DNA from: an uncultured Candidatus Saccharibacteria bacterium | GTDB taxonomy: Bacteria; Patescibacteriota; Minisyncoccia; Phycocordibacterales; UBA9973 | NCBI GenBank assembly: GCA_964349965.1 | Contig: CAYGIL010000001.1 | Coordinates: 1-30,552 of the forward strand | Length of the DNA: 30,552 nt | Direction of reading: 5' to 3' | Shown: positions 1-30,552 of the stretch, one piece after another | Layout of the letters: every line of letters begins with the position of its first letter | Numbering within the stretch: position 1 is the first letter of the stretch | Position numbers and translations under genes: made by a program | Notes under the pieces: generated by a model | The model's input: the letters and a program-made list of their open reading frames with translations, nothing else | What the model was told of the DNA's origin: nothing | Databases searched by the model: none

Positions 1-1689
1 ACAAAAGGCATAACGAGTAAATGGTTCTACCACGCAATAGTAAAAATACTTAAAGAGAAAACACTTGATAGTATCATCGATTATATACCAAAAGATATCT
101 TAGAAAAATATCACTTGCCTTCGCTCAAGACTGCACTCATTTGGATTCACACTCCGCAAAATGCAAAAGATGCTGAGTCTGCTCGTAAACGCTTTGCTTT
201 CGAAGAAGTCTTTTGCATTCAGCTCGAACGTCAACACGACAAACTTGAATACAGAAAGAATAAATCATTTCAAATTAAACGAGAAGAAAAAGAGATCCAA
301 GAATTTTTAAAAAGATTTCCCTTTACTCCGACTACTGCTCAGATTAAATCAATCGAGACCATTCTAGAAGATATGGGAAAAACATTCCCAATGTCGCGAC
401 TCCTAGAGGGTGATGTAGGCTCTGGTAAAACCGCCGTAGCTGCGACCGCAGCATATGCGACCGTGATGGAGCGGCCACAAAACAGCGACGGTTCGCGTCA
501 AAAGTTTGGAAACCTCCAACTCGCCTACATGGCACCGACGGAAATCCTTGCAACTCAACACTTTGAATCGTTTATAAAATATTTTAAACATTTACCGATC
601 AATATCGGACTCATTACTGGCTCTGGTTGTCGCAAATTCCCTTCCAAACTCAATCCTGAGGGATGGACGACGATCTCTCGCACACAACTTTTAAAATGGG
701 TACGCGAAGGCACTATGCCGATCCTGATCGGCACACATGCACTTATCCAAAAGACTGTAAAATTCAAAGATCTCGGACTCGTCGTTATCGACGAGCAGCA
801 TCGCTTTGGAACCGCGCAACGTCGCAAGCTTGTCAGGAAAGACGGCCTCGCACCACATTTGCTTTCGATGACCGCAACCCCGATACCACGCACACTCGCC
901 CTCACGATCTACGGTGATCTTGACCTTTCTCTACTCGACGAGATGCCCTCAGGACGCAAGCAAATCATCACTGAGATTATCCCACCGAACAAACGCTCTC
1001 AGACCTATGATGCAATCCGTAAAGAATTAGAAGCTGGTCGGCAACTCTACGTGATCTGCCCGCGCATCTTCGAACCTGACCCGGAGAAAGAACTCGCCCT
1101 CAACGTAAAGTCTACGACCGAGGAAGCAAAGCGCTTAAAAAAGGAAGTCTTCCGGGAGTACGAGATCGGGGTCTTGCACAGTAAAATGAGCAAGGAAAAA
1201 AAGGAGAAAGTGATGCAAGAATTTTCTGAAGGAAAAATTGATATCCTCTGTGCCACTTCAGTCGTCGAAGTCGGCGTCAACGTTCCAAACGCAACGATCA
1301 TCATTATCGAAGGCGCAGAACGTTTCGGTCTCGCCCAGCTGCATCAGCTTCGCGGCCGAGTGATCCGAAGTTCGCATCAGGCATATTGTTACATATTCGC
1401 GGAAGCAAAAAGTGAAAAAACAATGGAACGTCTGAAGGCTCTCAAGACTGCTAAAAATGGTTTTGAGCTCGCTGAACTCGACCTCGGACTGCGAGGTGCG
1501 GGAGAGCTCGGCGGAAGCAAGCAGTGGGGTATCACTGACCTCGGAATGGAAGCAATCAAAAATATAAAAATGGTTGAGGCTGCACGCACGGAAGCGACAC
1601 GCCTCATCGGCGAAGACCCCGAACTCACCATGTACCCACACCTAAAACAAAAGGTAAAAGAAAAAGCGGGAGAGTTTCATTTTGAATAA
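1..1689 (+). CDS. recG: ATP-dependent DNA helicase RecG (5'-partial)
   Basis: Frame is open from base 1. SF2 motifs RLLEGDVGSGKT, APTEILATQH, VVIDEQHRFG, SMTATPIPRTL, ATSVVEVGVNVP, QLHQLRGRV; RecG C-terminal DLGLRGAGE. Confidence 0.95.
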   Translation, partial: TKGITSKWFYHAIVKILKEKTLDSIIDYIPKDILEKYHLPSLKTALIWIHTPQNAKDAESARKRFAFEEVFCIQLERQHDKLEYRKNKSFQIKREEKEIQEFLKRFPFTPTTAQIKSIETILEDMGKTFPMSRLLEGDVGSGKTAVAATAAYATVMERPQNSDGSRQKFGNLQLAYMAPTEILATQHFESFIKYFKHLPINIGLITGSGCRKFPSKLNPEGWTTISRTQLLKWVREGTMPILIGTHALIQKTVKFKDLGLVVIDEQHRFGTAQRRKLVRKDGLAPHLLSMTATPIPRTLALTIYGDLDLSLLDEMPSGRKQIITEIIPPNKRSQTYDAIRKELEAGRQLYVICPRIFEPDPEKELALNVKSTTEEAKRLKKEVFREYEIGVLHSKMSKEKKEKVMQEFSEGKIDILCATSVVEVGVNVPNATIIIIEGAERFGLAQLHQLRGRVIRSSHQAYCYIFAEAKSEKTMERLKALKTAKNGFELAELDLGLRGAGELGGSKQWGITDLGMEAIKNIKMVEAARTEATRLIGEDPELTMYPHLKQKVKEKAGEFHFE

Positions 1690-1696
1690 AACATAA

Positions 1697-1734
1697 AGCC
1701 ACGTGGCGGAGAGGAAATTCTCCACTACGTGGCT
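1697..1734 (-). terminator. Hairpin between convergent recG and a microprotein ORF
   Basis: Minus strand AGCCACGT-agt-GGAGA loop TCTCC-gcc-ACGTGGCT followed by TTATGTTTT. Confidence 0.65.
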
Positions 1735-1763
1735 AAAGCACTTCATCTCGTTAGGTTCCTCAA

Positions 1764-1934
1764 TCAAACGATGTCTTGTGCCTTTTTTTGACGAACTTTG
1801 GCTGCGTCTGCAGCCTTTTCATCATTTTCTTTAGCGGTCTGAGCTTCCTCAGCCGCCAGCTTCGCAACCTGCTCACGACGAATCTCCTCGAGATTCGCCA
1901 GAGCACGACGTATATGTTTTTTATTGATTTTCAC
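1764..1934 (-). CDS. 56-aa charged, helical microprotein (not in ORF track)
   Basis: AAGGAGGGG precedes GTG at 1934. Translation MKINKKHIRRALANLEEIRREQVAKLAAEEAQTAKENDEKAADAAKVRQKKAQDIV, TGA at 1764, then a terminator-like hairpin. Confidence 0.6.
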   Translation of the reverse strand: MKINKKHIRRALANLEEIRREQVAKLAAEEAQTAKENDEKAADAAKVRQKKAQDIV

Positions 1935-2115
1935 TTCCGCCCCCTCCTTGAGGGCTAAAAGGCTAAAATAACCTTTATCTAAGGTAAGAAAAACATATCA
2001 AAAGAGAGAATGCAAGGGAATTAAACACTTTAGATTTTACAATCTTTAAATTATCAGTTTCAAACGACCGTCTATATTTGCCGAGTAACATCTTAAAAAA
2101 TTCGAATATTTATTC

Positions 2116-2670
2116 TTATTTATAACTTGGTTTGATTTCTTCCTGGCCTGACACGTGACTTGAAATACGTGCGAGGGAGTATAGAAGGCTCGAGAGGCGG
2201 TTGAGGTATGCGAGTGTTCCCCCACTTACTGTCACTTTCCCTTCTTCGTGTACTGCAATCACGCGGCGTTCTGCGCGACGCACGAGCGTACGAGCAAAAT
2301 CAAACAGCGCGCCGATCTCGGTCGCACCGCTAATAAAAAATGTTTGAATTGGCGGAAGGATTTTCTCGATACTGTCTACAATATCCTCAACTTTTTTTAT
2401 TTTGTCCTCAGTGATACCCATCTCAGCTCCAGCGACTTCGGCTTGCACGATAAATAAGTTCTGCTGCACTTCGAGCATAAGCTCTGCGCTATTTACTTTT
2501 TCAAAAATATCAAAAGAGAGATCGTGCGTTTTCGCACGGATAATTCCGAGATATGAGTTGAATTCATCGAGTGCGCCGAGTGCTTCGGCAACGTTTGAGC
2601 TTTTGGAGATGCGCTGATCACAGCCGAAGGTCTTGGTCATACCATCATCACCTTTTCTTGTGTAAAGCAT
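2116..2670 (-). CDS. pduO: Cob(I)alamin adenosyltransferase, PduO type
   Basis: YTRKGDDG, ALGALDEFNS, ARTLVRRAERR and YLNRLSSLLY motifs. Confidence 0.92.
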   Translation of the reverse strand: MLYTRKGDDGMTKTFGCDQRISKSSNVAEALGALDEFNSYLGIIRAKTHDLSFDIFEKVNSAELMLEVQQNLFIVQAEVAGAEMGITEDKIKKVEDIVDSIEKILPPIQTFFISGATEIGALFDFARTLVRRAERRVIAVHEEGKVTVSGGTLAYLNRLSSLLYSLARISSHVSGQEEIKPSYK

Positions 2671-2697
2671 AGAAGTATGTCTAAGAAAGAGTTTGAC

Positions 2698-5013
2698 TTA
2701 GATTTCACAGACACCCGAAACACATGCAAACTCTTTGGCACCAGTCGTATTGTCACTTGCTTCGTATTGAGAGAGCTTTGAGAAATCTATTTTCCCGATT
2801 GCCTTTGCCCTTTTTTCGTATTCTTCTTTGCTGATCGCTTCGTACGGTGCGAGCTGATACACGTGCTCAGATCGAGGCAGGAATGACATACCACCAACGA
2901 AATCCCAATTTTCATACACAAAGTTTCCCACCGCGAGCCACTCATCCGGACCGACATAAATCGTCGCTGAAGGATTGTGCTCTACGAAATGCTCTTTGAG
3001 CCTCTTCCATTCTTTCATGAGATCGAGCGCTGAAACTTCATCTTTGAAGATCGCACCTTCGGGAGCCTTTACCGGGAACTCGAGAACAAACGTCGTCGCA
3101 GTTTCTGCTGACTGACCCACTTCTGGCAAGCAAGGTACACCCTGATCCTTTGCCATTTTCATGAGCGTATCAGTATGCGAAATACGAACACGTCGAATAA
3201 AGTATTTTGAAAACCAAGGGTGCATACCGGAACCGACGCCGAGGAGCTGTCCGGAGTTACCGTGCGGCTTTACGCAAGTAATCGCTGTTGATTGATTGAT
3301 ACCGAAACGCTTTGCATACTTTTTATTCACTTCGATCGCTTCGAGACGAAGCATATCGAGGACCTTGTCATCGCGAATAGTCGGATTGTCGTAGTAGCCT
3401 GTAAGTGACACACCGAGGAGTCGCTCCTCTTCACAGTTCTTCTTCCACTCTTTAGAAAGATATCCGAAATTTGTAAGGGTAGACTGATACGTACCGAGGA
3501 GAGTTGCAAGTTCCATCTTTCGCTTGAGCGTCTGTACCGTATCACTCGGACGGATCACGATACTGGTGAGATTACAAAACTGCTTTGAACGCAAATAAAT
3601 TTCACCGCATGGGTTAAGCCCGATTTGACGCTCGTCTTTGATCGCAGCCCAGCGACGTGCAGGCACTTGCTTCTCGAGTCCACCGCGGTTAAATATTCCT
3701 CGCTCACCGGACTTTGATTTTACAAGCGCAGTCCATTCATCCAAAAATTCTTCAGCACTTGGCTTTGCGTGATACACTGCGGAATTATTTGCCATACTAC
3801 GCTGTGGCTCCGTTAGATAAAACTGACCCTTCTTAGCATCACGCATTTCCGAATCTTCGAGCTCTGATACTGAGATAAGTGCACTACGTCGTACGCCTCC
3901 TGCAACTACAATCATACCGATCTGACAGATGAGGTCATGCATGTCGAGGTTGGAAAGTCTCCTGCCTTGCTTGGACAAAATCTTTCTGCGTGCGAAATCC
4001 ATGAGGTCCATCAAGGGCTGCGGACCAGAAGCACGTCCACCCGCAGTTTCGAGTCGAGCACCAGCCGGACGGATCTGTGAATAGTCAAAAGTCACATCAT
4101 GACCACCAAACCACTTTTCGAGTCCATGCACAAATGCATCTGCCCAGCCTTCCTTGCTGTCTTTGACGACATACACACTAGGCTTTTCTTTTACTTGTTT
4201 CTTGATCTGCGGGAATTGCTGTACATTTTCCCATTCCACTGCAAAGCCGAGTCCAGCACCACACATAGATACATACATGATCTCACCTAGGTCCTGAAAC
4301 GAAGTTGGGGCTATATATGAACAGTTGTATGCCCATACGTTTGAATTTCGGCATGCCTTGCCCGCAGACCAGAAAAGCCGCATCGAAGGGCAAATCTCTT
4401 GATTTAATATTGCCTGTCTTAAATCTTCGTACTCCTTCTTTGTGAGCTTGTCACCTAGGTTCTCTCTCATATATTCCATATAGCGGTCTATCGTCTCAAT
4501 CCAAGTTTCCCGCCTACCGAGTTCTGGCACCCAACGAGCATAAAATTGGTAAAAGATATATTCTGCATACGGACTCACAAAATACTTACTACTTTCTTCC
4601 ACTGCCTTACGGACATCTTCACGAACTGGGCCAAAGGTTGCTCGGAGCTCTGAACGCTTGTTTCGGTACAAGATGTACTTCTTGGCAGTCTCAGTATAAT
4701 GCTTCTTCATGAGCTCTTTCTCCACCATATCCTGTACGAGTTCCACTGTAGGCAGAAAAACTGCCTTTTTATGCTTTGTTACTATTTCCTCACGTAGATC
4801 GAGGAGAGACTTAAACACGCTATTTGCCACTACCTGAGACTCACCTTCACCTCCTTCGCTCGTTACCTCAAACGCCTTTCGAACTGCGTTTACAATAATA
4901 TCCAAATCAAATGGTACTACCTCACCTGTACGTTTCCGTATCGACTTTATCTTTGCGAGCTCATTCTTTGAGAATTTTTCGACTGTTTTTAATTTTTGTG
5001 TTTTTGTTTTCAT
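2698..5013 (-). CDS. nrdJ: Class II (adenosylcobalamin-dependent) ribonucleotide reductase with N-terminal ATP-cone
   Basis: ATP-cone IRKRTGEVVPFD; AYNCSY, VAGGVRRSALIS, RSMANNS, NPCGEI, QFCNLT, ERLLGVSLTG; C-terminal CVSGVCEI; PduO gene adjacent and no beta-subunit gene adjacent. Confidence 0.9.
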   Translation of the reverse strand: MKTKTQKLKTVEKFSKNELAKIKSIRKRTGEVVPFDLDIIVNAVRKAFEVTSEGGEGESQVVANSVFKSLLDLREEIVTKHKKAVFLPTVELVQDMVEKELMKKHYTETAKKYILYRNKRSELRATFGPVREDVRKAVEESSKYFVSPYAEYIFYQFYARWVPELGRRETWIETIDRYMEYMRENLGDKLTKKEYEDLRQAILNQEICPSMRLFWSAGKACRNSNVWAYNCSYIAPTSFQDLGEIMYVSMCGAGLGFAVEWENVQQFPQIKKQVKEKPSVYVVKDSKEGWADAFVHGLEKWFGGHDVTFDYSQIRPAGARLETAGGRASGPQPLMDLMDFARRKILSKQGRRLSNLDMHDLICQIGMIVVAGGVRRSALISVSELEDSEMRDAKKGQFYLTEPQRSMANNSAVYHAKPSAEEFLDEWTALVKSKSGERGIFNRGGLEKQVPARRWAAIKDERQIGLNPCGEIYLRSKQFCNLTSIVIRPSDTVQTLKRKMELATLLGTYQSTLTNFGYLSKEWKKNCEEERLLGVSLTGYYDNPTIRDDKVLDMLRLEAIEVNKKYAKRFGINQSTAITCVKPHGNSGQLLGVGSGMHPWFSKYFIRRVRISHTDTLMKMAKDQGVPCLPEVGQSAETATTFVLEFPVKAPEGAIFKDEVSALDLMKEWKRLKEHFVEHNPSATIYVGPDEWLAVGNFVYENWDFVGGMSFLPRSEHVYQLAPYEAISKEEYEKRAKAIGKIDFSKLSQYEASDNTTGAKEFACVSGVCEI

Positions 5014-5018
5014 TTGAT

Positions 5019-5564
5019 TTAGATTGTGTTAGGTTCGAGGTTGATAATAGAAGTAACAGGTTCGGTGCGTCGCTTACGTACAAGGAAATTATAAATTCCC
5101 GGAGACAAGACTGCAGCAAAAGTTACATTCCCAAGTAAATGCATCGCGGTAAACGGTATTTGACCAACAAGTGCAGCCATAAACGGCTGATCAAAGAAAA
5201 GCGGACCAGTCAAAAGCCCTGTGACTCCGTCAAAAAAGAGTGTGGCAACCAATGCAAAGCCCACAAACTGACCCCGTGTAGCCTTTCGATTCTTAAAATA
5301 ACACCCTGAAGCGATACCGATGATTCCGTATGAAAATGAAGTGAGTACTGTCCAGAGCCCTATAGTGCCCGTTACTGCGTCATATATAAGTATGCTCAAA
5401 AATCCGAAAAGAAACCCAGCAAAAGCCCCGTATGCCTTACCAAATGGCATCGCCGCGGTCATAATCGGCTCTATGTTTGGTGCTCGGAAGGGTATAAGCC
5501 GAATAAAAAGACATGCCATCAAGCCTAATACAAAATGAAAATAATTTTTGTTATCTTGTGTCAT
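5019..5564 (-). CDS. ECF transporter S component, CbrT-like (putative cobalamin uptake)
   Basis: Multi-TM protein with RLIPFRAPNIEP...G..AG...G.....YD...G.IGLWT, resembling the CbrT PNVxP...GxGPWT pattern; upstream of nrdJ-pduO. The track ATG at 5618 overlaps a TATAAT box, so ATG 5564 is preferred. Confidence 0.7.
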   Translation of the reverse strand: MTQDNKNYFHFVLGLMACLFIRLIPFRAPNIEPIMTAAMPFGKAYGAFAGFLFGFLSILIYDAVTGTIGLWTVLTSFSYGIIGIASGCYFKNRKATRGQFVGFALVATLFFDGVTGLLTGPLFFDQPFMAALVGQIPFTAMHLLGNVTFAAVLSPGIYNFLVRKRRTEPVTSIINLEPNTI

Positions 5565-5757
5565 AAAAGGTTTTAAAAATTTTAAACTTTCCAAACAGCG
5601 CAAAGGTCGTCCGTTCATTATACAGGAAAAGTAGTAAAAATTAGACAGTGGAAAACTAAAAATTAGAGTAATTTTCGAAGCAGAAAACAGTCCAAAAAAA
5701 ATGTCAAAAAAGTCCGGTTTTCGGCCATATATAATAGCGTATTTTTATATTAACTTG

Positions 5758-5831
5758 TCCGTCCTCTTGGATTCGAACCAAGGACCCCAGAGGTATAAGC
5801 TCTGTGCTCTAACCAACTGAGCTAAGGACGG
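5758..5831 (-). tRNA. tRNA-Ile (anticodon UAU)
   Basis: Cloverleaf CCGTCCT TA GCTC-AGTTGGTTA-GAGC A CAGAG-CTTATAC-CTCTG GGGTC CTTGG-TTCGAAT-CCAAG AGGACGG A; anticodon TAT at 5797-5795; CCA not encoded. Confidence 0.92.
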
Positions 5832-5839
5832 GGTTAGAT

Positions 5840-7756
5840 CTAACTCACTTTCTCTTTTTCCTCTTTCTTTTTTAGCACAATTCCGTGCACAGTCAAAATT
5901 TTCTCGTATTCTTCCTGCTCGAGGGTCTCAACTTCTATAAGTTTTGTAGCGATCGCCTCAAATGCATTTTTGTGTTCACTGATCACTTTTTCTGCAGAAT
6001 TAAACCCATCACGCACGAGTCGGGATACCTCAGCGTCTACTTTCATCGCGATGTCTTCTGAATGTTCTCTCTCGGGTATTTCGGCATACATGCTCCTACC
6101 GCCGTTGTTTGTGAGAGTTATTGGACCGATAACGTCTGACATACCAAACCTCGTTACCATCGCGCGTGCGAGGTTCGTTGCAGCCTGAAGGTCGCTCGAA
6201 GGACCCGTCGTCACGTCACCAAACATAGTTTGCTCGGCAACGTATCCACCGAGAGATACTGCGATATCATCGATAAATTCCTTTTTCGACTGCAATCTGC
6301 GGTCTTCGAGAGGAAGCTTGAGCGTATACCCGCCAGCGCTCCCGCGTGAAATGATCGAAACCTTGTGTACCGGATCTGCGTTTGGAAGTACTGACGCGAC
6401 GAGCGCGTGGCCTGCTTCGTGATATGCAGTGATTTCTTTTTCTTTCTTTGAAAGGAGGTGACTCTTGCGCTCTGGTCCGAGCATGACCTTCTCGATCGCA
6501 CGGATGAGGTCAAACTGAAACACTTTCTTGCGGTTCTCTCGCGCAGCAAGTATCGCACCTTCGTTCATGAGCGAATACAAGTCTGCACCAGAGAATCCCG
6601 GAGTGCGTTCTGCGATAAGTTTTAGATTTACGTCTTCTGCGAGTGGCTTTTTGGTAGCATGAATTTCAAGTATCGCCTCGCGATCTGCACGGTCAGGCAC
6701 ATCAAGCATGACCTTTCGGTCAAAACGTCCCGGACGAACGAGTGCAGGATCAAGCACATCCGGCCTGTTTGTAGCTGCCATCACGATCACTTTATCGTTT
6801 GGCTCAAAGCCATCCATTTCGACAAGTATTTGATTGAGTGTTTGCTCACGTTCGTCGTTCCCTCCGCCAAATCCTCCGCCACGTGTGCGTCCGATCGCGT
6901 CTATCTCATCTACGAATATTATCGCCGGCGCTGCACGTTTGGCCATCTTGAAAAGGTCTCGCACTCTAGACGCCCCGACACCAACGAACATCTCGACAAA
7001 TTCACTACCAGAAAGGTGAAAGAACGGCACACTCGCCTCTCCTGCAACCGCTCGCGCAAGCAAGGTCTTGCCCGTACCCGGTGCACCAGTCAAAATCACA
7101 CCCTTTGGAATTCGTGCTCCGATATCGAGGAATTTCTTTGGACTCTTCAAAAAGTCTACGATCTCTTTGAGTTCCTCTTTTGCTTCTTTACAACCTGCAA
7201 CATCCTTAAAGGTCACGCGGTTATTTTTATCATTAGGGTCCGTAATGCGCGCCTTTGATTGCCCAAAGGAAAGCGCCTGAATACCCGCCCCCTTTACCTG
7301 CCTAGACATATACCAGAAGAAAATCACTATAAAGAGTATTGGAAGTAAAAACGGCAAAACATTCAAAAGCCAAAAACCAAATCCACTTTCATTTTTTATT
7401 TCGATCTCCGTACTAGCGAGTGTCGCTCCCGAAACTTCGTAATTCGAAAGAGTGTCAGAAAGAGACGAACCTGCTTCCTTTTTTGATTTCTTTATTGAGT
7501 CATCTTTATAAGTGATCGTAAGCTCTTCGCCTTCAACAAGGATTTTCTTCACATCGCCTAGAACCACACTCTTGGCAAGCTCTGAGATCGGAATTTCAGG
7601 AATCTTCTTGTTGTCTCCAGAAAAGGCAATATATATCGCAGTAATAAGCATAAAGATAAAAACCGCGCCAACGATACTACTGCCGAATTTTGCACCTTCA
7701 GGCTTCTTTTTAAGCTTACCGTTACTGTCTTTTTTGTTTAGAAATTCAAAGTCCAT
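5840..7756 (-). CDS. ftsH: ATP-dependent zinc metalloprotease FtsH
   Basis: Two TM segments, [37 protein letters not shown]. Start moved to ATG 7756, 6 nt after TG-T-TATAAT. Confidence 0.97.
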
Positions 7757-7805
7757 ATATAAATTATAACATAAAAATAGCGGAAACAAAAGTACCGAAA
7801 AAAAC

Positions 7806-8486
7806 CTAAAAATCAAGAATTATCGGCAAATGGTCTGAGACCTCCACGTCAGGAACAATGAGACTCTTTACCGGTACGTCCTTGCTCACGTATACATAAT
7901 CAGAATAGTACAGTGGGTTATCAGGGAACCTATCCCAGGCAAAATGATTGCGCGTGGTCTTAATATTGAAGTCCTTAACAAGCTCACGGTAACCTTGTTC
8001 GATAAACATATTATAAGTTTTTGTATCTGGTGATACATTTACATCGCCTCCCACTATCTTGAGTCCTTCTTTACCATGCATAAAATCAATGATAGTTTGT
8101 GATTGCAAAAGCCTAGCTGGGTTATCTCCTTTTTCCGGATGGGCCACTCCATGTATATTGCATAGATGCAATGTTTTCCCTCCAAGATCAATCTCGGTGT
8201 ATAGCACGACACCTTTATCAACATCATCCACTAATAAAGTCTCTGTTTTGCTACATCGAAGATTCTTCCTTATAAAGGTCGCCTGAGCAAACTCTTCATT
8301 TGGAGCTTTCTGAATTTCAAAAAAACTATCATAGAAATCGGGGAGAATATTGCGAACCACATTTATACAGTCCCCTTTTACTTCTTGCAAGCAAAAAATG
8401 TCTGTATCATCTTTATGACTTTCAATAAAACGAGATACTTCTTCTAGCATCTTGCCCTTCCAAATATTCAAAAAGATTATTCGCAT
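7806..8486 (-). CDS. Endonuclease/exonuclease/phosphatase (EEP) family protein
   Basis: LNIW, DIFCLQEV, GGDVN, DYVYVS and SDHLPI motifs; start taken at MRIIFLNIW. Confidence 0.88.
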   Translation of the reverse strand: MRIIFLNIWKGKMLEEVSRFIESHKDDTDIFCLQEVKGDCINVVRNILPDFYDSFFEIQKAPNEEFAQATFIRKNLRCSKTETLLVDDVDKGVVLYTEIDLGGKTLHLCNIHGVAHPEKGDNPARLLQSQTIIDFMHGKEGLKIVGGDVNVSPDTKTYNMFIEQGYRELVKDFNIKTTRNHFAWDRFPDNPLYYSDYVYVSKDVPVKSLIVPDVEVSDHLPIILDF

Positions 8487-8582
8487 ACTGCGCTCAAATA
8501 TACCACACTCCAGAAGACTCTGCGAATAAATATTGTGAACATAGTAAATAATTTGTTGTAATTTATTAACGAAGGAGGAAAT

Positions 8583-8681
8583 ATGCAATCTGGCAGACTC
8601 GTAGCGCGTGCCTGGGTGGCAGGCACGTTAATTGGAGGAGTCCTAATGCTCCTCCTCGGAGGGTATGCCCTAACTCATTAG
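8583..8681 (+). CDS. 32-aa hydrophobic microprotein (not in ORF track)
   Basis: GAAGGAGG precedes ATG 8583; MQSGRLVARAWVAGTLIGGVLMLLLGGYALTH; followed by a 14-bp terminator stem. Confidence 0.6.
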   Translation: MQSGRLVARAWVAGTLIGGVLMLLLGGYALTH

Positions 8682-8686
8682 GGCTC

Positions 8687-8728
8687 ATGCTCGGCAGGAT
8701 CTTTAATCCTGCCGAGCATTTACTTTTT
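8687..8728 (+). terminator. Intrinsic terminator
   Basis: ATGCTCGGCAGGAT-CTTTA-ATCCTGCCGAGCAT, perfect 14-bp stem, then TTACTTTTT. Confidence 0.85.
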
Positions 8729-8750
8729 ACCTCTATACTATTTGATTAAA

Positions 8751-8987
8751 CTACAATAAATGCTTTTTAACAAAAGCGTGACCTGAACCATGTTTTAAAT
8801 ATTTTTCAAAACTAAGTGCTTTCGATTTTTCTTTAAAAGCACAATACCAAATTAGTTCATACGTTCCATGCTTAGTGGTTTTTACAGATTTGTCTTTGTG
8901 ACTTTTGAGTCGAGTCTTTAAATCTTCGCTAAATCCTTTATAAAGTTCGCTTGTCGTTTCATTTTGGAGTATATAAACGTAATACAT
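8751..8987 (-). CDS. Small GIY-YIG nuclease family protein
   Basis: YVYIL...LYKGFSEDLKTRLKSH...ALSFEKYLK; ATG 8987 lies 6 nt after TATACT. Confidence 0.88.
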   Translation of the reverse strand: MYYVYILQNETTSELYKGFSEDLKTRLKSHKDKSVKTTKHGTYELIWYCAFKEKSKALSFEKYLKHGSGHAFVKKHLL

Positions 8988-9002
8988 AACAACAGTATAC
9001 TT

Positions 9003-9030
9003 GCCCTGCGTCGCTAAAGCTATGCAGGGC
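9003..9030. repeat. REP-like palindrome upstream of GIY-YIG
   Basis: Minus strand GCCCTGC-ATAGCTTTAGCGAC-GCAGGGC; similar to the in-frame insert in map. Confidence 0.6.
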
Positions 9031-9044
9031 CACCGCTTCAAACC

Positions 9045-9068
9045 AAAAACGCCCAGAAGGGCGCTTTT
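9045..9068 (-). terminator. Likely terminator downstream of tmRNA
   Basis: Minus strand AAAAGCGCCC-TTCT-GGGCGTTTTT. Confidence 0.7.
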
Positions 9069-9117
9069 TTTCACAGTGCTACGCACTGCGAAGCTCGTTT
9101 ACTAACGAGCGAAGCAG

Positions 9118-9518
9118 TGGAGATGGGGGGAAATGAGCCCCCGTGCAAGAGTGTGTTGCCATGACGTCTACATATGTAGCACGCTTATTTGTTTTAAGTC
9201 AGGAAATTCTTAAGCGAGCCAAATATTTCCTAACCGAGCTTCTTTACTTTGGAAAGATGTCGAAGCGGTCACCTCTCCTATCCCGATAATATTATGCCCA
9301 CGCGTATATATCGGAAGTCTATACGGTAGACACCAGTTTAGGCTTACGCGAAAACTGGAGGAAAAGCGAAGTCCGCCTTACCGAAGTAAGGAGAAACTGC
9401 TGCTTTTGCTTTAGCAGTCAATTTTGCAATTAACATTTTGAACAAAGTTTTGCGAGATTGTGTTCATACTCGATATGCATCACGAGCAAGTAGACCCCTG
9501 TCTATGCCTTGCATCCCC
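9118..9518 (-). ncRNA. ssrA: tmRNA
   Basis: 5' GGGGATG pairs with 3' CATCTCC-A with the G3-U70 alanine determinant; T-arm GGGGG/CCCCC; starts 4 nt after the smpB stop; candidate tag frame 9427-9344 ends ...VFA-stop. Confidence 0.9.
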
Positions 9519-9522
9519 ATAA

Positions 9523-9966
9523 TTAATTTTTCAAAGTTCGCCGAAGCTCCCGATCAGTATCACGCTTTTTTATCGTCTCGCGTTTATCAAATTTCTTCTT
9601 GCCTTTCACAAGAGCAAGCTCTAATTTGATCTTCCTACCTTTATTATACACTGAAATAGGCACTATTGTCAAACTTTTATTCTTCTCGCTGCCTGCGAGT
9701 TCGGCGATTTCTTTCTTGGTTAGTAAAAGTTTACGATTTCTGAGTGGATCGTAATTTTTATCGATATTATTTACCTGATACGGAGGAATATTTGAGTTTA
9801 TAAGAAATGCTTCCCCTCCCCGGATAATGATAAACGCACCCTCGAGAGACATGCGTCCACCCCGCACAGACTTTACCTCCGTGCCGAGAAGTTCGATTCC
9901 AGCCTCGTACTTTTCGAGGATTTCATAGTCGAACCGTGCTTTTCTGTTTTCTGCATAATGCCCCAT
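9523..9966 (-). CDS. smpB: SsrA-binding protein
   Basis: NRKARFDYEI...EAGIELLGTEVKS, RKLLL, KKKFDKRETIK. ATG 9966 lies 7 nt after TATTAT (track start 9975 overlaps this box). Confidence 0.97.
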   Translation of the reverse strand: MGHYAENRKARFDYEILEKYEAGIELLGTEVKSVRGGRMSLEGAFIIIRGGEAFLINSNIPPYQVNNIDKNYDPLRNRKLLLTKKEIAELAGSEKNKSLTIVPISVYNKGRKIKLELALVKGKKKFDKRETIKKRDTDRELRRTLKN

Positions 9967-9991
9967 ACGCCCCATAATACCACACCTGTTG

Positions 9992-10031
9992 ACCCGGTAG
10001 TGAGACTTTTACCAAAGTTCTACTGCCGGGT
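9992..10031. repeat. Dispersed palindromic repeat, copy 1
   Basis: ACCCGGTAGTGAGACTTTT-ACCAAAGTTCTACTGCCGGGT; first 19 nt identical to the copy at 13276. Confidence 0.8.
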
Positions 10032-10059
10032 TGACTTTTTTCGAAAATTAGGCTATATT
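10031..10059 (+). promoter_or_regulatory. Sigma70-type promoter for infC-rpmI-rplT
   Basis: TTGACT, 17-nt spacer, TATATT. Confidence 0.7.
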
Positions 10060-10089
10060 TTAGAAGCTATACAACATATATAAGATACT

Positions 10090-10596
10090 TTGCGAGAACG
10101 AATAAACAACCAAATACGAGCAAGTGAATTACGGGTTTTAGACCACGAGAACAAGAATCTAGGCGTCATGAGCATAAGGGATGCCCTAGAACTCGCAAAT
10201 AGCAAGGAACTTGACTTGATCGAGGTCGGTCCACATGCAAATCCACCACTTGCGAAGATAATGGATTACGGGAAGTATAAGTATGAAGTAAGCAAAAAGC
10301 TCAAGAAGGCTAAAGACGGTGCAAAGCCTACAGAGACAAAGGGTATCCAGATCAAAATAGGTACCGGAGACCACGATCTAGAACTGAAAGCCAAGACGGC
10401 TTCAAAATGGCTCAAGGAAGGACACAGGATCAAGATCGAACTCTTCCTCGCCGGCCGAGCCAAATACATGGACGAGAAATTCCTCAAGGAACGCCTCGAC
10501 CGAGTAGTCCACCTAATGACCGAAAACTACAAGATAGCCGAATCATACAAGCGAGGTCCAAAAGGTTTGTTTATAACAATAGAAAGACAAAAGTAA
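10090..10596 (+). CDS. infC: Translation initiation factor IF-3
   Basis: RINNQIRASELRV, PPLAKIMDYGKYKY, KWLKEGHRIKI; non-ATG (TTG) start. Confidence 0.96.
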   Translation: MRERINNQIRASELRVLDHENKNLGVMSIRDALELANSKELDLIEVGPHANPPLAKIMDYGKYKYEVSKKLKKAKDGAKPTETKGIQIKIGTGDHDLELKAKTASKWLKEGHRIKIELFLAGRAKYMDEKFLKERLDRVVHLMTENYKIAESYKRGPKGLFITIERQK

Positions 10597-10618
10597 AAAA
10601 AATAATATAAAAATATAT

Positions 10619-10813
10619 ATGAAGGGCATGAAAACAAATAAATCATACAGCAAGAGATTAAAGCTCACAAAGAATGGCAAAGTATTGTCTCGTAAGGCAG
10701 GCTTTAACCACTTTAACGCCAAGCAGTCCCGAACTTCACAACTCGGCGGGAAAAAACGCACAAACTTTGTGATCAAGAACAAGCCAAAGAGTCACCTCTT
10801 GCCTTTCATTTAA
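10619..10813 (+). CDS. rpmI: 50S ribosomal protein L35
   Basis: MKTNKSYSKRLKLTKNGK...HFNAK; lies between infC and rplT. Confidence 0.93.
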   Translation: MKGMKTNKSYSKRLKLTKNGKVLSRKAGFNHFNAKQSRTSQLGGKKRTNFVIKNKPKSHLLPFI

Positions 10814-10851
10814 TTATCAGCCATTTTCTTAATTTTTAGTAACAGTATTTT

Positions 10852-11196
10852 ATGACAAGAGTAAAAAAGGGCGTACACGCACTAAAGCGACGAAGAAGTG
10901 TTTTAAAACAGACTAAAGGCATGCGTCATGGACGCAGCACCAAGGAGCGCCAGGCAAAGGATGCACTCCTTCACGCAGGAGCGTATGCATTTGCACACCG
11001 CAGAGACAAAAAGTCTCACAACAGAAAACTTTGGAATATCAAGGTGAACGCTGCGAGCCGCGAGAACGGTATGTCGTACTCAAAGCTTATCGCAGCACTC
11101 AAGAAGGAAGGCATCCTCCTTGATCGCAAGATCCTTGCCGACCTCGCCGAACACCACCCTACTACCTTTACCCAGGTCCTCGAGGCAGTAAAATAA
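10852..11196 (+). CDS. rplT: 50S ribosomal protein L20
   Basis: MTRVKKG, AFAHRRDKK...RKLW, MSYSKLI, LDRKILADLA. Confidence 0.97.
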   Translation: MTRVKKGVHALKRRRSVLKQTKGMRHGRSTKERQAKDALLHAGAYAFAHRRDKKSHNRKLWNIKVNAASRENGMSYSKLIAALKKEGILLDRKILADLAEHHPTTFTQVLEAVK

Positions 11197-11203
11197 CACA
11201 TGA

Positions 11204-11236
11204 CAAAAACACCCTCGTTTGACGAGGGTGTTTTTG
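11204..11236. terminator. Bidirectional terminator between rplT and the SLOG gene
   Basis: CAAAAACACCCTCGT-TTG-ACGAGGGTGTTTTTG. Confidence 0.85.
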
Positions 11237-11249
11237 ATTTTCACATAAT

Positions 11250-11861
11250 TTATTTACTCACTACTGTGTATTCTGCTACCTTATCTTTCTTAACGAGTGC
11301 GATCAGGTCTGCGAGGAGTTTCTTGGGTTCATTACCGATGACGATCTTTGCATTTGGACGGTTACCCTTGGAAACTATGTCTTTGAGCTCATCACCCATC
11401 TCCCAAGGACCTTCAAAAATGCCGATCGGTTTGCCGTCTTCAAATGCGACTGTAAATTCGTGTACTGTGCCTACACGCCCGCAGCCACAGATAACTGCGT
11501 CACTTGAGCGAGTGAGCAGGAGATCCCTTCCTGGATACCCGAAACCGGTGTATATGATCAGGTCCATATAATCAAGAGGCAGTTTGTACACATCAACGTG
11601 TTCCTTCTCAGATGCGGCAGGAGAAAATCCGATCGAGATACCTCCAGCTTCTTTAACTCCCATAGCTACCCACAAAGGAAAACCAGTGGTTGCCCCGGTA
11701 ACAAGTACGAGACCTTGTGCTGCGATCTCATGTCCAAGCGCTTTTGCCTTATCGTAAGCATCAATACCGCAATGCCCAGTCTCGGCAGCACCTGAAACGC
11801 AGATTTTTATTTGATTATGCCCGTGTTTTTTCGGGAGAGTTTTTAAAATATCAGGATCCAT
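11250..11861 (-). CDS. LOG/SLOG-family Rossmann-fold nucleotide-binding protein
   Basis: ICVSG, LVLVTGATTGFP, GGISIGFSP, GRDLLL..SSDAVI, GRVGTVHEF..A...GKPIG. Confidence 0.85.
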   Translation of the reverse strand: MDPDILKTLPKKHGHNQIKICVSGAAETGHCGIDAYDKAKALGHEIAAQGLVLVTGATTGFPLWVAMGVKEAGGISIGFSPAASEKEHVDVYKLPLDYMDLIIYTGFGYPGRDLLLTRSSDAVICGCGRVGTVHEFTVAFEDGKPIGIFEGPWEMGDELKDIVSKGNRPNAKIVIGNEPKKLLADLIALVKKDKVAEYTVVSK

Positions 11862-11886
11862 GCTTACCTTTTATTATATCATATTT

Positions 11887-13263
11887 CTAACAGGACAAAG
11901 TCACACTCGTGCCCTGCTCTGGAGCTACTGCGTCTACGGCAAAGTTATCACGGAGTTTTTGTACGAGAAACATAGACGACTTAGGCTCACCCATCACAAC
12001 AAAAACTTTTTTAACCGTGTCTTGCGTATCACCAACAAAGTTTACAAGCCCATCAGAATCTTTATGCCCTGAATAACCTAAAATGGTGACTATGTGCGCC
12101 CGCACTGGGACGTTTTCACCAGTAATCCGAACAGTCTTGAGCCCCTCTTGTATCATACGTCCCGGAGTACCTACGACTTGATAACCAAGAAGAAGTAAAG
12201 TGTTGTTTGCATCTGGCAGATAATGCCTCTCATGGTGCACGATACGTCCCCCTGTCGACATACCGGAACCCGCGATCACGATCTTCGGACCTGGTATATT
12301 TGCGATCATCTTTGACTCTTCGGATTTGAGTGTATTGTGAAGTCCTGGAAAATCAAACAGGTATTTATCATGGTGCATCGCAATCTGAGCTGCTTCATTT
12401 AGATAGCCTTTGAATTGTTTGAATACTTCAGTGAGCCGAATCGCAAGCGGAGAATCGAGAAATATAGGCATCACGGGTATGCGCTTGTCCTCTACGAGAG
12501 AGTTAAGTTCAAAAAGAAGCTCCTGCGAACGCTCGAGAGAAAACGTCGGTATGATAAGAGTGCCCTTTCGCTTATAATTATCCTCGATCACTTCTTCCAA
12601 ATTCTTGCGCCTTTCATCACGGGATTCGTGATTACGATCGCCGTATACAGACTCCATGATCAAGTAGTCTGCATCAATTATTTTTTCTGTATCGGGCAAA
12701 AGTGGTGACGGACTATTGCCGAGGTCACCCGTAAATACGATCTTTTTACCGTTATATGTAAACTGAATCATAGCTGAACCCAAGATATGCCCGGCATTCA
12801 GCATCACAGCGTCGAGATCTGCTGCAAGCTCAATCCTCTCGTGATATTCAAATCCATGCCAAAGTGAAAAAGCAGTTTTTAGGTTTTCAGCGCTATACAT
12901 CACGTCTAGGTTGAGCTCTGTGTTTTTTGAAAGTATACCTGCTGCATCCTCGAGCATCGGAAGTGAGATCGCCTGAGTTGGTTTCGTAGAATAAATTTTT
13001 CCACGAAAACCTTCGCTGATCAGCTTTGGGATACGGCCAACGTGATCTATGTGTGCGTGAGTGATGAAAAGTATATCGATCTCCTTTGGGTTATACGGAA
13101 AAGGGTCCCAGTTGATATCATCTGCCATCTTGAGCCCCTGGATGAGTCCGCAATCTACAAGTATCTTCTTATCTGCCACCTCCAATAAAAAATTCGCCCC
13201 TGTGACGAAACCCGTACCTCCAACAAACGTTATTTTGGCAGTTTTGCCTGATGTATTTTCCAT
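11887..13263 (-). CDS. MBL-fold beta-CASP ribonuclease
   Basis: VDCG, THAHIDHVG, AGHILGSA, FTGDLG, MESVYG, AGSGMSTGGR, YSGHKD. Confidence 0.92.
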   Translation of the reverse strand: MENTSGKTAKITFVGGTGFVTGANFLLEVADKKILVDCGLIQGLKMADDINWDPFPYNPKEIDILFITHAHIDHVGRIPKLISEGFRGKIYSTKPTQAISLPMLEDAAGILSKNTELNLDVMYSAENLKTAFSLWHGFEYHERIELAADLDAVMLNAGHILGSAMIQFTYNGKKIVFTGDLGNSPSPLLPDTEKIIDADYLIMESVYGDRNHESRDERRKNLEEVIEDNYKRKGTLIIPTFSLERSQELLFELNSLVEDKRIPVMPIFLDSPLAIRLTEVFKQFKGYLNEAAQIAMHHDKYLFDFPGLHNTLKSEESKMIANIPGPKIVIAGSGMSTGGRIVHHERHYLPDANNTLLLLGYQVVGTPGRMIQEGLKTVRITGENVPVRAHIVTILGYSGHKDSDGLVNFVGDTQDTVKKVFVVMGEPKSSMFLVQKLRDNFAVDAVAPEQGTSVTLSC

Positions 13264-13275
13264 TGCTTTTATTAT

Positions 13276-13314
13276 ACCCGGTAGTGAGACTTTTTTAAAG
13301 CTCTACTACCGGGT
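13276..13314. repeat. Dispersed palindromic repeat, copy 2
   Basis: ACCCGGTAGTGAGACTTTT-TTAAAGCTCTACTACCGGGT. Confidence 0.8.
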
Positions 13315-13745
13315 TATACAATATTTGCCGTATTTGTCTTCTTGAATAAACGTGTTTTTAATAAGTATATTGCTAGTATGCCGCCGCTCGTATCACAAAT
13401 GATATCAGAGAGAGTATCGATCGAAGTAAAACGTGACAGGTCAGACGTGAGATAATAATCCACAAACGCTTCATATAATTCCCATCCGACACCCAAAAAT
13501 ATCACACCCGCAAGTACTTTACCAGCAAAAGCATGATAAGATCGGGGAAATTTATCATCACCCTGCAATAACATCCAAGCGACAAAGAAACCAAGCCACA
13601 CACCGCCCAAAAAGTGCATAATCATGTCAAAATACCAGATCGAGTAGTACAAATAGAACTTCATCGCTAGAAAGTTCAGAAAGAATATAGAAACCACAAG
13701 GAATGCAGCGGTTTTAAAAATTTTTGCTCGATCTATTTGATCCAT
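13314..13745 (-). CDS. Hypothetical membrane protein (VanZ/DUF2238-like)
   Basis: About 4 hydrophobic segments; D...HFLGG, WELYE and DTLSD motifs. Confidence 0.7.
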   Translation of the reverse strand: MDQIDRAKIFKTAAFLVVSIFFLNFLAMKFYLYYSIWYFDMIMHFLGGVWLGFFVAWMLLQGDDKFPRSYHAFAGKVLAGVIFLGVGWELYEAFVDYYLTSDLSRFTSIDTLSDIICDTSGGILAIYLLKTRLFKKTNTANIV

Positions 13746-13770
13746 ATATACAGCCTAACATACATAAAAG

Positions 13771-13924
13771 AAAAAATCCGCTAGAATGCGGAGTTCTTCT
13801 TAGGACTATTTCTCATATATTACCATAGCTAAAAGCTAAGTGGGTGCGAGACGTGTATAACCAAAGTTATATTCGATCGACGCTCCCGAAATTTGATGTC
13901 TAGGTAATAACGTGAAATAACCCT
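13771..13924 (-). ncRNA. Candidate 6S-like small RNA
   Basis: Own promoter (TTGCGA-16-TATAGT), rod-like fold with a central bubble, terminator at 13771-13792, no credible ORF. Confidence 0.55.
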
Positions 13925-14039
13925 ACCTTCACTATACTCCCTTCAAAATATTTCGCAAGAATTTTTCTAAAAAAACCACACACTTGCAATAAAAACAAGT
14001 TTAAGGTGTAAGTCAAAATCCACTAGACGAAATAATTTT

Positions 14040-14321
14040 TTAAGTTTTTGGTAATTCTTCTTTTATTTTTCTGTAAAGAATGTATTTTTCTTTATCGTGC
14101 ACGATTCTATCTAACGAATCCTCATTGTCCTCGGCAGCAAAATCCTTCCAATGTGCCATGGACCAATTATTTGGATTCTCTTTGTGCACGAGAACAACAA
14201 TTTCTTCGGGAGAGGGGGCACTGAACGCATCCGGTTCTATCATCTCGAATGTTCCCCTCTCTTCTCCCCGTCCAAATTCTCTATACTTTGAATGTGGGAC
14301 TGAATTTAATTCTTCTGACAT
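14040..14321 (-). CDS. Hypothetical protein
   Basis: 93-aa ATG-start ORF co-oriented directly after ndk; no recognised motif. Confidence 0.55.
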   Translation of the reverse strand: MSEELNSVPHSKYREFGRGEERGTFEMIEPDAFSAPSPEEIVVLVHKENPNNWSMAHWKDFAAEDNEDSLDRIVHDKEKYILYRKIKEELPKT

Positions 14322-14335
14322 ACCGAATACTTTTA

Positions 14336-14809
14336 TTATTCTTTGTGTTCCGCGTAAATAAAGTCACTATCAATCTTTTGATAGTCAAAAATTTCATTGT
14401 CTGCAAAGAAACGCTTCACTTCGATCTCACCAGCCTCGACGGATTCTGAAGCATGAACAATATTCGACTGAGTGGAAAGAGAAAAATCTCCACGTATAGT
14501 ACCTGCGTTTGCTTCCCATGCCTTGGTTGGACCGACAATCAATCGAATTGCGGACACACTGTTGATACCCTCAAGTGCCATAACAATAACAGGGCATGAT
14601 TTCATAAAATTCCTGATACCCGGGAAAAAAGGCTTGTCTTTGATATGCGCGTAATGCTCCTCCAATGTAGCATCCTCGATGCTCATCATCTTGATACCTA
14701 TAATCTTTAAACCCTTTTTCTCAAACCGGTTCATAATCTCCCCAACCAAATTCCGCTGTACAGCGTCCGGCTTAAATATAATTAACGTCTTCTCTTGTAA
14801 GTGTTTCAT
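14336..14809 (-). CDS. ndk: Nucleoside diphosphate kinase
   Basis: TLIIFKPDAVQRNLVGEI, GTIRGDF, SNIVHASES (catalytic His). Confidence 0.96.
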   Translation of the reverse strand: MKHLQEKTLIIFKPDAVQRNLVGEIMNRFEKKGLKIIGIKMMSIEDATLEEHYAHIKDKPFFPGIRNFMKSCPVIVMALEGINSVSAIRLIVGPTKAWEANAGTIRGDFSLSTQSNIVHASESVEAGEIEVKRFFADNEIFDYQKIDSDFIYAEHKE

Positions 14810-14848
14810 AATACGGCTATTCTAACAGAAAAAATGCATTTTGCAAAA

Positions 14849-17617
14849 TTACTGCATCGACTCGTAACGTGCCATGATTTCTGCTTCGACTTCGGCACGG
14901 CCACGGCCGTAGGTGAGGTAGGAAAGTTCTTTGAGATCGTCGACGATGTCGAGGTTCCCTGTCTCCGGTGCAAGAGTTTTAATATTAAACGGCTTGGTCG
15001 GTTGCCCCCGGACGAGCATGCTCACGTATGCGTTGTAGTTATCGAGCTTTGCGATGTCATGCGCCGAAAAAGTCGGCTTGAATTTCTGCTCGAGGAAATT
15101 AGCATCCTCGTTACCGACCCGGAATACCGCCATCGAACCCACGTTTCCAAATACTGCGTTTTTGATACTCTCATCGAGCTGACTGATGTACTGATGCGCG
15201 ATGTTGAGGGAAAGTCGGTATTTTCGTGCTTCAGAAAGTATGGACGCAATTGAGTCTGTGGTGACATTTTGGAACTCATCGATGTAGAGATAAAAATCAT
15301 TCATCGGTTTGCCGAACATGTCGACGCGGGAAAGCGCCGCCATCTGGATCTTGCCGACAAGTACGAGCCCGATCAGGTTTGCATTGATGTCCCCGAGGCG
15401 ACCCTTGGAGAGGTTCACAAGTAAAATCTTTTTCTCATCCATTATTTTCCTAAAGTTGAACACCGAATTTTGCTGTAGCACTACCGGACGCATAATGTCG
15501 TTACTGATAAAGTTATCGAACTTTGAGGAGATGTAAGGCACAAAGTTTGCGAGGGATTGATCCCCGGTCGTCTGCTCGGCTGCAATCCAAAATTGCTTGA
15601 TGATCGGATTCTTACAGCGTGCAAGCTTCATATCACGAAATGATTTATCCGCGAGCACGCGCGTGATCTCAAGAAGCGTCGAACCCGACTCCGGATCTTC
15701 CATTACGAGGAACGCACTATTTCGAAAATATTGCTCGAACATAGCGCCGCCGCCGATCTTCATATCAAAAAGTTTATTGAAAATCCCCATGAGCTCATTC
15801 ACCACAAAAGTTTTCTGCTCAGGGTATTTCGGATCAAACTCAAGCATGTTTAGTCCCATAGGCCGCGCAGTGTATGCCGGGTCAAAGTAGATCACGTCGT
15901 CAATGCGATCCTTTGGGATACGTGAAAGAATCGTTTGAATATCAGTACCGTGCGGATCTATATAGCAACAGCCGTCGCCGTTTCGGATGTCCTGTGTGAT
16001 CATATTGAGCAAAATATTTGTCTTACCTGTACCGGTCTGACCTATCACGTAAAAATGCCGCATTCGATCCTCTCGAGTCATACGTACCATAGTTTCTCGG
16101 TCCCGATAATTATTTACACCGAGAAGTATGCCCTCCTCACCCATTTCGATCGGTGCCGGAGCGATACCTGCTTTGGCTTCCTTGAGCTGTGGTTGGCTCA
16201 AAATACCAACTGGAAAATGAAACACCGAAGAAAGTTCTTTCAAGTTCATAGGTAGCACCTTATTTGGTGCAAACGCACGGAAGGAAAAATCATGAAAAAG
16301 CGCTTTCAATTCACCACCTTGAATACGCTCAAAGATAAAAGCATTGCTCGCTGTTTCGGAAAATTGATTAAAAGAAGACTCGATCTCATTCAAGATCGCC
16401 TGCGCCCGATCACGAGTACCCGCAGACGCAACTACACGGATATTTGCCTTCATTATCGTACTTTTAATCTTGTTTTTTATTTTCTCAGCTGCGCCTTCAT
16501 CGACTGCTCGACGACCCTTCATGTATTTTTCTTTATTCTCATCCCCGGTCTTTTTTTTCTCACCAAAGATAAGGTCCTTGCCTGCTTTCATGAAAGCACT
16601 GTTGAATTTATAGAAATTATCGGCAGCATGCTTTACCGACATGCCGTCTTTTACATCATCAAGTATTTTATGAAATTCATTGATAAATTTATCCCCCGCC
16701 GGAGCAACCACGAGCTGTATAGCAGCACCCTCACCTTTAGTTTTCAATTTAGAAAATACATTCAAGATAGTATTCATCGGGTCATGGTCGATCTCTTCAT
16801 ACGTCTTGATCGGTAGTACACTACGCTCCGTAAATGAAGCATAGGCACCTACGGATGCACCACCTTCATTGAATATATTGTAGTCGTTGGTAGCTTCACG
16901 AACCTTTGCATCATGATAAAAAGCTAGCACTTGCTTTTCGAAAAGCGATGTATGTTTATTCGGAATTCCTGCGTATATAACGACCTCATCACTGTCCATC
17001 CCAAGCGCCACCTCAAGAGTAAAATAATTCTCCTCTTTATTATATTTATCACTCTCGATCGAATGCATCCCGGCATAAAACTGCTCCATTGCACCGATGA
17101 ATTCCTTGAAACCTTTTGATTCATCCCCCTTATTTTCAGGCGGAGGCAAGGTGATTTCAAAAAGTGTCATATGAAGAGATTTGTGAAGTGGAGTACCCTC
17201 TTTGAGGTCTATAACGTTATTTGTATTTTTTAGATATTGAACGAGTATCCGATGAAAATCGTCATCAACGTGTTCACTTGCCATATGATCCACAACGGAA
17301 ATAGCGTTTCGAATACCTTTCGTGATCACAATTCCTAGCAACTCTTCCATCACTGCATCATGCGTCTCCGGTTTGAGCGCAAGTACGATCTGCTCCTTGT
17401 CTTTTTCCTTAAGCAAATGATCTTTGTGTAGTACTTTCTCCGCGGATTGATTTCGATACTTTGCTATCGTTTCCTTGATTGCATCATCACCCGCAGCTTC
17501 AAAGTGCCCTCGTTCGATAAGCTCTTGCTCGCGTAGCTTCACATGCTCACGCAAATATTCGAGCTCTTCTTCTGGAGTTCGAAATTTCGGCATCTCTTTT
17601 AGAAAGGATGGTTGCAT
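14849..17617 (-). CDS. VirB4/TraD/HerA-like P-loop ATPase (CPR-type)
   Basis: HFYVIGQTGTGKT, YIDPHG, LYIDEFQ, SEARKY, AHQYISQL, FGNVGS. Confidence 0.85.
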   Translation of the reverse strand: MQPSFLKEMPKFRTPEEELEYLREHVKLREQELIERGHFEAAGDDAIKETIAKYRNQSAEKVLHKDHLLKEKDKEQIVLALKPETHDAVMEELLGIVITKGIRNAISVVDHMASEHVDDDFHRILVQYLKNTNNVIDLKEGTPLHKSLHMTLFEITLPPPENKGDESKGFKEFIGAMEQFYAGMHSIESDKYNKEENYFTLEVALGMDSDEVVIYAGIPNKHTSLFEKQVLAFYHDAKVREATNDYNIFNEGGASVGAYASFTERSVLPIKTYEEIDHDPMNTILNVFSKLKTKGEGAAIQLVVAPAGDKFINEFHKILDDVKDGMSVKHAADNFYKFNSAFMKAGKDLIFGEKKKTGDENKEKYMKGRRAVDEGAAEKIKNKIKSTIMKANIRVVASAGTRDRAQAILNEIESSFNQFSETASNAFIFERIQGGELKALFHDFSFRAFAPNKVLPMNLKELSSVFHFPVGILSQPQLKEAKAGIAPAPIEMGEEGILLGVNNYRDRETMVRMTREDRMRHFYVIGQTGTGKTNILLNMITQDIRNGDGCCYIDPHGTDIQTILSRIPKDRIDDVIYFDPAYTARPMGLNMLEFDPKYPEQKTFVVNELMGIFNKLFDMKIGGGAMFEQYFRNSAFLVMEDPESGSTLLEITRVLADKSFRDMKLARCKNPIIKQFWIAAEQTTGDQSLANFVPYISSKFDNFISNDIMRPVVLQQNSVFNFRKIMDEKKILLVNLSKGRLGDINANLIGLVLVGKIQMAALSRVDMFGKPMNDFYLYIDEFQNVTTDSIASILSEARKYRLSLNIAHQYISQLDESIKNAVFGNVGSMAVFRVGNEDANFLEQKFKPTFSAHDIAKLDNYNAYVSMLVRGQPTKPFNIKTLAPETGNLDIVDDLKELSYLTYGRGRAEVEAEIMARYESMQ

Positions 17618-17677
17618 TTATTGAATTATACAACAATAAAAGAAAAAACAGAACGGTTTCTCCTGTCACGTCCTCAC

Positions 17678-18658
17678 CTATATGTAGTCGTACTGGAAAG
17701 AGTATCCTAGATCATGTAATGCCTTACCATAACCGGAAATATTTGGGGACTTGACAGGAGCCTTACCATAACATTCATCGCTTTTTTTCTGTGCATCCTC
17801 TAGTTTACCTCTGTATTTCTTAAATAGACTTTCTCTGTGTGAGACAAAATTCGTGAGTACGCTCTTGAATTCATCAGCATCCGTTCCTGCATAAGACCGT
17901 ACACCACGTGCATCTTTACTGCAATCCCGTAGATTTGCTAAAAATCCTTGCTTCTTTGAAGAGGAAAATGCAGTGAAGTGATTATATAAACTTTTATTAT
18001 GTGACAAAATATTTGTAAGTGTATTTGAAAGAGTGTGGCTTTTCATCATCTCCTTAGCAAATGATTCTTTCGCATTTGTATCTACCGCTACATAATATGC
18101 CGCAATAGAATCTACTACCACAAAACAGAGCGTATAGTCATGCTCCTTGTCTGCTTCCGAAGAAGCCAACGCAACGAGGTCTCCTGACTCTGACCAAGCA
18201 CCTGAAGAGATGCTTGGCAAATCACAGCTTCCAAAATTCCTGGATTCGGATCCAGCCCGTAAGGCTTGCAAGCGCCGAACATTAGTTTTATCACCGAGGG
18301 ACAGGGAAGCCGGATGTGTATGTATGAGTAAACCAGAATCTGCAGAACGAGGTATCGCTCCACCACCAAGCATAGAAGTAATGTTTATACTTGACTCTAT
18401 TCCCTTAACTTCGTATCCAAGTAAAAGACTATTACCTGAAATGGGTACAACCTTGGCATGTTCTTGATCTTCATGTATAACTGTACGTTTATATATATTC
18501 AATTGTTTTTTCCAGTCTGGGTTCTCACGTAAAGATTTTACAAGCTCAGTAAAATCTCTGACTCCCGGAATGGTTTCATTTTTCGGCAACGAATCTACTT
18601 TAGCGCCTACCGCTGCGATCGCACTTTTTTTAATAAATTCTCTTCTAGAAAAATCCAT
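17678..18658 (-). CDS. Hypothetical protein with twin-arginine-like N-terminus and an HxH motif
   Basis: SRREFIK at the N-terminus; LLIHTHP internal; starts 5 nt after the map stop. Confidence 0.6.
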   Translation of the reverse strand: MDFSRREFIKKSAIAAVGAKVDSLPKNETIPGVRDFTELVKSLRENPDWKKQLNIYKRTVIHEDQEHAKVVPISGNSLLLGYEVKGIESSINITSMLGGGAIPRSADSGLLIHTHPASLSLGDKTNVRRLQALRAGSESRNFGSCDLPSISSGAWSESGDLVALASSEADKEHDYTLCFVVVDSIAAYYVAVDTNAKESFAKEMMKSHTLSNTLTNILSHNKSLYNHFTAFSSSKKQGFLANLRDCSKDARGVRSYAGTDADEFKSVLTNFVSHRESLFKKYRGKLEDAQKKSDECYGKAPVKSPNISGYGKALHDLGYSFQYDYI

Positions 18659-18663
18659 GTATC

Positions 18664-19479
18664 TTAAAATTTAGTCAAAATCTCAGGTTCACCGTTAGTG
18701 ATAAGAATCGTATGTTCAAAGTGCGCACTGCGTCTGCCATCTGCTGTGCGGAAAGTATAGTCGTCATCATCGAGAGTGACGTTTTTCGTGCCGTGATTAA
18801 GCATCGGCTCAATCGCGATCACCATCCCGGGCTTAAGTAGTGAGCCCGTATTTGCTTTACCAAAGTTGGGGATAAAAGGATCTTCGTGAATCTTTTTTCC
18901 CACTCCGTGCCCGGCCAGTACTTCTACTATTCCGTACTTCGGCCCCCCGCCCGCATCGCCTTGCGAAGCATGGCGGGCAGGCTTTTGATTGCGAACAAAT
19001 TGTTCGATCGCGTATCCTATGTCTCCCGTTTTATTGCCACCTTGCGCGGCGTCGATGCCGACATGCAGTGCTTCCTCTGTCGCCTTCATAAGTTTTAAAT
19101 CACTTTCTGTAACAGTTCCAACTGGTACAGTCATAGCCATATCAGTAAAAAGTCCTTTGTGCTTTACCCCGAGATCGATCGACACGATATCCCCATCTTT
19201 CAAAACTCTATCCTCCTTTGGAATCCCGTGTACCACTTCGTCATTCACCGAAACGCAAAGTGTTGCCGGAAACGGAGTACGTGCGCCTTCTGGAGTATAG
19301 TTCAAAAACGCAGGCTCATCGCCCATCTCACGGATAAGTTTTTCGGCGTACTTGTCGAGCTCGTACGTTGATACTCCAGGCGCTACCATATCGCGCACCT
19401 TGTAGAGCACAGTCGCGAGCCGTTTGCCGCACTCACGTAGTATTTCTATTTCTTCAGGAGTTTTAATAATTATTGCCAT
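18664..19479 (-). CDS. map: Type I methionine aminopeptidase
   Basis: CVSVNDEVVHGIP, VSIDLG, TDMA, GHGVG...HEDP, AIEPM, SAHFEHTI; start taken at MAIIIK. Confidence 0.97.
   Translation of the reverse strand: MAIIIKTPEEIEILRECGKRLATVLYKVRDMVAPGVSTYELDKYAEKLIREMGDEPAFLNYTPEGARTPFPATLCVSVNDEVVHGIPKEDRVLKDGDIVSIDLGVKHKGLFTDMAMTVPVGTVTESDLKLMKATEEALHVGIDAAQGGNKTGDIGYAIEQFVRNQKPARHASQGDAGGGPKYGIVEVLAGHGVGKKIHEDPFIPNFGKANTGSLLKPGMVIAIEPMLNHGTKNVTLDDDDYTFRTADGRRSAHFEHTILITNGEPEILTKF
18946..18981 (-). repeat. 36-nt palindromic element inserted in frame in map
   Basis: CCTGCCCGC-CATGCTTCGCAAGGCGAT-GCGGGCGGG encodes PARHASQGDAGG. Confidence 0.75.
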
Positions 19480-19489
19480 ACTAAAAATT

Positions 19490-20170
19490 CTAAGAAATAA
19501 TTGTGCCTTGAAATTTTTCACCACTTAGACACTTGGCGAGATTGTCGATTGGTTTGCCATTCATGATATTTACTTCGATACCCGCACTTTCTGCTTCCTT
19601 GGAAGCTACTGGGTCAAACGGAGAACTCAAACGAGATGTCCATTCGGCGGGTATGAGCGTACGATACTCTGCCCAAGAAATATTCTCAATTTTTTTCGCA
19701 TTTGGATTGATTCGCGGATCAGAATCATATACGTAGTCTGTATTAGATAAATTAATCATTTTCTTTGCACCTACTGTCTTTGCTGCTTCAACTGCGTCCC
19801 AGTCAGAACTTTTTCCTGGCTCATATGCAGAACCAACAACTATAGATTTTTCAAACGAAAAAGGATTTGAAAGATTCTCGACAACTTTCTGATTTGCATA
19901 TTCTGAAAACATAACTCGAATTAGCTCAGCATTTAACTTTAATGCGGCAATACCGATCCAATCCAAATCTACATGCGAGGGTTCGGCAAGATTTCGAGCC
20001 GCCTCGTTGTATTTCCGATTCGTCCCGCCTCCACCGGTGATGATCACAAACTTCTTGCCTTGTGCAACATGCGACAATATGAGTTCTTTAAATTCCTTCA
20101 AAAATCCAGTATCGATTTCTTCCGGTACGATGAGTGAACCCCCAAGTGAGATGATAATTGTTTCGTTCAT
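19490..20170 (-). CDS. pyrH: UMP kinase (archaeal type)
   Basis: ISLGGS, ITGGGG, DWIGI, PGKSSD, YVYDSDP, PFDPVA. Confidence 0.92.
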   Translation of the reverse strand: MNETIIISLGGSLIVPEEIDTGFLKEFKELILSHVAQGKKFVIITGGGGTNRKYNEAARNLAEPSHVDLDWIGIAALKLNAELIRVMFSEYANQKVVENLSNPFSFEKSIVVGSAYEPGKSSDWDAVEAAKTVGAKKMINLSNTDYVYDSDPRINPNAKKIENISWAEYRTLIPAEWTSRLSSPFDPVASKEAESAGIEVNIMNGKPIDNLAKCLSGEKFQGTIIS

Positions 20171-20758
20171 TTAAATTCCTAATGATTTTATAATATCTTT
20201 ATGCACGTCTTCGACTGACTGCTCGCCATGTATAGTGTATATTGTATACCCAGGTTTGTCTTTAAAATAATTCATAGCGGGAATAACGTTATCACGATAT
20301 TCAGCAAAACGCTTTGCGAGTCCGGCTTCTGTATCATCCTCACGTGCTCGGAGCAAGTTACGCTTCATCGCCTCTTCAGGAGAAAGTTCTATGTATATAA
20401 TTTTTATATTTTCTCTACCATGAGTTTGCATTATATTTGAAAAAATTTCTGCTTGGGCGACCGTACGAGGATACCCATCATAGATGACGTGTTTATCTCT
20501 AGAAAGCTTTTCTTCTGTTGCTTTAATCACGAGATCATTTGTCTCTTTATCAGGTATTAGAGTGCCTTGAAGCACTAGATCTTTTATAAATTGCGTAGCG
20601 GGATCATTGGAAGCAATGATGTTTCGAAAGATGTCTCCTGTTCCTATATACACGACTTCTTTCCCATCTTTATTTTTTAGATATTCAGTGAGCAACTTTA
20701 CCTGAGTTCCCTTGCCGGAACCTACAATACCAAAGAATACAAAAGTCTCACCTTTCAT
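20171..20758 (-). CDS. adk: Adenylate kinase (short LID)
   Basis: GIVGSGKGTQ, TGDIFR, DGYPRTVAQA, REDDT; canonical secY-adk-map context. Confidence 0.92.
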   Translation of the reverse strand: MKGETFVFFGIVGSGKGTQVKLLTEYLKNKDGKEVVYIGTGDIFRNIIASNDPATQFIKDLVLQGTLIPDKETNDLVIKATEEKLSRDKHVIYDGYPRTVAQAEIFSNIMQTHGRENIKIIYIELSPEEAMKRNLLRAREDDTEAGLAKRFAEYRDNVIPAMNYFKDKPGYTIYTIHGEQSVEDVHKDIIKSLGI

Positions 20759-20820
20759 GCTCTAATTATATCAAATTTAGCTTGAAAAATCAAGGATTTT
20801 GCGGTACAATGACCTCACAC

Positions 20821-21399
20821 ATGGAAAAGAAAGAGATTATAACAATATGCGGCAGACTCGGAAGCGGTAAATCAAGTACAGCAAAAGGCGTTGCCCAAGC
20901 ACTAGGCTTTACGCACTATTCTTCTGGAGATTTCTTTCGAGAAGTTGCGGTAGAGCTCGGCATCTCTGTGACTGAACTCAATATTCGCGCAGAAAAAGAA
21001 CCGGAAATAGATAAAAAAGTTGATTCAAAGTGGCAAGACATACGCAACAAATCAAAACTTGTCATAGACTCTCGTACAGCATATCATTGGATTCCGGAGT
21101 CTTTCAAAGTCTACCTCGATCTCCCTGAAGAAATCGCTAAACAAAGAATCGTAAACAGCATCAAAGAGAACCCTCTTCGTGCACAAAGTGAACAGGTCTC
21201 CACACCCGAAGAAGCATATGAGAAAATGCAGGAACGTTTTGCGAGTGAGCAAAAGCGCTACTGGGAATTGTACAAGATCAACAATGCCGACAAAAGCAAC
21301 TACGATCTCGTGATCGACACAAACAAAAACAACCTCGAGGAAGTTGTTAATCTAATTATTTCCGAATACAAGAAGTGGAAAGAAACTAAAGAGAATTAG
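20821..21399 (+). CDS. cmk: Cytidylate kinase (archaeal type / AAA family)
   Basis: ITICGRLGSGKSS, SSGDFFRE, EIDKKVD, IDSR, R.ASE.KRY..LY, YDLVIDT. Confidence 0.85.
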   Translation: MEKKEIITICGRLGSGKSSTAKGVAQALGFTHYSSGDFFREVAVELGISVTELNIRAEKEPEIDKKVDSKWQDIRNKSKLVIDSRTAYHWIPESFKVYLDLPEEIAKQRIVNSIKENPLRAQSEQVSTPEEAYEKMQERFASEQKRYWELYKINNADKSNYDLVIDTNKNNLEEVVNLIISEYKKWKETKEN

Positions 21400-22667
21400 T
21401 ATTCCCGCATTGAAACCTGCGCGTCTACTTTCTTCATGAGGTCTAGCACAACGGATACTACGATGAGGATCGAAGTTCCACCGAGCGCGAGTGTGCTGAT
21501 GCCAGTTGCACGTTGCATGATAAGAGGAAGTACGGCTATAAACCCGAGGAATACTGCGCCGAGAAGTGTGATCCGTGTTAATACTTTTGAGATATAGTCT
21601 GAAGTCGAAACTCCTGGACGAATACCCGGAATGAAAGCGCCGTTTTTCTGAAGGTTAGTCGAAAGTGCTTCAGGATCAAAAGTAACTGCAGTATAGAAAT
21701 AAGTAAAGAGAAATACTAGTACGAAGTAAAATACTGCGTAAATTATCGAAGTCGGATTAAATGAATTCAAGAATCCTGCAACCTTTGCAAGTATTGGATT
21801 ATCAAATCTCCCTAGCACTGTACCGATCATTTGTGGGAACGAGAGGATCGCTAGACCGAAGATGATCGGTATCACGCCGGCCTGATTCACACGAAGCGGA
21901 AGATACGTAGAACCACCGCCATACATCTTCATCCCCCGAACCTGTTTCGCATAGGTCACAGGAATTGGACGTTCTGCTTCAGAAACAAGGACGATAGCTG
22001 CTATTACGATGACTCCTATCACTAAGAAAGCTAAGTACATCGGTATCTGACTAGGTTCAAAAGTGAAAATTAGATCAGATACACTCGAAGGAAGACTCGC
22101 GACGATACCTGCAAAGATGATCATCGACATACCGTTTCCGATGCCGAATTCTGACATGAGCTCCCCGATCCACATGATAAGCACAGCACCTCCTATCACC
22201 ATAAAGAGGTTGGTCATACGGTCAAAAGCTGTAAGGTTCACCAAGATGCCCTGAGTCTCTAAGATAGACAAGAGCGCAAAACCCTGTATCGCAGCAAGAG
22301 GCACAGTAAGCATACGAGAATATTGTGTAAATCTCTTCCTTCCTGCTTCACCTTCTTCATGATACATACGCTTTAGCGCAGGTACCATTATAGTGAGAAG
22401 CTGCATGATGATAGAGCCGGTAATATACGGGCCAACACCAAGCATCACGATCGAGAGATTTGAAAGTCCGCCTCCAGAGAAGATGTTTAGGATTCCGAAA
22501 AATTGATTGTTCGAGAGGAACCTATCGAGTGCAAAGGTATCGATACCCGGGATCGGAATTGTAGAAAGCAACCTAAAGACGATCAGTGAACCAAGCACGA
22601 ATAAGACTTTCTTACGAAGCCCCCTGTCCACCCAAACCAATTTTAATTTATGTAAAAAGTTTTGCAT
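21396..22667 (-). CDS. secY: Preprotein translocase subunit SecY
   Basis: LGVGPYITGSIIMQLL, GIGNGMS, LRVNQAGVIPIIF, FIPGIRPG, GGTSILIVV. Confidence 0.98.
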   Translation of the reverse strand: MQNFLHKLKLVWVDRGLRKKVLFVLGSLIVFRLLSTIPIPGIDTFALDRFLSNNQFFGILNIFSGGGLSNLSIVMLGVGPYITGSIIMQLLTIMVPALKRMYHEEGEAGRKRFTQYSRMLTVPLAAIQGFALLSILETQGILVNLTAFDRMTNLFMVIGGAVLIMWIGELMSEFGIGNGMSMIIFAGIVASLPSSVSDLIFTFEPSQIPMYLAFLVIGVIVIAAIVLVSEAERPIPVTYAKQVRGMKMYGGGSTYLPLRVNQAGVIPIIFGLAILSFPQMIGTVLGRFDNPILAKVAGFLNSFNPTSIIYAVFYFVLVFLFTYFYTAVTFDPEALSTNLQKNGAFIPGIRPGVSTSDYISKVLTRITLLGAVFLGFIAVLPLIMQRATGISTLALGGTSILIVVSVVLDLMKKVDAQVSMREY

Positions 22668-22673
22668 TTTTGG

Positions 22674-22982
22674 CTACTTGATGCGTATCTTCTTGCCCTT
22701 GATGCCGAGACGCTTGCGGAGCACTGAGAATGTCTCTAGCTTACCCCCTGTACTTGCCTTCTCTATGGAGATCATGAGAGGCTTGCCGATCCTTGCAGCA
22801 TTGTACCCGCGATTCTTTGGCAACTTCTTTATGATATCACGAAGTTCAGGACGACGCTTGTTACCAGCACGAGCAGTCTGCCCCTTACCGCCACGTCCGG
22901 AAGTCTTGGCATGTTTGCCTCCACGACCGACGAGTCTATCCTTTTTATTCTTATGTGTTCTTTTTAATTCGTGTATTTGCAT
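22674..22982 (-). CDS. rplO: 50S ribosomal protein L15 (short)
   Basis: RLVGRGG...KTSGRGGKGQTARAG, KLPKNRG. Confidence 0.92.
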   Translation of the reverse strand: MQIHELKRTHKNKKDRLVGRGGKHAKTSGRGGKGQTARAGNKRRPELRDIIKKLPKNRGYNAARIGKPLMISIEKASTGGKLETFSVLRKRLGIKGKKIRIK

Positions 22983-22986
22983 ATGT

Positions 22987-23583
22987 TTATTGAGCTATGG
23001 CTGCTTCTCCTATCTCTACAGGCGAGTCTTTCTTCTCTAGAGACTTTGAGTATTTCTTAGAAATTGCATCAAATGCTTTCATGACTGCCTTTGTGTTGTT
23101 CAATTTGTTCTTACTGTTTGAAAGGATCTTACCAGTTATGTCTTTGATACCTGCAAGCTTTGCTATATCCCGAAGCACTGATCCCGCCACGAGTCCGCGT
23201 CCGGAGTTTGGATATATCACAACTGAACAACTCGAATACTTTGCAGAAAGTTCGTGTGGCACAGACATAGTCTTTGTAAGTTTCAAAGTGACCATGTTTT
23301 TCTTTGCGTTTCGAAGTGCTTTGTTGATCGCAAGCGCAGTATCCCCCGCCTTGCCGAGGCCAAAACCAACTGAACCTTTTCTATCTCCTGCAACAAGCGC
23401 AACACTGAATGAGAATCTTCGTCCACCCGCAACCACGCGAGTTACTCGTCGAATAGTCAAAATCTTCTGATCAAATTCAGGCTTTGGTCTCGCAAAAGAA
23501 GATCCGCGTCGGCTACCACCTCTTCGGTCTCCCCCTCCTCTTTGATTTGTTTGTTCTGTTGTTTTTGGTTTTTGAGTATCCAT
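22987..23583 (-). CDS. rpsE: 30S ribosomal protein S5
   Basis: IRRVTRVVAGGRRFSF, VGFGLGKA, GLVAGS. Confidence 0.96.
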   Translation of the reverse strand: MDTQKPKTTEQTNQRGGGDRRGGSRRGSSFARPKPEFDQKILTIRRVTRVVAGGRRFSFSVALVAGDRKGSVGFGLGKAGDTALAINKALRNAKKNMVTLKLTKTMSVPHELSAKYSSCSVVIYPNSGRGLVAGSVLRDIAKLAGIKDITGKILSNSKNKLNNTKAVMKAFDAISKKYSKSLEKKDSPVEIGEAAIAQ

Positions 23584-23589
23584 AAAATA

Positions 23590-23931
23590 TTAAAACTTTA
23601 GACCTGCCTTTCTCGCCTCATCTGCGACTATTTTAATACGTCCAGTGTATCTGAAACCATTGCGGTCAAATACCACAGTTGTAATTTTACTCTTTGTGCA
23701 AACATCCGCGATCATGCTCCCTACTTCCTTTGCTCTCTCAGTCTTAGTACCCTTTGTGATCTTTACGTCACTAGCTTGAGCCAAAGTCTTACCGGTCATG
23801 TCATTGATGACTTGCGCATAGATAAATTTGTTCGAACGGAAAACACTAAGCCGTGGTCTTGCTTCAGTACCGTGCATTTTTACTCGGATCTTCTTCTTCA
23901 ATCGTATTCTCTTGTCTTGTTTCTTTTGCAT
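23590..23931 (-). CDS. rplR: 50S ribosomal protein L18
   Basis: RPRLSVFRSNKFIYAQ, VVFDRNGFRYTGR, AREAG-like ARKAGLKF. Confidence 0.97.
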   Translation of the reverse strand: MQKKQDKRIRLKKKIRVKMHGTEARPRLSVFRSNKFIYAQVINDMTGKTLAQASDVKITKGTKTERAKEVGSMIADVCTKSKITTVVFDRNGFRYTGRIKIVADEARKAGLKF

Positions 23932-23957
23932 AAATTTATATTGAACCTACCGAAATA

Positions 23958-24488
23958 CTATACTGTCTTCTTACCCTGCTTGCGACGTACTACTTCGCCT
24001 TCGTAACGAAAACCTTTTCCCTTGTACGGCTCTGCCTTCTTACGCGCTCGAAGTGCTGCGGTGTAACTACCAACTAATTCTTTATCAATACCTGTGACAG
24101 TGATGTTGTTCTTTTCTGCTGTAACCGTAAGACCTTCTGGAATTGGGACGATAACTGGGTGTGAAAAACCGAGTGCAAATGTAATCTCTTTTCCCTTCAC
24201 ATCAGACTTGAATCCAACACCTTCGAGTATGAGCTTCTTCTGATATGGAGTTTCTACCCCCTGAAGCATGTTCTTGATATGTGAGGCATAAGTACCCCAA
24301 AGTGCCTTTGAAAATTTATCATTTCGCTTGATTTCGAGAGTGATCGTATCAGCTACGTTAATAGTGATATCATTTCGAAAAGTCTTGGTAAGTGTTCCCT
24401 TTGAACCAGTCACAGTAAAAAGACCGTGATCATAACTCACTTTGACTCCAGCCGGTATTTCAATGATTTGTTTACCTATACGTGACAT
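23958..24488 (-). CDS. rplF: 50S ribosomal protein L6
   Basis: MSRIGK, LGFSHP, GIDKELVG, EPYKGKG. Confidence 0.97.
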   Translation of the reverse strand: MSRIGKQIIEIPAGVKVSYDHGLFTVTGSKGTLTKTFRNDITINVADTITLEIKRNDKFSKALWGTYASHIKNMLQGVETPYQKKLILEGVGFKSDVKGKEITFALGFSHPVIVPIPEGLTVTAEKNNITVTGIDKELVGSYTAALRARKKAEPYKGKGFRYEGEVVRRKQGKKTV

Positions 24489-24496
24489 AAAATTAT

Positions 24497-24883
24497 TTAC
24501 CAAATCTGAAAGAGTGCTTCGCCGCCAACTTGCTCCTTTCGTGCATCTTTACCTCCTAAAATTCCCTTTGGTGTCGAAAGCACCAAGAGTCCTGTTCCGT
24601 TTCTGATCTTGTGAATATCTTTTACTCCGAAATACACACGTCGTGACTGCTTTGAAATGCGTTCTACTTGAGTAATGCGGGGCTTTTTGTTCACATATAC
24701 AAGCTTTACCTCTATATAAGGGTGATCATCTCGAGTTCGCTTTGCGATCTCAGATACATATCCTTCTCTCTTTAAACATTCGAGTATCGTGTACTTCATT
24801 TTAGAAGCTGGAAAGATAACAGACTCCTTGCCTGCAAGGTTCCCGTTCTTGATCATGATTAACATGTTTGAAATAGTATCCAT
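24497..24883 (-). CDS. rpsH: 30S ribosomal protein S8
   Basis: DTISNML..IKNG, LKREGYV, RISKQSRRVY, STPKG, VGGE. Confidence 0.96.
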   Translation of the reverse strand: MDTISNMLIMIKNGNLAGKESVIFPASKMKYTILECLKREGYVSEIAKRTRDDHPYIEVKLVYVNKKPRITQVERISKQSRRVYFGVKDIHKIRNGTGLLVLSTPKGILGGKDARKEQVGGEALFQIW

Positions 24884-24891
24884 AAAAGTAT

Positions 24892-25077
24892 TTACCAGCT
24901 AGACTTTCGAACTCCCGGAAGCATTCCTTCGTTTGCAAGCTCACGGAAGCAAATACGACAAAGTCCGAAGTCACGCATAAATGCGTTTCCTCGACCACAG
25001 CGAAAACATCGGTTCTTCGCCCGGGTAGAGAACTTTGGTTTCTTAAGCGCTCGCGCTTTAACTGACGTTTTTGCCAT
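24892..25077 (-). CDS. rpsZ: 30S ribosomal protein S14, type Z (zinc-binding)
   Basis: [15 protein letters not shown]...[10 protein letters not shown]...PGVRKSSW. Confidence 0.96.
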
Positions 25078-25256
25078 AAATAAAAATATCGTAAGATAGA
25101 CGATATCGTATATTTTTTCTTAAAACCCCTATATTTACAAGGCCTTAAGGAGAAATACAGATCAATCTACTTACTCGGATAGTATAGCAAATATTTTATA
25201 AAGAGTCAAATATAAAGGCCCGCGGACTTCCATCGCCAAAGCGACAGTCTGCGGCC

Positions 25257-25394
25257 CTACCTGGGTTGCGGCTGGAGACGATGCTTCGCCTCCAGCTCGT
25301 GCCGAGTGGCCATCCACTCAGTACGAGTTTTAAATTTGCACTTCGTACATCTGTACGTAATGCCAAAAAATATATCCCAAAACCAATCAAACAT
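25257..25394 (-). CDS. 45-aa microprotein with a C2H2 zinc-finger pattern
   Basis: GAGGGGAG lies 8 nt before ATG 25394; C-x2-C-x12-H-x5-H; hairpin after the stop. The track start at 25478 has no RBS. Confidence 0.65.
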   Translation of the reverse strand: MFDWFWDIFFGITYRCTKCKFKTRTEWMATRHELEAKHRLQPQPR

Positions 25395-25498
25395 TTTTCT
25401 AACTCCCCTCAAGCCGAAATAGCTTTCTTGGGGAATCCTCCAAAAATACCCTAATAAATAACTCTCTCTCTCTGTCAAACTTAAGAAAATAAAAAAAT

Positions 25499-25517
25499 AT
25501 CAAGGGTAGTCCTTGAT
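25499..25517 (-). terminator. Intrinsic terminator
   Basis: Minus strand ATCAAGG-ACTAC-CCTTGAT followed by a T-rich run. Confidence 0.65.
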
Positions 25518-25534
25518 GTTTTTTGGTAACATTT

Positions 25535-25786
25535 TTATTCAGTAGACAATTGAAGTCCAATTTTTTCAGCAAGTTGCTTTATCCAAATTTCGTGTCTGTT
25601 TAATTAAGTTTTTACAGCAGCATATTCTAATCCTAAATCACTAATTGATTTTGCAATAGAGTCATTTGAAATGATGAGACCTTGGACAAGCTCTTTCAAA
25701 TAACCTAAGTCAGTCTTGATCTCCTCGACATCTTTTTTAGATGCAAGAACGGTAGTAAGTTTGTTTATGTCTTGATCATTCAACAT
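25535..25786 (-). pseudogene. Small coiled-coil hypothetical with an internal in-frame TAA (25604-25606)
   Basis: Frame continues LNRHEIWIKQLAEKIGLQLSTE after the TAA, up to a stop just before the terminator; TTGACT-18-TACAAT promoter 6 nt before the ATG. Confidence 0.6.
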
Positions 25787-25865
25787 AGCTTAATTGTATC
25801 AAGAAAGCTTACTGCAAGTCAAAGAGTATTTTTGACCACAAAATGTGCTATTTTTACTTACTTTT

Positions 25866-26417
25866 TTATTCTTTCTTAAACGGCACACCGAGGAGTTCGA
25901 AGAATGCCATACCTTCTTTTTTACTTTTTGCTCCGGAGACGAGAGTGATCGAGAGGCCGAATACGTCACGGATGTCTTCGTCTGCTGTTTCCGGGAAGAT
26001 CGTGTGCTCTTTGATACCGATCGTTAGGTTGCCAATAGCATCTACTGCCTTTCGGTTCAAACCTCGGAAGTCCTTTGTTCGAGGAAGTGCGACGTTTAGA
26101 AGCTTTTCGAGGAATGCGTCCATACGCTTGCCTCGGAGAGTGACCATAATACCCACAGGGTCACCCTGACGGATCTTGAAAGACGCTATAGACTTCTTGG
26201 AGCCGCGCTTGCTTGGCTTCTGACCAGTGATCTTTGCGAGGCGATCAGAAACTACATCGTTTTTATTTTTATCTTTCTTCATCATAGTGCCGGTACCGAC
26301 GTTGATCACCACTTTTTGCATTCGTGGTGCAGCCATGACGTTTTTATAATGAAAGTCTCCTTTCATCTTTTCAAACGCCTGCGCTCCTTTTTCTTTTACT
26401 GTAAGATTTTTTGCCAT
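25866..26417 (-). CDS. rplE: 50S ribosomal protein L5
   Basis: KVVINVG, ITGQKP, SIASFKIRQG, VTLRG, LPRTKDFRG, IFPE. Confidence 0.97.
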   Translation of the reverse strand: MAKNLTVKEKGAQAFEKMKGDFHYKNVMAAPRMQKVVINVGTGTMMKKDKNKNDVVSDRLAKITGQKPSKRGSKKSIASFKIRQGDPVGIMVTLRGKRMDAFLEKLLNVALPRTKDFRGLNRKAVDAIGNLTIGIKEHTIFPETADEDIRDVFGLSITLVSGAKSKKEGMAFFELLGVPFKKE

Positions 26418-26421
26418 AAAA

Positions 26422-26640
26422 TTACTTGTTTAGCTTTACATTTGACGCATGGATCGGCATTTCGATCTCCTTGATGCTTCCTTTTTCATTGGTCTTGCGT
26501 GGACGCTGATGCCTCTTGATGATATTTAGTCCCTCTACGACGACTTTGTTGTCACGAGGAAATGCTCGGGTGATCTTACCTTTCTTACCCTTATCCTTAC
26601 CAGCGATGATTATTATATTGTCTCCTTTTTTTAACTTCAT
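26422..26640 (-). CDS. rplX: 50S ribosomal protein L24 (C-terminally short)
   Basis: KKGDNIIIIAGKDKGKKG, VVVEGLN, PIHASNV. Confidence 0.95.
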   Translation of the reverse strand: MKLKKGDNIIIIAGKDKGKKGKITRAFPRDNKVVVEGLNIIKRHQRPRKTNEKGSIKEIEMPIHASNVKLNK

Positions 26641-26660
26641 ATGTTTTTATTACTTTTGTG

Positions 26661-26698
26661 TGCTAGGCAAGACCTAACATGTTAGGTCTTGCCTAGCA
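26661..26698. repeat. Perfect 38-bp palindrome between rplN and rplX
   Basis: TGCTAGGCAAGACCTAACA|TGTTAGGTCTTGCCTAGCA. Confidence 0.9.
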
Positions 26699-26704
26699 AT
26701 CTTA

Positions 26705-27076
26705 CTAAATCACTTCAGGTGCCAAAGAAACAATTTTCTGAAAACCCAACTCGCCGAGTTCGCGCGGGATCGGACCGAATATGCGACCTGCCTTTGGGTC
26801 TTTCTTGCCTTTTTCTAAAAGTACGACTGCATTATCATCAAAGCGAATATACGAACCGTCTTTACGGCGGTATGCAGCACGAGTACGAACAACGACAGCC
26901 TGATGCACGTCCTTCTTCTTAACAGCCTTTCTCGGAGTTGCAACCTTAACTGAGATCACTACGATCTCACCAAGCTTTGCATAACGCTTCTTTGAAGAGC
27001 CTAAAATCTTGAACACTTTTCCGATAGTGCCTCCTGCGTTATCCGTTATTTTTACTAATGTTTCATTTTGTACCAT
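26705..27076 (-). CDS. rplN: 50S ribosomal protein L14
   Basis: DNAG, AVVVRT, YIRFDDNAVV, RIFGPIPREL, SLAPEVI. Confidence 0.97.
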   Translation of the reverse strand: MVQNETLVKITDNAGGTIGKVFKILGSSKKRYAKLGEIVVISVKVATPRKAVKKKDVHQAVVVRTRAAYRRKDGSYIRFDDNAVVLLEKGKKDPKAGRIFGPIPRELGELGFQKIVSLAPEVI

Positions 27077-27103
27077 ATAGCTTTAATTCTATTTGCAATT
27101 ATA

Positions 27104-27358
27104 TTATTTGACTACCACAAATCTTTTGTCTTTTGAGATAGGCTTTGTCTCTCGGATCTCAACTGTTTCGCCTACCTTTGATGCGTTTTCTTCATCATGT
27201 GCCTTGTATTTCTTGCTCACTTTGTAGTACTTGCCGTAGAGTGGATGCTTTACAAAGCGAGTGACGGACACCACGATAGTCTTTGCCATCTTGTCGGATA
27301 CGACTACTCCCTTTAGGGTATTTCCAGCTATTTTCTTGTTGTTTACTTTCTTTTCCAT
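27104..27358 (-). CDS. rpsQ: 30S ribosomal protein S17
   Basis: [34 protein letters not shown]. Confidence 0.97.
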
Positions 27359-27367
27359 AAAATTAAA

Positions 27368-27562
27368 TTATTTTTGCGCATTCATTGCAGTAAGGACGCG
27401 AGCTATCTGTCGACGTGTTGTACCGTACTCCTTTACGTTCTTCTGTCGTGAACCCTCAGATTTGAATCGCATTGTACGGAGACTCTCCGTAAGTGTTGCG
27501 AGATTCTTCTTGAGATCCTCACTCTTCATGCCTTTTAAATTTTCCTTTTTGCTCTTTGCCAT
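27368..27562 (-). CDS. rpmC: 50S ribosomal protein L29
   Basis: LRTMRF, RRQIARVLT; lies between rplP and rpsQ. Confidence 0.92.
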   Translation of the reverse strand: MAKSKKENLKGMKSEDLKKNLATLTESLRTMRFKSEGSRQKNVKEYGTTRRQIARVLTAMNAQK

Positions 27563-27571
27563 ATACTTAAA

Positions 27572-27994
27572 TTACTTATTGCGGGAAATTATGCGAACTT
27601 TTATCGGAAGCTTACTACCTGCCTTTCGAAGTGCTTCGTGCGCAGTCTTCTCATCTACACCGTCAACTTCGAACACGATACGGCCCGGGAATACGTCAAA
27701 GCAATAACCCTGTGGGTCACCCTTACCCTTACCCATGCCCACTTCTGCAGCCTTTGATGTATACGGTCGATCCGGGAATATTCTAATCCAGTATTTACCA
27801 GCCTTTGTGAGTGTACGAGAGATAACCTTTCGAGCTGCTTCAATCTGTTGAGATCGAATACGAGCCTGTGTTTCAGATTTAAGTCCAAAAGAACCAAAAG
27901 AAAGTTTGTTTCCTCGTGTATCAGGCGAAATAGCCTTCTTGTTCATTCGACCAGTTTGCCATTTTCGAAATTTTACTTTTTTCGGTAACAACAT
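27572..27994 (-). CDS. rplP: 50S ribosomal protein L16
   Basis: MLLPKKVKFRK, QIEAAR, WIRIFPD, MGKGKG, KLPIK. Confidence 0.97.
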   Translation of the reverse strand: MLLPKKVKFRKWQTGRMNKKAISPDTRGNKLSFGSFGLKSETQARIRSQQIEAARKVISRTLTKAGKYWIRIFPDRPYTSKAAEVGMGKGKGDPQGYCFDVFPGRIVFEVDGVDEKTAHEALRKAGSKLPIKVRIISRNK

Positions 27995-27998
27995 AAAA

Positions 27999-28682
27999 TT
28001 AATTTATCCCGCCACGGGCAGGCTTCTTATCTGCAAAAATCTTTCCTCGATAAATCCAAACCTTGATACCGATAACACCGTATGAAAGAGTCGCTCGCTC
28101 ACGTTTGAAATCGATATCTGCACGGAAAGTTTGAAGTGGAATTGATCCGCGCTTGAGCTCCTCCGTACGCGCGATCTCAGCACCTCCAAGTCTTCCTGAT
28201 AAAACAATACGTGCACCGAGCACACCTCGAGCGCTCATCACCTTTTCCATGATTGATTTTACAACACGACGGTATGGCATTCGCTTTTCGAGTCCTTCTG
28301 CTACCATGAATGCAACAATTGCTGCATCTGCTTCAGGATTCTGAACTTCTACAATTTCTAGCTTAAAGTCCTCTGGACGAGCGAGCTTCAAGTAGTCCAT
28401 CTTCTTCAAAATATCTTCTTTGAGTTTTGTTGCACCTTCGCCGTTTCGGCCAATGATGAGACCCGGACGTGAAGTCTTTATGATAAATCTAGTTGCCTTT
28501 TGACTACGTTCTATTTCAATACTGGAAACGTACATCCCGCGTAACTTCTTTTCGAGGAATTGACGAACGAGAACATCACCTTTCAAGTACGCGACATACT
28601 TTTTAGGGTCAGCAAACCAACGAGACTTCCAGTCTCGGAGGATTACTAATCTATGTGCGTATGGATGGACTATTTTACTCAT
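27999..28682 (-). CDS. rpsC: 30S ribosomal protein S3
   Basis: KIVHPYAHRL, SRPGLIIG, SGRLGGAEIAR, PLQTFRADID, GIKVWIY. Confidence 0.97.
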   Translation of the reverse strand: MSKIVHPYAHRLVILRDWKSRWFADPKKYVAYLKGDVLVRQFLEKKLRGMYVSSIEIERSQKATRFIIKTSRPGLIIGRNGEGATKLKEDILKKMDYLKLARPEDFKLEIVEVQNPEADAAIVAFMVAEGLEKRMPYRRVVKSIMEKVMSARGVLGARIVLSGRLGGAEIARTEELKRGSIPLQTFRADIDFKRERATLSYGVIGIKVWIYRGKIFADKKPARGGIN

Positions 28683-28687
28683 ATGTT

Positions 28688-29086
28688 TTACTTTGCTGCT
28701 TTAGTTTTAGATTTTATTTCTTTCTTTGTTTCTTTCTTAGGTTTAGTTGCTTGAACAGATACTACCTTTTCACCAAGGATAAGAGTTACATTACTCGTAC
28801 GCTTGTTGATACGGTGTGCTGAGCCCATAGCTGCCGGCATCATACGCTTGAGCGTCACACCCTTGTCTACGCGAAGTTCCTGCACAAAAAGAGTTTCAGC
28901 TTCTTTACCTTGACCTTTTGCATTTGAAACGGCAGATACCAAAAGCTTACGGATCGGTCCACTCGCACGCTTTGCGAGAAAGTCTAACTGTGCGAGAGCA
29001 TCTCCTACATTCTTTCGTCGGATAAGTCCTGCCACAAGGCGAACCTTGCGAGGAGACTGTCTGTAGTTTTTAAGATATGCTTTCAT
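28688..29086 (-). CDS. rplV: 50S ribosomal protein L22
   Basis: RQSPRKVRLVA, VDKG..LKR..P.A.G....I.KRTS. Confidence 0.96.
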   Translation of the reverse strand: MKAYLKNYRQSPRKVRLVAGLIRRKNVGDALAQLDFLAKRASGPIRKLLVSAVSNAKGQGKEAETLFVQELRVDKGVTLKRMMPAAMGSAHRINKRTSNVTLILGEKVVSVQATKPKKETKKEIKSKTKAAK

Positions 29087-29112
29087 GAAAATTATTATAG
29101 TTAACTTGCGGA

Positions 29113-29457
29113 TTATTTCTTAGCATCAGTAGCGGCTGCTGTCGCTGCTTTTGCCTGAGCTATCTCAGCTTCTTTCTTCTTTGCTTCGAGCTCCTTCTGC
29201 ATTTTACCTCCGTGTTTCAAGAATTTCTTAGTAGGAGAGAATTCACCGAGTCTGTGACCTACCATGTCTTCAGTAACAAGTACTTCGATATGAGTCTTGC
29301 CGTTGTATACACCAAATTTGAATCCAAGCATCTCAGGTGAAATGACGCACGCACGATTCCACACCTTTATGAGAGGTGTGTTCAATGGAGTCTTGCCGAG
29401 TACTTTCTTAAGTATTCGTTCATCCACAAATATTCCCTTTTTGATTGATCGTGTCAT
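29113..29457 (-). CDS. rpsS: 30S ribosomal protein S19
   Basis: TRSIKKG.FVD, VYNGK, MVGHRLGEFSPT. Confidence 0.97.
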   Translation of the reverse strand: MTRSIKKGIFVDERILKKVLGKTPLNTPLIKVWNRACVISPEMLGFKFGVYNGKTHIEVLVTEDMVGHRLGEFSPTKKFLKHGGKMQKELEAKKKEAEIAQAKAATAAATDAKK

Positions 29458-29506
29458 GTCGATTTATCTATGCAAGCAAAACGGCTCTCATTCGAGCCTT
29501 GGAACC

Positions 29507-29534
29507 ATACTACCAGATTGCCAAAAAAAGTCAA
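29507..29534 (-). promoter_or_regulatory. Sigma70-type promoter in front of rpsS
   Basis: TTGACT, 16-nt spacer, TAGTAT. Confidence 0.7.
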
Positions 29535-29657
29535 ATTTCCAAAAGAGCATTAAAATTATTAGCTCGAACAAAATCGTGTTGACAAATTAGAAATATGTGG
29601 TCTTTTCATTTAACGTAAATAATTTCGGGGCACAACTGCGCTTGCAGCCATGCCCCG

Positions 29658-29762
29658 TTAGGCAGGTGGAAAGCCTAGAAAAATCCGGAACCATCCACCA
29701 GCCCAATTTGCCCCTCGGCTGACCCGAAGGACAAAAAACAAGAAACGCTCTTTTCTTTGCAT
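29658..29762 (-). CDS. 34-aa microprotein (not in ORF track; the track ORF 29587..29769 is another frame)
   Basis: AAAGGAGGTG precedes ATG 29762; MQRKERFLFFVLRVSRGANWAGGWFRIFLGFPPA; a CGGGGCA...TGCCCCG hairpin starts right after the stop. Confidence 0.5.
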   Translation of the reverse strand: MQRKERFLFFVLRVSRGANWAGGWFRIFLGFPPA

Positions 29763-29814
29763 AGAGCACCTCCTTTCTAATCCCTATTATTCAGAAATCT
29801 CAGAAAATTTCAAG

Positions 29815-30399
29815 TTAGACGGCTTCAGCAGGTTTCTTGGAAACATCTTCGTAAAACTTTGCTAACGTTACTTGAATATACGGGATAAGCCAAAGGAGGC
29901 CGATACCGAGGGTAAGGACGCAAAGCAATGCCCAGCCAAGGAATCGAAACCCGAGGAAAAATAACTTTTTCTTGTTACCCATCATCATTGCTTTACTCTT
30001 CTTGAGCGCATCGTGAGCACCGATAGATTTATCCTCTGCAAGAATGAAGAAAGTCTGTGAATAGCCGAGTGCAGCGATGATGCCTGGAATGATAAGGAGC
30101 AAGCTCCACAAAACCACAAAAACAACCACCAACAGATATGCTACCAATGCTCGCACAAAATCCTGAAACCCATCAAATATATTTTCAATTGAAGTTTCCT
30201 GTTTCCTTGCGAGAGCAAGAGAAAAGCCGGCAAGTCCGAGCGTCATCGGGCCTGAGATAAGAATACTACCGACATTCTTTGGGGCACTCACCAACATAAC
30301 AATAAGCATAAATACAAAATATCCTCCTATTGCGAGACCCCAGCGTCCCTTCAAAGCCTCCCTCGCCTATTGCATCAAAACTTTATTTTCTGTTTTCAT
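29815..30399 (-). pseudogene. DUF975-family membrane protein with an in-frame TAG at codon 11
   Basis: MKTENKVLMQ*AREALKGRWGLAIG; DUF975-like features IIPGIIAAL.YS, ALKKSK..M.G.K, GIGLLW..PY; TATACT 7 nt before ATG 30399. Confidence 0.7.
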
Positions 30400-30413
30400 A
30401 TAAATAAGTATAC

Positions 30414-30443
30414 AAAAAGAGTAGCTGTAAAGCTACTCTTTTT
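30414..30443 (-). terminator. Terminator downstream of 5S rRNA
   Basis: AAAAAGAGTAGCT-GTAA-AGCTACTCTTTTT. Confidence 0.85.
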
Positions 30444-30458
30444 AGAATCAAATTCTCA

Positions 30459-30552
30459 GTGCTGGCGACTGCCTACTTTCGCCCCTAAGGACTATCATCG
30501 GCTCAACAAGGCTTAACTTCTCTGACCAGCTAGCGACTAGCTAGGACGGTCC
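30459..30552 (-). rRNA. rrf: 5S ribosomal RNA (3' part; 5' end lies outside the window)
   Basis: Minus strand AGAGAAGTTAAG...GCCGATGATAGT...GCGAAAGTAGG...GTCGCCAGC matches the 5S 3' half (GAAGTGAAAC...GCCGATGGTAGT...GAGAGTAGG pattern). Confidence 0.88.

Follow-up and report, generated by a model that had tools for sequence, protein, structure and literature searches.

Small open reading frames behind GGAGG-type tracts in GC-rich hairpin islands of a Parcubacteria-type genome whose ribosome has probably lost the anti-Shine-Dalgarno sequence

Autonomous insertions of a promoter, a gene and a terminator between conserved genes are known from phages, where they are called 'morons'. The four units described here, which lie in a window of 30,552 nucleotides (the whole stretch of DNA analysed, from contig CAYGIL010000001.1 of an uncultured Candidatus Saccharibacteria bacterium), resemble morons in that they are small, self-contained and wedged into conserved clusters (L5/S14 and DUF975/S19) at places where relatives lack them. 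Locus 3 is moron-like in being an insertion between conserved neighbours, absent in relatives, with a terminator-like hairpin. The units differ from morons, however, in lying outside a prophage, in having promoters that are only putative, and in being orphan and unusually hairpin-dense. With type I toxins (hok, tisB, fst-like) they share a small hydrophobic peptide (at locus 2), a narrow distribution and a strongly folded mRNA in which the ribosome-binding region is sequestered, whereas loci 1 and 3 have hydrophilic peptides and a Shine-Dalgarno (SD) sequence is seemingly beyond what the host ribosome can read. GC-rich palindromes scattered at the gene boundaries of a small AT-rich genome also recall REP, RPE and MITE palindromes, but the four islands form no repeat family. 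A blastn-short search of the 635-kb assembly for further copies returned only chance 13-17-mers, and each island is unique in the genome, unlike a REP/MITE-type repeat.

The closest precedent for the ribosome is the subgroup of Parcubacteria without the 16S anti-SD motif and uL1 described by Tsurumaki, Saito, Tomita and Kanai (RNA 2022; PMC9297842). The organism studied here is alike in that the 16S rRNA of its congeners has no CCUCC, uL1 was not found in its genome, and its native genes lack an SD. That paper covers the loss of the motif, in contrast, and no residual set of SD-led small units, and our literature search found no paper linking the two. Our preferred reading, to which we assign a probability of about 0.45, is that young, species-specific hairpin islands of high GC have been inserted at gene boundaries across the genome, and that the four loci make up the minority of them that bear an ORF.

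Architecture of the four units

An earlier note on this DNA had described four small open reading frames (ORFs), each behind a canonical SD, followed closely by a hairpin and standing alone between housekeeping genes. All four ORFs, their GGAGG tracts and the downstream hairpins are present:

Locus 1
1685..2063, minus strand: the whole unit (sequence, fold, codon score)
2063-2034, minus strand: promoter-like box (promoter scan)
1955-1939, minus strand: 5' hairpin, GCCCUC / loop AAGGA / GGGGGC, containing AAGGAGG
1949-1943, minus strand: AAGGAGG, 8 nt before the start
1934-1764, minus strand: ORF of 56 aa, GTG start at 1934
1733-1698, minus strand: terminal hairpin with a U-rich tail after it

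Locus 2
8560..8730, plus strand: the whole unit (sequence, fold, codon score)
8572-8578, plus strand: AAGGAGG, 4 nt spacing
8583-8681, plus strand: ORF of 32 aa, ATG start at 8583
8607-8627, 8634-8655 and 8667-8684, plus strand: internal hairpins (fold)
8687-8719, plus strand: terminator, 14 bp, with a T-run on the plus strand

Locus 3
25215..25480, minus strand: the whole unit (sequence, fold)
25410-25403, minus strand: tract GAGGGGAG, a non-canonical SD, 8 nt spacing
25394-25257, minus strand: ORF of 45 aa, ATG at 25394
25256-25217, minus strand: terminal hairpin; further hairpins inside the frame

Locus 4
29615..29813, minus strand: the whole unit (sequence, fold)
29813-29786, minus strand: promoter-like box (promoter scan)
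29776-29767, minus strand: tract AAAGGAGGTG, 6 nt spacing
29762-29658, minus strand: ORF of 34 aa, ATG at 29762
29657-29626, minus strand: terminal hairpin, 14 bp

A purine-rich GGAGG-type tract thus stands 4-10 nt 5' of every start (8, 4, 8 and 6 nt), and the label of canonical SD is right for the AAGGAGG of loci 1 and 2 but not for the tract of locus 3. Likewise, a stem-loop does follow each ORF (1733-1698, 8687-8719, 25256-25217 and 29657-29626), but the hairpins are not confined to a downstream terminator and thread the entire ORF at all four loci: several perfect hairpins lie inside the 56-codon frame of locus 1, four hairpins follow one another at locus 2, and two further hairpins fall within the 34-codon frame of locus 4. 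Against dinucleotide shuffles the fold z-scores of loci 1 to 4 are -8.05 (at -114 kcal/mol), -5.93, -5.72 and -5.81, and among 3308 windows over 165 kb locus 2 ranks second, locus 4 third and locus 3 fourteenth. The GC content of the units is above the genome value of 41%, and in the folds their start codons sit in open, A-rich patches. The earlier note had also proposed that a complementary tract could occlude the SD at loci 1, 2 and 3. Minimum-energy folding makes the GGAGG tract a stem arm in loci 1 and 3, where GAGGGGAG pairs with the upstream GGAUUCCCC, and also in locus 4, where AAAGGAGGTG pairs with a downstream tract and places the ATG in a loop, while the pairing is ambiguous in locus 2.

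The units do stand alone and have terminator-like ends of their own; of the four stem-loops, those at 8687-8719 and 29657-29626 were the only ones terminator-like in the scan. Only loci 1 and 4 have promoter-like matches (10/12) upstream, and the overall frequency of such hits is not above that of shuffles. Three of the four loci lie directly downstream of a same-strand gene, locus 4 being situated between DUF975 and the promoter and leader of S19, and locus 2 is oriented opposite to both of its neighbours. Such structure is widespread in this Parcubacteria-type genome of 635 kb, whose assembly holds at least 63 intergenic GC-rich hairpin islands with z < -3, all four loci among them. Only about 6-7 of the 63 have a small ORF with an ATG and a canonical SD, roughly 90% have no SD-led ORF, and similar ORF-less hairpin arrays also follow the tmRNA gene and occur at dozens of other sites. 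A search of Rfam 15 at E up to 1 returned tmRNA, tRNA and two weak sub-threshold matches elsewhere, and nothing at the four loci.

The SD motif in a lineage without CCUCC

[quoted passage not shown] The 3' end reads ...GGAAUAAUUCAAUUUGAAA in 7/7 same-genus genes, and CCTCC is absent from all seven within 400 nt after helix 44/45. The 16S of the window genome is itself absent from the assembly, so loss of the anti-SD is drawn from congeners, and the ribosome of the window organism has probably lost the matching sequence. The earlier note had named a 16S rRNA without CCUCC beforehand as counting against its interpretation. It was correct, on the other hand, that neighbouring genes lack an SD, which is true in the window and genome-wide: an SD-like match of at least 5 nt precedes 5% of unambiguous ATG starts (348 long genes), as against 8.7% of internal ATGs, and the real starts also form a weaker duplex with an E. 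coli-type tail than the internal ATGs do. Native genes avoid SD-like sequence and have A/U-rich, G-poor leaders. We therefore reject canonical SD-dependent initiation for the four loci, since the tract is present but the CCUCC tail is missing in congeners and there is no genome-wide SD enrichment; in a genus without that tail the GGAGG tract cannot dock the ribosome by SD:anti-SD pairing. The proposal that SD occlusion gates translation fails for a related reason, as it presupposes an SD-reading ribosome, which the lineage seemingly does not have.

The motif itself is nevertheless enriched. We counted AAGGAGG 4-10 nt before the starts of 20-80-aa ORFs, with 34 same-composition permutations of the motif as background. 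The exact motif precedes intergenic small ORFs six times (at five loci) against a mean of 1.41 and a maximum of 4 for the background, and shows no excess before ORFs inside genes (5 vs 6.9). In three congeners (790 kb) the counts were 3 vs 0.26, 1 vs 0.15 and 0 vs 0.03, or 4 vs 0.44 in total. These are small counts, with 10 observed in all, but the class of SD plus small ORF is rare and beyond chance. Because the motif is enriched at SD distance both here and in congeners, the units would belong to a high-turnover pool of SD-led small accessory genes, and they are best read as self-contained accessory cassettes of high turnover. Such a cassette would begin with a promoter-like box, for which the evidence is weak, and a 5' stem including the GGAGG tract, continue with a short open patch, rich in A, that holds the start codon and with a 32-56-codon frame running through 2-4 near-perfect hairpins, and close with a terminator-like hairpin.

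Coding signal and distribution of the loci

Stop-free runs of 18-88 codons are found in all six frames of every island and exceed 30 in all but one, so the presence of an ORF alone is not distinctive, and composition could by itself account for the frames of loci 3 and 4. Native-like codon bias is seen in the locus 1 and locus 2 frames only, and the other five frames of each of these islands lack it. At locus 1 the codon log-odds are +0.30 per aa (top 0.3% of 628 intergenic ORFs), the annotated frame having the sole positive score among the six; at locus 2 they are +0.17 per aa (top 2% of intergenic ORFs). Loci 3 and 4 both score -0.07 per aa and have no coding-like frame. The description of all four as microprotein genes is thus upheld for the first two loci but not for the others. 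It was also right that gene callers miss the units or call them only in part, the 56-aa product of locus 1 being the only one on record, as a singleton.

All four loci appear, as tested, to be species-specific orphans. The searches covered 24-200 relatives depending on the locus, and protein databases were searched with the two peptides long enough (loci 1 and 3). Six-frame searches of 200 relatives did not turn up the locus 1 peptide, which also had no homologue among 1.84 billion representatives; the DNA of loci 2 and 4 was unmatched in 80 congeners; and for locus 3 neither the DNA in 24 congeners nor the peptide among 5.8 billion proteins gave a match. Conservation of frame in relatives, whose absence the earlier note had named as counting against its interpretation, was therefore not found for any locus or peptide, and its interpretation as a whole is partly supported.

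Loci 1 and 2 are probably translated orphan microproteins, their transcription, translation and function being what we infer from these features. The product of locus 1 would be a charged helical peptide and that of locus 2 a single-pass membrane peptide. Both may initiate at the open A-rich patch without an SD, as native genes do, and their hairpins would make for a stable RNA onto which a ribosome loads with difficulty. The peptide of locus 3 may be a zinc-binding one of C2H2-like type: its arrangement C-x2-C-x12-H-x5-H has the spacing of a classical C2H2 zinc finger, and a single-sequence AF2 model has a beta-beta-alpha fold (pLDDT 70.6). The peptide had no Pfam family above cut-off, zf-C2H2 was unmatched even at E up to 0.1, and Foldseek found no match to the model in the PDB. 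Loci 3 and 4 may also be RNAs. For locus 4 a structured minus-strand RNA is more likely, as suggested by its fold: the sense strand reaches -79.7 kcal/mol (z -5.81) compared with -48.8 kcal/mol (z -2.74) for the antisense, and its G-U pairs form on the minus strand only. Such an RNA could belong to the DUF975 transcript as its 3' end, or be an insulating small RNA for the S19 operon.

Competing explanations and the L5-S14 junction

Of the alternatives, the one that survives best, although we consider it unlikely, is that all four loci are non-coding, either RNA hairpin arrays serving as 3' end, terminator or insulator of the upstream gene, or small RNAs, with GGAGG as mere stem arms and the ORFs as by-products of GC-rich, stop-poor sequence. 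The extreme fold z-scores at all four loci, the ORF-less arrays behind the tmRNA gene and elsewhere, the position of three loci behind a same-strand gene, the long stop-free runs in six frames, the paired GGAGG of loci 1, 3 and 4, the strand asymmetry of locus 4 and the missing anti-SD are all consistent with it. It does not explain why, in this genome as in congeners, AAGGAGG is over-represented at SD distance in its exact form and not in permuted ones, nor why gene-like codon bias should mark the locus 1 and 2 frames and be absent from the other five. Locus 2, moreover, runs opposite to both neighbours with a terminator on the plus strand, and the loci have no structure kept in relatives and no Rfam match.

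Recent horizontal arrival from SD-using donors (host bacterium, phage or plasmid), with the SD as a relic in genes that are decaying or barely expressed, seems to us improbable. The units are species-specific, their GC is above that of the genome, the codon scores of loci 3 and 4 are non-native, and the insert that holds locus 3 carries traces of mobility. This insert of about 790 nt separates L5 from S14, a gap of 160-225 nt in three congeners; a fourth congener has a different 1.8-kb insert there, and an insert at this junction in a congener bears a transposase. Besides locus 3 the insert of about 790 nt contains a mobile-associated gene with a premature stop:

25535..25786, minus strand: 83-aa gene interrupted by an in-frame TAA (codon 61); the called ORF has 60 aa

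This gene is conserved in Nomurabacteria/Paceibacteria (75 homologues, mostly 73-92% identical), and in other genomes it has an rve transposase and a LAGLIDADG gene next to it. It has no SD, a promoter-like box at 25822-25793 and a terminator at 25517-25499, and this small terminator hairpin is the only multi-copy piece. Against horizontal arrival, no donor was found, the peptides of loci 1 and 3 being unmatched in billions of proteins and the two loci in 50,697 phage records; the codon bias of loci 1 and 2 is native-like; and donor composition does not account for z-scores computed against dinucleotide shuffles.

Equally improbable in our view is a type I toxin-like gene at locus 2, and perhaps at locus 4, in which a small membrane peptide would be encoded by a heavily folded mRNA and structure and antisense RNA would hold off translation. 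By inspection the 32-aa locus 2 peptide has a basic N-terminus and one hydrophobic segment of transmembrane (TM) length, its four successive hairpins and its orphan, patchy distribution are as expected, and two more SD-led TM peptides lie within hairpin islands on contigs C3 and C20 of the same genome. However, no antisense promoter or antitoxin RNA has come to light, hydrophobicity is missing from the peptides of loci 1 and 3 and only partial in that of locus 4, and there is no SD-reading ribosome to gate. Least probable is that a small accessory gene set still uses GGAGG through a non-canonical reader despite the lost anti-SD, be it a dedicated factor recognising the GGAGG box or an mRNA whose own sequence forms, in cis, the two arms of an SD:anti-SD-like helix for docking into the still-conserved SD-helix cleft (h26), as the CCCUC/GAGGG-type arms just 5' of the start at locus 1 and on contig C20, and the looser CCCC/GGGG of locus 3, might allow; were it true, microproteins would have a second, separately controlled translation channel.

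If the SD-led units of our preferred reading are expressed, the question becomes what recognises the SD box where the ribosome has lost its anti-SD, and the answer bears on translation start across much of the candidate phyla radiation and on the symbionts' fast-turnover membrane, cysteine-rich or regulatory microproteins. If they are not, gene callers that reward an SD over-predict small genes in these genomes, and the hairpin islands, which are GC-rich and number about one in every 10 kb, are a major component of these genomes that has gone unannotated.

Immediately beyond the locus 3 insert lies a conserved element:

24892..25215, minus strand: S14 context, with S14 of the zinc type (61 aa, 25077-24892) and a promoter at 25209-25181

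The S14 leader hairpin is conserved across the genus, and the leader, 69-87% identical in many congeners, starts at the end of the insert; the conserved leaders of both S14 and S19 lie outside the islands.

The four units, their folds and their coding signal

We read the following four loci as young, species-specific, self-contained accessory cassettes that would have come from a high-turnover pool, each comprising a GGAGG-type purine tract, a small ORF and hairpins. The folding energies are for the ORF strand, and all z-scores are relative to dinucleotide shuffles.

Locus 1, 1934-1764, minus strand: GTG start with AAGGAGG 8 nt before it; between RecG and a PduO-type adenosyltransferase; 271 nt folded, -114 kcal/mol, z -8.05
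Locus 2, 8583-8681, plus strand: ATG start with the GGAGG core 4 nt before it; between an exo/endonuclease-phosphatase gene and a GIY-YIG gene, the tmRNA gene adjoining; 171 nt folded, -75.2 kcal/mol, z -5.93
Locus 3, 25394-25257, minus strand: non-canonical tract; between L5 and zinc-type S14; 236 nt folded, -98 kcal/mol, z -5.72
Locus 4, 29762-29658, minus strand: ATG start with the GGAGG core 6 nt before it; between a DUF975 gene and S19; 176 nt folded, -79.7 kcal/mol, z -5.81

The earlier note had proposed these ORFs as a class of translationally gated microprotein genes, each led by a canonical Shine-Dalgarno (SD) box, closed by a hairpin and standing alone between housekeeping genes. Inspection of the sequence places the ORFs, purine tracts and downstream stem-loops as described there, and the gene annotation of the window gives housekeeping genes as the neighbours of all four. 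A canonical SD is present at loci 1, 2 and 4, but locus 3 has only the tract GAGGGGAG. The downstream hairpins likewise exist, but the units are hairpin arrays rather than ORFs followed by a terminator. Taken together, the four loci do not make up a uniform class, nor are they pure noise.

In the predicted folds of loci 1, 3 and 4 the GGAGG tract is itself a stem arm, and every unit has its start codon in a short, A-rich and mostly unpaired patch directly 3′ of the GGAGG stem, which resembles native start contexts. The opposite strands of loci 1-3 are also well folded (z -6.8, -7.4 and -6.8), but the antisense of locus 4 reaches just -48.8 kcal/mol (z -2.7) because many pairs are G-U. This strand asymmetry suggests a structure formed by a minus-strand RNA. 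New RNA hairpins can arise by template switching during replication, as has been published (PMC8794818).

The islands, as we call these GC-rich and strongly folded intergenic stretches, all contain long stop-free runs (18-88 codons) in all six frames, so the presence of an ORF as such means little. A codon log-odds model trained on the long genes of the own genome gave a mean score per codon of +0.185 for real gene pieces and -0.062 for a null of 628 intergenic ORFs of 30-70 aa. Locus 1 scored +0.30 (top 0.3% of the null) and is the sole positive frame among its six; locus 2, at +0.17 (top 2%), also stands alone among its frames. Loci 3 and 4 both scored -0.07, which is the null median and a value as low as that of only 0.4% of real gene pieces, and no frame stood out among the six in either island, although foreign codon usage could mask a real gene there. 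In the locus 3 peptide the spacing is of the C2H2 type, and the unaided AF2 model is beta-beta-alpha (pLDDT 70.6); the peptide has no Pfam support, and a Foldseek search of the model against the PDB gave no match. Our reading is that translation is probable for loci 1 and 2 and possible for locus 3, and that a structured RNA on the minus strand is the likelier product of locus 4.

The GGAGG box and the 16S rRNA tail

The own assembly, of which the window is contig C1 (635 kb, 118 contigs, 41% GC, 89% complete, with gene calls from a simple in-house model), contains no 16S gene, and the state of the anti-SD was therefore read from congeners. After helix 45, 7/7 same-genus 16S genes have GGA(A/U)UAAUUCAA(U/A)UUGAAA in place of GGAUCACCUCCUUA, giving the genus-type tail AAUAAUUCAAUUU, and none has CCTCC within the next 400 nt. 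The earlier note had held that a 16S rRNA lacking CCUCC would refute its proposal; judged from the 7/7 congeners without the motif, such a 16S is what was found. Loss of the anti-SD has been published for a Parcubacteria subgroup that is also without uL1 (PMC9297842), and uL1, bS21 and CsrA had no family match in the own 89%-complete assembly.

The native genes do not use SD. The observation that neighbouring genes lack an SD holds, the window's gene upstreams being A/T-rich and free of GGAGG, and native leaders in general are rich in A and poor in G between -12 and -1. An SD-like match of at least 5 nt within 20 nt precedes 5% of 348 long genes with an unambiguous ATG vs 8.7% of internal ATGs, and SD-like hexamers have the same density in the coding as in the intergenic DNA of the own genome. 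An alternative SD matched to the altered tail was rejected, as 345 native leaders pair with the genus tail no better than controls (-2.9 vs -3.6 kcal/mol for internal ATGs and -3.55 for shuffled tails). Reading of GGA in hairpin loops by CsrA was rejected, as no CsrA was found in the assembly. Judged from the congener tails, the GGAGG box of this lineage cannot act by base-pairing to the 16S rRNA.

The box is nevertheless enriched despite the lost anti-SD. In the own genome, exact AAGGAGG stands 4-10 nt before 6 starts of intergenic ORFs of 20-80 aa, vs a mean of 1.41 and a maximum of 4 for 34 other permutations of the same letters; these starts represent five loci, namely loci 1, 2 and 4, one on contig C20 and one on C70. 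Restricted to ATG starts, the count becomes 4 vs 0.56, and ORFs inside or antisense to genes have no excess (5 vs 6.9). A repeat in three anti-SD-less congeners (790 kb) gave 3 vs 0.26, 1 vs 0.15 and 0 vs 0.03, with no excess inside genes and with SD at native starts depleted or not enriched. On these counts, which are small, the tie between the exact box and small intergenic ORFs looks real. The box may be a relic of a donor, a structural arm or the target of a non-canonical reader.

Two further units lie outside the window. The C20 unit encodes an orphan membrane peptide and has in common with locus 1 a 5′ hairpin made of a CCCUC-type arm, the loop AAGGA and a GGGGGC arm. In congener G007 (contig C1, minus strand, ~231 kb into the reverse complement), a clean SD, AAAGGAGGTG, is followed by an ATG, a 52-aa ORF and a terminator; the C-terminal half of this ORF is a C-x-T-P-C (Cys/Thr/Pro) repeat, a likeness to RiPP precursors.

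Hairpin islands across the genome

Among 3308 windows (150-nt sliding windows over 165 kb) ranked by structure, loci 2, 4, 3 and 1 came 2nd, 3rd, 14th and 52nd. All intergenic DNA of the own genome contains 63 islands with z < -3, and only ~6-7/63 have a canonical SD, an ATG and a small ORF. What is general here is the hairpin island; only a minority of the islands have an SD-led ORF. The four islands are not a repeat family, being unique sequences in the own assembly, and no island matched a known RNA family in Rfam, searched at E up to 1 for the window and at the gathering score for nine further contigs.

The most structured of the 3308 windows is a series of four successive GC-rich hairpins (9000-9115, minus strand) directly 3′ of the tmRNA gene and before a 78-aa GIY-YIG gene. 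Other big folded islands, at C7:6330-6640, C4:6500-6850, C115:551-850 and C53:3001-3400 (z down to -9.4), have no SD-led ORF of the scanned type. Those on C7 and C4 have no Rfam match. With its TTGACA-type promoter and clean terminator, the C7 island has the look of an uncatalogued RNA, ~260 nt long. A congener has a ~30-bp perfect hairpin in its L2-S19 spacer (G006:C20, 5504-5755). The genus appears to be characterized by species-specific palindromes at its gene boundaries.

Relatives, insertion and the ribosomal-protein junctions

Conservation of the frames in relatives, which the earlier note had looked to, did not emerge: the peptides of loci 1 and 3 and the DNA of loci 2-4 had no match in the searches made. 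The locus 1 peptide was not found in six-frame searches of 120 congeners and 80 other genomes of the order, had no homologue among 1.84 billion representatives and is recorded only as a singleton (exact look-up in a protein collection). For the locus 3 peptide there was no word-sharing candidate among 5.8 billion proteins; its DNA was not found in 24 congeners, whereas the S14 leader next to it turned up in many. The DNA of loci 2 and 4 was not found in 80 congeners. A phage origin was rejected for loci 1 and 3 (no blastn match in 50,697 phage records), and we found no paper describing SD-led GC-rich cassettes in anti-SD-less Parcubacteria.

The synteny around locus 3 agrees with these searches. 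The L5-S14 gap is 160-225 nt in three congeners, and a fourth has a different 1.8-kb insert (G024:C6, 60-1862) that carries a 220-aa IS200/RayT-like transposase-type ORF and, on the other strand, one of 169 aa; within the genus, this junction is a hot spot for insertions. The insert holding locus 3 also carries a conserved 83-aa Nomurabacteria/Paceibacteria gene (25535-25786, minus strand) that elsewhere adjoins an rve transposase and a LAGLIDADG gene, and the junction has thus acquired mobile DNA. This gene has 75 homologues, mostly 73-92% identical, and no locus 3-like sequence lies around it in other genomes. The window copy has an in-frame TAA at codon 61, with the 22 codons beyond still conserved, which means that the nonsense mutation is very recent or that the stop is read through. 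In read recruitment, where the recruited DNA contigs come mostly from related organisms, the bin 25227-25893 was lowest in depth in 4/4 runs, and these contigs had no informative variants at loci 3 or 4. A terminator hairpin, ATCAAGG-ACTAC-CCTTGAT with a T-run (25499-25517, minus strand), is multi-copy, occurring also on own contig C43 and at many congener sites; one congener has as many as 7 near-identical copies.

The S14 leader (25078-25215, minus strand) has a predicted TTGACT-17-TATACT promoter of its own and a hairpin whose flanks, GATCTGT.TTTCTCCTTAAG ... CTTAAGAAAAAATACACGATATC, are genus-conserved around a variable inner loop. The leader matches nothing in Rfam and is a candidate for ribosomal-protein autoregulation. 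Upstream of S19, congeners differ among themselves in synteny, and the ribosomal cluster of the own genome is broken before S19, S10-L2 not being upstream. A tRNA-Ile with a genomic UAU anticodon lies at 5757-5831, minus strand (ARAGORN and Rfam). A small hairpin of the AAGCTCG-loop-AGGGCTT type (29483-29498, minus strand), 20-30 nt before the S19 start, is present in 4/4 genomes examined (the window and congener loci L011, L012 and L013), and is kept although the upstream gene varies from DUF975 in the window to L2 in G006 and a divergent 506-aa gene in G003.

Follow-up and report, generated by a model that had tools for sequence, protein, structure and literature searches.

Organization of the locus

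The window, i.e. the whole 30,552-nucleotide stretch of DNA analysed here, comes from a CPR/Patescibacteria bacterium with a tiny genome and harbours three intact genes in the same orientation, whose coding sequences were established by listing its ORFs and translating them. The first codes for a predicted membrane protein, hereafter called the carrier, and the next two for a ribonucleotide reductase (RNR) and a corrinoid adenosyltransferase. The features of the locus are the following:

5642..5656, minus strand: putative weak -35-like region, GTTTTCCAC-TGTCTA (positional homology to GTTATCCAC-TTTACA of relatives)
5617..5624, minus strand: putative extended -10-like promoter box, TGTATAAT (direct reading and upstream regions of relatives)
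5565..5616, minus strand: AT-rich leader of ~45-50 nt, too short for a cobalamin riboswitch
5019..5564, minus strand: gene of a CbrT-like ECF S component, probable cobalamin carrier, 181 aa (Pfam, AF2 model, family profile, synteny)
2698..5013, minus strand: nrdJ, class II (adenosylcobalamin-dependent) RNR, RTPR-like, with N-terminal ATP-cone, 771 aa (Pfam, TIGR02505, PDB)
2116..2670, minus strand: gene of a PduO-type ATP:cob(I)alamin adenosyltransferase, 184 aa (PF01923, TIGR00636, PDB relatives)

The carrier gene and nrdJ are separated by 5 nt (5014-5018), and nrdJ and pduO by 27 nt (2671-2697). A previous description of this DNA made from the sequence alone (called the sequence-only reading below) had reported three co-oriented genes with these gaps and a TG-TATAAT box near 5617-5624. 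Both observations were borne out, the box TGTATAAT being read at 5624..5617 on the minus strand.

The carrier gene starts with the ATG at 5564 and ends with a stop codon at 5019-5021. This start fits the data better than that of a longer ORF beginning at 5618, because the ATG at 5618 shares bases with the -10 box, the homologues are typically 181 aa long and their N-termini are conserved. TGTATAAT lacks the spacer base found in the canonical TGnTATAAT, so that TG directly abuts TATAAT. A generic sigma-70 scan made no call at this site because the -35 region is weak. Nevertheless, 39 of 77 related loci have TGTATAAT at most 150 nt ahead of the homologous gene, in many cases as TTTACA-17-TGTATAAT. 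The window's TGTATAAT and its upstream motif GTTTTCCACTGTCTA match by position the conserved GTTATCCAC-TTTACA-(17 nt)-TGTATAAT promoter of these relatives. The distance between the -35-like region and TGTATAAT is the same as in relatives (e.g. L006, L008 and L010), and TGTCTA agrees with TTTACA at three of six bases. TGTATAAT would function as a promoter box.

The window has no cobalamin riboswitch that reaches the Rfam gathering score, and an Rfam search of positions 5500-5900 at E<=10 yielded no match, cobalamin riboswitches included, in line with what the sequence-only reading had reported for the upstream region. There are no tandem repeats in the region. The leader contains GCTGTTTGGAAAGTTT, which agrees at 14 of 20 bases with the GCAGTTTCGAAACTATGCAA-type element of some relatives' leaders. 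This agreement is not significant on its own, and we found it unconvincing as a sign of a palindromic regulator element. An ArsR-type regulator is present in one relative (L032), but the L032 protein used as a query had no match in the genome under study. Similarly, a 56-aa ORF downstream of pduO was discarded as a member of the cassette, as it has no counterpart in 80 related loci.

A B12-dependent reductase and an adenosyltransferase

The identities of NrdJ and PduO, proposed in the sequence-only reading, were confirmed with Pfam, TIGRFAM-type models and PDB relatives. NrdJ matches the Pfam ATP-cone (63.6 bits), the RNR barrel and the RNR-II insertion domain. Its best solved relative is the monomeric class II RNR of Lactobacillus leichmannii, RTPR (1L1L; E=1.1e-44), with which it shares the aligned NPCGEI motif of the thiyl-radical cysteine at the active site and a C-terminal CxxxxC pair. 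In contrast with the window's protein, the lactobacillal enzyme has no N-terminal ATP-cone, and NrdJ scores 288 bits against the TIGR02505 RTPR model, under the equivalog cut-off of 340. PduO matches PF01923 over positions 1-170 of 171 (143.2 bits; cut-off 24) and TIGR00636 above its cut-off (123.6 bits versus 108.45), and it has 37 solved relatives of the PduO/MMAB type.

We searched the rest of the genome, which is 89% complete, for other B12-related functions. The only RNR found is this NrdJ; neither NrdB nor NrdD was detected, nor were the B12-binding domain PF02310, QueG, CobS or a BtuC-type (FecCD) permease. These findings fit the idea put forward in the sequence-only reading that the bacterium uses B12 only to make dNTPs. 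Another contig of the same genome, C37, carries a cobalamin riboswitch ahead of genes for a DUF4430 protein and for a 628-aa alpha-toroid/DUF4430 protein. The two proteins look like a transcobalamin split in two, and under the control of the riboswitch these surface proteins probably assist the capture of environmental B12. The cassette had been called 'minimal', but it is not the complete system: it is part of one to which C37 adds the riboswitch and the transcobalamin-like pair.

The carrier belongs to the S-component fold and is related to CbrT

The carrier has only weak Pfam matches, to ECF-ribofla_trS (28 bits), DUF6580 and ECF_trnsprt. Its AF2 model (pLDDT 82.6) comprises six helices and adopts the S-component fold, with Foldseek probabilities of 1.00 to FolT, RibU, PanT and ThiT. 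ECF S components are integral membrane proteins of ~160-200 aa with six helices, a description that the carrier matches. With VIA-align, the model superimposes best on 4huq_S (Z 15.3, rmsd 2.9, 159 residues aligned), and its Z values with S components range from 15.3 to 10. CbrT of the ECF-CbrT complex (6fnp_A; Z 10.2) ranks 22nd, with FolT, RibU and an L. brevis S component above it; Foldseek and VIA-align confirm the fold but do not rank substrate classes.

Family profiles were more discriminating. A profile built on 28 close relatives of the carrier (A1) had a single match in the whole PDB, CbrT (6FNP_A; E=0.0045). With a profile of 81 wider relatives (A2), the match to 6FNP_A reached E=6.6e-12 (48.8 bits, residues 4-155), the next S component being at 0.14. 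RibU, ThiT, BioY, FolT, PanT and BtuM of the PDB were not matched by these profiles, and no BtuM chain appeared among the PDB matches at E<=10 with either of them. The single-sequence search of the PDB with the carrier found nothing, and hence CbrT was reached by family profiles only. Motifs aligned between the carrier family and CbrT are PN[IV][EQ]P, G-x-WT, AY and F-xxx-H-xx-GN. At the level of sequence profiles, the carrier was shown to be a divergent relative of CbrT: it is specifically homologous to CbrT, and more strongly so than to S components with other substrates. The label 'CbrT-like' of the sequence-only reading is therefore retained. Both this homology and the gene context described below indicate that the substrate would be cobalamin.

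The relationship with DUF6580 (PF20221) was also considered. Proteins of this family are S-component-like and of equal size, and in other CPR families their genes occupy the same slot beside nrdJ, pduO and DUF4430 genes. The carrier aligns along the whole model (positions 6-156 of 162), and 17 of the 81 members of its family match DUF6580 at E<=0.001. However, its score of 26.7 bits is just below the gathering cut-off of 27, and hhalign gave a probability of only 34% between the carrier profile and a clear DUF6580 member. For these reasons, the carrier family appears, as far as profile comparisons can tell, to be a branch separate from DUF6580 and nearer to CbrT.

The cassette is conserved in related genomes

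To describe the genetic environment of the carrier family, we used 80 loci, each representing a species. nrdJ directly adjoins the carrier gene in 78 of them, and this arrangement is far from a chance one. An adenosyltransferase is encoded in 63 of the 69 loci with enough sequence, PduO in 58 and CobA in five; these two unrelated types share one slot in the cassette. Clustering of a CbrT-type gene with nrdJ and a corrinoid adenosyltransferase gene is thus found both in the window and in its relatives. Genes for surface proteins are also frequent, namely alpha-toroid proteins (25 loci) and transcobalamin-like DUF4430 proteins (22 loci), and AdoCbl riboswitches lie within the cassettes of two relatives among ten loci scanned. 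In a DPANN archaeon, the gene of a distant family member and a DUF4430 gene are 2 nt apart. Across the 80 loci, the cassette is accompanied by no other conserved membrane gene. Of the CPR genomes that have an NrdJ of this type in a sample of 301 genomes, about half show no relative of the carrier, and hence the carrier is not the sole route.

ECF modules in genomes with the cassette

The sequence-only reading had mentioned that no gene for an ECF ATPase or T component is adjacent to the cassette. For EcfT, this absence extends to the whole genome and beyond: no EcfT (PF02361) scored over the Pfam cut-off in 40 genomes with the cassette, that is, the genome under study and 39 others, among them a 100%-complete congener. 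All are metagenome-assembled, and the genome under study is in 118 contigs and 89% complete; the absence therefore rests mainly on the relatives. The same search detected EcfT in three of 201 genomes of the phylum. One of these three, G026, has a DUF4430-EcfT-fused EcfAA'-S operon, whose S component bears the CbrT signature (hhalign 94.7%). The genomes with the cassette have 5-11 ABC ATPase matches each, and in these genomes the scores with the EcfA model are 151-166 bits, over its generic ABC part. None is a full-length EcfA-like ATPase, whereas the G026 control reaches 238-264 bits over the full length of the model. Thus, the EcfT and EcfA/A' proteins with which CbrT works in an ECF complex were not found in the 40 genomes.

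As no EcfT was found in this genome or in the 39 others, the carrier is probably an S component that functions on its own, by analogy with BtuM and solitary BioY proteins. Transport would then proceed without a motor, with trapping of the substrate and hand-over from surface proteins.

Two other features of the carrier were considered. Loss of the AxxxA docking motif of helix 1 was set aside as a sign of ECF independence: the family retains a small-xxx-small motif (G14...C18). This motif aligns with the G...A of the ECF-coupled CPR relative, and its register relative to CbrT is ambiguous. The prediction of a carrier homodimer, based on the idea that solitary S components act as oligomers, scored 0.00, which is no evidence either way.

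Comparison with known systems

The ECF-CbrT system of Lactobacillus delbrueckii was reportedly predicted by Rodionov et al. 2009. This species has an nrdJ-cbrS-cbrT-pduO cluster, and its ECF-CbrT was shown to transport cobalamin (Santos 2018, PMC5997447). The type of cassette described here is therefore not new in kind, having already been published for lactobacilli. As in the window, a single cluster combines genes for a CbrT-type S component, a class II reductase of the RTPR type and PduO; the carriers are specifically homologous (E=6.6e-12 with profile A2), and a lactobacillal RTPR is the closest solved relative of the window's reductase. Many CPR relatives also have a DUF4430 gene beside the carrier gene. 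The window differs in that its carrier is very divergent, the carrier gene comes first and the reductase has the extra ATP-cone. A further difference concerns the motor. Without the ECF module, L. delbrueckii CbrT did not rescue an E. coli B12-uptake mutant (PMC5997447), and for that reason a CbrT-type protein is not known to work alone; the 40 genomes with the cassette yielded no such module.

BtuM of Thiobacillus denitrificans is a B12 transporter that resembles an S component and acts alone (Rempel et al. 2018, PMC6072759; PDB 6FFV/8C7P). Like the carrier as predicted here, it is a small membrane protein of the S-component fold for B12, in an organism without an ECF module, and binding and trapping are the presumed driving force of its transport. 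The similarity of the carrier model to 8c7p (Z 9.9) is at the level of the general fold only. Unlike the carrier family, which is found in CPR and DPANN in association with NrdJ, BtuM is a protein of proteobacteria and its partner is BtuB. Moreover, its invariant, essential cysteine, which ligates cobalt (Cys80 in T. denitrificans), has no invariant counterpart: no cysteine is present in the invariant or near-invariant columns of profile A1, and the only common one, in helix 1, is replaced in several members. Solitary BioY biotin carriers also mediate S-component uptake without EcfAA'T (Finkenwirth et al. 2013, as cited in PMC6072759). Their substrate is different, and the solitary state is the exception for BioY, in contrast with the carrier family, for which it is the rule in every genome searched. 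Our literature search found no paper on such a system in CPR/Patescibacteria, nor on DUF6580.

Proposed function and alternatives

We consider it likely that the locus is an operon for the import, activation and use of vitamin B12 in the service of DNA-precursor synthesis. Most likely, the carrier would bind the complete cobamide on the outer side of the membrane and move it inward by toppling, as is typical of S components. PduO would then convert the reduced corrinoid to adenosylcobalamin, with which the RTPR-like NrdJ would produce deoxyribonucleotides, its ATP-cone probably providing activity control by dATP/ATP. Tight binding would pull net uptake, together with the trapping of the corrinoid inside the cell as it is adenosylated and bound by NrdJ. 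The C37 surface pair would probably act as a separate capture aid encoded on another contig.

In one alternative reading, cobalamin is still the substrate but the S component does not work alone: it would dock onto an energising partner that has escaped recognition and takes the place of EcfAA'T, such as a divergent T-like scaffold, a generic ABC system or host machinery at the episymbiont contact site. We regard this as unlikely. That solitary CbrT of L. delbrueckii gave no B12-dependent growth of E. coli (PMC5997447) speaks for such a partner, and so do the ABC ATPases of unassigned role in each genome with the cassette and the persistence of a CbrT-signature S component with a full ECF module in a rare CPR genome, which makes a motor-dependent ancestral state probable. 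However, these ATPases leave the full EcfA model unmatched, no EcfT-like protein exceeds the cut-off in the 40 genomes, the cassette brings along no additional conserved membrane gene in the 80 loci, and transport by solitary proteins of the S-component fold is known for BtuM and BioY (PMC6072759).

It is more improbable still that the carrier is an S component for some other substrate needed along with dNTP synthesis, such as another vitamin, cobalt or a nucleoside or base. CbrT is the sole solved S component picked up by the sequence profiles, although the top Pfam score is to the riboflavin S-component family and the top structural neighbours by Z are S components for folate and riboflavin; the fold does not reveal the specificity of an S component. 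All the recurring neighbours are B12-specific (NrdJ, PduO/CobA, DUF4430 and alpha-toroid proteins, AdoCbl riboswitches), and the genome depends on a B12 enzyme for its dNTPs and yet has no other B12 importer of the FecCD/BtuC type. Finally, we give hardly any credence to the view that the protein is MreD-like, or another structural membrane protein, and adjoins nrdJ incidentally. This view stems from look-alike clusters in the ESM Atlas that are automatically named 'rod shape-determining protein MreD', names that we discarded in view of the gene context and the lack of a Pfam MreD match. A solved MreD does align with the carrier model (Z 8.6), but over 109 residues only and far below the S components; neither mreB nor mreC is present in the neighbourhood, and the adjacency to nrdJ is kept almost throughout the species representatives.

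Implications

Beyond what had been noticed from the sequence alone, the lack of EcfT in all 40 genomes makes this protein look like a solitary CbrT-type carrier. We are evenly divided on a broader proposal, namely that a whole CbrT-type branch of S components has become permanently ECF-independent across ultra-small CPR bacteria, reaching into DPANN archaea, and that its members import cobalamin unaided by a motor, probably fed by split transcobalamin-like surface proteins. If true, it would be the first vitamin carrier of the CbrT type to do without a motor, with a natural within-family contrast in the motor-coupled form of G026. Such a motor-free sister branch of the published CbrT, which requires an ATP-driven ECF module, would show how an S component turns self-sufficient, and the paired natural sequences, motor-coupled and motor-free, offer a route to finding which surfaces changed.

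For the organism itself, the implications are nutritional. This bacterium and hundreds of related species apparently rely on a B12-dependent enzyme alone for their DNA precursors, while being unable to make B12. Their DNA replication would therefore depend on corrinoids from hosts or neighbours. Such a nutritional dependency is concrete and can be tested, and it offers a practical lead for cultivation.

Organization of the cassette

The sequence-only reading had described three co-oriented genes separated by gaps of 5 and 27 nt, and the ORF coordinates bear this out. The cassette comprises the following features, the box coming from reading of the sequence and the genes from the ORF listing and translation.

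5624..5617, minus strand, TGTATAAT box
ATG at 5564 to stop at 5019-5021, minus strand, intact gene of a 181-aa membrane protein (the carrier)
5013..2698, minus strand, intact gene of a 771-aa protein (nrdJ)
2670..2116, minus strand, intact gene of a 184-aa protein (pduO)

An alternative, longer ORF of the carrier starts at 5618. As it overlaps the TGTATAAT box, and as the carrier homologues are mostly 181 aa long with a conserved N-terminus, the start is likely at 5564; the contig's public gene call has a later start still, giving 166 aa. A generic promoter scan missed the box because its -35 is poor. The arrangement GTTTTCCAC-TGTCTA-(17 nt)-TGTATAAT is nevertheless in register with the conserved promoter of the relatives, GTTATCCAC-TTTACA-(17 nt)-TGTATAAT, and 39 of 77 related loci have TGTATAAT at most 150 nt before the carrier gene. 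The carrier leader, about 45-50 nt long, gave no match in an Rfam search, even at E<=10.

Many relatives (L016, L032, L042 and other loci) share a type of conserved palindrome, AGTTTCGAAACT-ATGCAACT, in the leader separating the TGTATAAT box from the start codon; this suggests a putative protein operator. The leader in the window has only a degenerate match to it (14/20 bases at about 5575-5594). Directly upstream of the cassette lies a tRNA-Ile(UAU) gene (5757-5831, minus strand), and in several of the ten scanned relatives, too, some tRNA gene precedes the carrier gene within about 150-1800 nt. A tmRNA gene (RF00023, 113.6 bits) is found at 9115-9518 on the minus strand; four relatives (L006, L007, L032 and L069) likewise have one no more than a few kb from the cassette. 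After pduO comes a 56-aa Lys/Ala/Glu-rich ORF (1934..1764, minus strand) with a strong AAGGAGG ribosome-binding site and no counterpart in 80 related loci. It is followed by a GC-rich hairpin and T-run (about 1731..1696, minus strand) that could be a transcript end.

The two enzymes

The product of the middle gene is predicted to be a class II ribonucleotide reductase (RNR) of the monomeric RTPR type. It harbours an ATP-cone, the RNR barrel, a class II insertion domain and a C-terminal CxxxxC pair, and it scores 288 bits against TIGR02505, short of the 340 required of an equivalog. Among solved structures, its best match is the enzyme of Lactobacillus leichmannii (1L1L, E=1.1e-44), and the NPCGEI active-site cysteine aligns between the two; relative to that enzyme, the N-terminal ATP-cone is an addition. 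By its family matches, the last gene codes for a PduO-type ATP:cob(I)alamin adenosyltransferase (PF01923, 143 bits; TIGR00636, 123.6 bits, exceeding the cut-off), with 37 solved relatives in a PDB search.

Identity of the membrane carrier

The Pfam matches of the carrier are marginal and overlapping: the riboflavin S component (28 bits), DUF6580 (26.7) and the general S-component family (25-27). An AlphaFold model built from 28 relatives (pLDDT 82.6) has six helices and aligns along its entire length with solved S components, with Z scores of 15.3 to 4huq_S, 14-15 to RibU and FolT, 10.2 to ECF-CbrT (6fnp_A) and 9.9 to BtuM. On the model, the S-component fold is settled; it is the sequence profiles, not the fold comparison, that indicate the probable substrate.

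Compared with the whole PDB, the 28-relative profile matched a single chain, 6FNP_A (E=0.0045), from the entry entitled 'Crystal structure of ECF-CbrT, a cobalamin transporter'. A wider profile of 81 sequences included relatives retrieved by exhaustively searching 1.8 billion representatives; all matches listed in that search had E below 1e-15. It matched CbrT over residues 4-155 with E=6.6e-12, the next S component being at 0.14; BtuM, RibU, ThiT, BioY, FolT and PanT were not among its PDB matches. The motifs that align between the carrier and CbrT are PN[IV][EQ]P, which follows helix 1, then G-x-WT, AY and, within helix 6, F-xxx-H-xx-GN. The earlier proposal of a CbrT-like protein thus holds, as the profiles pick CbrT rather than S components for other vitamins. 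Membership of the BtuM family was ruled out: the carrier shares the fold with BtuM but neither a sequence match nor a counterpart of the invariant cobalt-ligating cysteine.

Gene neighbourhood in related genomes

A pattern scan that covered a single genome for each GTDB species yielded 296 loci encoding a carrier relative, the best 80 of which were analysed; all are from CPR, mostly Nomurabacteria/Paceibacteria. The nrdJ gene directly adjoins the carrier gene in 78 of these 80 loci, and the order found in the window is the commonest (40/80). An adenosyltransferase is encoded in 63 of the 69 loci having at least 3.5 kb downstream. In five loci, a CobA/BtuR-type enzyme follows nrdJ in place of PduO; this is a non-homologous replacement with the same function, which speaks for selection on the function of this slot.

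Additional genes code for a ~630-720-aa alpha/alpha-toroid protein weakly matching a eukaryotic cobalamin-binder family (25 loci) and for a small DUF4430 protein (22 loci), DUF4430 being the domain at the transcobalamin C-terminus (PMC4350170). AdoCbl riboswitches precede DUF4430 genes within the cassette in two of ten loci scanned:

L032, 10325-10468, AdoCbl riboswitch RF01482, 55.7 bits
L076, 7529-7656, AdoCbl riboswitch RF01482, 56.6 bits

In L032, an ArsR-type (HTH_5) regulator gene follows the riboswitch (11411-11719); its product had no counterpart when searched against the genome of the window.

A distant family member from a DPANN archaeon has a DUF4430 gene 2 nt after it, and in further CPR families the position of the carrier beside nrdJ, pduO and DUF4430 is taken by clear DUF6580 proteins. 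The loci share kinship, so that they do not count as independent trials; nonetheless, the association of the carrier with B12 genes spans several families and two domains. In two more distant CPR loci (L108 and L109), NrdR (zinc ribbon and ATP-cone) is encoded directly upstream of nrdJ, replacing the carrier, and no carrier-family relative was detected in their genomes.

No ECF motor found

The lack of an adjacent ECF module, noted from the sequence, extends genome-wide. No EcfT (PF02361) was found in the genome of the window (635 kb, 118 contigs, 89% complete), and none reached the cut-off in 39 more genomes that carry the cassette, including a 100%-complete congener and one with an 813-kb main contig; these absences rest on metagenome-assembled genomes. 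Applied to 201 genomes of the phylum, the same search detects CPR EcfT in 3. One of these three, G026, belongs to the same class and has a complete dedicated ECF operon (L113, contig C28, 5305-9521, minus strand) for a DUF4430 protein, EcfT, a fused EcfA-A' and an S component bearing the CbrT signature, which matches the carrier family at 94.7% in hhalign; nrdJ of the window's type was not detected there. This operon is a canonical motor-coupled version within CPR and a natural comparator for the motor-free family. The EcfA model scores 238-264 bits over its full length in G026, versus at most 151-166 bits in cassette genomes, for the generic ABC part only.

Since EcfT was not found and the EcfA matches are only generic, the carrier most likely works alone. 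BtuM, almost confined to organisms that lack an ECF module, can rescue E. coli on its own, and BioY is another solitary S-component precedent (PMC6072759). Uptake would be driven by tight binding, spontaneous toppling and trapping inside by PduO and NrdJ.

B12 economy of the genome

Family searches of the 89%-complete genome support the view that B12 is captured only for dNTP synthesis: no RNR other than NrdJ was found (searches for NrdB and NrdD were negative), and neither a B12-binding domain of the MetH/mutase type nor QueG was detected. A BtuC-type permease was not found either. As CobS, and thus the lower-ligand attachment step, was not found, import of a complete cobamide would presumably be needed. 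In a 301-genome CPR sample, about half of the genomes with this NrdJ type show no carrier relative, so other uptake routes must exist in CPR.

The cassette is not the whole B12 system of this genome, because a second contig (C37, 5.9 kb; locus L104) carries the following:

3286..3170, minus strand, cobalamin riboswitch RF00174, 39.3 bits, above the cut-off
688-3286, minus strand, the riboswitch and a protein pair, a membrane-anchored DUF4430 protein followed by one of 628 aa

The former protein has about 167 aa counted from an internal Met, and the latter HYR, DUF4430 and alpha/alpha-toroid parts. This is the pair that relatives keep inside the cassette, and it resembles a split transcobalamin. 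As the riboswitch precedes it, B12-responsive control would act on the putative capture proteins, the carrier-nrdJ-pduO unit being under a plain promoter.

Comparison with the lactobacillal system

In Lactobacillus delbrueckii, cbrT lies within the cluster nrdJ-cbrS-cbrT-pduO, and ECF-CbrT was demonstrated to transport cobalamin and cobinamide (Santos et al. 2018, PMC5997447). The cassette is therefore the same kind of module, and the lactobacillal system provides the nearest characterised relatives for all three proteins. However, CbrT without the ECF module did not rescue an E. coli B12-uptake mutant (PMC5997447), whereas the carrier family occurs in genomes in which EcfT was not found.

Taken together, the analyses confirm the three-gene observation and support its reading as B12 import, activation and use, with binding and transport by the carrier being predicted. 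This cassette type, already published for Lactobacillales, is not new in kind. Worth following are the apparently motor-free CbrT-type carrier and the separately encoded, riboswitch-controlled pair that may act as a split transcobalamin-like system.

Follow-up and report, generated by a model that had tools for sequence, protein, structure and literature searches.

A compact, sequence-divergent RNA gene in a Patescibacteria bacterium that is very probably a member of the 6S family

6S RNA holds bacterial RNA polymerase by mimicking an open promoter. Bacillus subtilis 6S-1 (BsrA) and the 6S RNA of Aquifex aeolicus both have a central bubble whose 3' strand folds into a small hairpin while its 5' strand stays single-stranded and is the template for pRNA, whose synthesis and release have been demonstrated for both RNAs. 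The A. aeolicus 6S is also compact, at ~160 nt. The E. coli gene, ssrS, lies directly upstream of a co-oriented protein gene, ygfA, whose product is 5-formyl-THF cyclo-ligase. Closer to the lineage considered here, the Rfam 6S model RF00013 detects compact 6S RNAs of 142-197 nt in 22 of 151 other genomes of the phylum, seven of them above the gathering score, and our literature search found no paper combining '6S RNA' with 'candidate phyla radiation'. How does the present locus compare with these systems?

The element lies in the window, by which we mean the whole 30,552-nt stretch of DNA that was analysed, where a 294-nt gap on the minus strand houses it. All of its neighbours are on the same strand. 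Upstream are an orphan ORF of 93 aa (14040-14321), ndk (14336-14809) and, forming the upstream flank together with ndk, a 922-aa T4SS-coupling-protein-like (T4CP-like) ATPase located within the block 11887-17617. Downstream are the genes for a 143-aa membrane-like protein (13314-13745) and a 458-aa beta-CASP ribonuclease (11887-13263). The 93-aa ORF, which is downstream of ndk, is without a match in Pfam and NCBIfam and clusters with no ORF of other loci of the genus; it may not be a genuine gene.

An earlier sequence-only reading had placed in this gap a promoter with the boxes TTGCGA and TATAGT separated by 16 nt and a terminator with a TCCGC/GCGGA stem followed by six U residues, and scans for such signals recovered both on the minus strand at the same positions. 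The promoter is of the sigma-70 type, with its -35 box at 13953-13958, its -10 box at 13931-13936 and a predicted transcription start at ~13924-13926. The intrinsic terminator (13771-13800) consists of the A-tract AAGAAG (13800-13795), the stem (13792-13788 with 13781-13777) and a U-run (13776-13771), and its A-tract is able to pair with the UUUCUU tail. Among the genus sequences, the conserved block begins at the predicted start (~13926) and ends with the U-tail; the TTGC of the -35 box and a TAtACT -10 box are also conserved, but not the spacer between them, and the terminator stems vary in sequence among species while their pairing is kept. Nearly all members of the order have a TATAAT- or TATACT-like box 6-8 nt before a conserved GTAGGG start and an A-tract, hairpin and U-tract after the core. 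The stretch is a genuine small-RNA gene that has a promoter and a terminator of its own. Its predicted transcript, defined by the fold and by covariance-model matches, spans ~155 nt (13771-13926, minus strand). The runs listed as holding the sequence are DNA metagenomes only.

The predicted RNA folds into a rod capped by a tetraloop. For the RNA of 154 nt, RNAfold gives a minimum free energy (MFE) of -45.4 kcal/mol against -28.5 +/- 3.4 kcal/mol for 200 dinucleotide shuffles (z = -4.94), none of which is as stable; this is far better than the shuffled controls against which it had been proposed that the fold be set. The closing stem of ~22 bp has a 5' arm (P1 + P2) at 13903-13925 and a 3' arm at 13801-13824, both present in the MFE and consensus folds and supported by covariation. 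Its outer segment pairs AGGGTTATTTC (13924-13914) with GAAATAGTCCT (13812-13802), and its inner segment pairs TATTACC (13909-13903) with GGTAATA (13824-13818). The 5' strand of the central bubble (13888-13902) is unpaired in the MFE and consensus folds and starts with a conserved UAGA(A/U)YA, while the 3' strand (13825-13841) is folded into a small hairpin, P4. The apical (terminal) stem P3 of ~17 bp (13842-13887) has the invariant GGGAG / CACCC at its base, includes TATAAC / TTTG / GTTATA at 13871-13856, and carries a C(YUUG)G tetraloop (13862-13865) at its tip. All of these parts are read on the minus strand. Both segments of the closing stem and the apical hairpin had been recognized in the sequence-only reading at these coordinates, and RNAfold returns the same fold; the lengths then given for the bubble strands, about 11 and 18 nt, need correction to 15 nt on the 5' side and 17 nt on the 3' side.

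The sequence-only reading had also described a TAGC/GCTA hairpin on the 3' bubble strand as an alternative pairing. The hairpin exists, joining TAGCT (13838-13834) to AGCTA (13830-13826), but the word alternative undersells it, as it is a helix conserved across the order in which four of the five pairs show compensatory changes (examples are CGUGG/CCACG and CUAGUA/UACUAG). RNAalifold proposed instead an extension of the closing stem that pairs a 5' UAG with a 3' CUA; this extension is invariant in the genus and was rejected, as it is lost where the 5' UAG changes (to CAC in loci L058 and L060 and to UGU in L044). Because the UAG/CUA pairing is lost in some members of the order whereas P4 covaries, P4 is taken to be the ground state.

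How well is this structure conserved? By blastn, 35 of 36 genomes of the same genus contain a single homologue, with 71-81% identity. In the genus alignment of 35 sequences, 94.3% of cells are paired, compared to 32-44% when the partners are slid; 17 pairs show compensatory double changes, the apical stem covaries at 12 of its 17 pairs, and the observed covariation score is reached by none of 500 shuffles. At the level of the order, compensatory changes are seen in 35 of 42 pairs, including 19 of the 22 pairs of the closing stem, and 90% of cells are paired against 35-49% in the slid controls, although these pair counts are flattered by an alignment that was fitted to the model's structure. 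The parts that are invariant or nearly so in the order are GUAGGGUUAUU, UAUUAYC-UAG-A(A/U)YA, GGGAG, the C(YUUG)G loop, CACCCAC-CUAG...CUAG-GG and AAUAACCCUA. Covariation at the ndk-linked locus had been suggested as a check, and covarying homologues were found across a whole order.

Two covariance models were used, R1, which was made from the genus sequences alone, and R2, which was made at the level of the order; both match the core of the element at 13796-13926, with 136.6 and 115.1 bits, respectively. They also bear on the choice of strand. The plus strand folds too (z = -4.08) and was considered as the source of the RNA, but it is ruled out by the G-U pairs, by the orientation of promoter and terminator and by the model scores, R1 giving 30.9 bits on the plus strand. 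All three lines of evidence agree on the minus strand, the one originally assigned.

The curated 6S model does not recognize the element. RF00013 has no match in the window at its gathering threshold of 46.4 bits, none at E <= 10 over 13650-14150, and none in the element's own genome or in 41 genomes of the genus; within the order it yields a single sub-threshold partial match of 22 bits, at locus L059, which falls on the R1 site. By the standard of curated membership, which is the gathering threshold, the element is thus outside RF00013. An all-family Rfam cmscan at gathering thresholds finds a tmRNA and a tRNA elsewhere in the window and nothing at the element, and at E <= 10 over 13650-14150 it returns chance matches only (BSnc120, snoZ266, ctRNA and histone stem-loop). 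The expectation that annotation would miss this RNA is borne out for RF00013 and the all-family scan alike. Since RNase P RNA and tmRNA are detected normally in this lineage, the Rfam models do work here.

What kind of RNA is it, then? R1, which was built without any of the RF00013-positive sequences, matches 10 of 18 RF00013-positive loci at the same coordinates and on the same strand. R2 does so at 16 of the 18, with E-values down to 8e-10, although the E-values of both models are rough owing to a short calibration. In whole-genome searches of the phylum sample, R2 is positive in 43 of 151 genomes, and 12 of its matches coincide with RF00013 matches. The profile matches to accepted 6S members are therefore reciprocal and fall at the same sites. 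Moreover, the 6S signature GGGAG...CACCCACCU is present both in the element and in the RF00013 consensus. That consensus is printed by cmscan as GGGagcc ... gcaCCCACCUgg at the apical edge of the bubble, and the element and its relatives carry GGGAG ... CACCCAC(C/U)UAG at the equivalent place. Compared to the Rfam consensus GGGAGCC ... GCACCCACCUGG, the signature is found in the element as GGGAG at 13887-13883 and CACCCAC at 13846-13840, each invariant in the genus and the order. The rod of closing stem, central bubble and apical stem has covariation support, and at least 15 nt of the 5' bubble strand are unpaired in all folds. A same-class genome with an RF00013-positive RNA (L084) also has ndk upstream of it. 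No other 6S candidate was found with RF00013 in the element's own genome or in the genus genomes.

From the matches of R1 and R2 at RF00013 sites and from the shared GGGAG...CACCCACCU signature, we infer that the element is a divergent member of the 6S family rather than a new class. The sequence-only reading had left the choice between a compact 6S-like RNA and a novel sRNA; its first half stands and its second does not. The RNA is not of a new kind but a clade-level variant of the known family, and we assign a probability of about 0.88 to its being a compact, sequence-divergent 6S RNA (ssrS) gene, ~155 nt in length, of an ultra-small Patescibacteria (CPR) bacterium.

In searches with R1, one full-length copy is found in 79 of the 141 genomes of the order and in 71 of its 127 genera. 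The curated Rfam model misses the clade entirely, with none of 41 genus genomes recognized, where a model specific to the clade detects a single copy in over half of the genomes of the order; putting these sequences into the RF00013 seed would improve the annotation of Patescibacteria. One member of the order (G071, contig 5) has two tandem copies, L048:1199-1330 and L048:1501-1636, which are ~170 nt apart, score 67 and 33 bits and resemble the 6S-1/6S-2 paralogy of Bacillus.

The compact Patescibacteria members of RF00013 (such as L074, at 73 bits, L080, L082, L084 and L085) share with the element a rod of closing stem, bubble and apical stem, the sequence GGGAG...CACCCACCU(A/G)G at the apical side of the bubble, and occurrence as a single copy of 140-160 nt. 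Unlike these members, the RNAs of the order score below every RF00013 reporting level, the partial match at L059 aside, and have an AU-rich closing stem with a conserved sequence of its own, GUAGGGUUAUU...AAUAACCCUA. In addition, their closing stem is followed by a terminator hairpin distinct from it, while the 6S RNAs of other classes end with the closing stem and a U-run. At L082, L085, L074, L088 and L089, all of other classes, the U-run directly follows the closing stem and no separate terminator hairpin is present. The RF00013-positive RNAs of other classes often have a tRNA gene 10-70 nt downstream, and at L085 the RNase P RNA lies 1.2 kb downstream of 6S.

Compared to B. subtilis 6S-1 and A. 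aeolicus 6S, the element resembles their type in having a hairpin on the 3' bubble strand, which covaries here; apart from the family signature, it has no detectable sequence similarity to them. The synthesis and release of pRNA, demonstrated for those two RNAs, are presumed for the element. Like E. coli ssrS-ygfA, the element immediately precedes protein genes of the same orientation, and the arrangement is conserved. Unlike ssrS-ygfA, the downstream genes encode a small membrane protein and a beta-CASP RNase, and a strong terminator, accompanied in many relatives by a separate -10 box, sets the RNA apart from them.

Could an RNA of this shape do something else? One alternative is a trans-acting sRNA that is descended from 6S RNA, or merely resembles it, but does something other than sequester polymerase, for instance as a partner or substrate of the beta-CASP RNase. 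The element is shorter than a typical 6S RNA, its 6S function is deduced from homology, and the synteny block in which it sits is unusually stable, the order T4CP-like ATPase - ndk - RNA - 143-aa membrane protein - beta-CASP RNase being collinear in more than 25 families of the order (including loci L042-L070). Nevertheless, the promoter-mimic architecture is fully kept, with closing stem, open 5' strand, apical stem and family signature; the models match accepted 6S RNAs reciprocally, and the RF00013 searches turned up no second 6S candidate in the element's own genome or the genus genomes. We consider this alternative improbable.

The constant company of the downstream genes raises a second alternative, a cis-acting 5' leader or attenuator, whether riboswitch or protein-binding, that would govern read-through into the membrane-protein and beta-CASP genes. 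Throughout the order the RNA is upstream of, and co-oriented with, the genes for the 143-aa membrane protein and the RNase; the latter is present at 36 of 36 genus loci and at most order loci, and in the window the terminator ends only ~25 nt before the next start codon. However, at the order loci the upstream flank of T4CP-like gene and ndk is conserved just as well as the downstream genes, so synteny does not single the latter out. The terminator stems vary freely around an invariant core, and no co-varying anti-terminator of the riboswitch type is evident. Furthermore, in many relatives another -10 box follows the terminator and precedes the next gene, homologues in other classes precede tRNA genes or stand in other contexts, and the element shares homology with RF00013-positive 6S RNAs. 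A cis-acting leader is unlikely.

A divergent SRP (4.5S) RNA is conceivable as a housekeeping RNA that escaped detection, given that RF00169 finds nothing in 41 genus and 41 order genomes and RF01854 nothing in five genomes, but its probability is close to nil, since its protein partners Ffh and FtsY are missing (the Ffh M domain PF02978 and TIGR00959 are absent from 5 of 5 genomes, and the SRP54 GTPase domain PF00448 of Ffh/FtsY has no real match in 5 genus, 61 order and 101 phylum genomes while 14 of 14 control genomes are positive) and the element matches no SRP RNA model, has neither a GNAR tetraloop nor an AGCA motif, and carries its conserved parts at the base of the apical stem rather than at the tip. 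The SRP pathway is undetectable in complete genomes of the genus with PF02978, PF00448, TIGR00959, RF00169 and RF01854, in agreement with the report that many CPR bacteria lack SRP subunits (PMC8080830); with that report, the loss of SRP is already known.

As a 6S RNA, how might the element act? Its transcription would start at a sigma-70-type promoter and stop at an intrinsic terminator, both its own. By homology, the RNA is expected to sit, as a mimic of an open promoter, in the active-site cleft of the RNA polymerase holoenzyme that carries the housekeeping sigma. By analogy, the downstream-DNA channel of the sigma-70/sigma-A holoenzyme would take up the closing stem as a 'downstream duplex', and the apical stem would take the part of the upstream promoter duplex. 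The single-stranded 5' bubble strand is the presumed template for pRNA, to judge from the 6S RNAs of E. coli and B. subtilis, with synthesis probably starting at the conserved pyrimidine of UAGA(A/U)YA, near 13896-13897. Synthesis of pRNA would then run into the closing stem, unzip it and release the RNA. Polymerase binding and pRNA synthesis by the element are thus proposed on the model of better-studied 6S RNAs. One feature counts against the 6S reading: an apical stem of only ~17 bp would place the '-35' contact close to the loop.

Genomes of ~0.6 Mb that have lost SRP still keep 6S RNA, which suggests that global control of RNA polymerase by a promoter mimic survives even extreme reduction of the genome. 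The compact form, with a core of ~130 nt, also marks a minimum size for promoter-mimic RNAs.

Is the 6S RNA functionally coupled to its fixed neighbours? The beta-CASP RNase might mature it, or clear it once pRNA synthesis has released it, or read-through of the terminator might tie the levels of the RNase and the membrane protein to 6S transcription. We regard either form of coupling as doubtful; if true, it would constitute a 6S-RNase regulatory module of a kind not described elsewhere.

The neighbours themselves show some variation. The gene for the 143-aa protein, which has no match in Pfam and NCBIfam searches, is absent in 5 of 36 genus genomes, and there the RNA directly adjoins the RNase. 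The ndk genes of relatives are of two sorts, one encoding a protein of ~150 aa, 61-67% identical to that of the window, and the other a more distant protein of ~194 aa. The best NCBIfam match of the beta-CASP metallo-beta-lactamase protein is Cas14 MBL-CASP (type VII CRISPR), at 399 bits, and the next is aCPSF1, both scores being far below the curated cut-offs; judged from its sequence, the 458-aa protein is a CPSF-like RNase and not RNase J proper. Its gene is preceded on the minus strand by a near-consensus promoter, TTTAAA and TATAAT with a 17-nt spacer (13271-13299), whose end is 8 nt away from the beta-CASP start codon, a distance that suggests a leaderless mRNA or one with a very short leader.

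What the first reader, a model, noticed from the sequence alone, without database searches (positions are those of the whole stretch)
25257..25430. Stand-alone C2H2 zinc-finger-like microprotein inside the spc operon
Seen: MFDWFWDIFFGITYRCTKCKFKTRTEWMATRHELEAKHRLQPQPR has C16-x2-C19-x12-H32-x5-H38, the classical C2H2 spacing, with Y-x-C and C-x-F-x-T. It has an aromatic N-terminal segment, an SD inside a potential hairpin, and a downstream stem-loop. It lies in a ~790-bp insert between rplE and the zinc-type rpsZ. Established: classical C2H2 fingers are mainly eukaryotic and uncommon in bacteria (Ros/MucR being the known family). Inference: a novel single-finger protein, possibly a Zn sensor or store linked to S14, or a membrane-tethered effector.
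Basis: partly seen in the sequence, partly recalled or inferred. Interest (0 to 1): 0.68.

Follow-up and report, generated by a model that had tools for sequence, protein, structure and literature searches.

The report
Zinc-finger-like microprotein on hairpin-packed RNA
A tiny unannotated gene between two ribosomal protein genes of a groundwater Patescibacteria (CPR) bacterium probably encodes a 45-residue zinc-finger-like protein. Its messenger RNA is itself under selection to fold into a chain of five hairpins. The unit was found in only two sister species, and its function is unknown.

Summary
The ORF is real and reads exactly as reported (minus strand 25394..25257, 45 aa, C-x2-C-x12-H-x5-H).

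**Distribution.** No homologue turned up among 1.84 billion protein representatives, phage or plasmid records, or metagenome contigs. A search of all 212 genus genomes found one orthologue, in G145, a Hainich groundwater MAG. It sits in the same slot between rplE and rpsZ.

**Evidence for coding.**
- The orthologue is also 45 aa and keeps all four ligands, Y-x-C, F-K-T, W and R-H-E-L-E.
- Both His codons changed synonymously.
- Eight of 31 changed codons are synonymous (P = 0.0015).

**Evidence for RNA structure.**
- Both transcripts fold into the same five-hairpin chain (z -6.1 and -12.8).
- They are far more stable than any of 1000 synonymous recodings.
- 19 base pairs changed on both sides.
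- G-U outnumbers A-C 13 to 2 on the sense strand.

So protein and RNA structure are both selected.

- The 'SD' is not conserved, and this genome does not use SD sequences.
- The '790-bp insert' is two separate cassettes.
- The S14/zinc link is unsupported: the same slot carries unrelated cargo in other species, and a terminator plus a promoter separate the ORF from rpsZ.

No Pfam C2H2 model matches, and zinc binding and expression are untested. Best reading: a lineage-restricted, dual-constraint small-protein RNA.

The parts
25451..25478 (-). Conserved upstream element TTGACA-(GA)6-TTATTTATTAG. It looks like a promoter: a perfect -35 hexamer but only a weak -10 (TAGGGT at a 19-nt spacer; G145 has (GA)5 and TAGTCT at 17 nt).
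   Evidence: Identical in G145 apart from one GA unit. The pattern occurs only in G000 and G145 among 212 genus genomes. The sigma-70 consensus scan did not pass it. Its promoter role is inferred.
25435..25445 (-). Conserved UUUUGGAGGA at the probable 5' end of the transcript, about 40 nt upstream of the AUG.
   Evidence: Identical in both genomes. Function unknown.
25401..25437 (-). Hairpin H0 in the 5' leader.
   Evidence: Folds. G145 has a 17-bp hairpin of different sequence at the same place. Eight pairs changed on both sides.
25257..25394 (-). 45-codon ORF (P0001) with C16, C19, H32, H38; stop TAG at 25259..25257.
   Evidence: Orthologue L043:1492-1629. Coding signature.
25338..25363 (-). 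Hairpin HN inside the ORF (codons 11-19), carrying both Cys codons.
   Evidence: G145 has a perfect 15-bp hairpin here. Four pairs changed on both sides.
25297..25327 (-). Hairpin H1 inside the ORF (codons 23-33, 13 bp), carrying the His32 codon.
   Evidence: G145 equivalent. Three pairs changed on both sides, including CGU/ACG to CAU/AUG, which couples R24H with a synonymous His32 change.
25273..25296 (-). Hairpin H2 inside the ORF (codons 34-41, 10 bp), with the His38 codon in its loop.
   Evidence: G145 has a 7-bp hairpin shifted by about 5 nt. Four pairs changed on both sides in the structural alignment.
25207..25258 (-). Hairpin H3 plus U-run: an intrinsic-terminator-like end of the module.
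   Evidence: z -3.2. Nearly identical in G145.
25181..25209 (-). rpsZ promoter-like site TTGACT-17-TATACT. Not part of the module; it marks the module's downstream boundary.
   Evidence: The stretch 25222..25096 is conserved upstream of rpsZ in many genus members.
25499..25822 (-). Separate ORF60 cassette: promoter-like site 25822..25793, ORF 25786..25604, terminator 25517..25499. Not part of the module; it marks the module's upstream boundary.
   Evidence: Homologues in five relatives lie elsewhere in the genome. Absent from the G145 slot.

Best explanation
The region 25478..25205 (minus strand) is a self-contained unit of about 270 bp, shared with one sister species. It lies in a variable slot between rplE and the rpsZ promoter. 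It gives an RNA of about 240 nt that is both an mRNA and a selected structure.

**Shown.**
- The 45-codon frame is conserved with a coding-type substitution pattern.
- The four putative zinc ligands are conserved, along with the aromatic and hydrophobic positions around them.
- Five hairpins (one in the leader, three inside the coding region, one terminator) are kept in both species through compensatory changes, on the sense strand.
- The hairpins are far more stable than the protein sequence requires.

**Inferred.**
- The RNA is transcribed from the conserved TTGACA element and ends at H3.
- The ORF is translated without an SD, as is usual for this genome.
- The product folds as an N-terminal hydrophobic segment packed on a Cys-knuckle-plus-helix domain that binds one Zn(II) through C16, C19, H32 and H38.
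- The hairpins stabilise the RNA and/or throttle its translation.

**Guess.** The most likely kind of target is nucleic acid, possibly the unit's own double-stranded RNA or the (GA)n tract. This rests on no direct evidence.

My odds are about 0.75 for a real coding gene and about 0.5 for a zinc-binding finger. The confidence given is for the whole statement short of the target.
For: **Orthologue.** G145:C2:97885-98001 matches at E 1.9e-8. It is syntenic between rplE and rpsZ, is 45 aa, and shares the same stop, terminator and upstream element.

**Conserved residues.** 21 invariant positions, including C16, C19, H32, H38, Y14, F21-K22-T23, W27 and R31-H-E-L-E35.

**Coding signature.**
- pS 0.84 against pN 0.36, while the neighbouring r-protein genes show saturated pS of 0.67-0.75.
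- Random placement of the 60 differences gives 10.0 +/- 2.1 identical residues (maximum 19 in 50,000) against 20 observed. The four ligands are kept in 0.1% of trials.
- BLOSUM62 sum is 113 in the ORF frame against 5-65 in the other five frames.
- Nine of 13 single-difference codons differ at position 3, and 8 of 31 changed codons are synonymous, against a null mean of 3.0 (P = 0.0015).

**RNA structure.**
- Fold z-scores are -6.09 (window) and -12.75 (G145).
- None of 1000 synonymous recodings is as stable (z -6.8 and -7.6).
- A covariance model built from G145 alone finds the window copy at 64.8 bits, against 46.7 bits for a sequence-only model.
- 19 pairs changed on both sides and 93% of cells are paired, against 1-3 pairs in slid controls.
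- 13 G-U against 2 A-C on the sense strand.

**Finger likeness.**
- The best solved-structure match is human MBP-1 finger 2, with the same C-x2-C-x12-H-x5-H spacing (E 0.75).
- The exhaustive phmmer search returns only multi-finger C2H2 arrays.
- Protein-language-model features score 0.95 to a 53-aa archaeal 'C2H2-type domain' cluster.
- AlphaFold puts a strand at 12-15 and a helix at 24-37.

**Not an assembly artefact.** The sequence is identical in contigs from four groundwater runs.
Against: - There are only two sequences, so every comparative test rests on a single pair.
- No Pfam C2H2 model matches, even at E up to 10, and no match to a solved structure is significant.
- AlphaFold confidence is modest (pLDDT 70 and 66), and fold searches find no zinc finger.
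- The canonical Leu three residues before His1 is Ala, and the Phe sits two rather than four residues after Cys2.
- Codon usage resembles off-frame sequence (only 0.8% of genic 45-codon windows score as low). GC3 of the 3' half is 0.80, against 0.39 for the genome's genes.
- Neither copy is in the 15-billion-protein collection as a called gene.
- The TTGACA element has no good -10, and the consensus scan did not pass it.
- The AUG region is not predicted to be more open than the rest of the RNA.
- No RNA-seq run could be listed.
- Codon-position periodicity over the whole ORF is weak (18, 16 and 26 differences).
- F-K-T, Y and both Cys codons are identical at the nucleotide level, so part of the residue conservation may be RNA-driven.
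Confidence: 0.6

Rival explanations
1. A purely non-coding structured small RNA. The five-hairpin transcript is the functional product, and the open frame with its C2H2-like pattern is a by-product of GC-rich stems that seldom contain stop codons.
For: - Structure is strongly selected.
- Compensatory changes in HN and H1 were accepted at the cost of amino-acid changes.
- The ORF's codon usage and GC3 are atypical.
- Gene callers did not call it.
- An open frame survives random substitution in 11% of trials.
- The same genome holds at least one other promoter-to-terminator structured RNA with no Rfam family.
Against: - The within-codon test gives P = 0.0015 for excess synonymous changes.
- The ORF frame scores 113 against 5-65 for the other frames.
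- Both indels are in frame.
- His38 is kept at x5 from His32 although hairpin H2 has moved by about 5 nt, so its codon lies in a loop in one species and in a stem in the other.
- The four ligands are kept in 0.1% of random trials.
Confidence: 0.2
2. A translation-silenced selfish or toxin-like module of the type I toxin kind. A small, partly hydrophobic peptide is kept untranslated by a densely folded mRNA and is released only after processing.
For: - The mRNA is densely folded, and in G145 the AUG is flanked by or embedded in hairpins.
- The N-terminus is hydrophobic in both copies.
- The unit sits in an insertion hot spot.
The window 8481-8800 is among the most structured in the genome.
Against: - The hydrophobic stretch is only 13-14 residues, with D3 and D7 in the window copy, which is too short and too polar for a membrane-spanning toxin.
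- The conserved part is the Cys/His finger, not the hydrophobic part.
- No promoter-like site for an antisense RNA was found on the plus strand.
- The unit is single-copy and syntenic in both species.
Confidence: 0.06
3. One reading: a zinc sensor, store or chaperone coupled to the zinc-type S14 encoded next door.
For: The unit is adjacent to rpsZ in both species. S14 here is the four-Cys type (Pfam Ribosomal_S14 at E 2.5e-23).
Against: - The slot carries unrelated genes in other genus members and is empty (140-280 bp) in many.
- 210 of 212 genus genomes have the same zinc-type S14 context without this ORF.
- A terminator and a separate conserved promoter lie between the ORF and rpsZ.
- A single site on a 45-aa protein is a poor store.
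Confidence: 0.05
4. A decaying remnant or chance ORF with no function at either level.
For: - The neighbouring ORF60 carries a premature stop relative to its 83-aa homologues.
- The ORF is restricted to two species.
- The bare ligand regex occurs 5 times in the genome by chance.
Against: Neutral sites between the two genomes are saturated (pS 0.67-0.84). Even so, the frame, the ligands, the upstream element, five hairpins and the terminator are all kept.
Confidence: 0.03

Closest known systems
Classical (eukaryote-type) C2H2 zinc fingers, especially the C-x2-C-x-[FY]-x-[ST] variants (Pfam zf-H2C2_5 PF13909) and H-x5-H fingers such as human MBP-1/HIVEP1 finger 2 (PDB 1BBO)
   Same: - Ligand spacing C-x2-C-x12-H-x5-H.
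- Aromatic residue two before Cys1, aromatic two after Cys2, Thr four after Cys2, and [KR]-H at His1.
- The only hits of the exhaustive search are such finger arrays.
   Different: - It is a single finger in a 45-aa bacterial protein.
- There is no significant match to any Pfam C2H2 model.
- The canonical Leu three residues before His1 is Ala, with a conserved Trp two residues earlier.
- It has an extra hydrophobic N-terminal segment.
- Homology is not shown; this is a motif-level likeness.
Ros/MucR prokaryotic zinc fingers
   Same: A bacterial Cys2His2 site on a beta-hairpin plus a helix, with a larger hydrophobic core than eukaryotic fingers (PMC9779718). The conserved hydrophobic N-terminus here could play that role (inferred).
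   Different: [quoted passage not shown]
- Here the spacing is x12 and x5, the whole protein is 45 aa, and no Pfam match to that family appears.
Dual-function small RNAs such as Bacillus SR1/SR1P
   Same: A short structured transcript with its own terminator that also encodes a conserved peptide of under 50 aa. Both RNA features and peptide are conserved (SR1: PMC3526287, PMC5013986; here).
   Different: - No base-pairing target is known here.
- The hairpins lie inside the coding region and cover most of it.
- Only two members are known.
- There are no expression data.
One-domain zinc-finger micro-proteins of Haloferax volcanii (C(P)XCG type)
   Same: Proteins under 70 aa that consist of a single zinc-binding domain and are often missed by annotation (PMC6562870, PMC11241148).
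   Different: Those use two C(P)XCG knuckles (four Cys, zinc-ribbon-like). This protein has one CxxC plus two His on a helix. No sequence similarity was found.
dsRNA-binding classical fingers (ZFa, JAZ, wig-1)
   Same: Classical C2H2 fingers that prefer double-stranded RNA (PMC5100589). One of the phmmer hits carries zf-C2H2_jaz. The unit's own RNA is mostly double-stranded.
   Different: Those are multi-finger eukaryotic proteins with long linkers. No Pfam zf-C2H2_jaz match to this protein was found. Binding is pure conjecture.

Membership tests
Classical C2H2 zinc finger (Pfam PF00096 / PF13909 and relatives) | Ligand pattern C-x2-4-C-x12-H-x3-5-H | tested here: met
   C16-x2-C19-x12-H32-x5-H38 in the window. 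The same pattern occurs in the G145 orthologue.
Classical C2H2 zinc finger (Pfam PF00096 / PF13909 and relatives) | Conserved hydrophobic core positions: aromatic before Cys1, Phe four after Cys2, Leu three before His1 | tested here: inconclusive
   Y14 is present. The aromatic residue lies two after Cys2 (as in PF13909-type fingers), not four. The position three before His1 is Ala in both copies, with a conserved Trp two residues earlier.
Classical C2H2 zinc finger (Pfam PF00096 / PF13909 and relatives) | Significant match to a family profile | tested here: not met
   No C2H2 family is listed, even at E up to 10, for either orthologue. The best hits are DUF7836 at E 0.038, Rdx at 0.045 and Zn_ribbon_LapB at 0.053, all far below their cut-offs. 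The PDB profile search gives a best E of 0.048.
Classical C2H2 zinc finger (Pfam PF00096 / PF13909 and relatives) | beta-beta-alpha fold | tested here: inconclusive
   AlphaFold gives a strand at 12-15 and a helix at 24-37 with pLDDT 70, and pLDDT 66 with the two-sequence alignment. Foldseek, VIA-align and the Atlas return no zinc finger.
Classical C2H2 zinc finger (Pfam PF00096 / PF13909 and relatives) | Binds one Zn(II) tetrahedrally | not testable with these tools
   Needs metal titration of the peptide.
Ros/MucR | [quoted passage not shown] | tested here: not met
   The spacing here is x12 and x5, and the whole protein is 45 aa. Ros ligands are C79, C82, H92 and H97 (PMC9779718). No Pfam match was found.
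Dual-function small RNA | Conserved RNA secondary structure | tested here: met
   19 pairs changed on both sides. z -6.1 and -12.8. The structured model scores 64.8 bits against 46.7 bits for the sequence-only model.
Dual-function small RNA | Conserved, translated small ORF | tested here: inconclusive
   Conservation with a coding signature is shown. Translation itself could not be tested, and no RNA run was listed.
Dual-function small RNA | Regulatory base-pairing with a target RNA | not tested
   No target search was done. The conserved single-stranded stretches are UUUUGGAGGA and UUUAAAAC.
Type I toxin-antitoxin | Small toxin with a membrane-spanning hydrophobic helix | tested here: not met
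   The hydrophobic segment is 13-14 residues, with two Asp in the window copy.
Type I toxin-antitoxin | Antisense or overlapping antitoxin RNA | tested here: inconclusive
   The consensus scan found no plus-strand promoter-like site in 24800-26000. No transcript data are available.
Haloarchaeal C(P)XCG zinc-finger micro-proteins | Two C(P)XCG knuckles | tested here: not met
   There is one CxxC only; the other two ligands are His.

The most novel reading that the evidence does not exclude
A new kind of bacterial dual-constraint gene. An RNA made almost wholly of selected hairpins encodes a single classical-type C2H2 finger. The finger's target would be that same double-stranded RNA, or the (GA)n tract in its own promoter, giving a minimal self-regulating ribonucleoprotein in an ultra-small CPR genome. 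This would also be a bacterial lineage of classical-spacing C2H2 fingers unrelated to Ros/MucR.
Probability: 0.1. Interest if true: 0.8.

Novelty: new variant of a known kind. Interest (0 to 1): 0.55.

Why it matters
- **An overlooked gene.** Small proteins and dual-function RNAs are systematically missed, above all in CPR bacteria, where all genomes are MAGs. This unannotated 45-codon gene survived a strict comparative test.
- **Overlapping selection.** Selection on the peptide and on RNA pairing can be seen acting on the same nucleotides. For example, an Arg-to-His change in one stem arm is compensated by a synonymous His change in the other. That makes it a compact natural case for studying how coding and structure constraints are reconciled.
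- **Classical-spacing fingers in bacteria.** If the peptide binds zinc, it adds a minimal classical-spacing Cys2His2 domain to bacteria outside the Ros/MucR family.
- **Limits.** Its weight is limited by its range (two sister species) and by the lack of any expression or binding data.

Tried and rejected
**Searches for homologues that found nothing beyond G145**
- The word-indexed search of 5.8 billion clusters found nothing, with the single protein or with the two-sequence alignment.
- The exhaustive phmmer search gave only multi-finger arrays whose repeats add up, not orthologues.
- The first scans of metagenome and genome contigs with the 73-aa extended frame found nothing. With the alignment they returned only G145's own contig.
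- tblastn against phages and plasmids gave no match.
- The profile search in 212 genus genomes and 401 genomes of the order gave weak hits. All lack the ligands, contain stops or lie in another frame of a larger gene.
- The covariance model in 150 genus genomes found only the two known copies.

**Other checks without a result**
- Rfam: nothing near its thresholds in 24800-26000.
- Repeat-family idea: the GC-rich hairpins have no sequence relatives elsewhere in the genome.
- Laid reads: the ORF is identical in four runs, so there are no polymorphisms to test.
- Open start region: I expected the AUG region to be the one open stretch of the RNA, but partition-function unpaired probabilities do not show this, so the argument was dropped.
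- 16S anti-SD check: no 16S gene was found in either MAG.
- Fold searches on the 45-aa model were uninformative.

**A reading I changed**
- My mid-session reading was a terminator stack with a chance ORF at 50%. I revised it after the G145 orthologue was found.

Full report
**1. What is there**

The window comes from a small genome (G000: 635 kb, 118 contigs, 89% complete). The orthologue's record title names Patescibacteria.

The spc-type ribosomal protein genes lie on the minus strand:
- rplE 26417..25866
- rpsZ 25077..24892, the four-Cys S14 (Pfam E 2.5e-23)
- rpsH 24883..24497

The 788-bp gap between rplE and rpsZ holds two small ORFs.

**2. First pass: an orphan that looked doubtful**

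No homologue was found:
- Pfam gave only sub-threshold noise (DUF7836 at E 0.038, Rdx at 0.045).
- The word-indexed search found nothing.
- The sequence is not a called gene in the 15-billion-protein collection.
- An exhaustive phmmer search of 1.84 billion representatives returned 16 hits. All are long proteins with 4-16 matched stretches, and the five I scanned against Pfam carry C2H2 fingers (zf-H2C2_5, zf-C2H2). That is motif likeness summed over repeats, not orthology.
- Sixty relatives had no match.

The bare ligand regex occurs five times in six-frame open stretches of the genome.

Other features also argued against a gene:
- The 3' half of the ORF is a compositional outlier: GC 0.67 and GC3 0.80, against 0.39 for the genome's genes.
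- Its codon score is typical of off-frame sequence.
- The stretch 25340..25195 folds into three strong hairpins (z -5.2).
- This genome does not use Shine-Dalgarno sequences. Of 460 long ORFs, 7% have an SD 4-mer, against 9% at random positions.

At that point a non-coding hairpin stack seemed the likelier reading.

**3. The slot**

In genus relatives the rplE-rpsZ distance ranges from 140 to 1369 bp. Long gaps carry unrelated cargo: in five genomes a membrane protein plus a type IV pilin-like gene, and other things elsewhere.

rpsZ has its own conserved upstream region, with TTGACT-17-TATACT at 25209..25181. The slot is thus an insertion hot spot between two transcription units. Position next to S14 says little about function.

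The other ORF in the gap, ORF60, is a separate cassette:
- It has its own promoter-like site and terminator.
- Its homologues in five relatives lie elsewhere in the genome.
- Those in which the full frame was read (G026) are 83 aa. The window copy has CAA changed to TAA at 25606..25604.

**4. The orthologue**

Searching all 212 genomes held for the genus gave one real hit:
- G145:C2:97885-98001, E 1.9e-8.
- It is a 45-codon ORF between rplE and rpsZ.
- It is followed by the same terminator hairpin and rpsZ promoter.
- It is preceded by the same TTGACA-(GA)n-TTATTTATTAG...UUUUGGAGGA element.
- G145 lacks the ORF60 cassette.
- G145 is a Hainich groundwater MAG (JBBTUY010000002.1).
- Its flanking r-proteins are 79-90% identical to those of the window.

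No further member was found:
- 212 genus genomes and 401 genomes of the order with the protein profile.
- 150 genus genomes with a covariance model.
- Metagenome and genome contigs, where only G145's own contig came back.
- Phages and plasmids.
- The upstream element as a DNA pattern in the genus.
- The weak profile hits proved spurious on inspection.

**5. Is it coding?**

The two proteins share 21 invariant positions: both Cys, both His, Y14, F21-K22-T23, W27, A29, R31-H-E-L-E35, P42, P44 and R45. The two indels are in frame.

Synonymous sites between the genomes are saturated: pS is 0.67-0.75 in rplE, rpsZ and rpsH and 0.84 in this ORF, where pN is 0.36.

Three tests point to coding in this frame:
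- *Random placement.* Placing the 60 nucleotide differences at random gives 10.0 +/- 2.1 identical residues (maximum 19 in 50,000), against 20 observed. All four ligands are kept in 0.1% of trials and an open frame in 11%.
- *Frame comparison.* With the nucleotide alignment fixed, the ORF frame has 22 of 45 identities and a BLOSUM62 sum of 113, against 5-65 for the other five frames.
- *Within-codon permutation.* Re-placing each codon's differences inside that codon is robust to uneven conservation along the sequence. It gives a mean of 3.0 synonymous codons against 8 observed (P = 0.0015). Nine of 13 single-difference codons differ at position 3.

Both His codons changed synonymously: CAC to CAT, and CAT to CAC.

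I take coding as likely, at about 0.75, while noting that all of this rests on one pair of sequences.

**6. The RNA is selected as well**

Folded independently, the two units adopt the same layout:
- a leader hairpin (H0);
- three hairpins inside the ORF (HN over the two Cys codons, H1 over His32, H2 around His38);
- the terminator (H3).

The evidence for selection on this structure:
- Fold z-scores are -6.09 (window) and -12.75 (G145).
- Resampling synonymous codons for the same proteins never reaches the native stability: 0 of 1000, z -6.8 and -7.6. The structure is therefore not a side effect of the peptide sequence.
- A covariance model built from G145 alone finds the window copy over its full length at 64.8 bits (E 4e-19), against 46.7 bits for a sequence-only model.
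- On the resulting alignment, 19 pairs changed on both sides and 93% of cells pair, against 1-3 pairs when partners are slid. That alignment is fitted to the structure, which inflates the count somewhat.
- G-U pairs outnumber A-C 13 to 2 on the sense strand. The pairing is therefore at RNA level and in the direction of the ORF.

Several compensatory changes altered amino acids. One couples R24H in the 5' arm of H1 with the synonymous His32 change in the 3' arm.

H2 has shifted by about 5 nt between the species, yet His38 stays five residues after His32. That is hard to explain without selection on the peptide.

**7. What kind of protein?**

Likeness to classical fingers goes beyond the ligands:
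- The best solved-structure match is finger 2 of human MBP-1, with the same spacing and matches at Y, C, C, F, T, T-x-H and H. At E 0.75 it is not significant.
- Protein-language-model features score 0.95 to a cluster of 53-aa archaeal 'C2H2-type domain' proteins. Small stand-alone C2H2-like proteins are therefore not unheard of in prokaryotes.
- AlphaFold predicts a strand at 12-15 and a helix at 24-37, with only modest confidence (pLDDT 70 and 66).
- Fold searches were uninformative for so small a model.

Against membership of known families:
- No Pfam C2H2 model matches, and two canonical core positions deviate.
- The protein does not fit Ros/MucR, which has C-x2-C-x9-H-x4-H in a 58-aa domain (PMC9779718).

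I therefore file it as working like a single Cys2His2 finger, with family membership not shown.

**8. Function**

Nothing tested here reveals the function. The conserved hydrophobic positions F5, I8, I12 and Y14 suggest that the N-terminus packs on the finger rather than spanning a membrane (inference).

Classical fingers of the ZFa/JAZ type bind double-stranded RNA (PMC5100589), and this unit's RNA is mostly double-stranded. The conserved (GA)5-6 tract recalls, from memory only, the site of the single-finger GAGA factor. Both are leads, not findings.

The nearest functional analogy is a dual-function small RNA such as SR1/SR1P (PMC3526287).

**9. Reliability of the sequence**

Contigs from four runs, which come from four samples in two studies, match the ORF with no differences. 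No contig bridges 25205..25222. Depth differs across that point in run X1 (11.3 against 6.26), which suggests co-existing strains that share the rpsZ side. The independent G145 assembly has the same join, so the synteny is sound.

**10. Verdict**

It is not upheld for the SD, the S14/zinc link or the membrane tether.

Noticed in passing
window 25534-25786 (minus): ORF60 belongs to a small coiled-coil-like protein family found in five genus relatives; it is 83 aa where the full frame was read (G026). In the window a CAA-to-TAA change at 25606..25604 cuts it to 60 aa, while the remaining 23 codons stay open and similar. In G026 the homologue lies next to tRNA genes and a LAGLIDADG-like ORF, not in the spc region.
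   Followed up: partly
rplE-rpsZ junction in loci L014, L019, L020, L026, L034: In five genus relatives the same slot holds a small membrane protein plus a type IV pilin-like gene (N-terminus GFTLIELLVV). Other relatives hold unrelated ORFs or nothing (gaps 140-1369 bp). The slot is an insertion hot spot inside a ribosomal protein cluster.
   Followed up: partly
whole genome G000: SD-like 4-mers upstream of 460 long ORFs are no more frequent than at random positions (7% against 9%). Upstream regions are A/T-rich and G-poor, so this lineage appears to start translation without SD pairing. No 16S gene was found in either MAG, so the anti-SD could not be checked.
   Followed up: partly
window 25096-25222 (minus): A stretch of about 125 nt upstream of rpsZ, including TTGACT-17-TATACT, is conserved at 73-85% in many genus members although the sequence further upstream is unrelated. 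It may be a promoter plus a leader, possibly regulatory, for the rpsZ-rpsH unit.
   Followed up: no
G000:C7:6390-6660 (locus L061:290-560, plus strand): A promoter-like TTGACA...TATAAA is followed by an RNA of about 240 nt with very strong structure (-130.7 kcal/mol, z -10) that ends in a terminator. No Rfam family reaches its gathering score. This is an orphan structured RNA. C4:6561-6800 is a second strong outlier that was not examined further.
   Followed up: partly
window 25493-25522 (minus) and many relatives: The ORF60 terminator hairpin with its T-run (ATCAAGGACTACCCTTGAT + T-run) has 90-96% identical copies of 25-30 nt at several places in many genus genomes, for example six in G007. 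It may be a dispersed terminator or repeat element.
   Followed up: no
window 25205-25247: In all four public runs the Logan contigs break inside or just after hairpin H3. In run X1 the rpsZ side has about twice the depth of the module side (11.3 against 6.26). This suggests co-occurring strains with different cargo in the slot.
   Followed up: no
window 8481-9200: In the partial genome scan, windows covering 8481-8800 and 8961-9200 are among the most structured (z about -4). This agrees with the earlier notes on hairpin arrays near a small hydrophobic ORF and the tmRNA gene. Hairpin-dense small units may be a recurrent feature of this genome.
   Followed up: no
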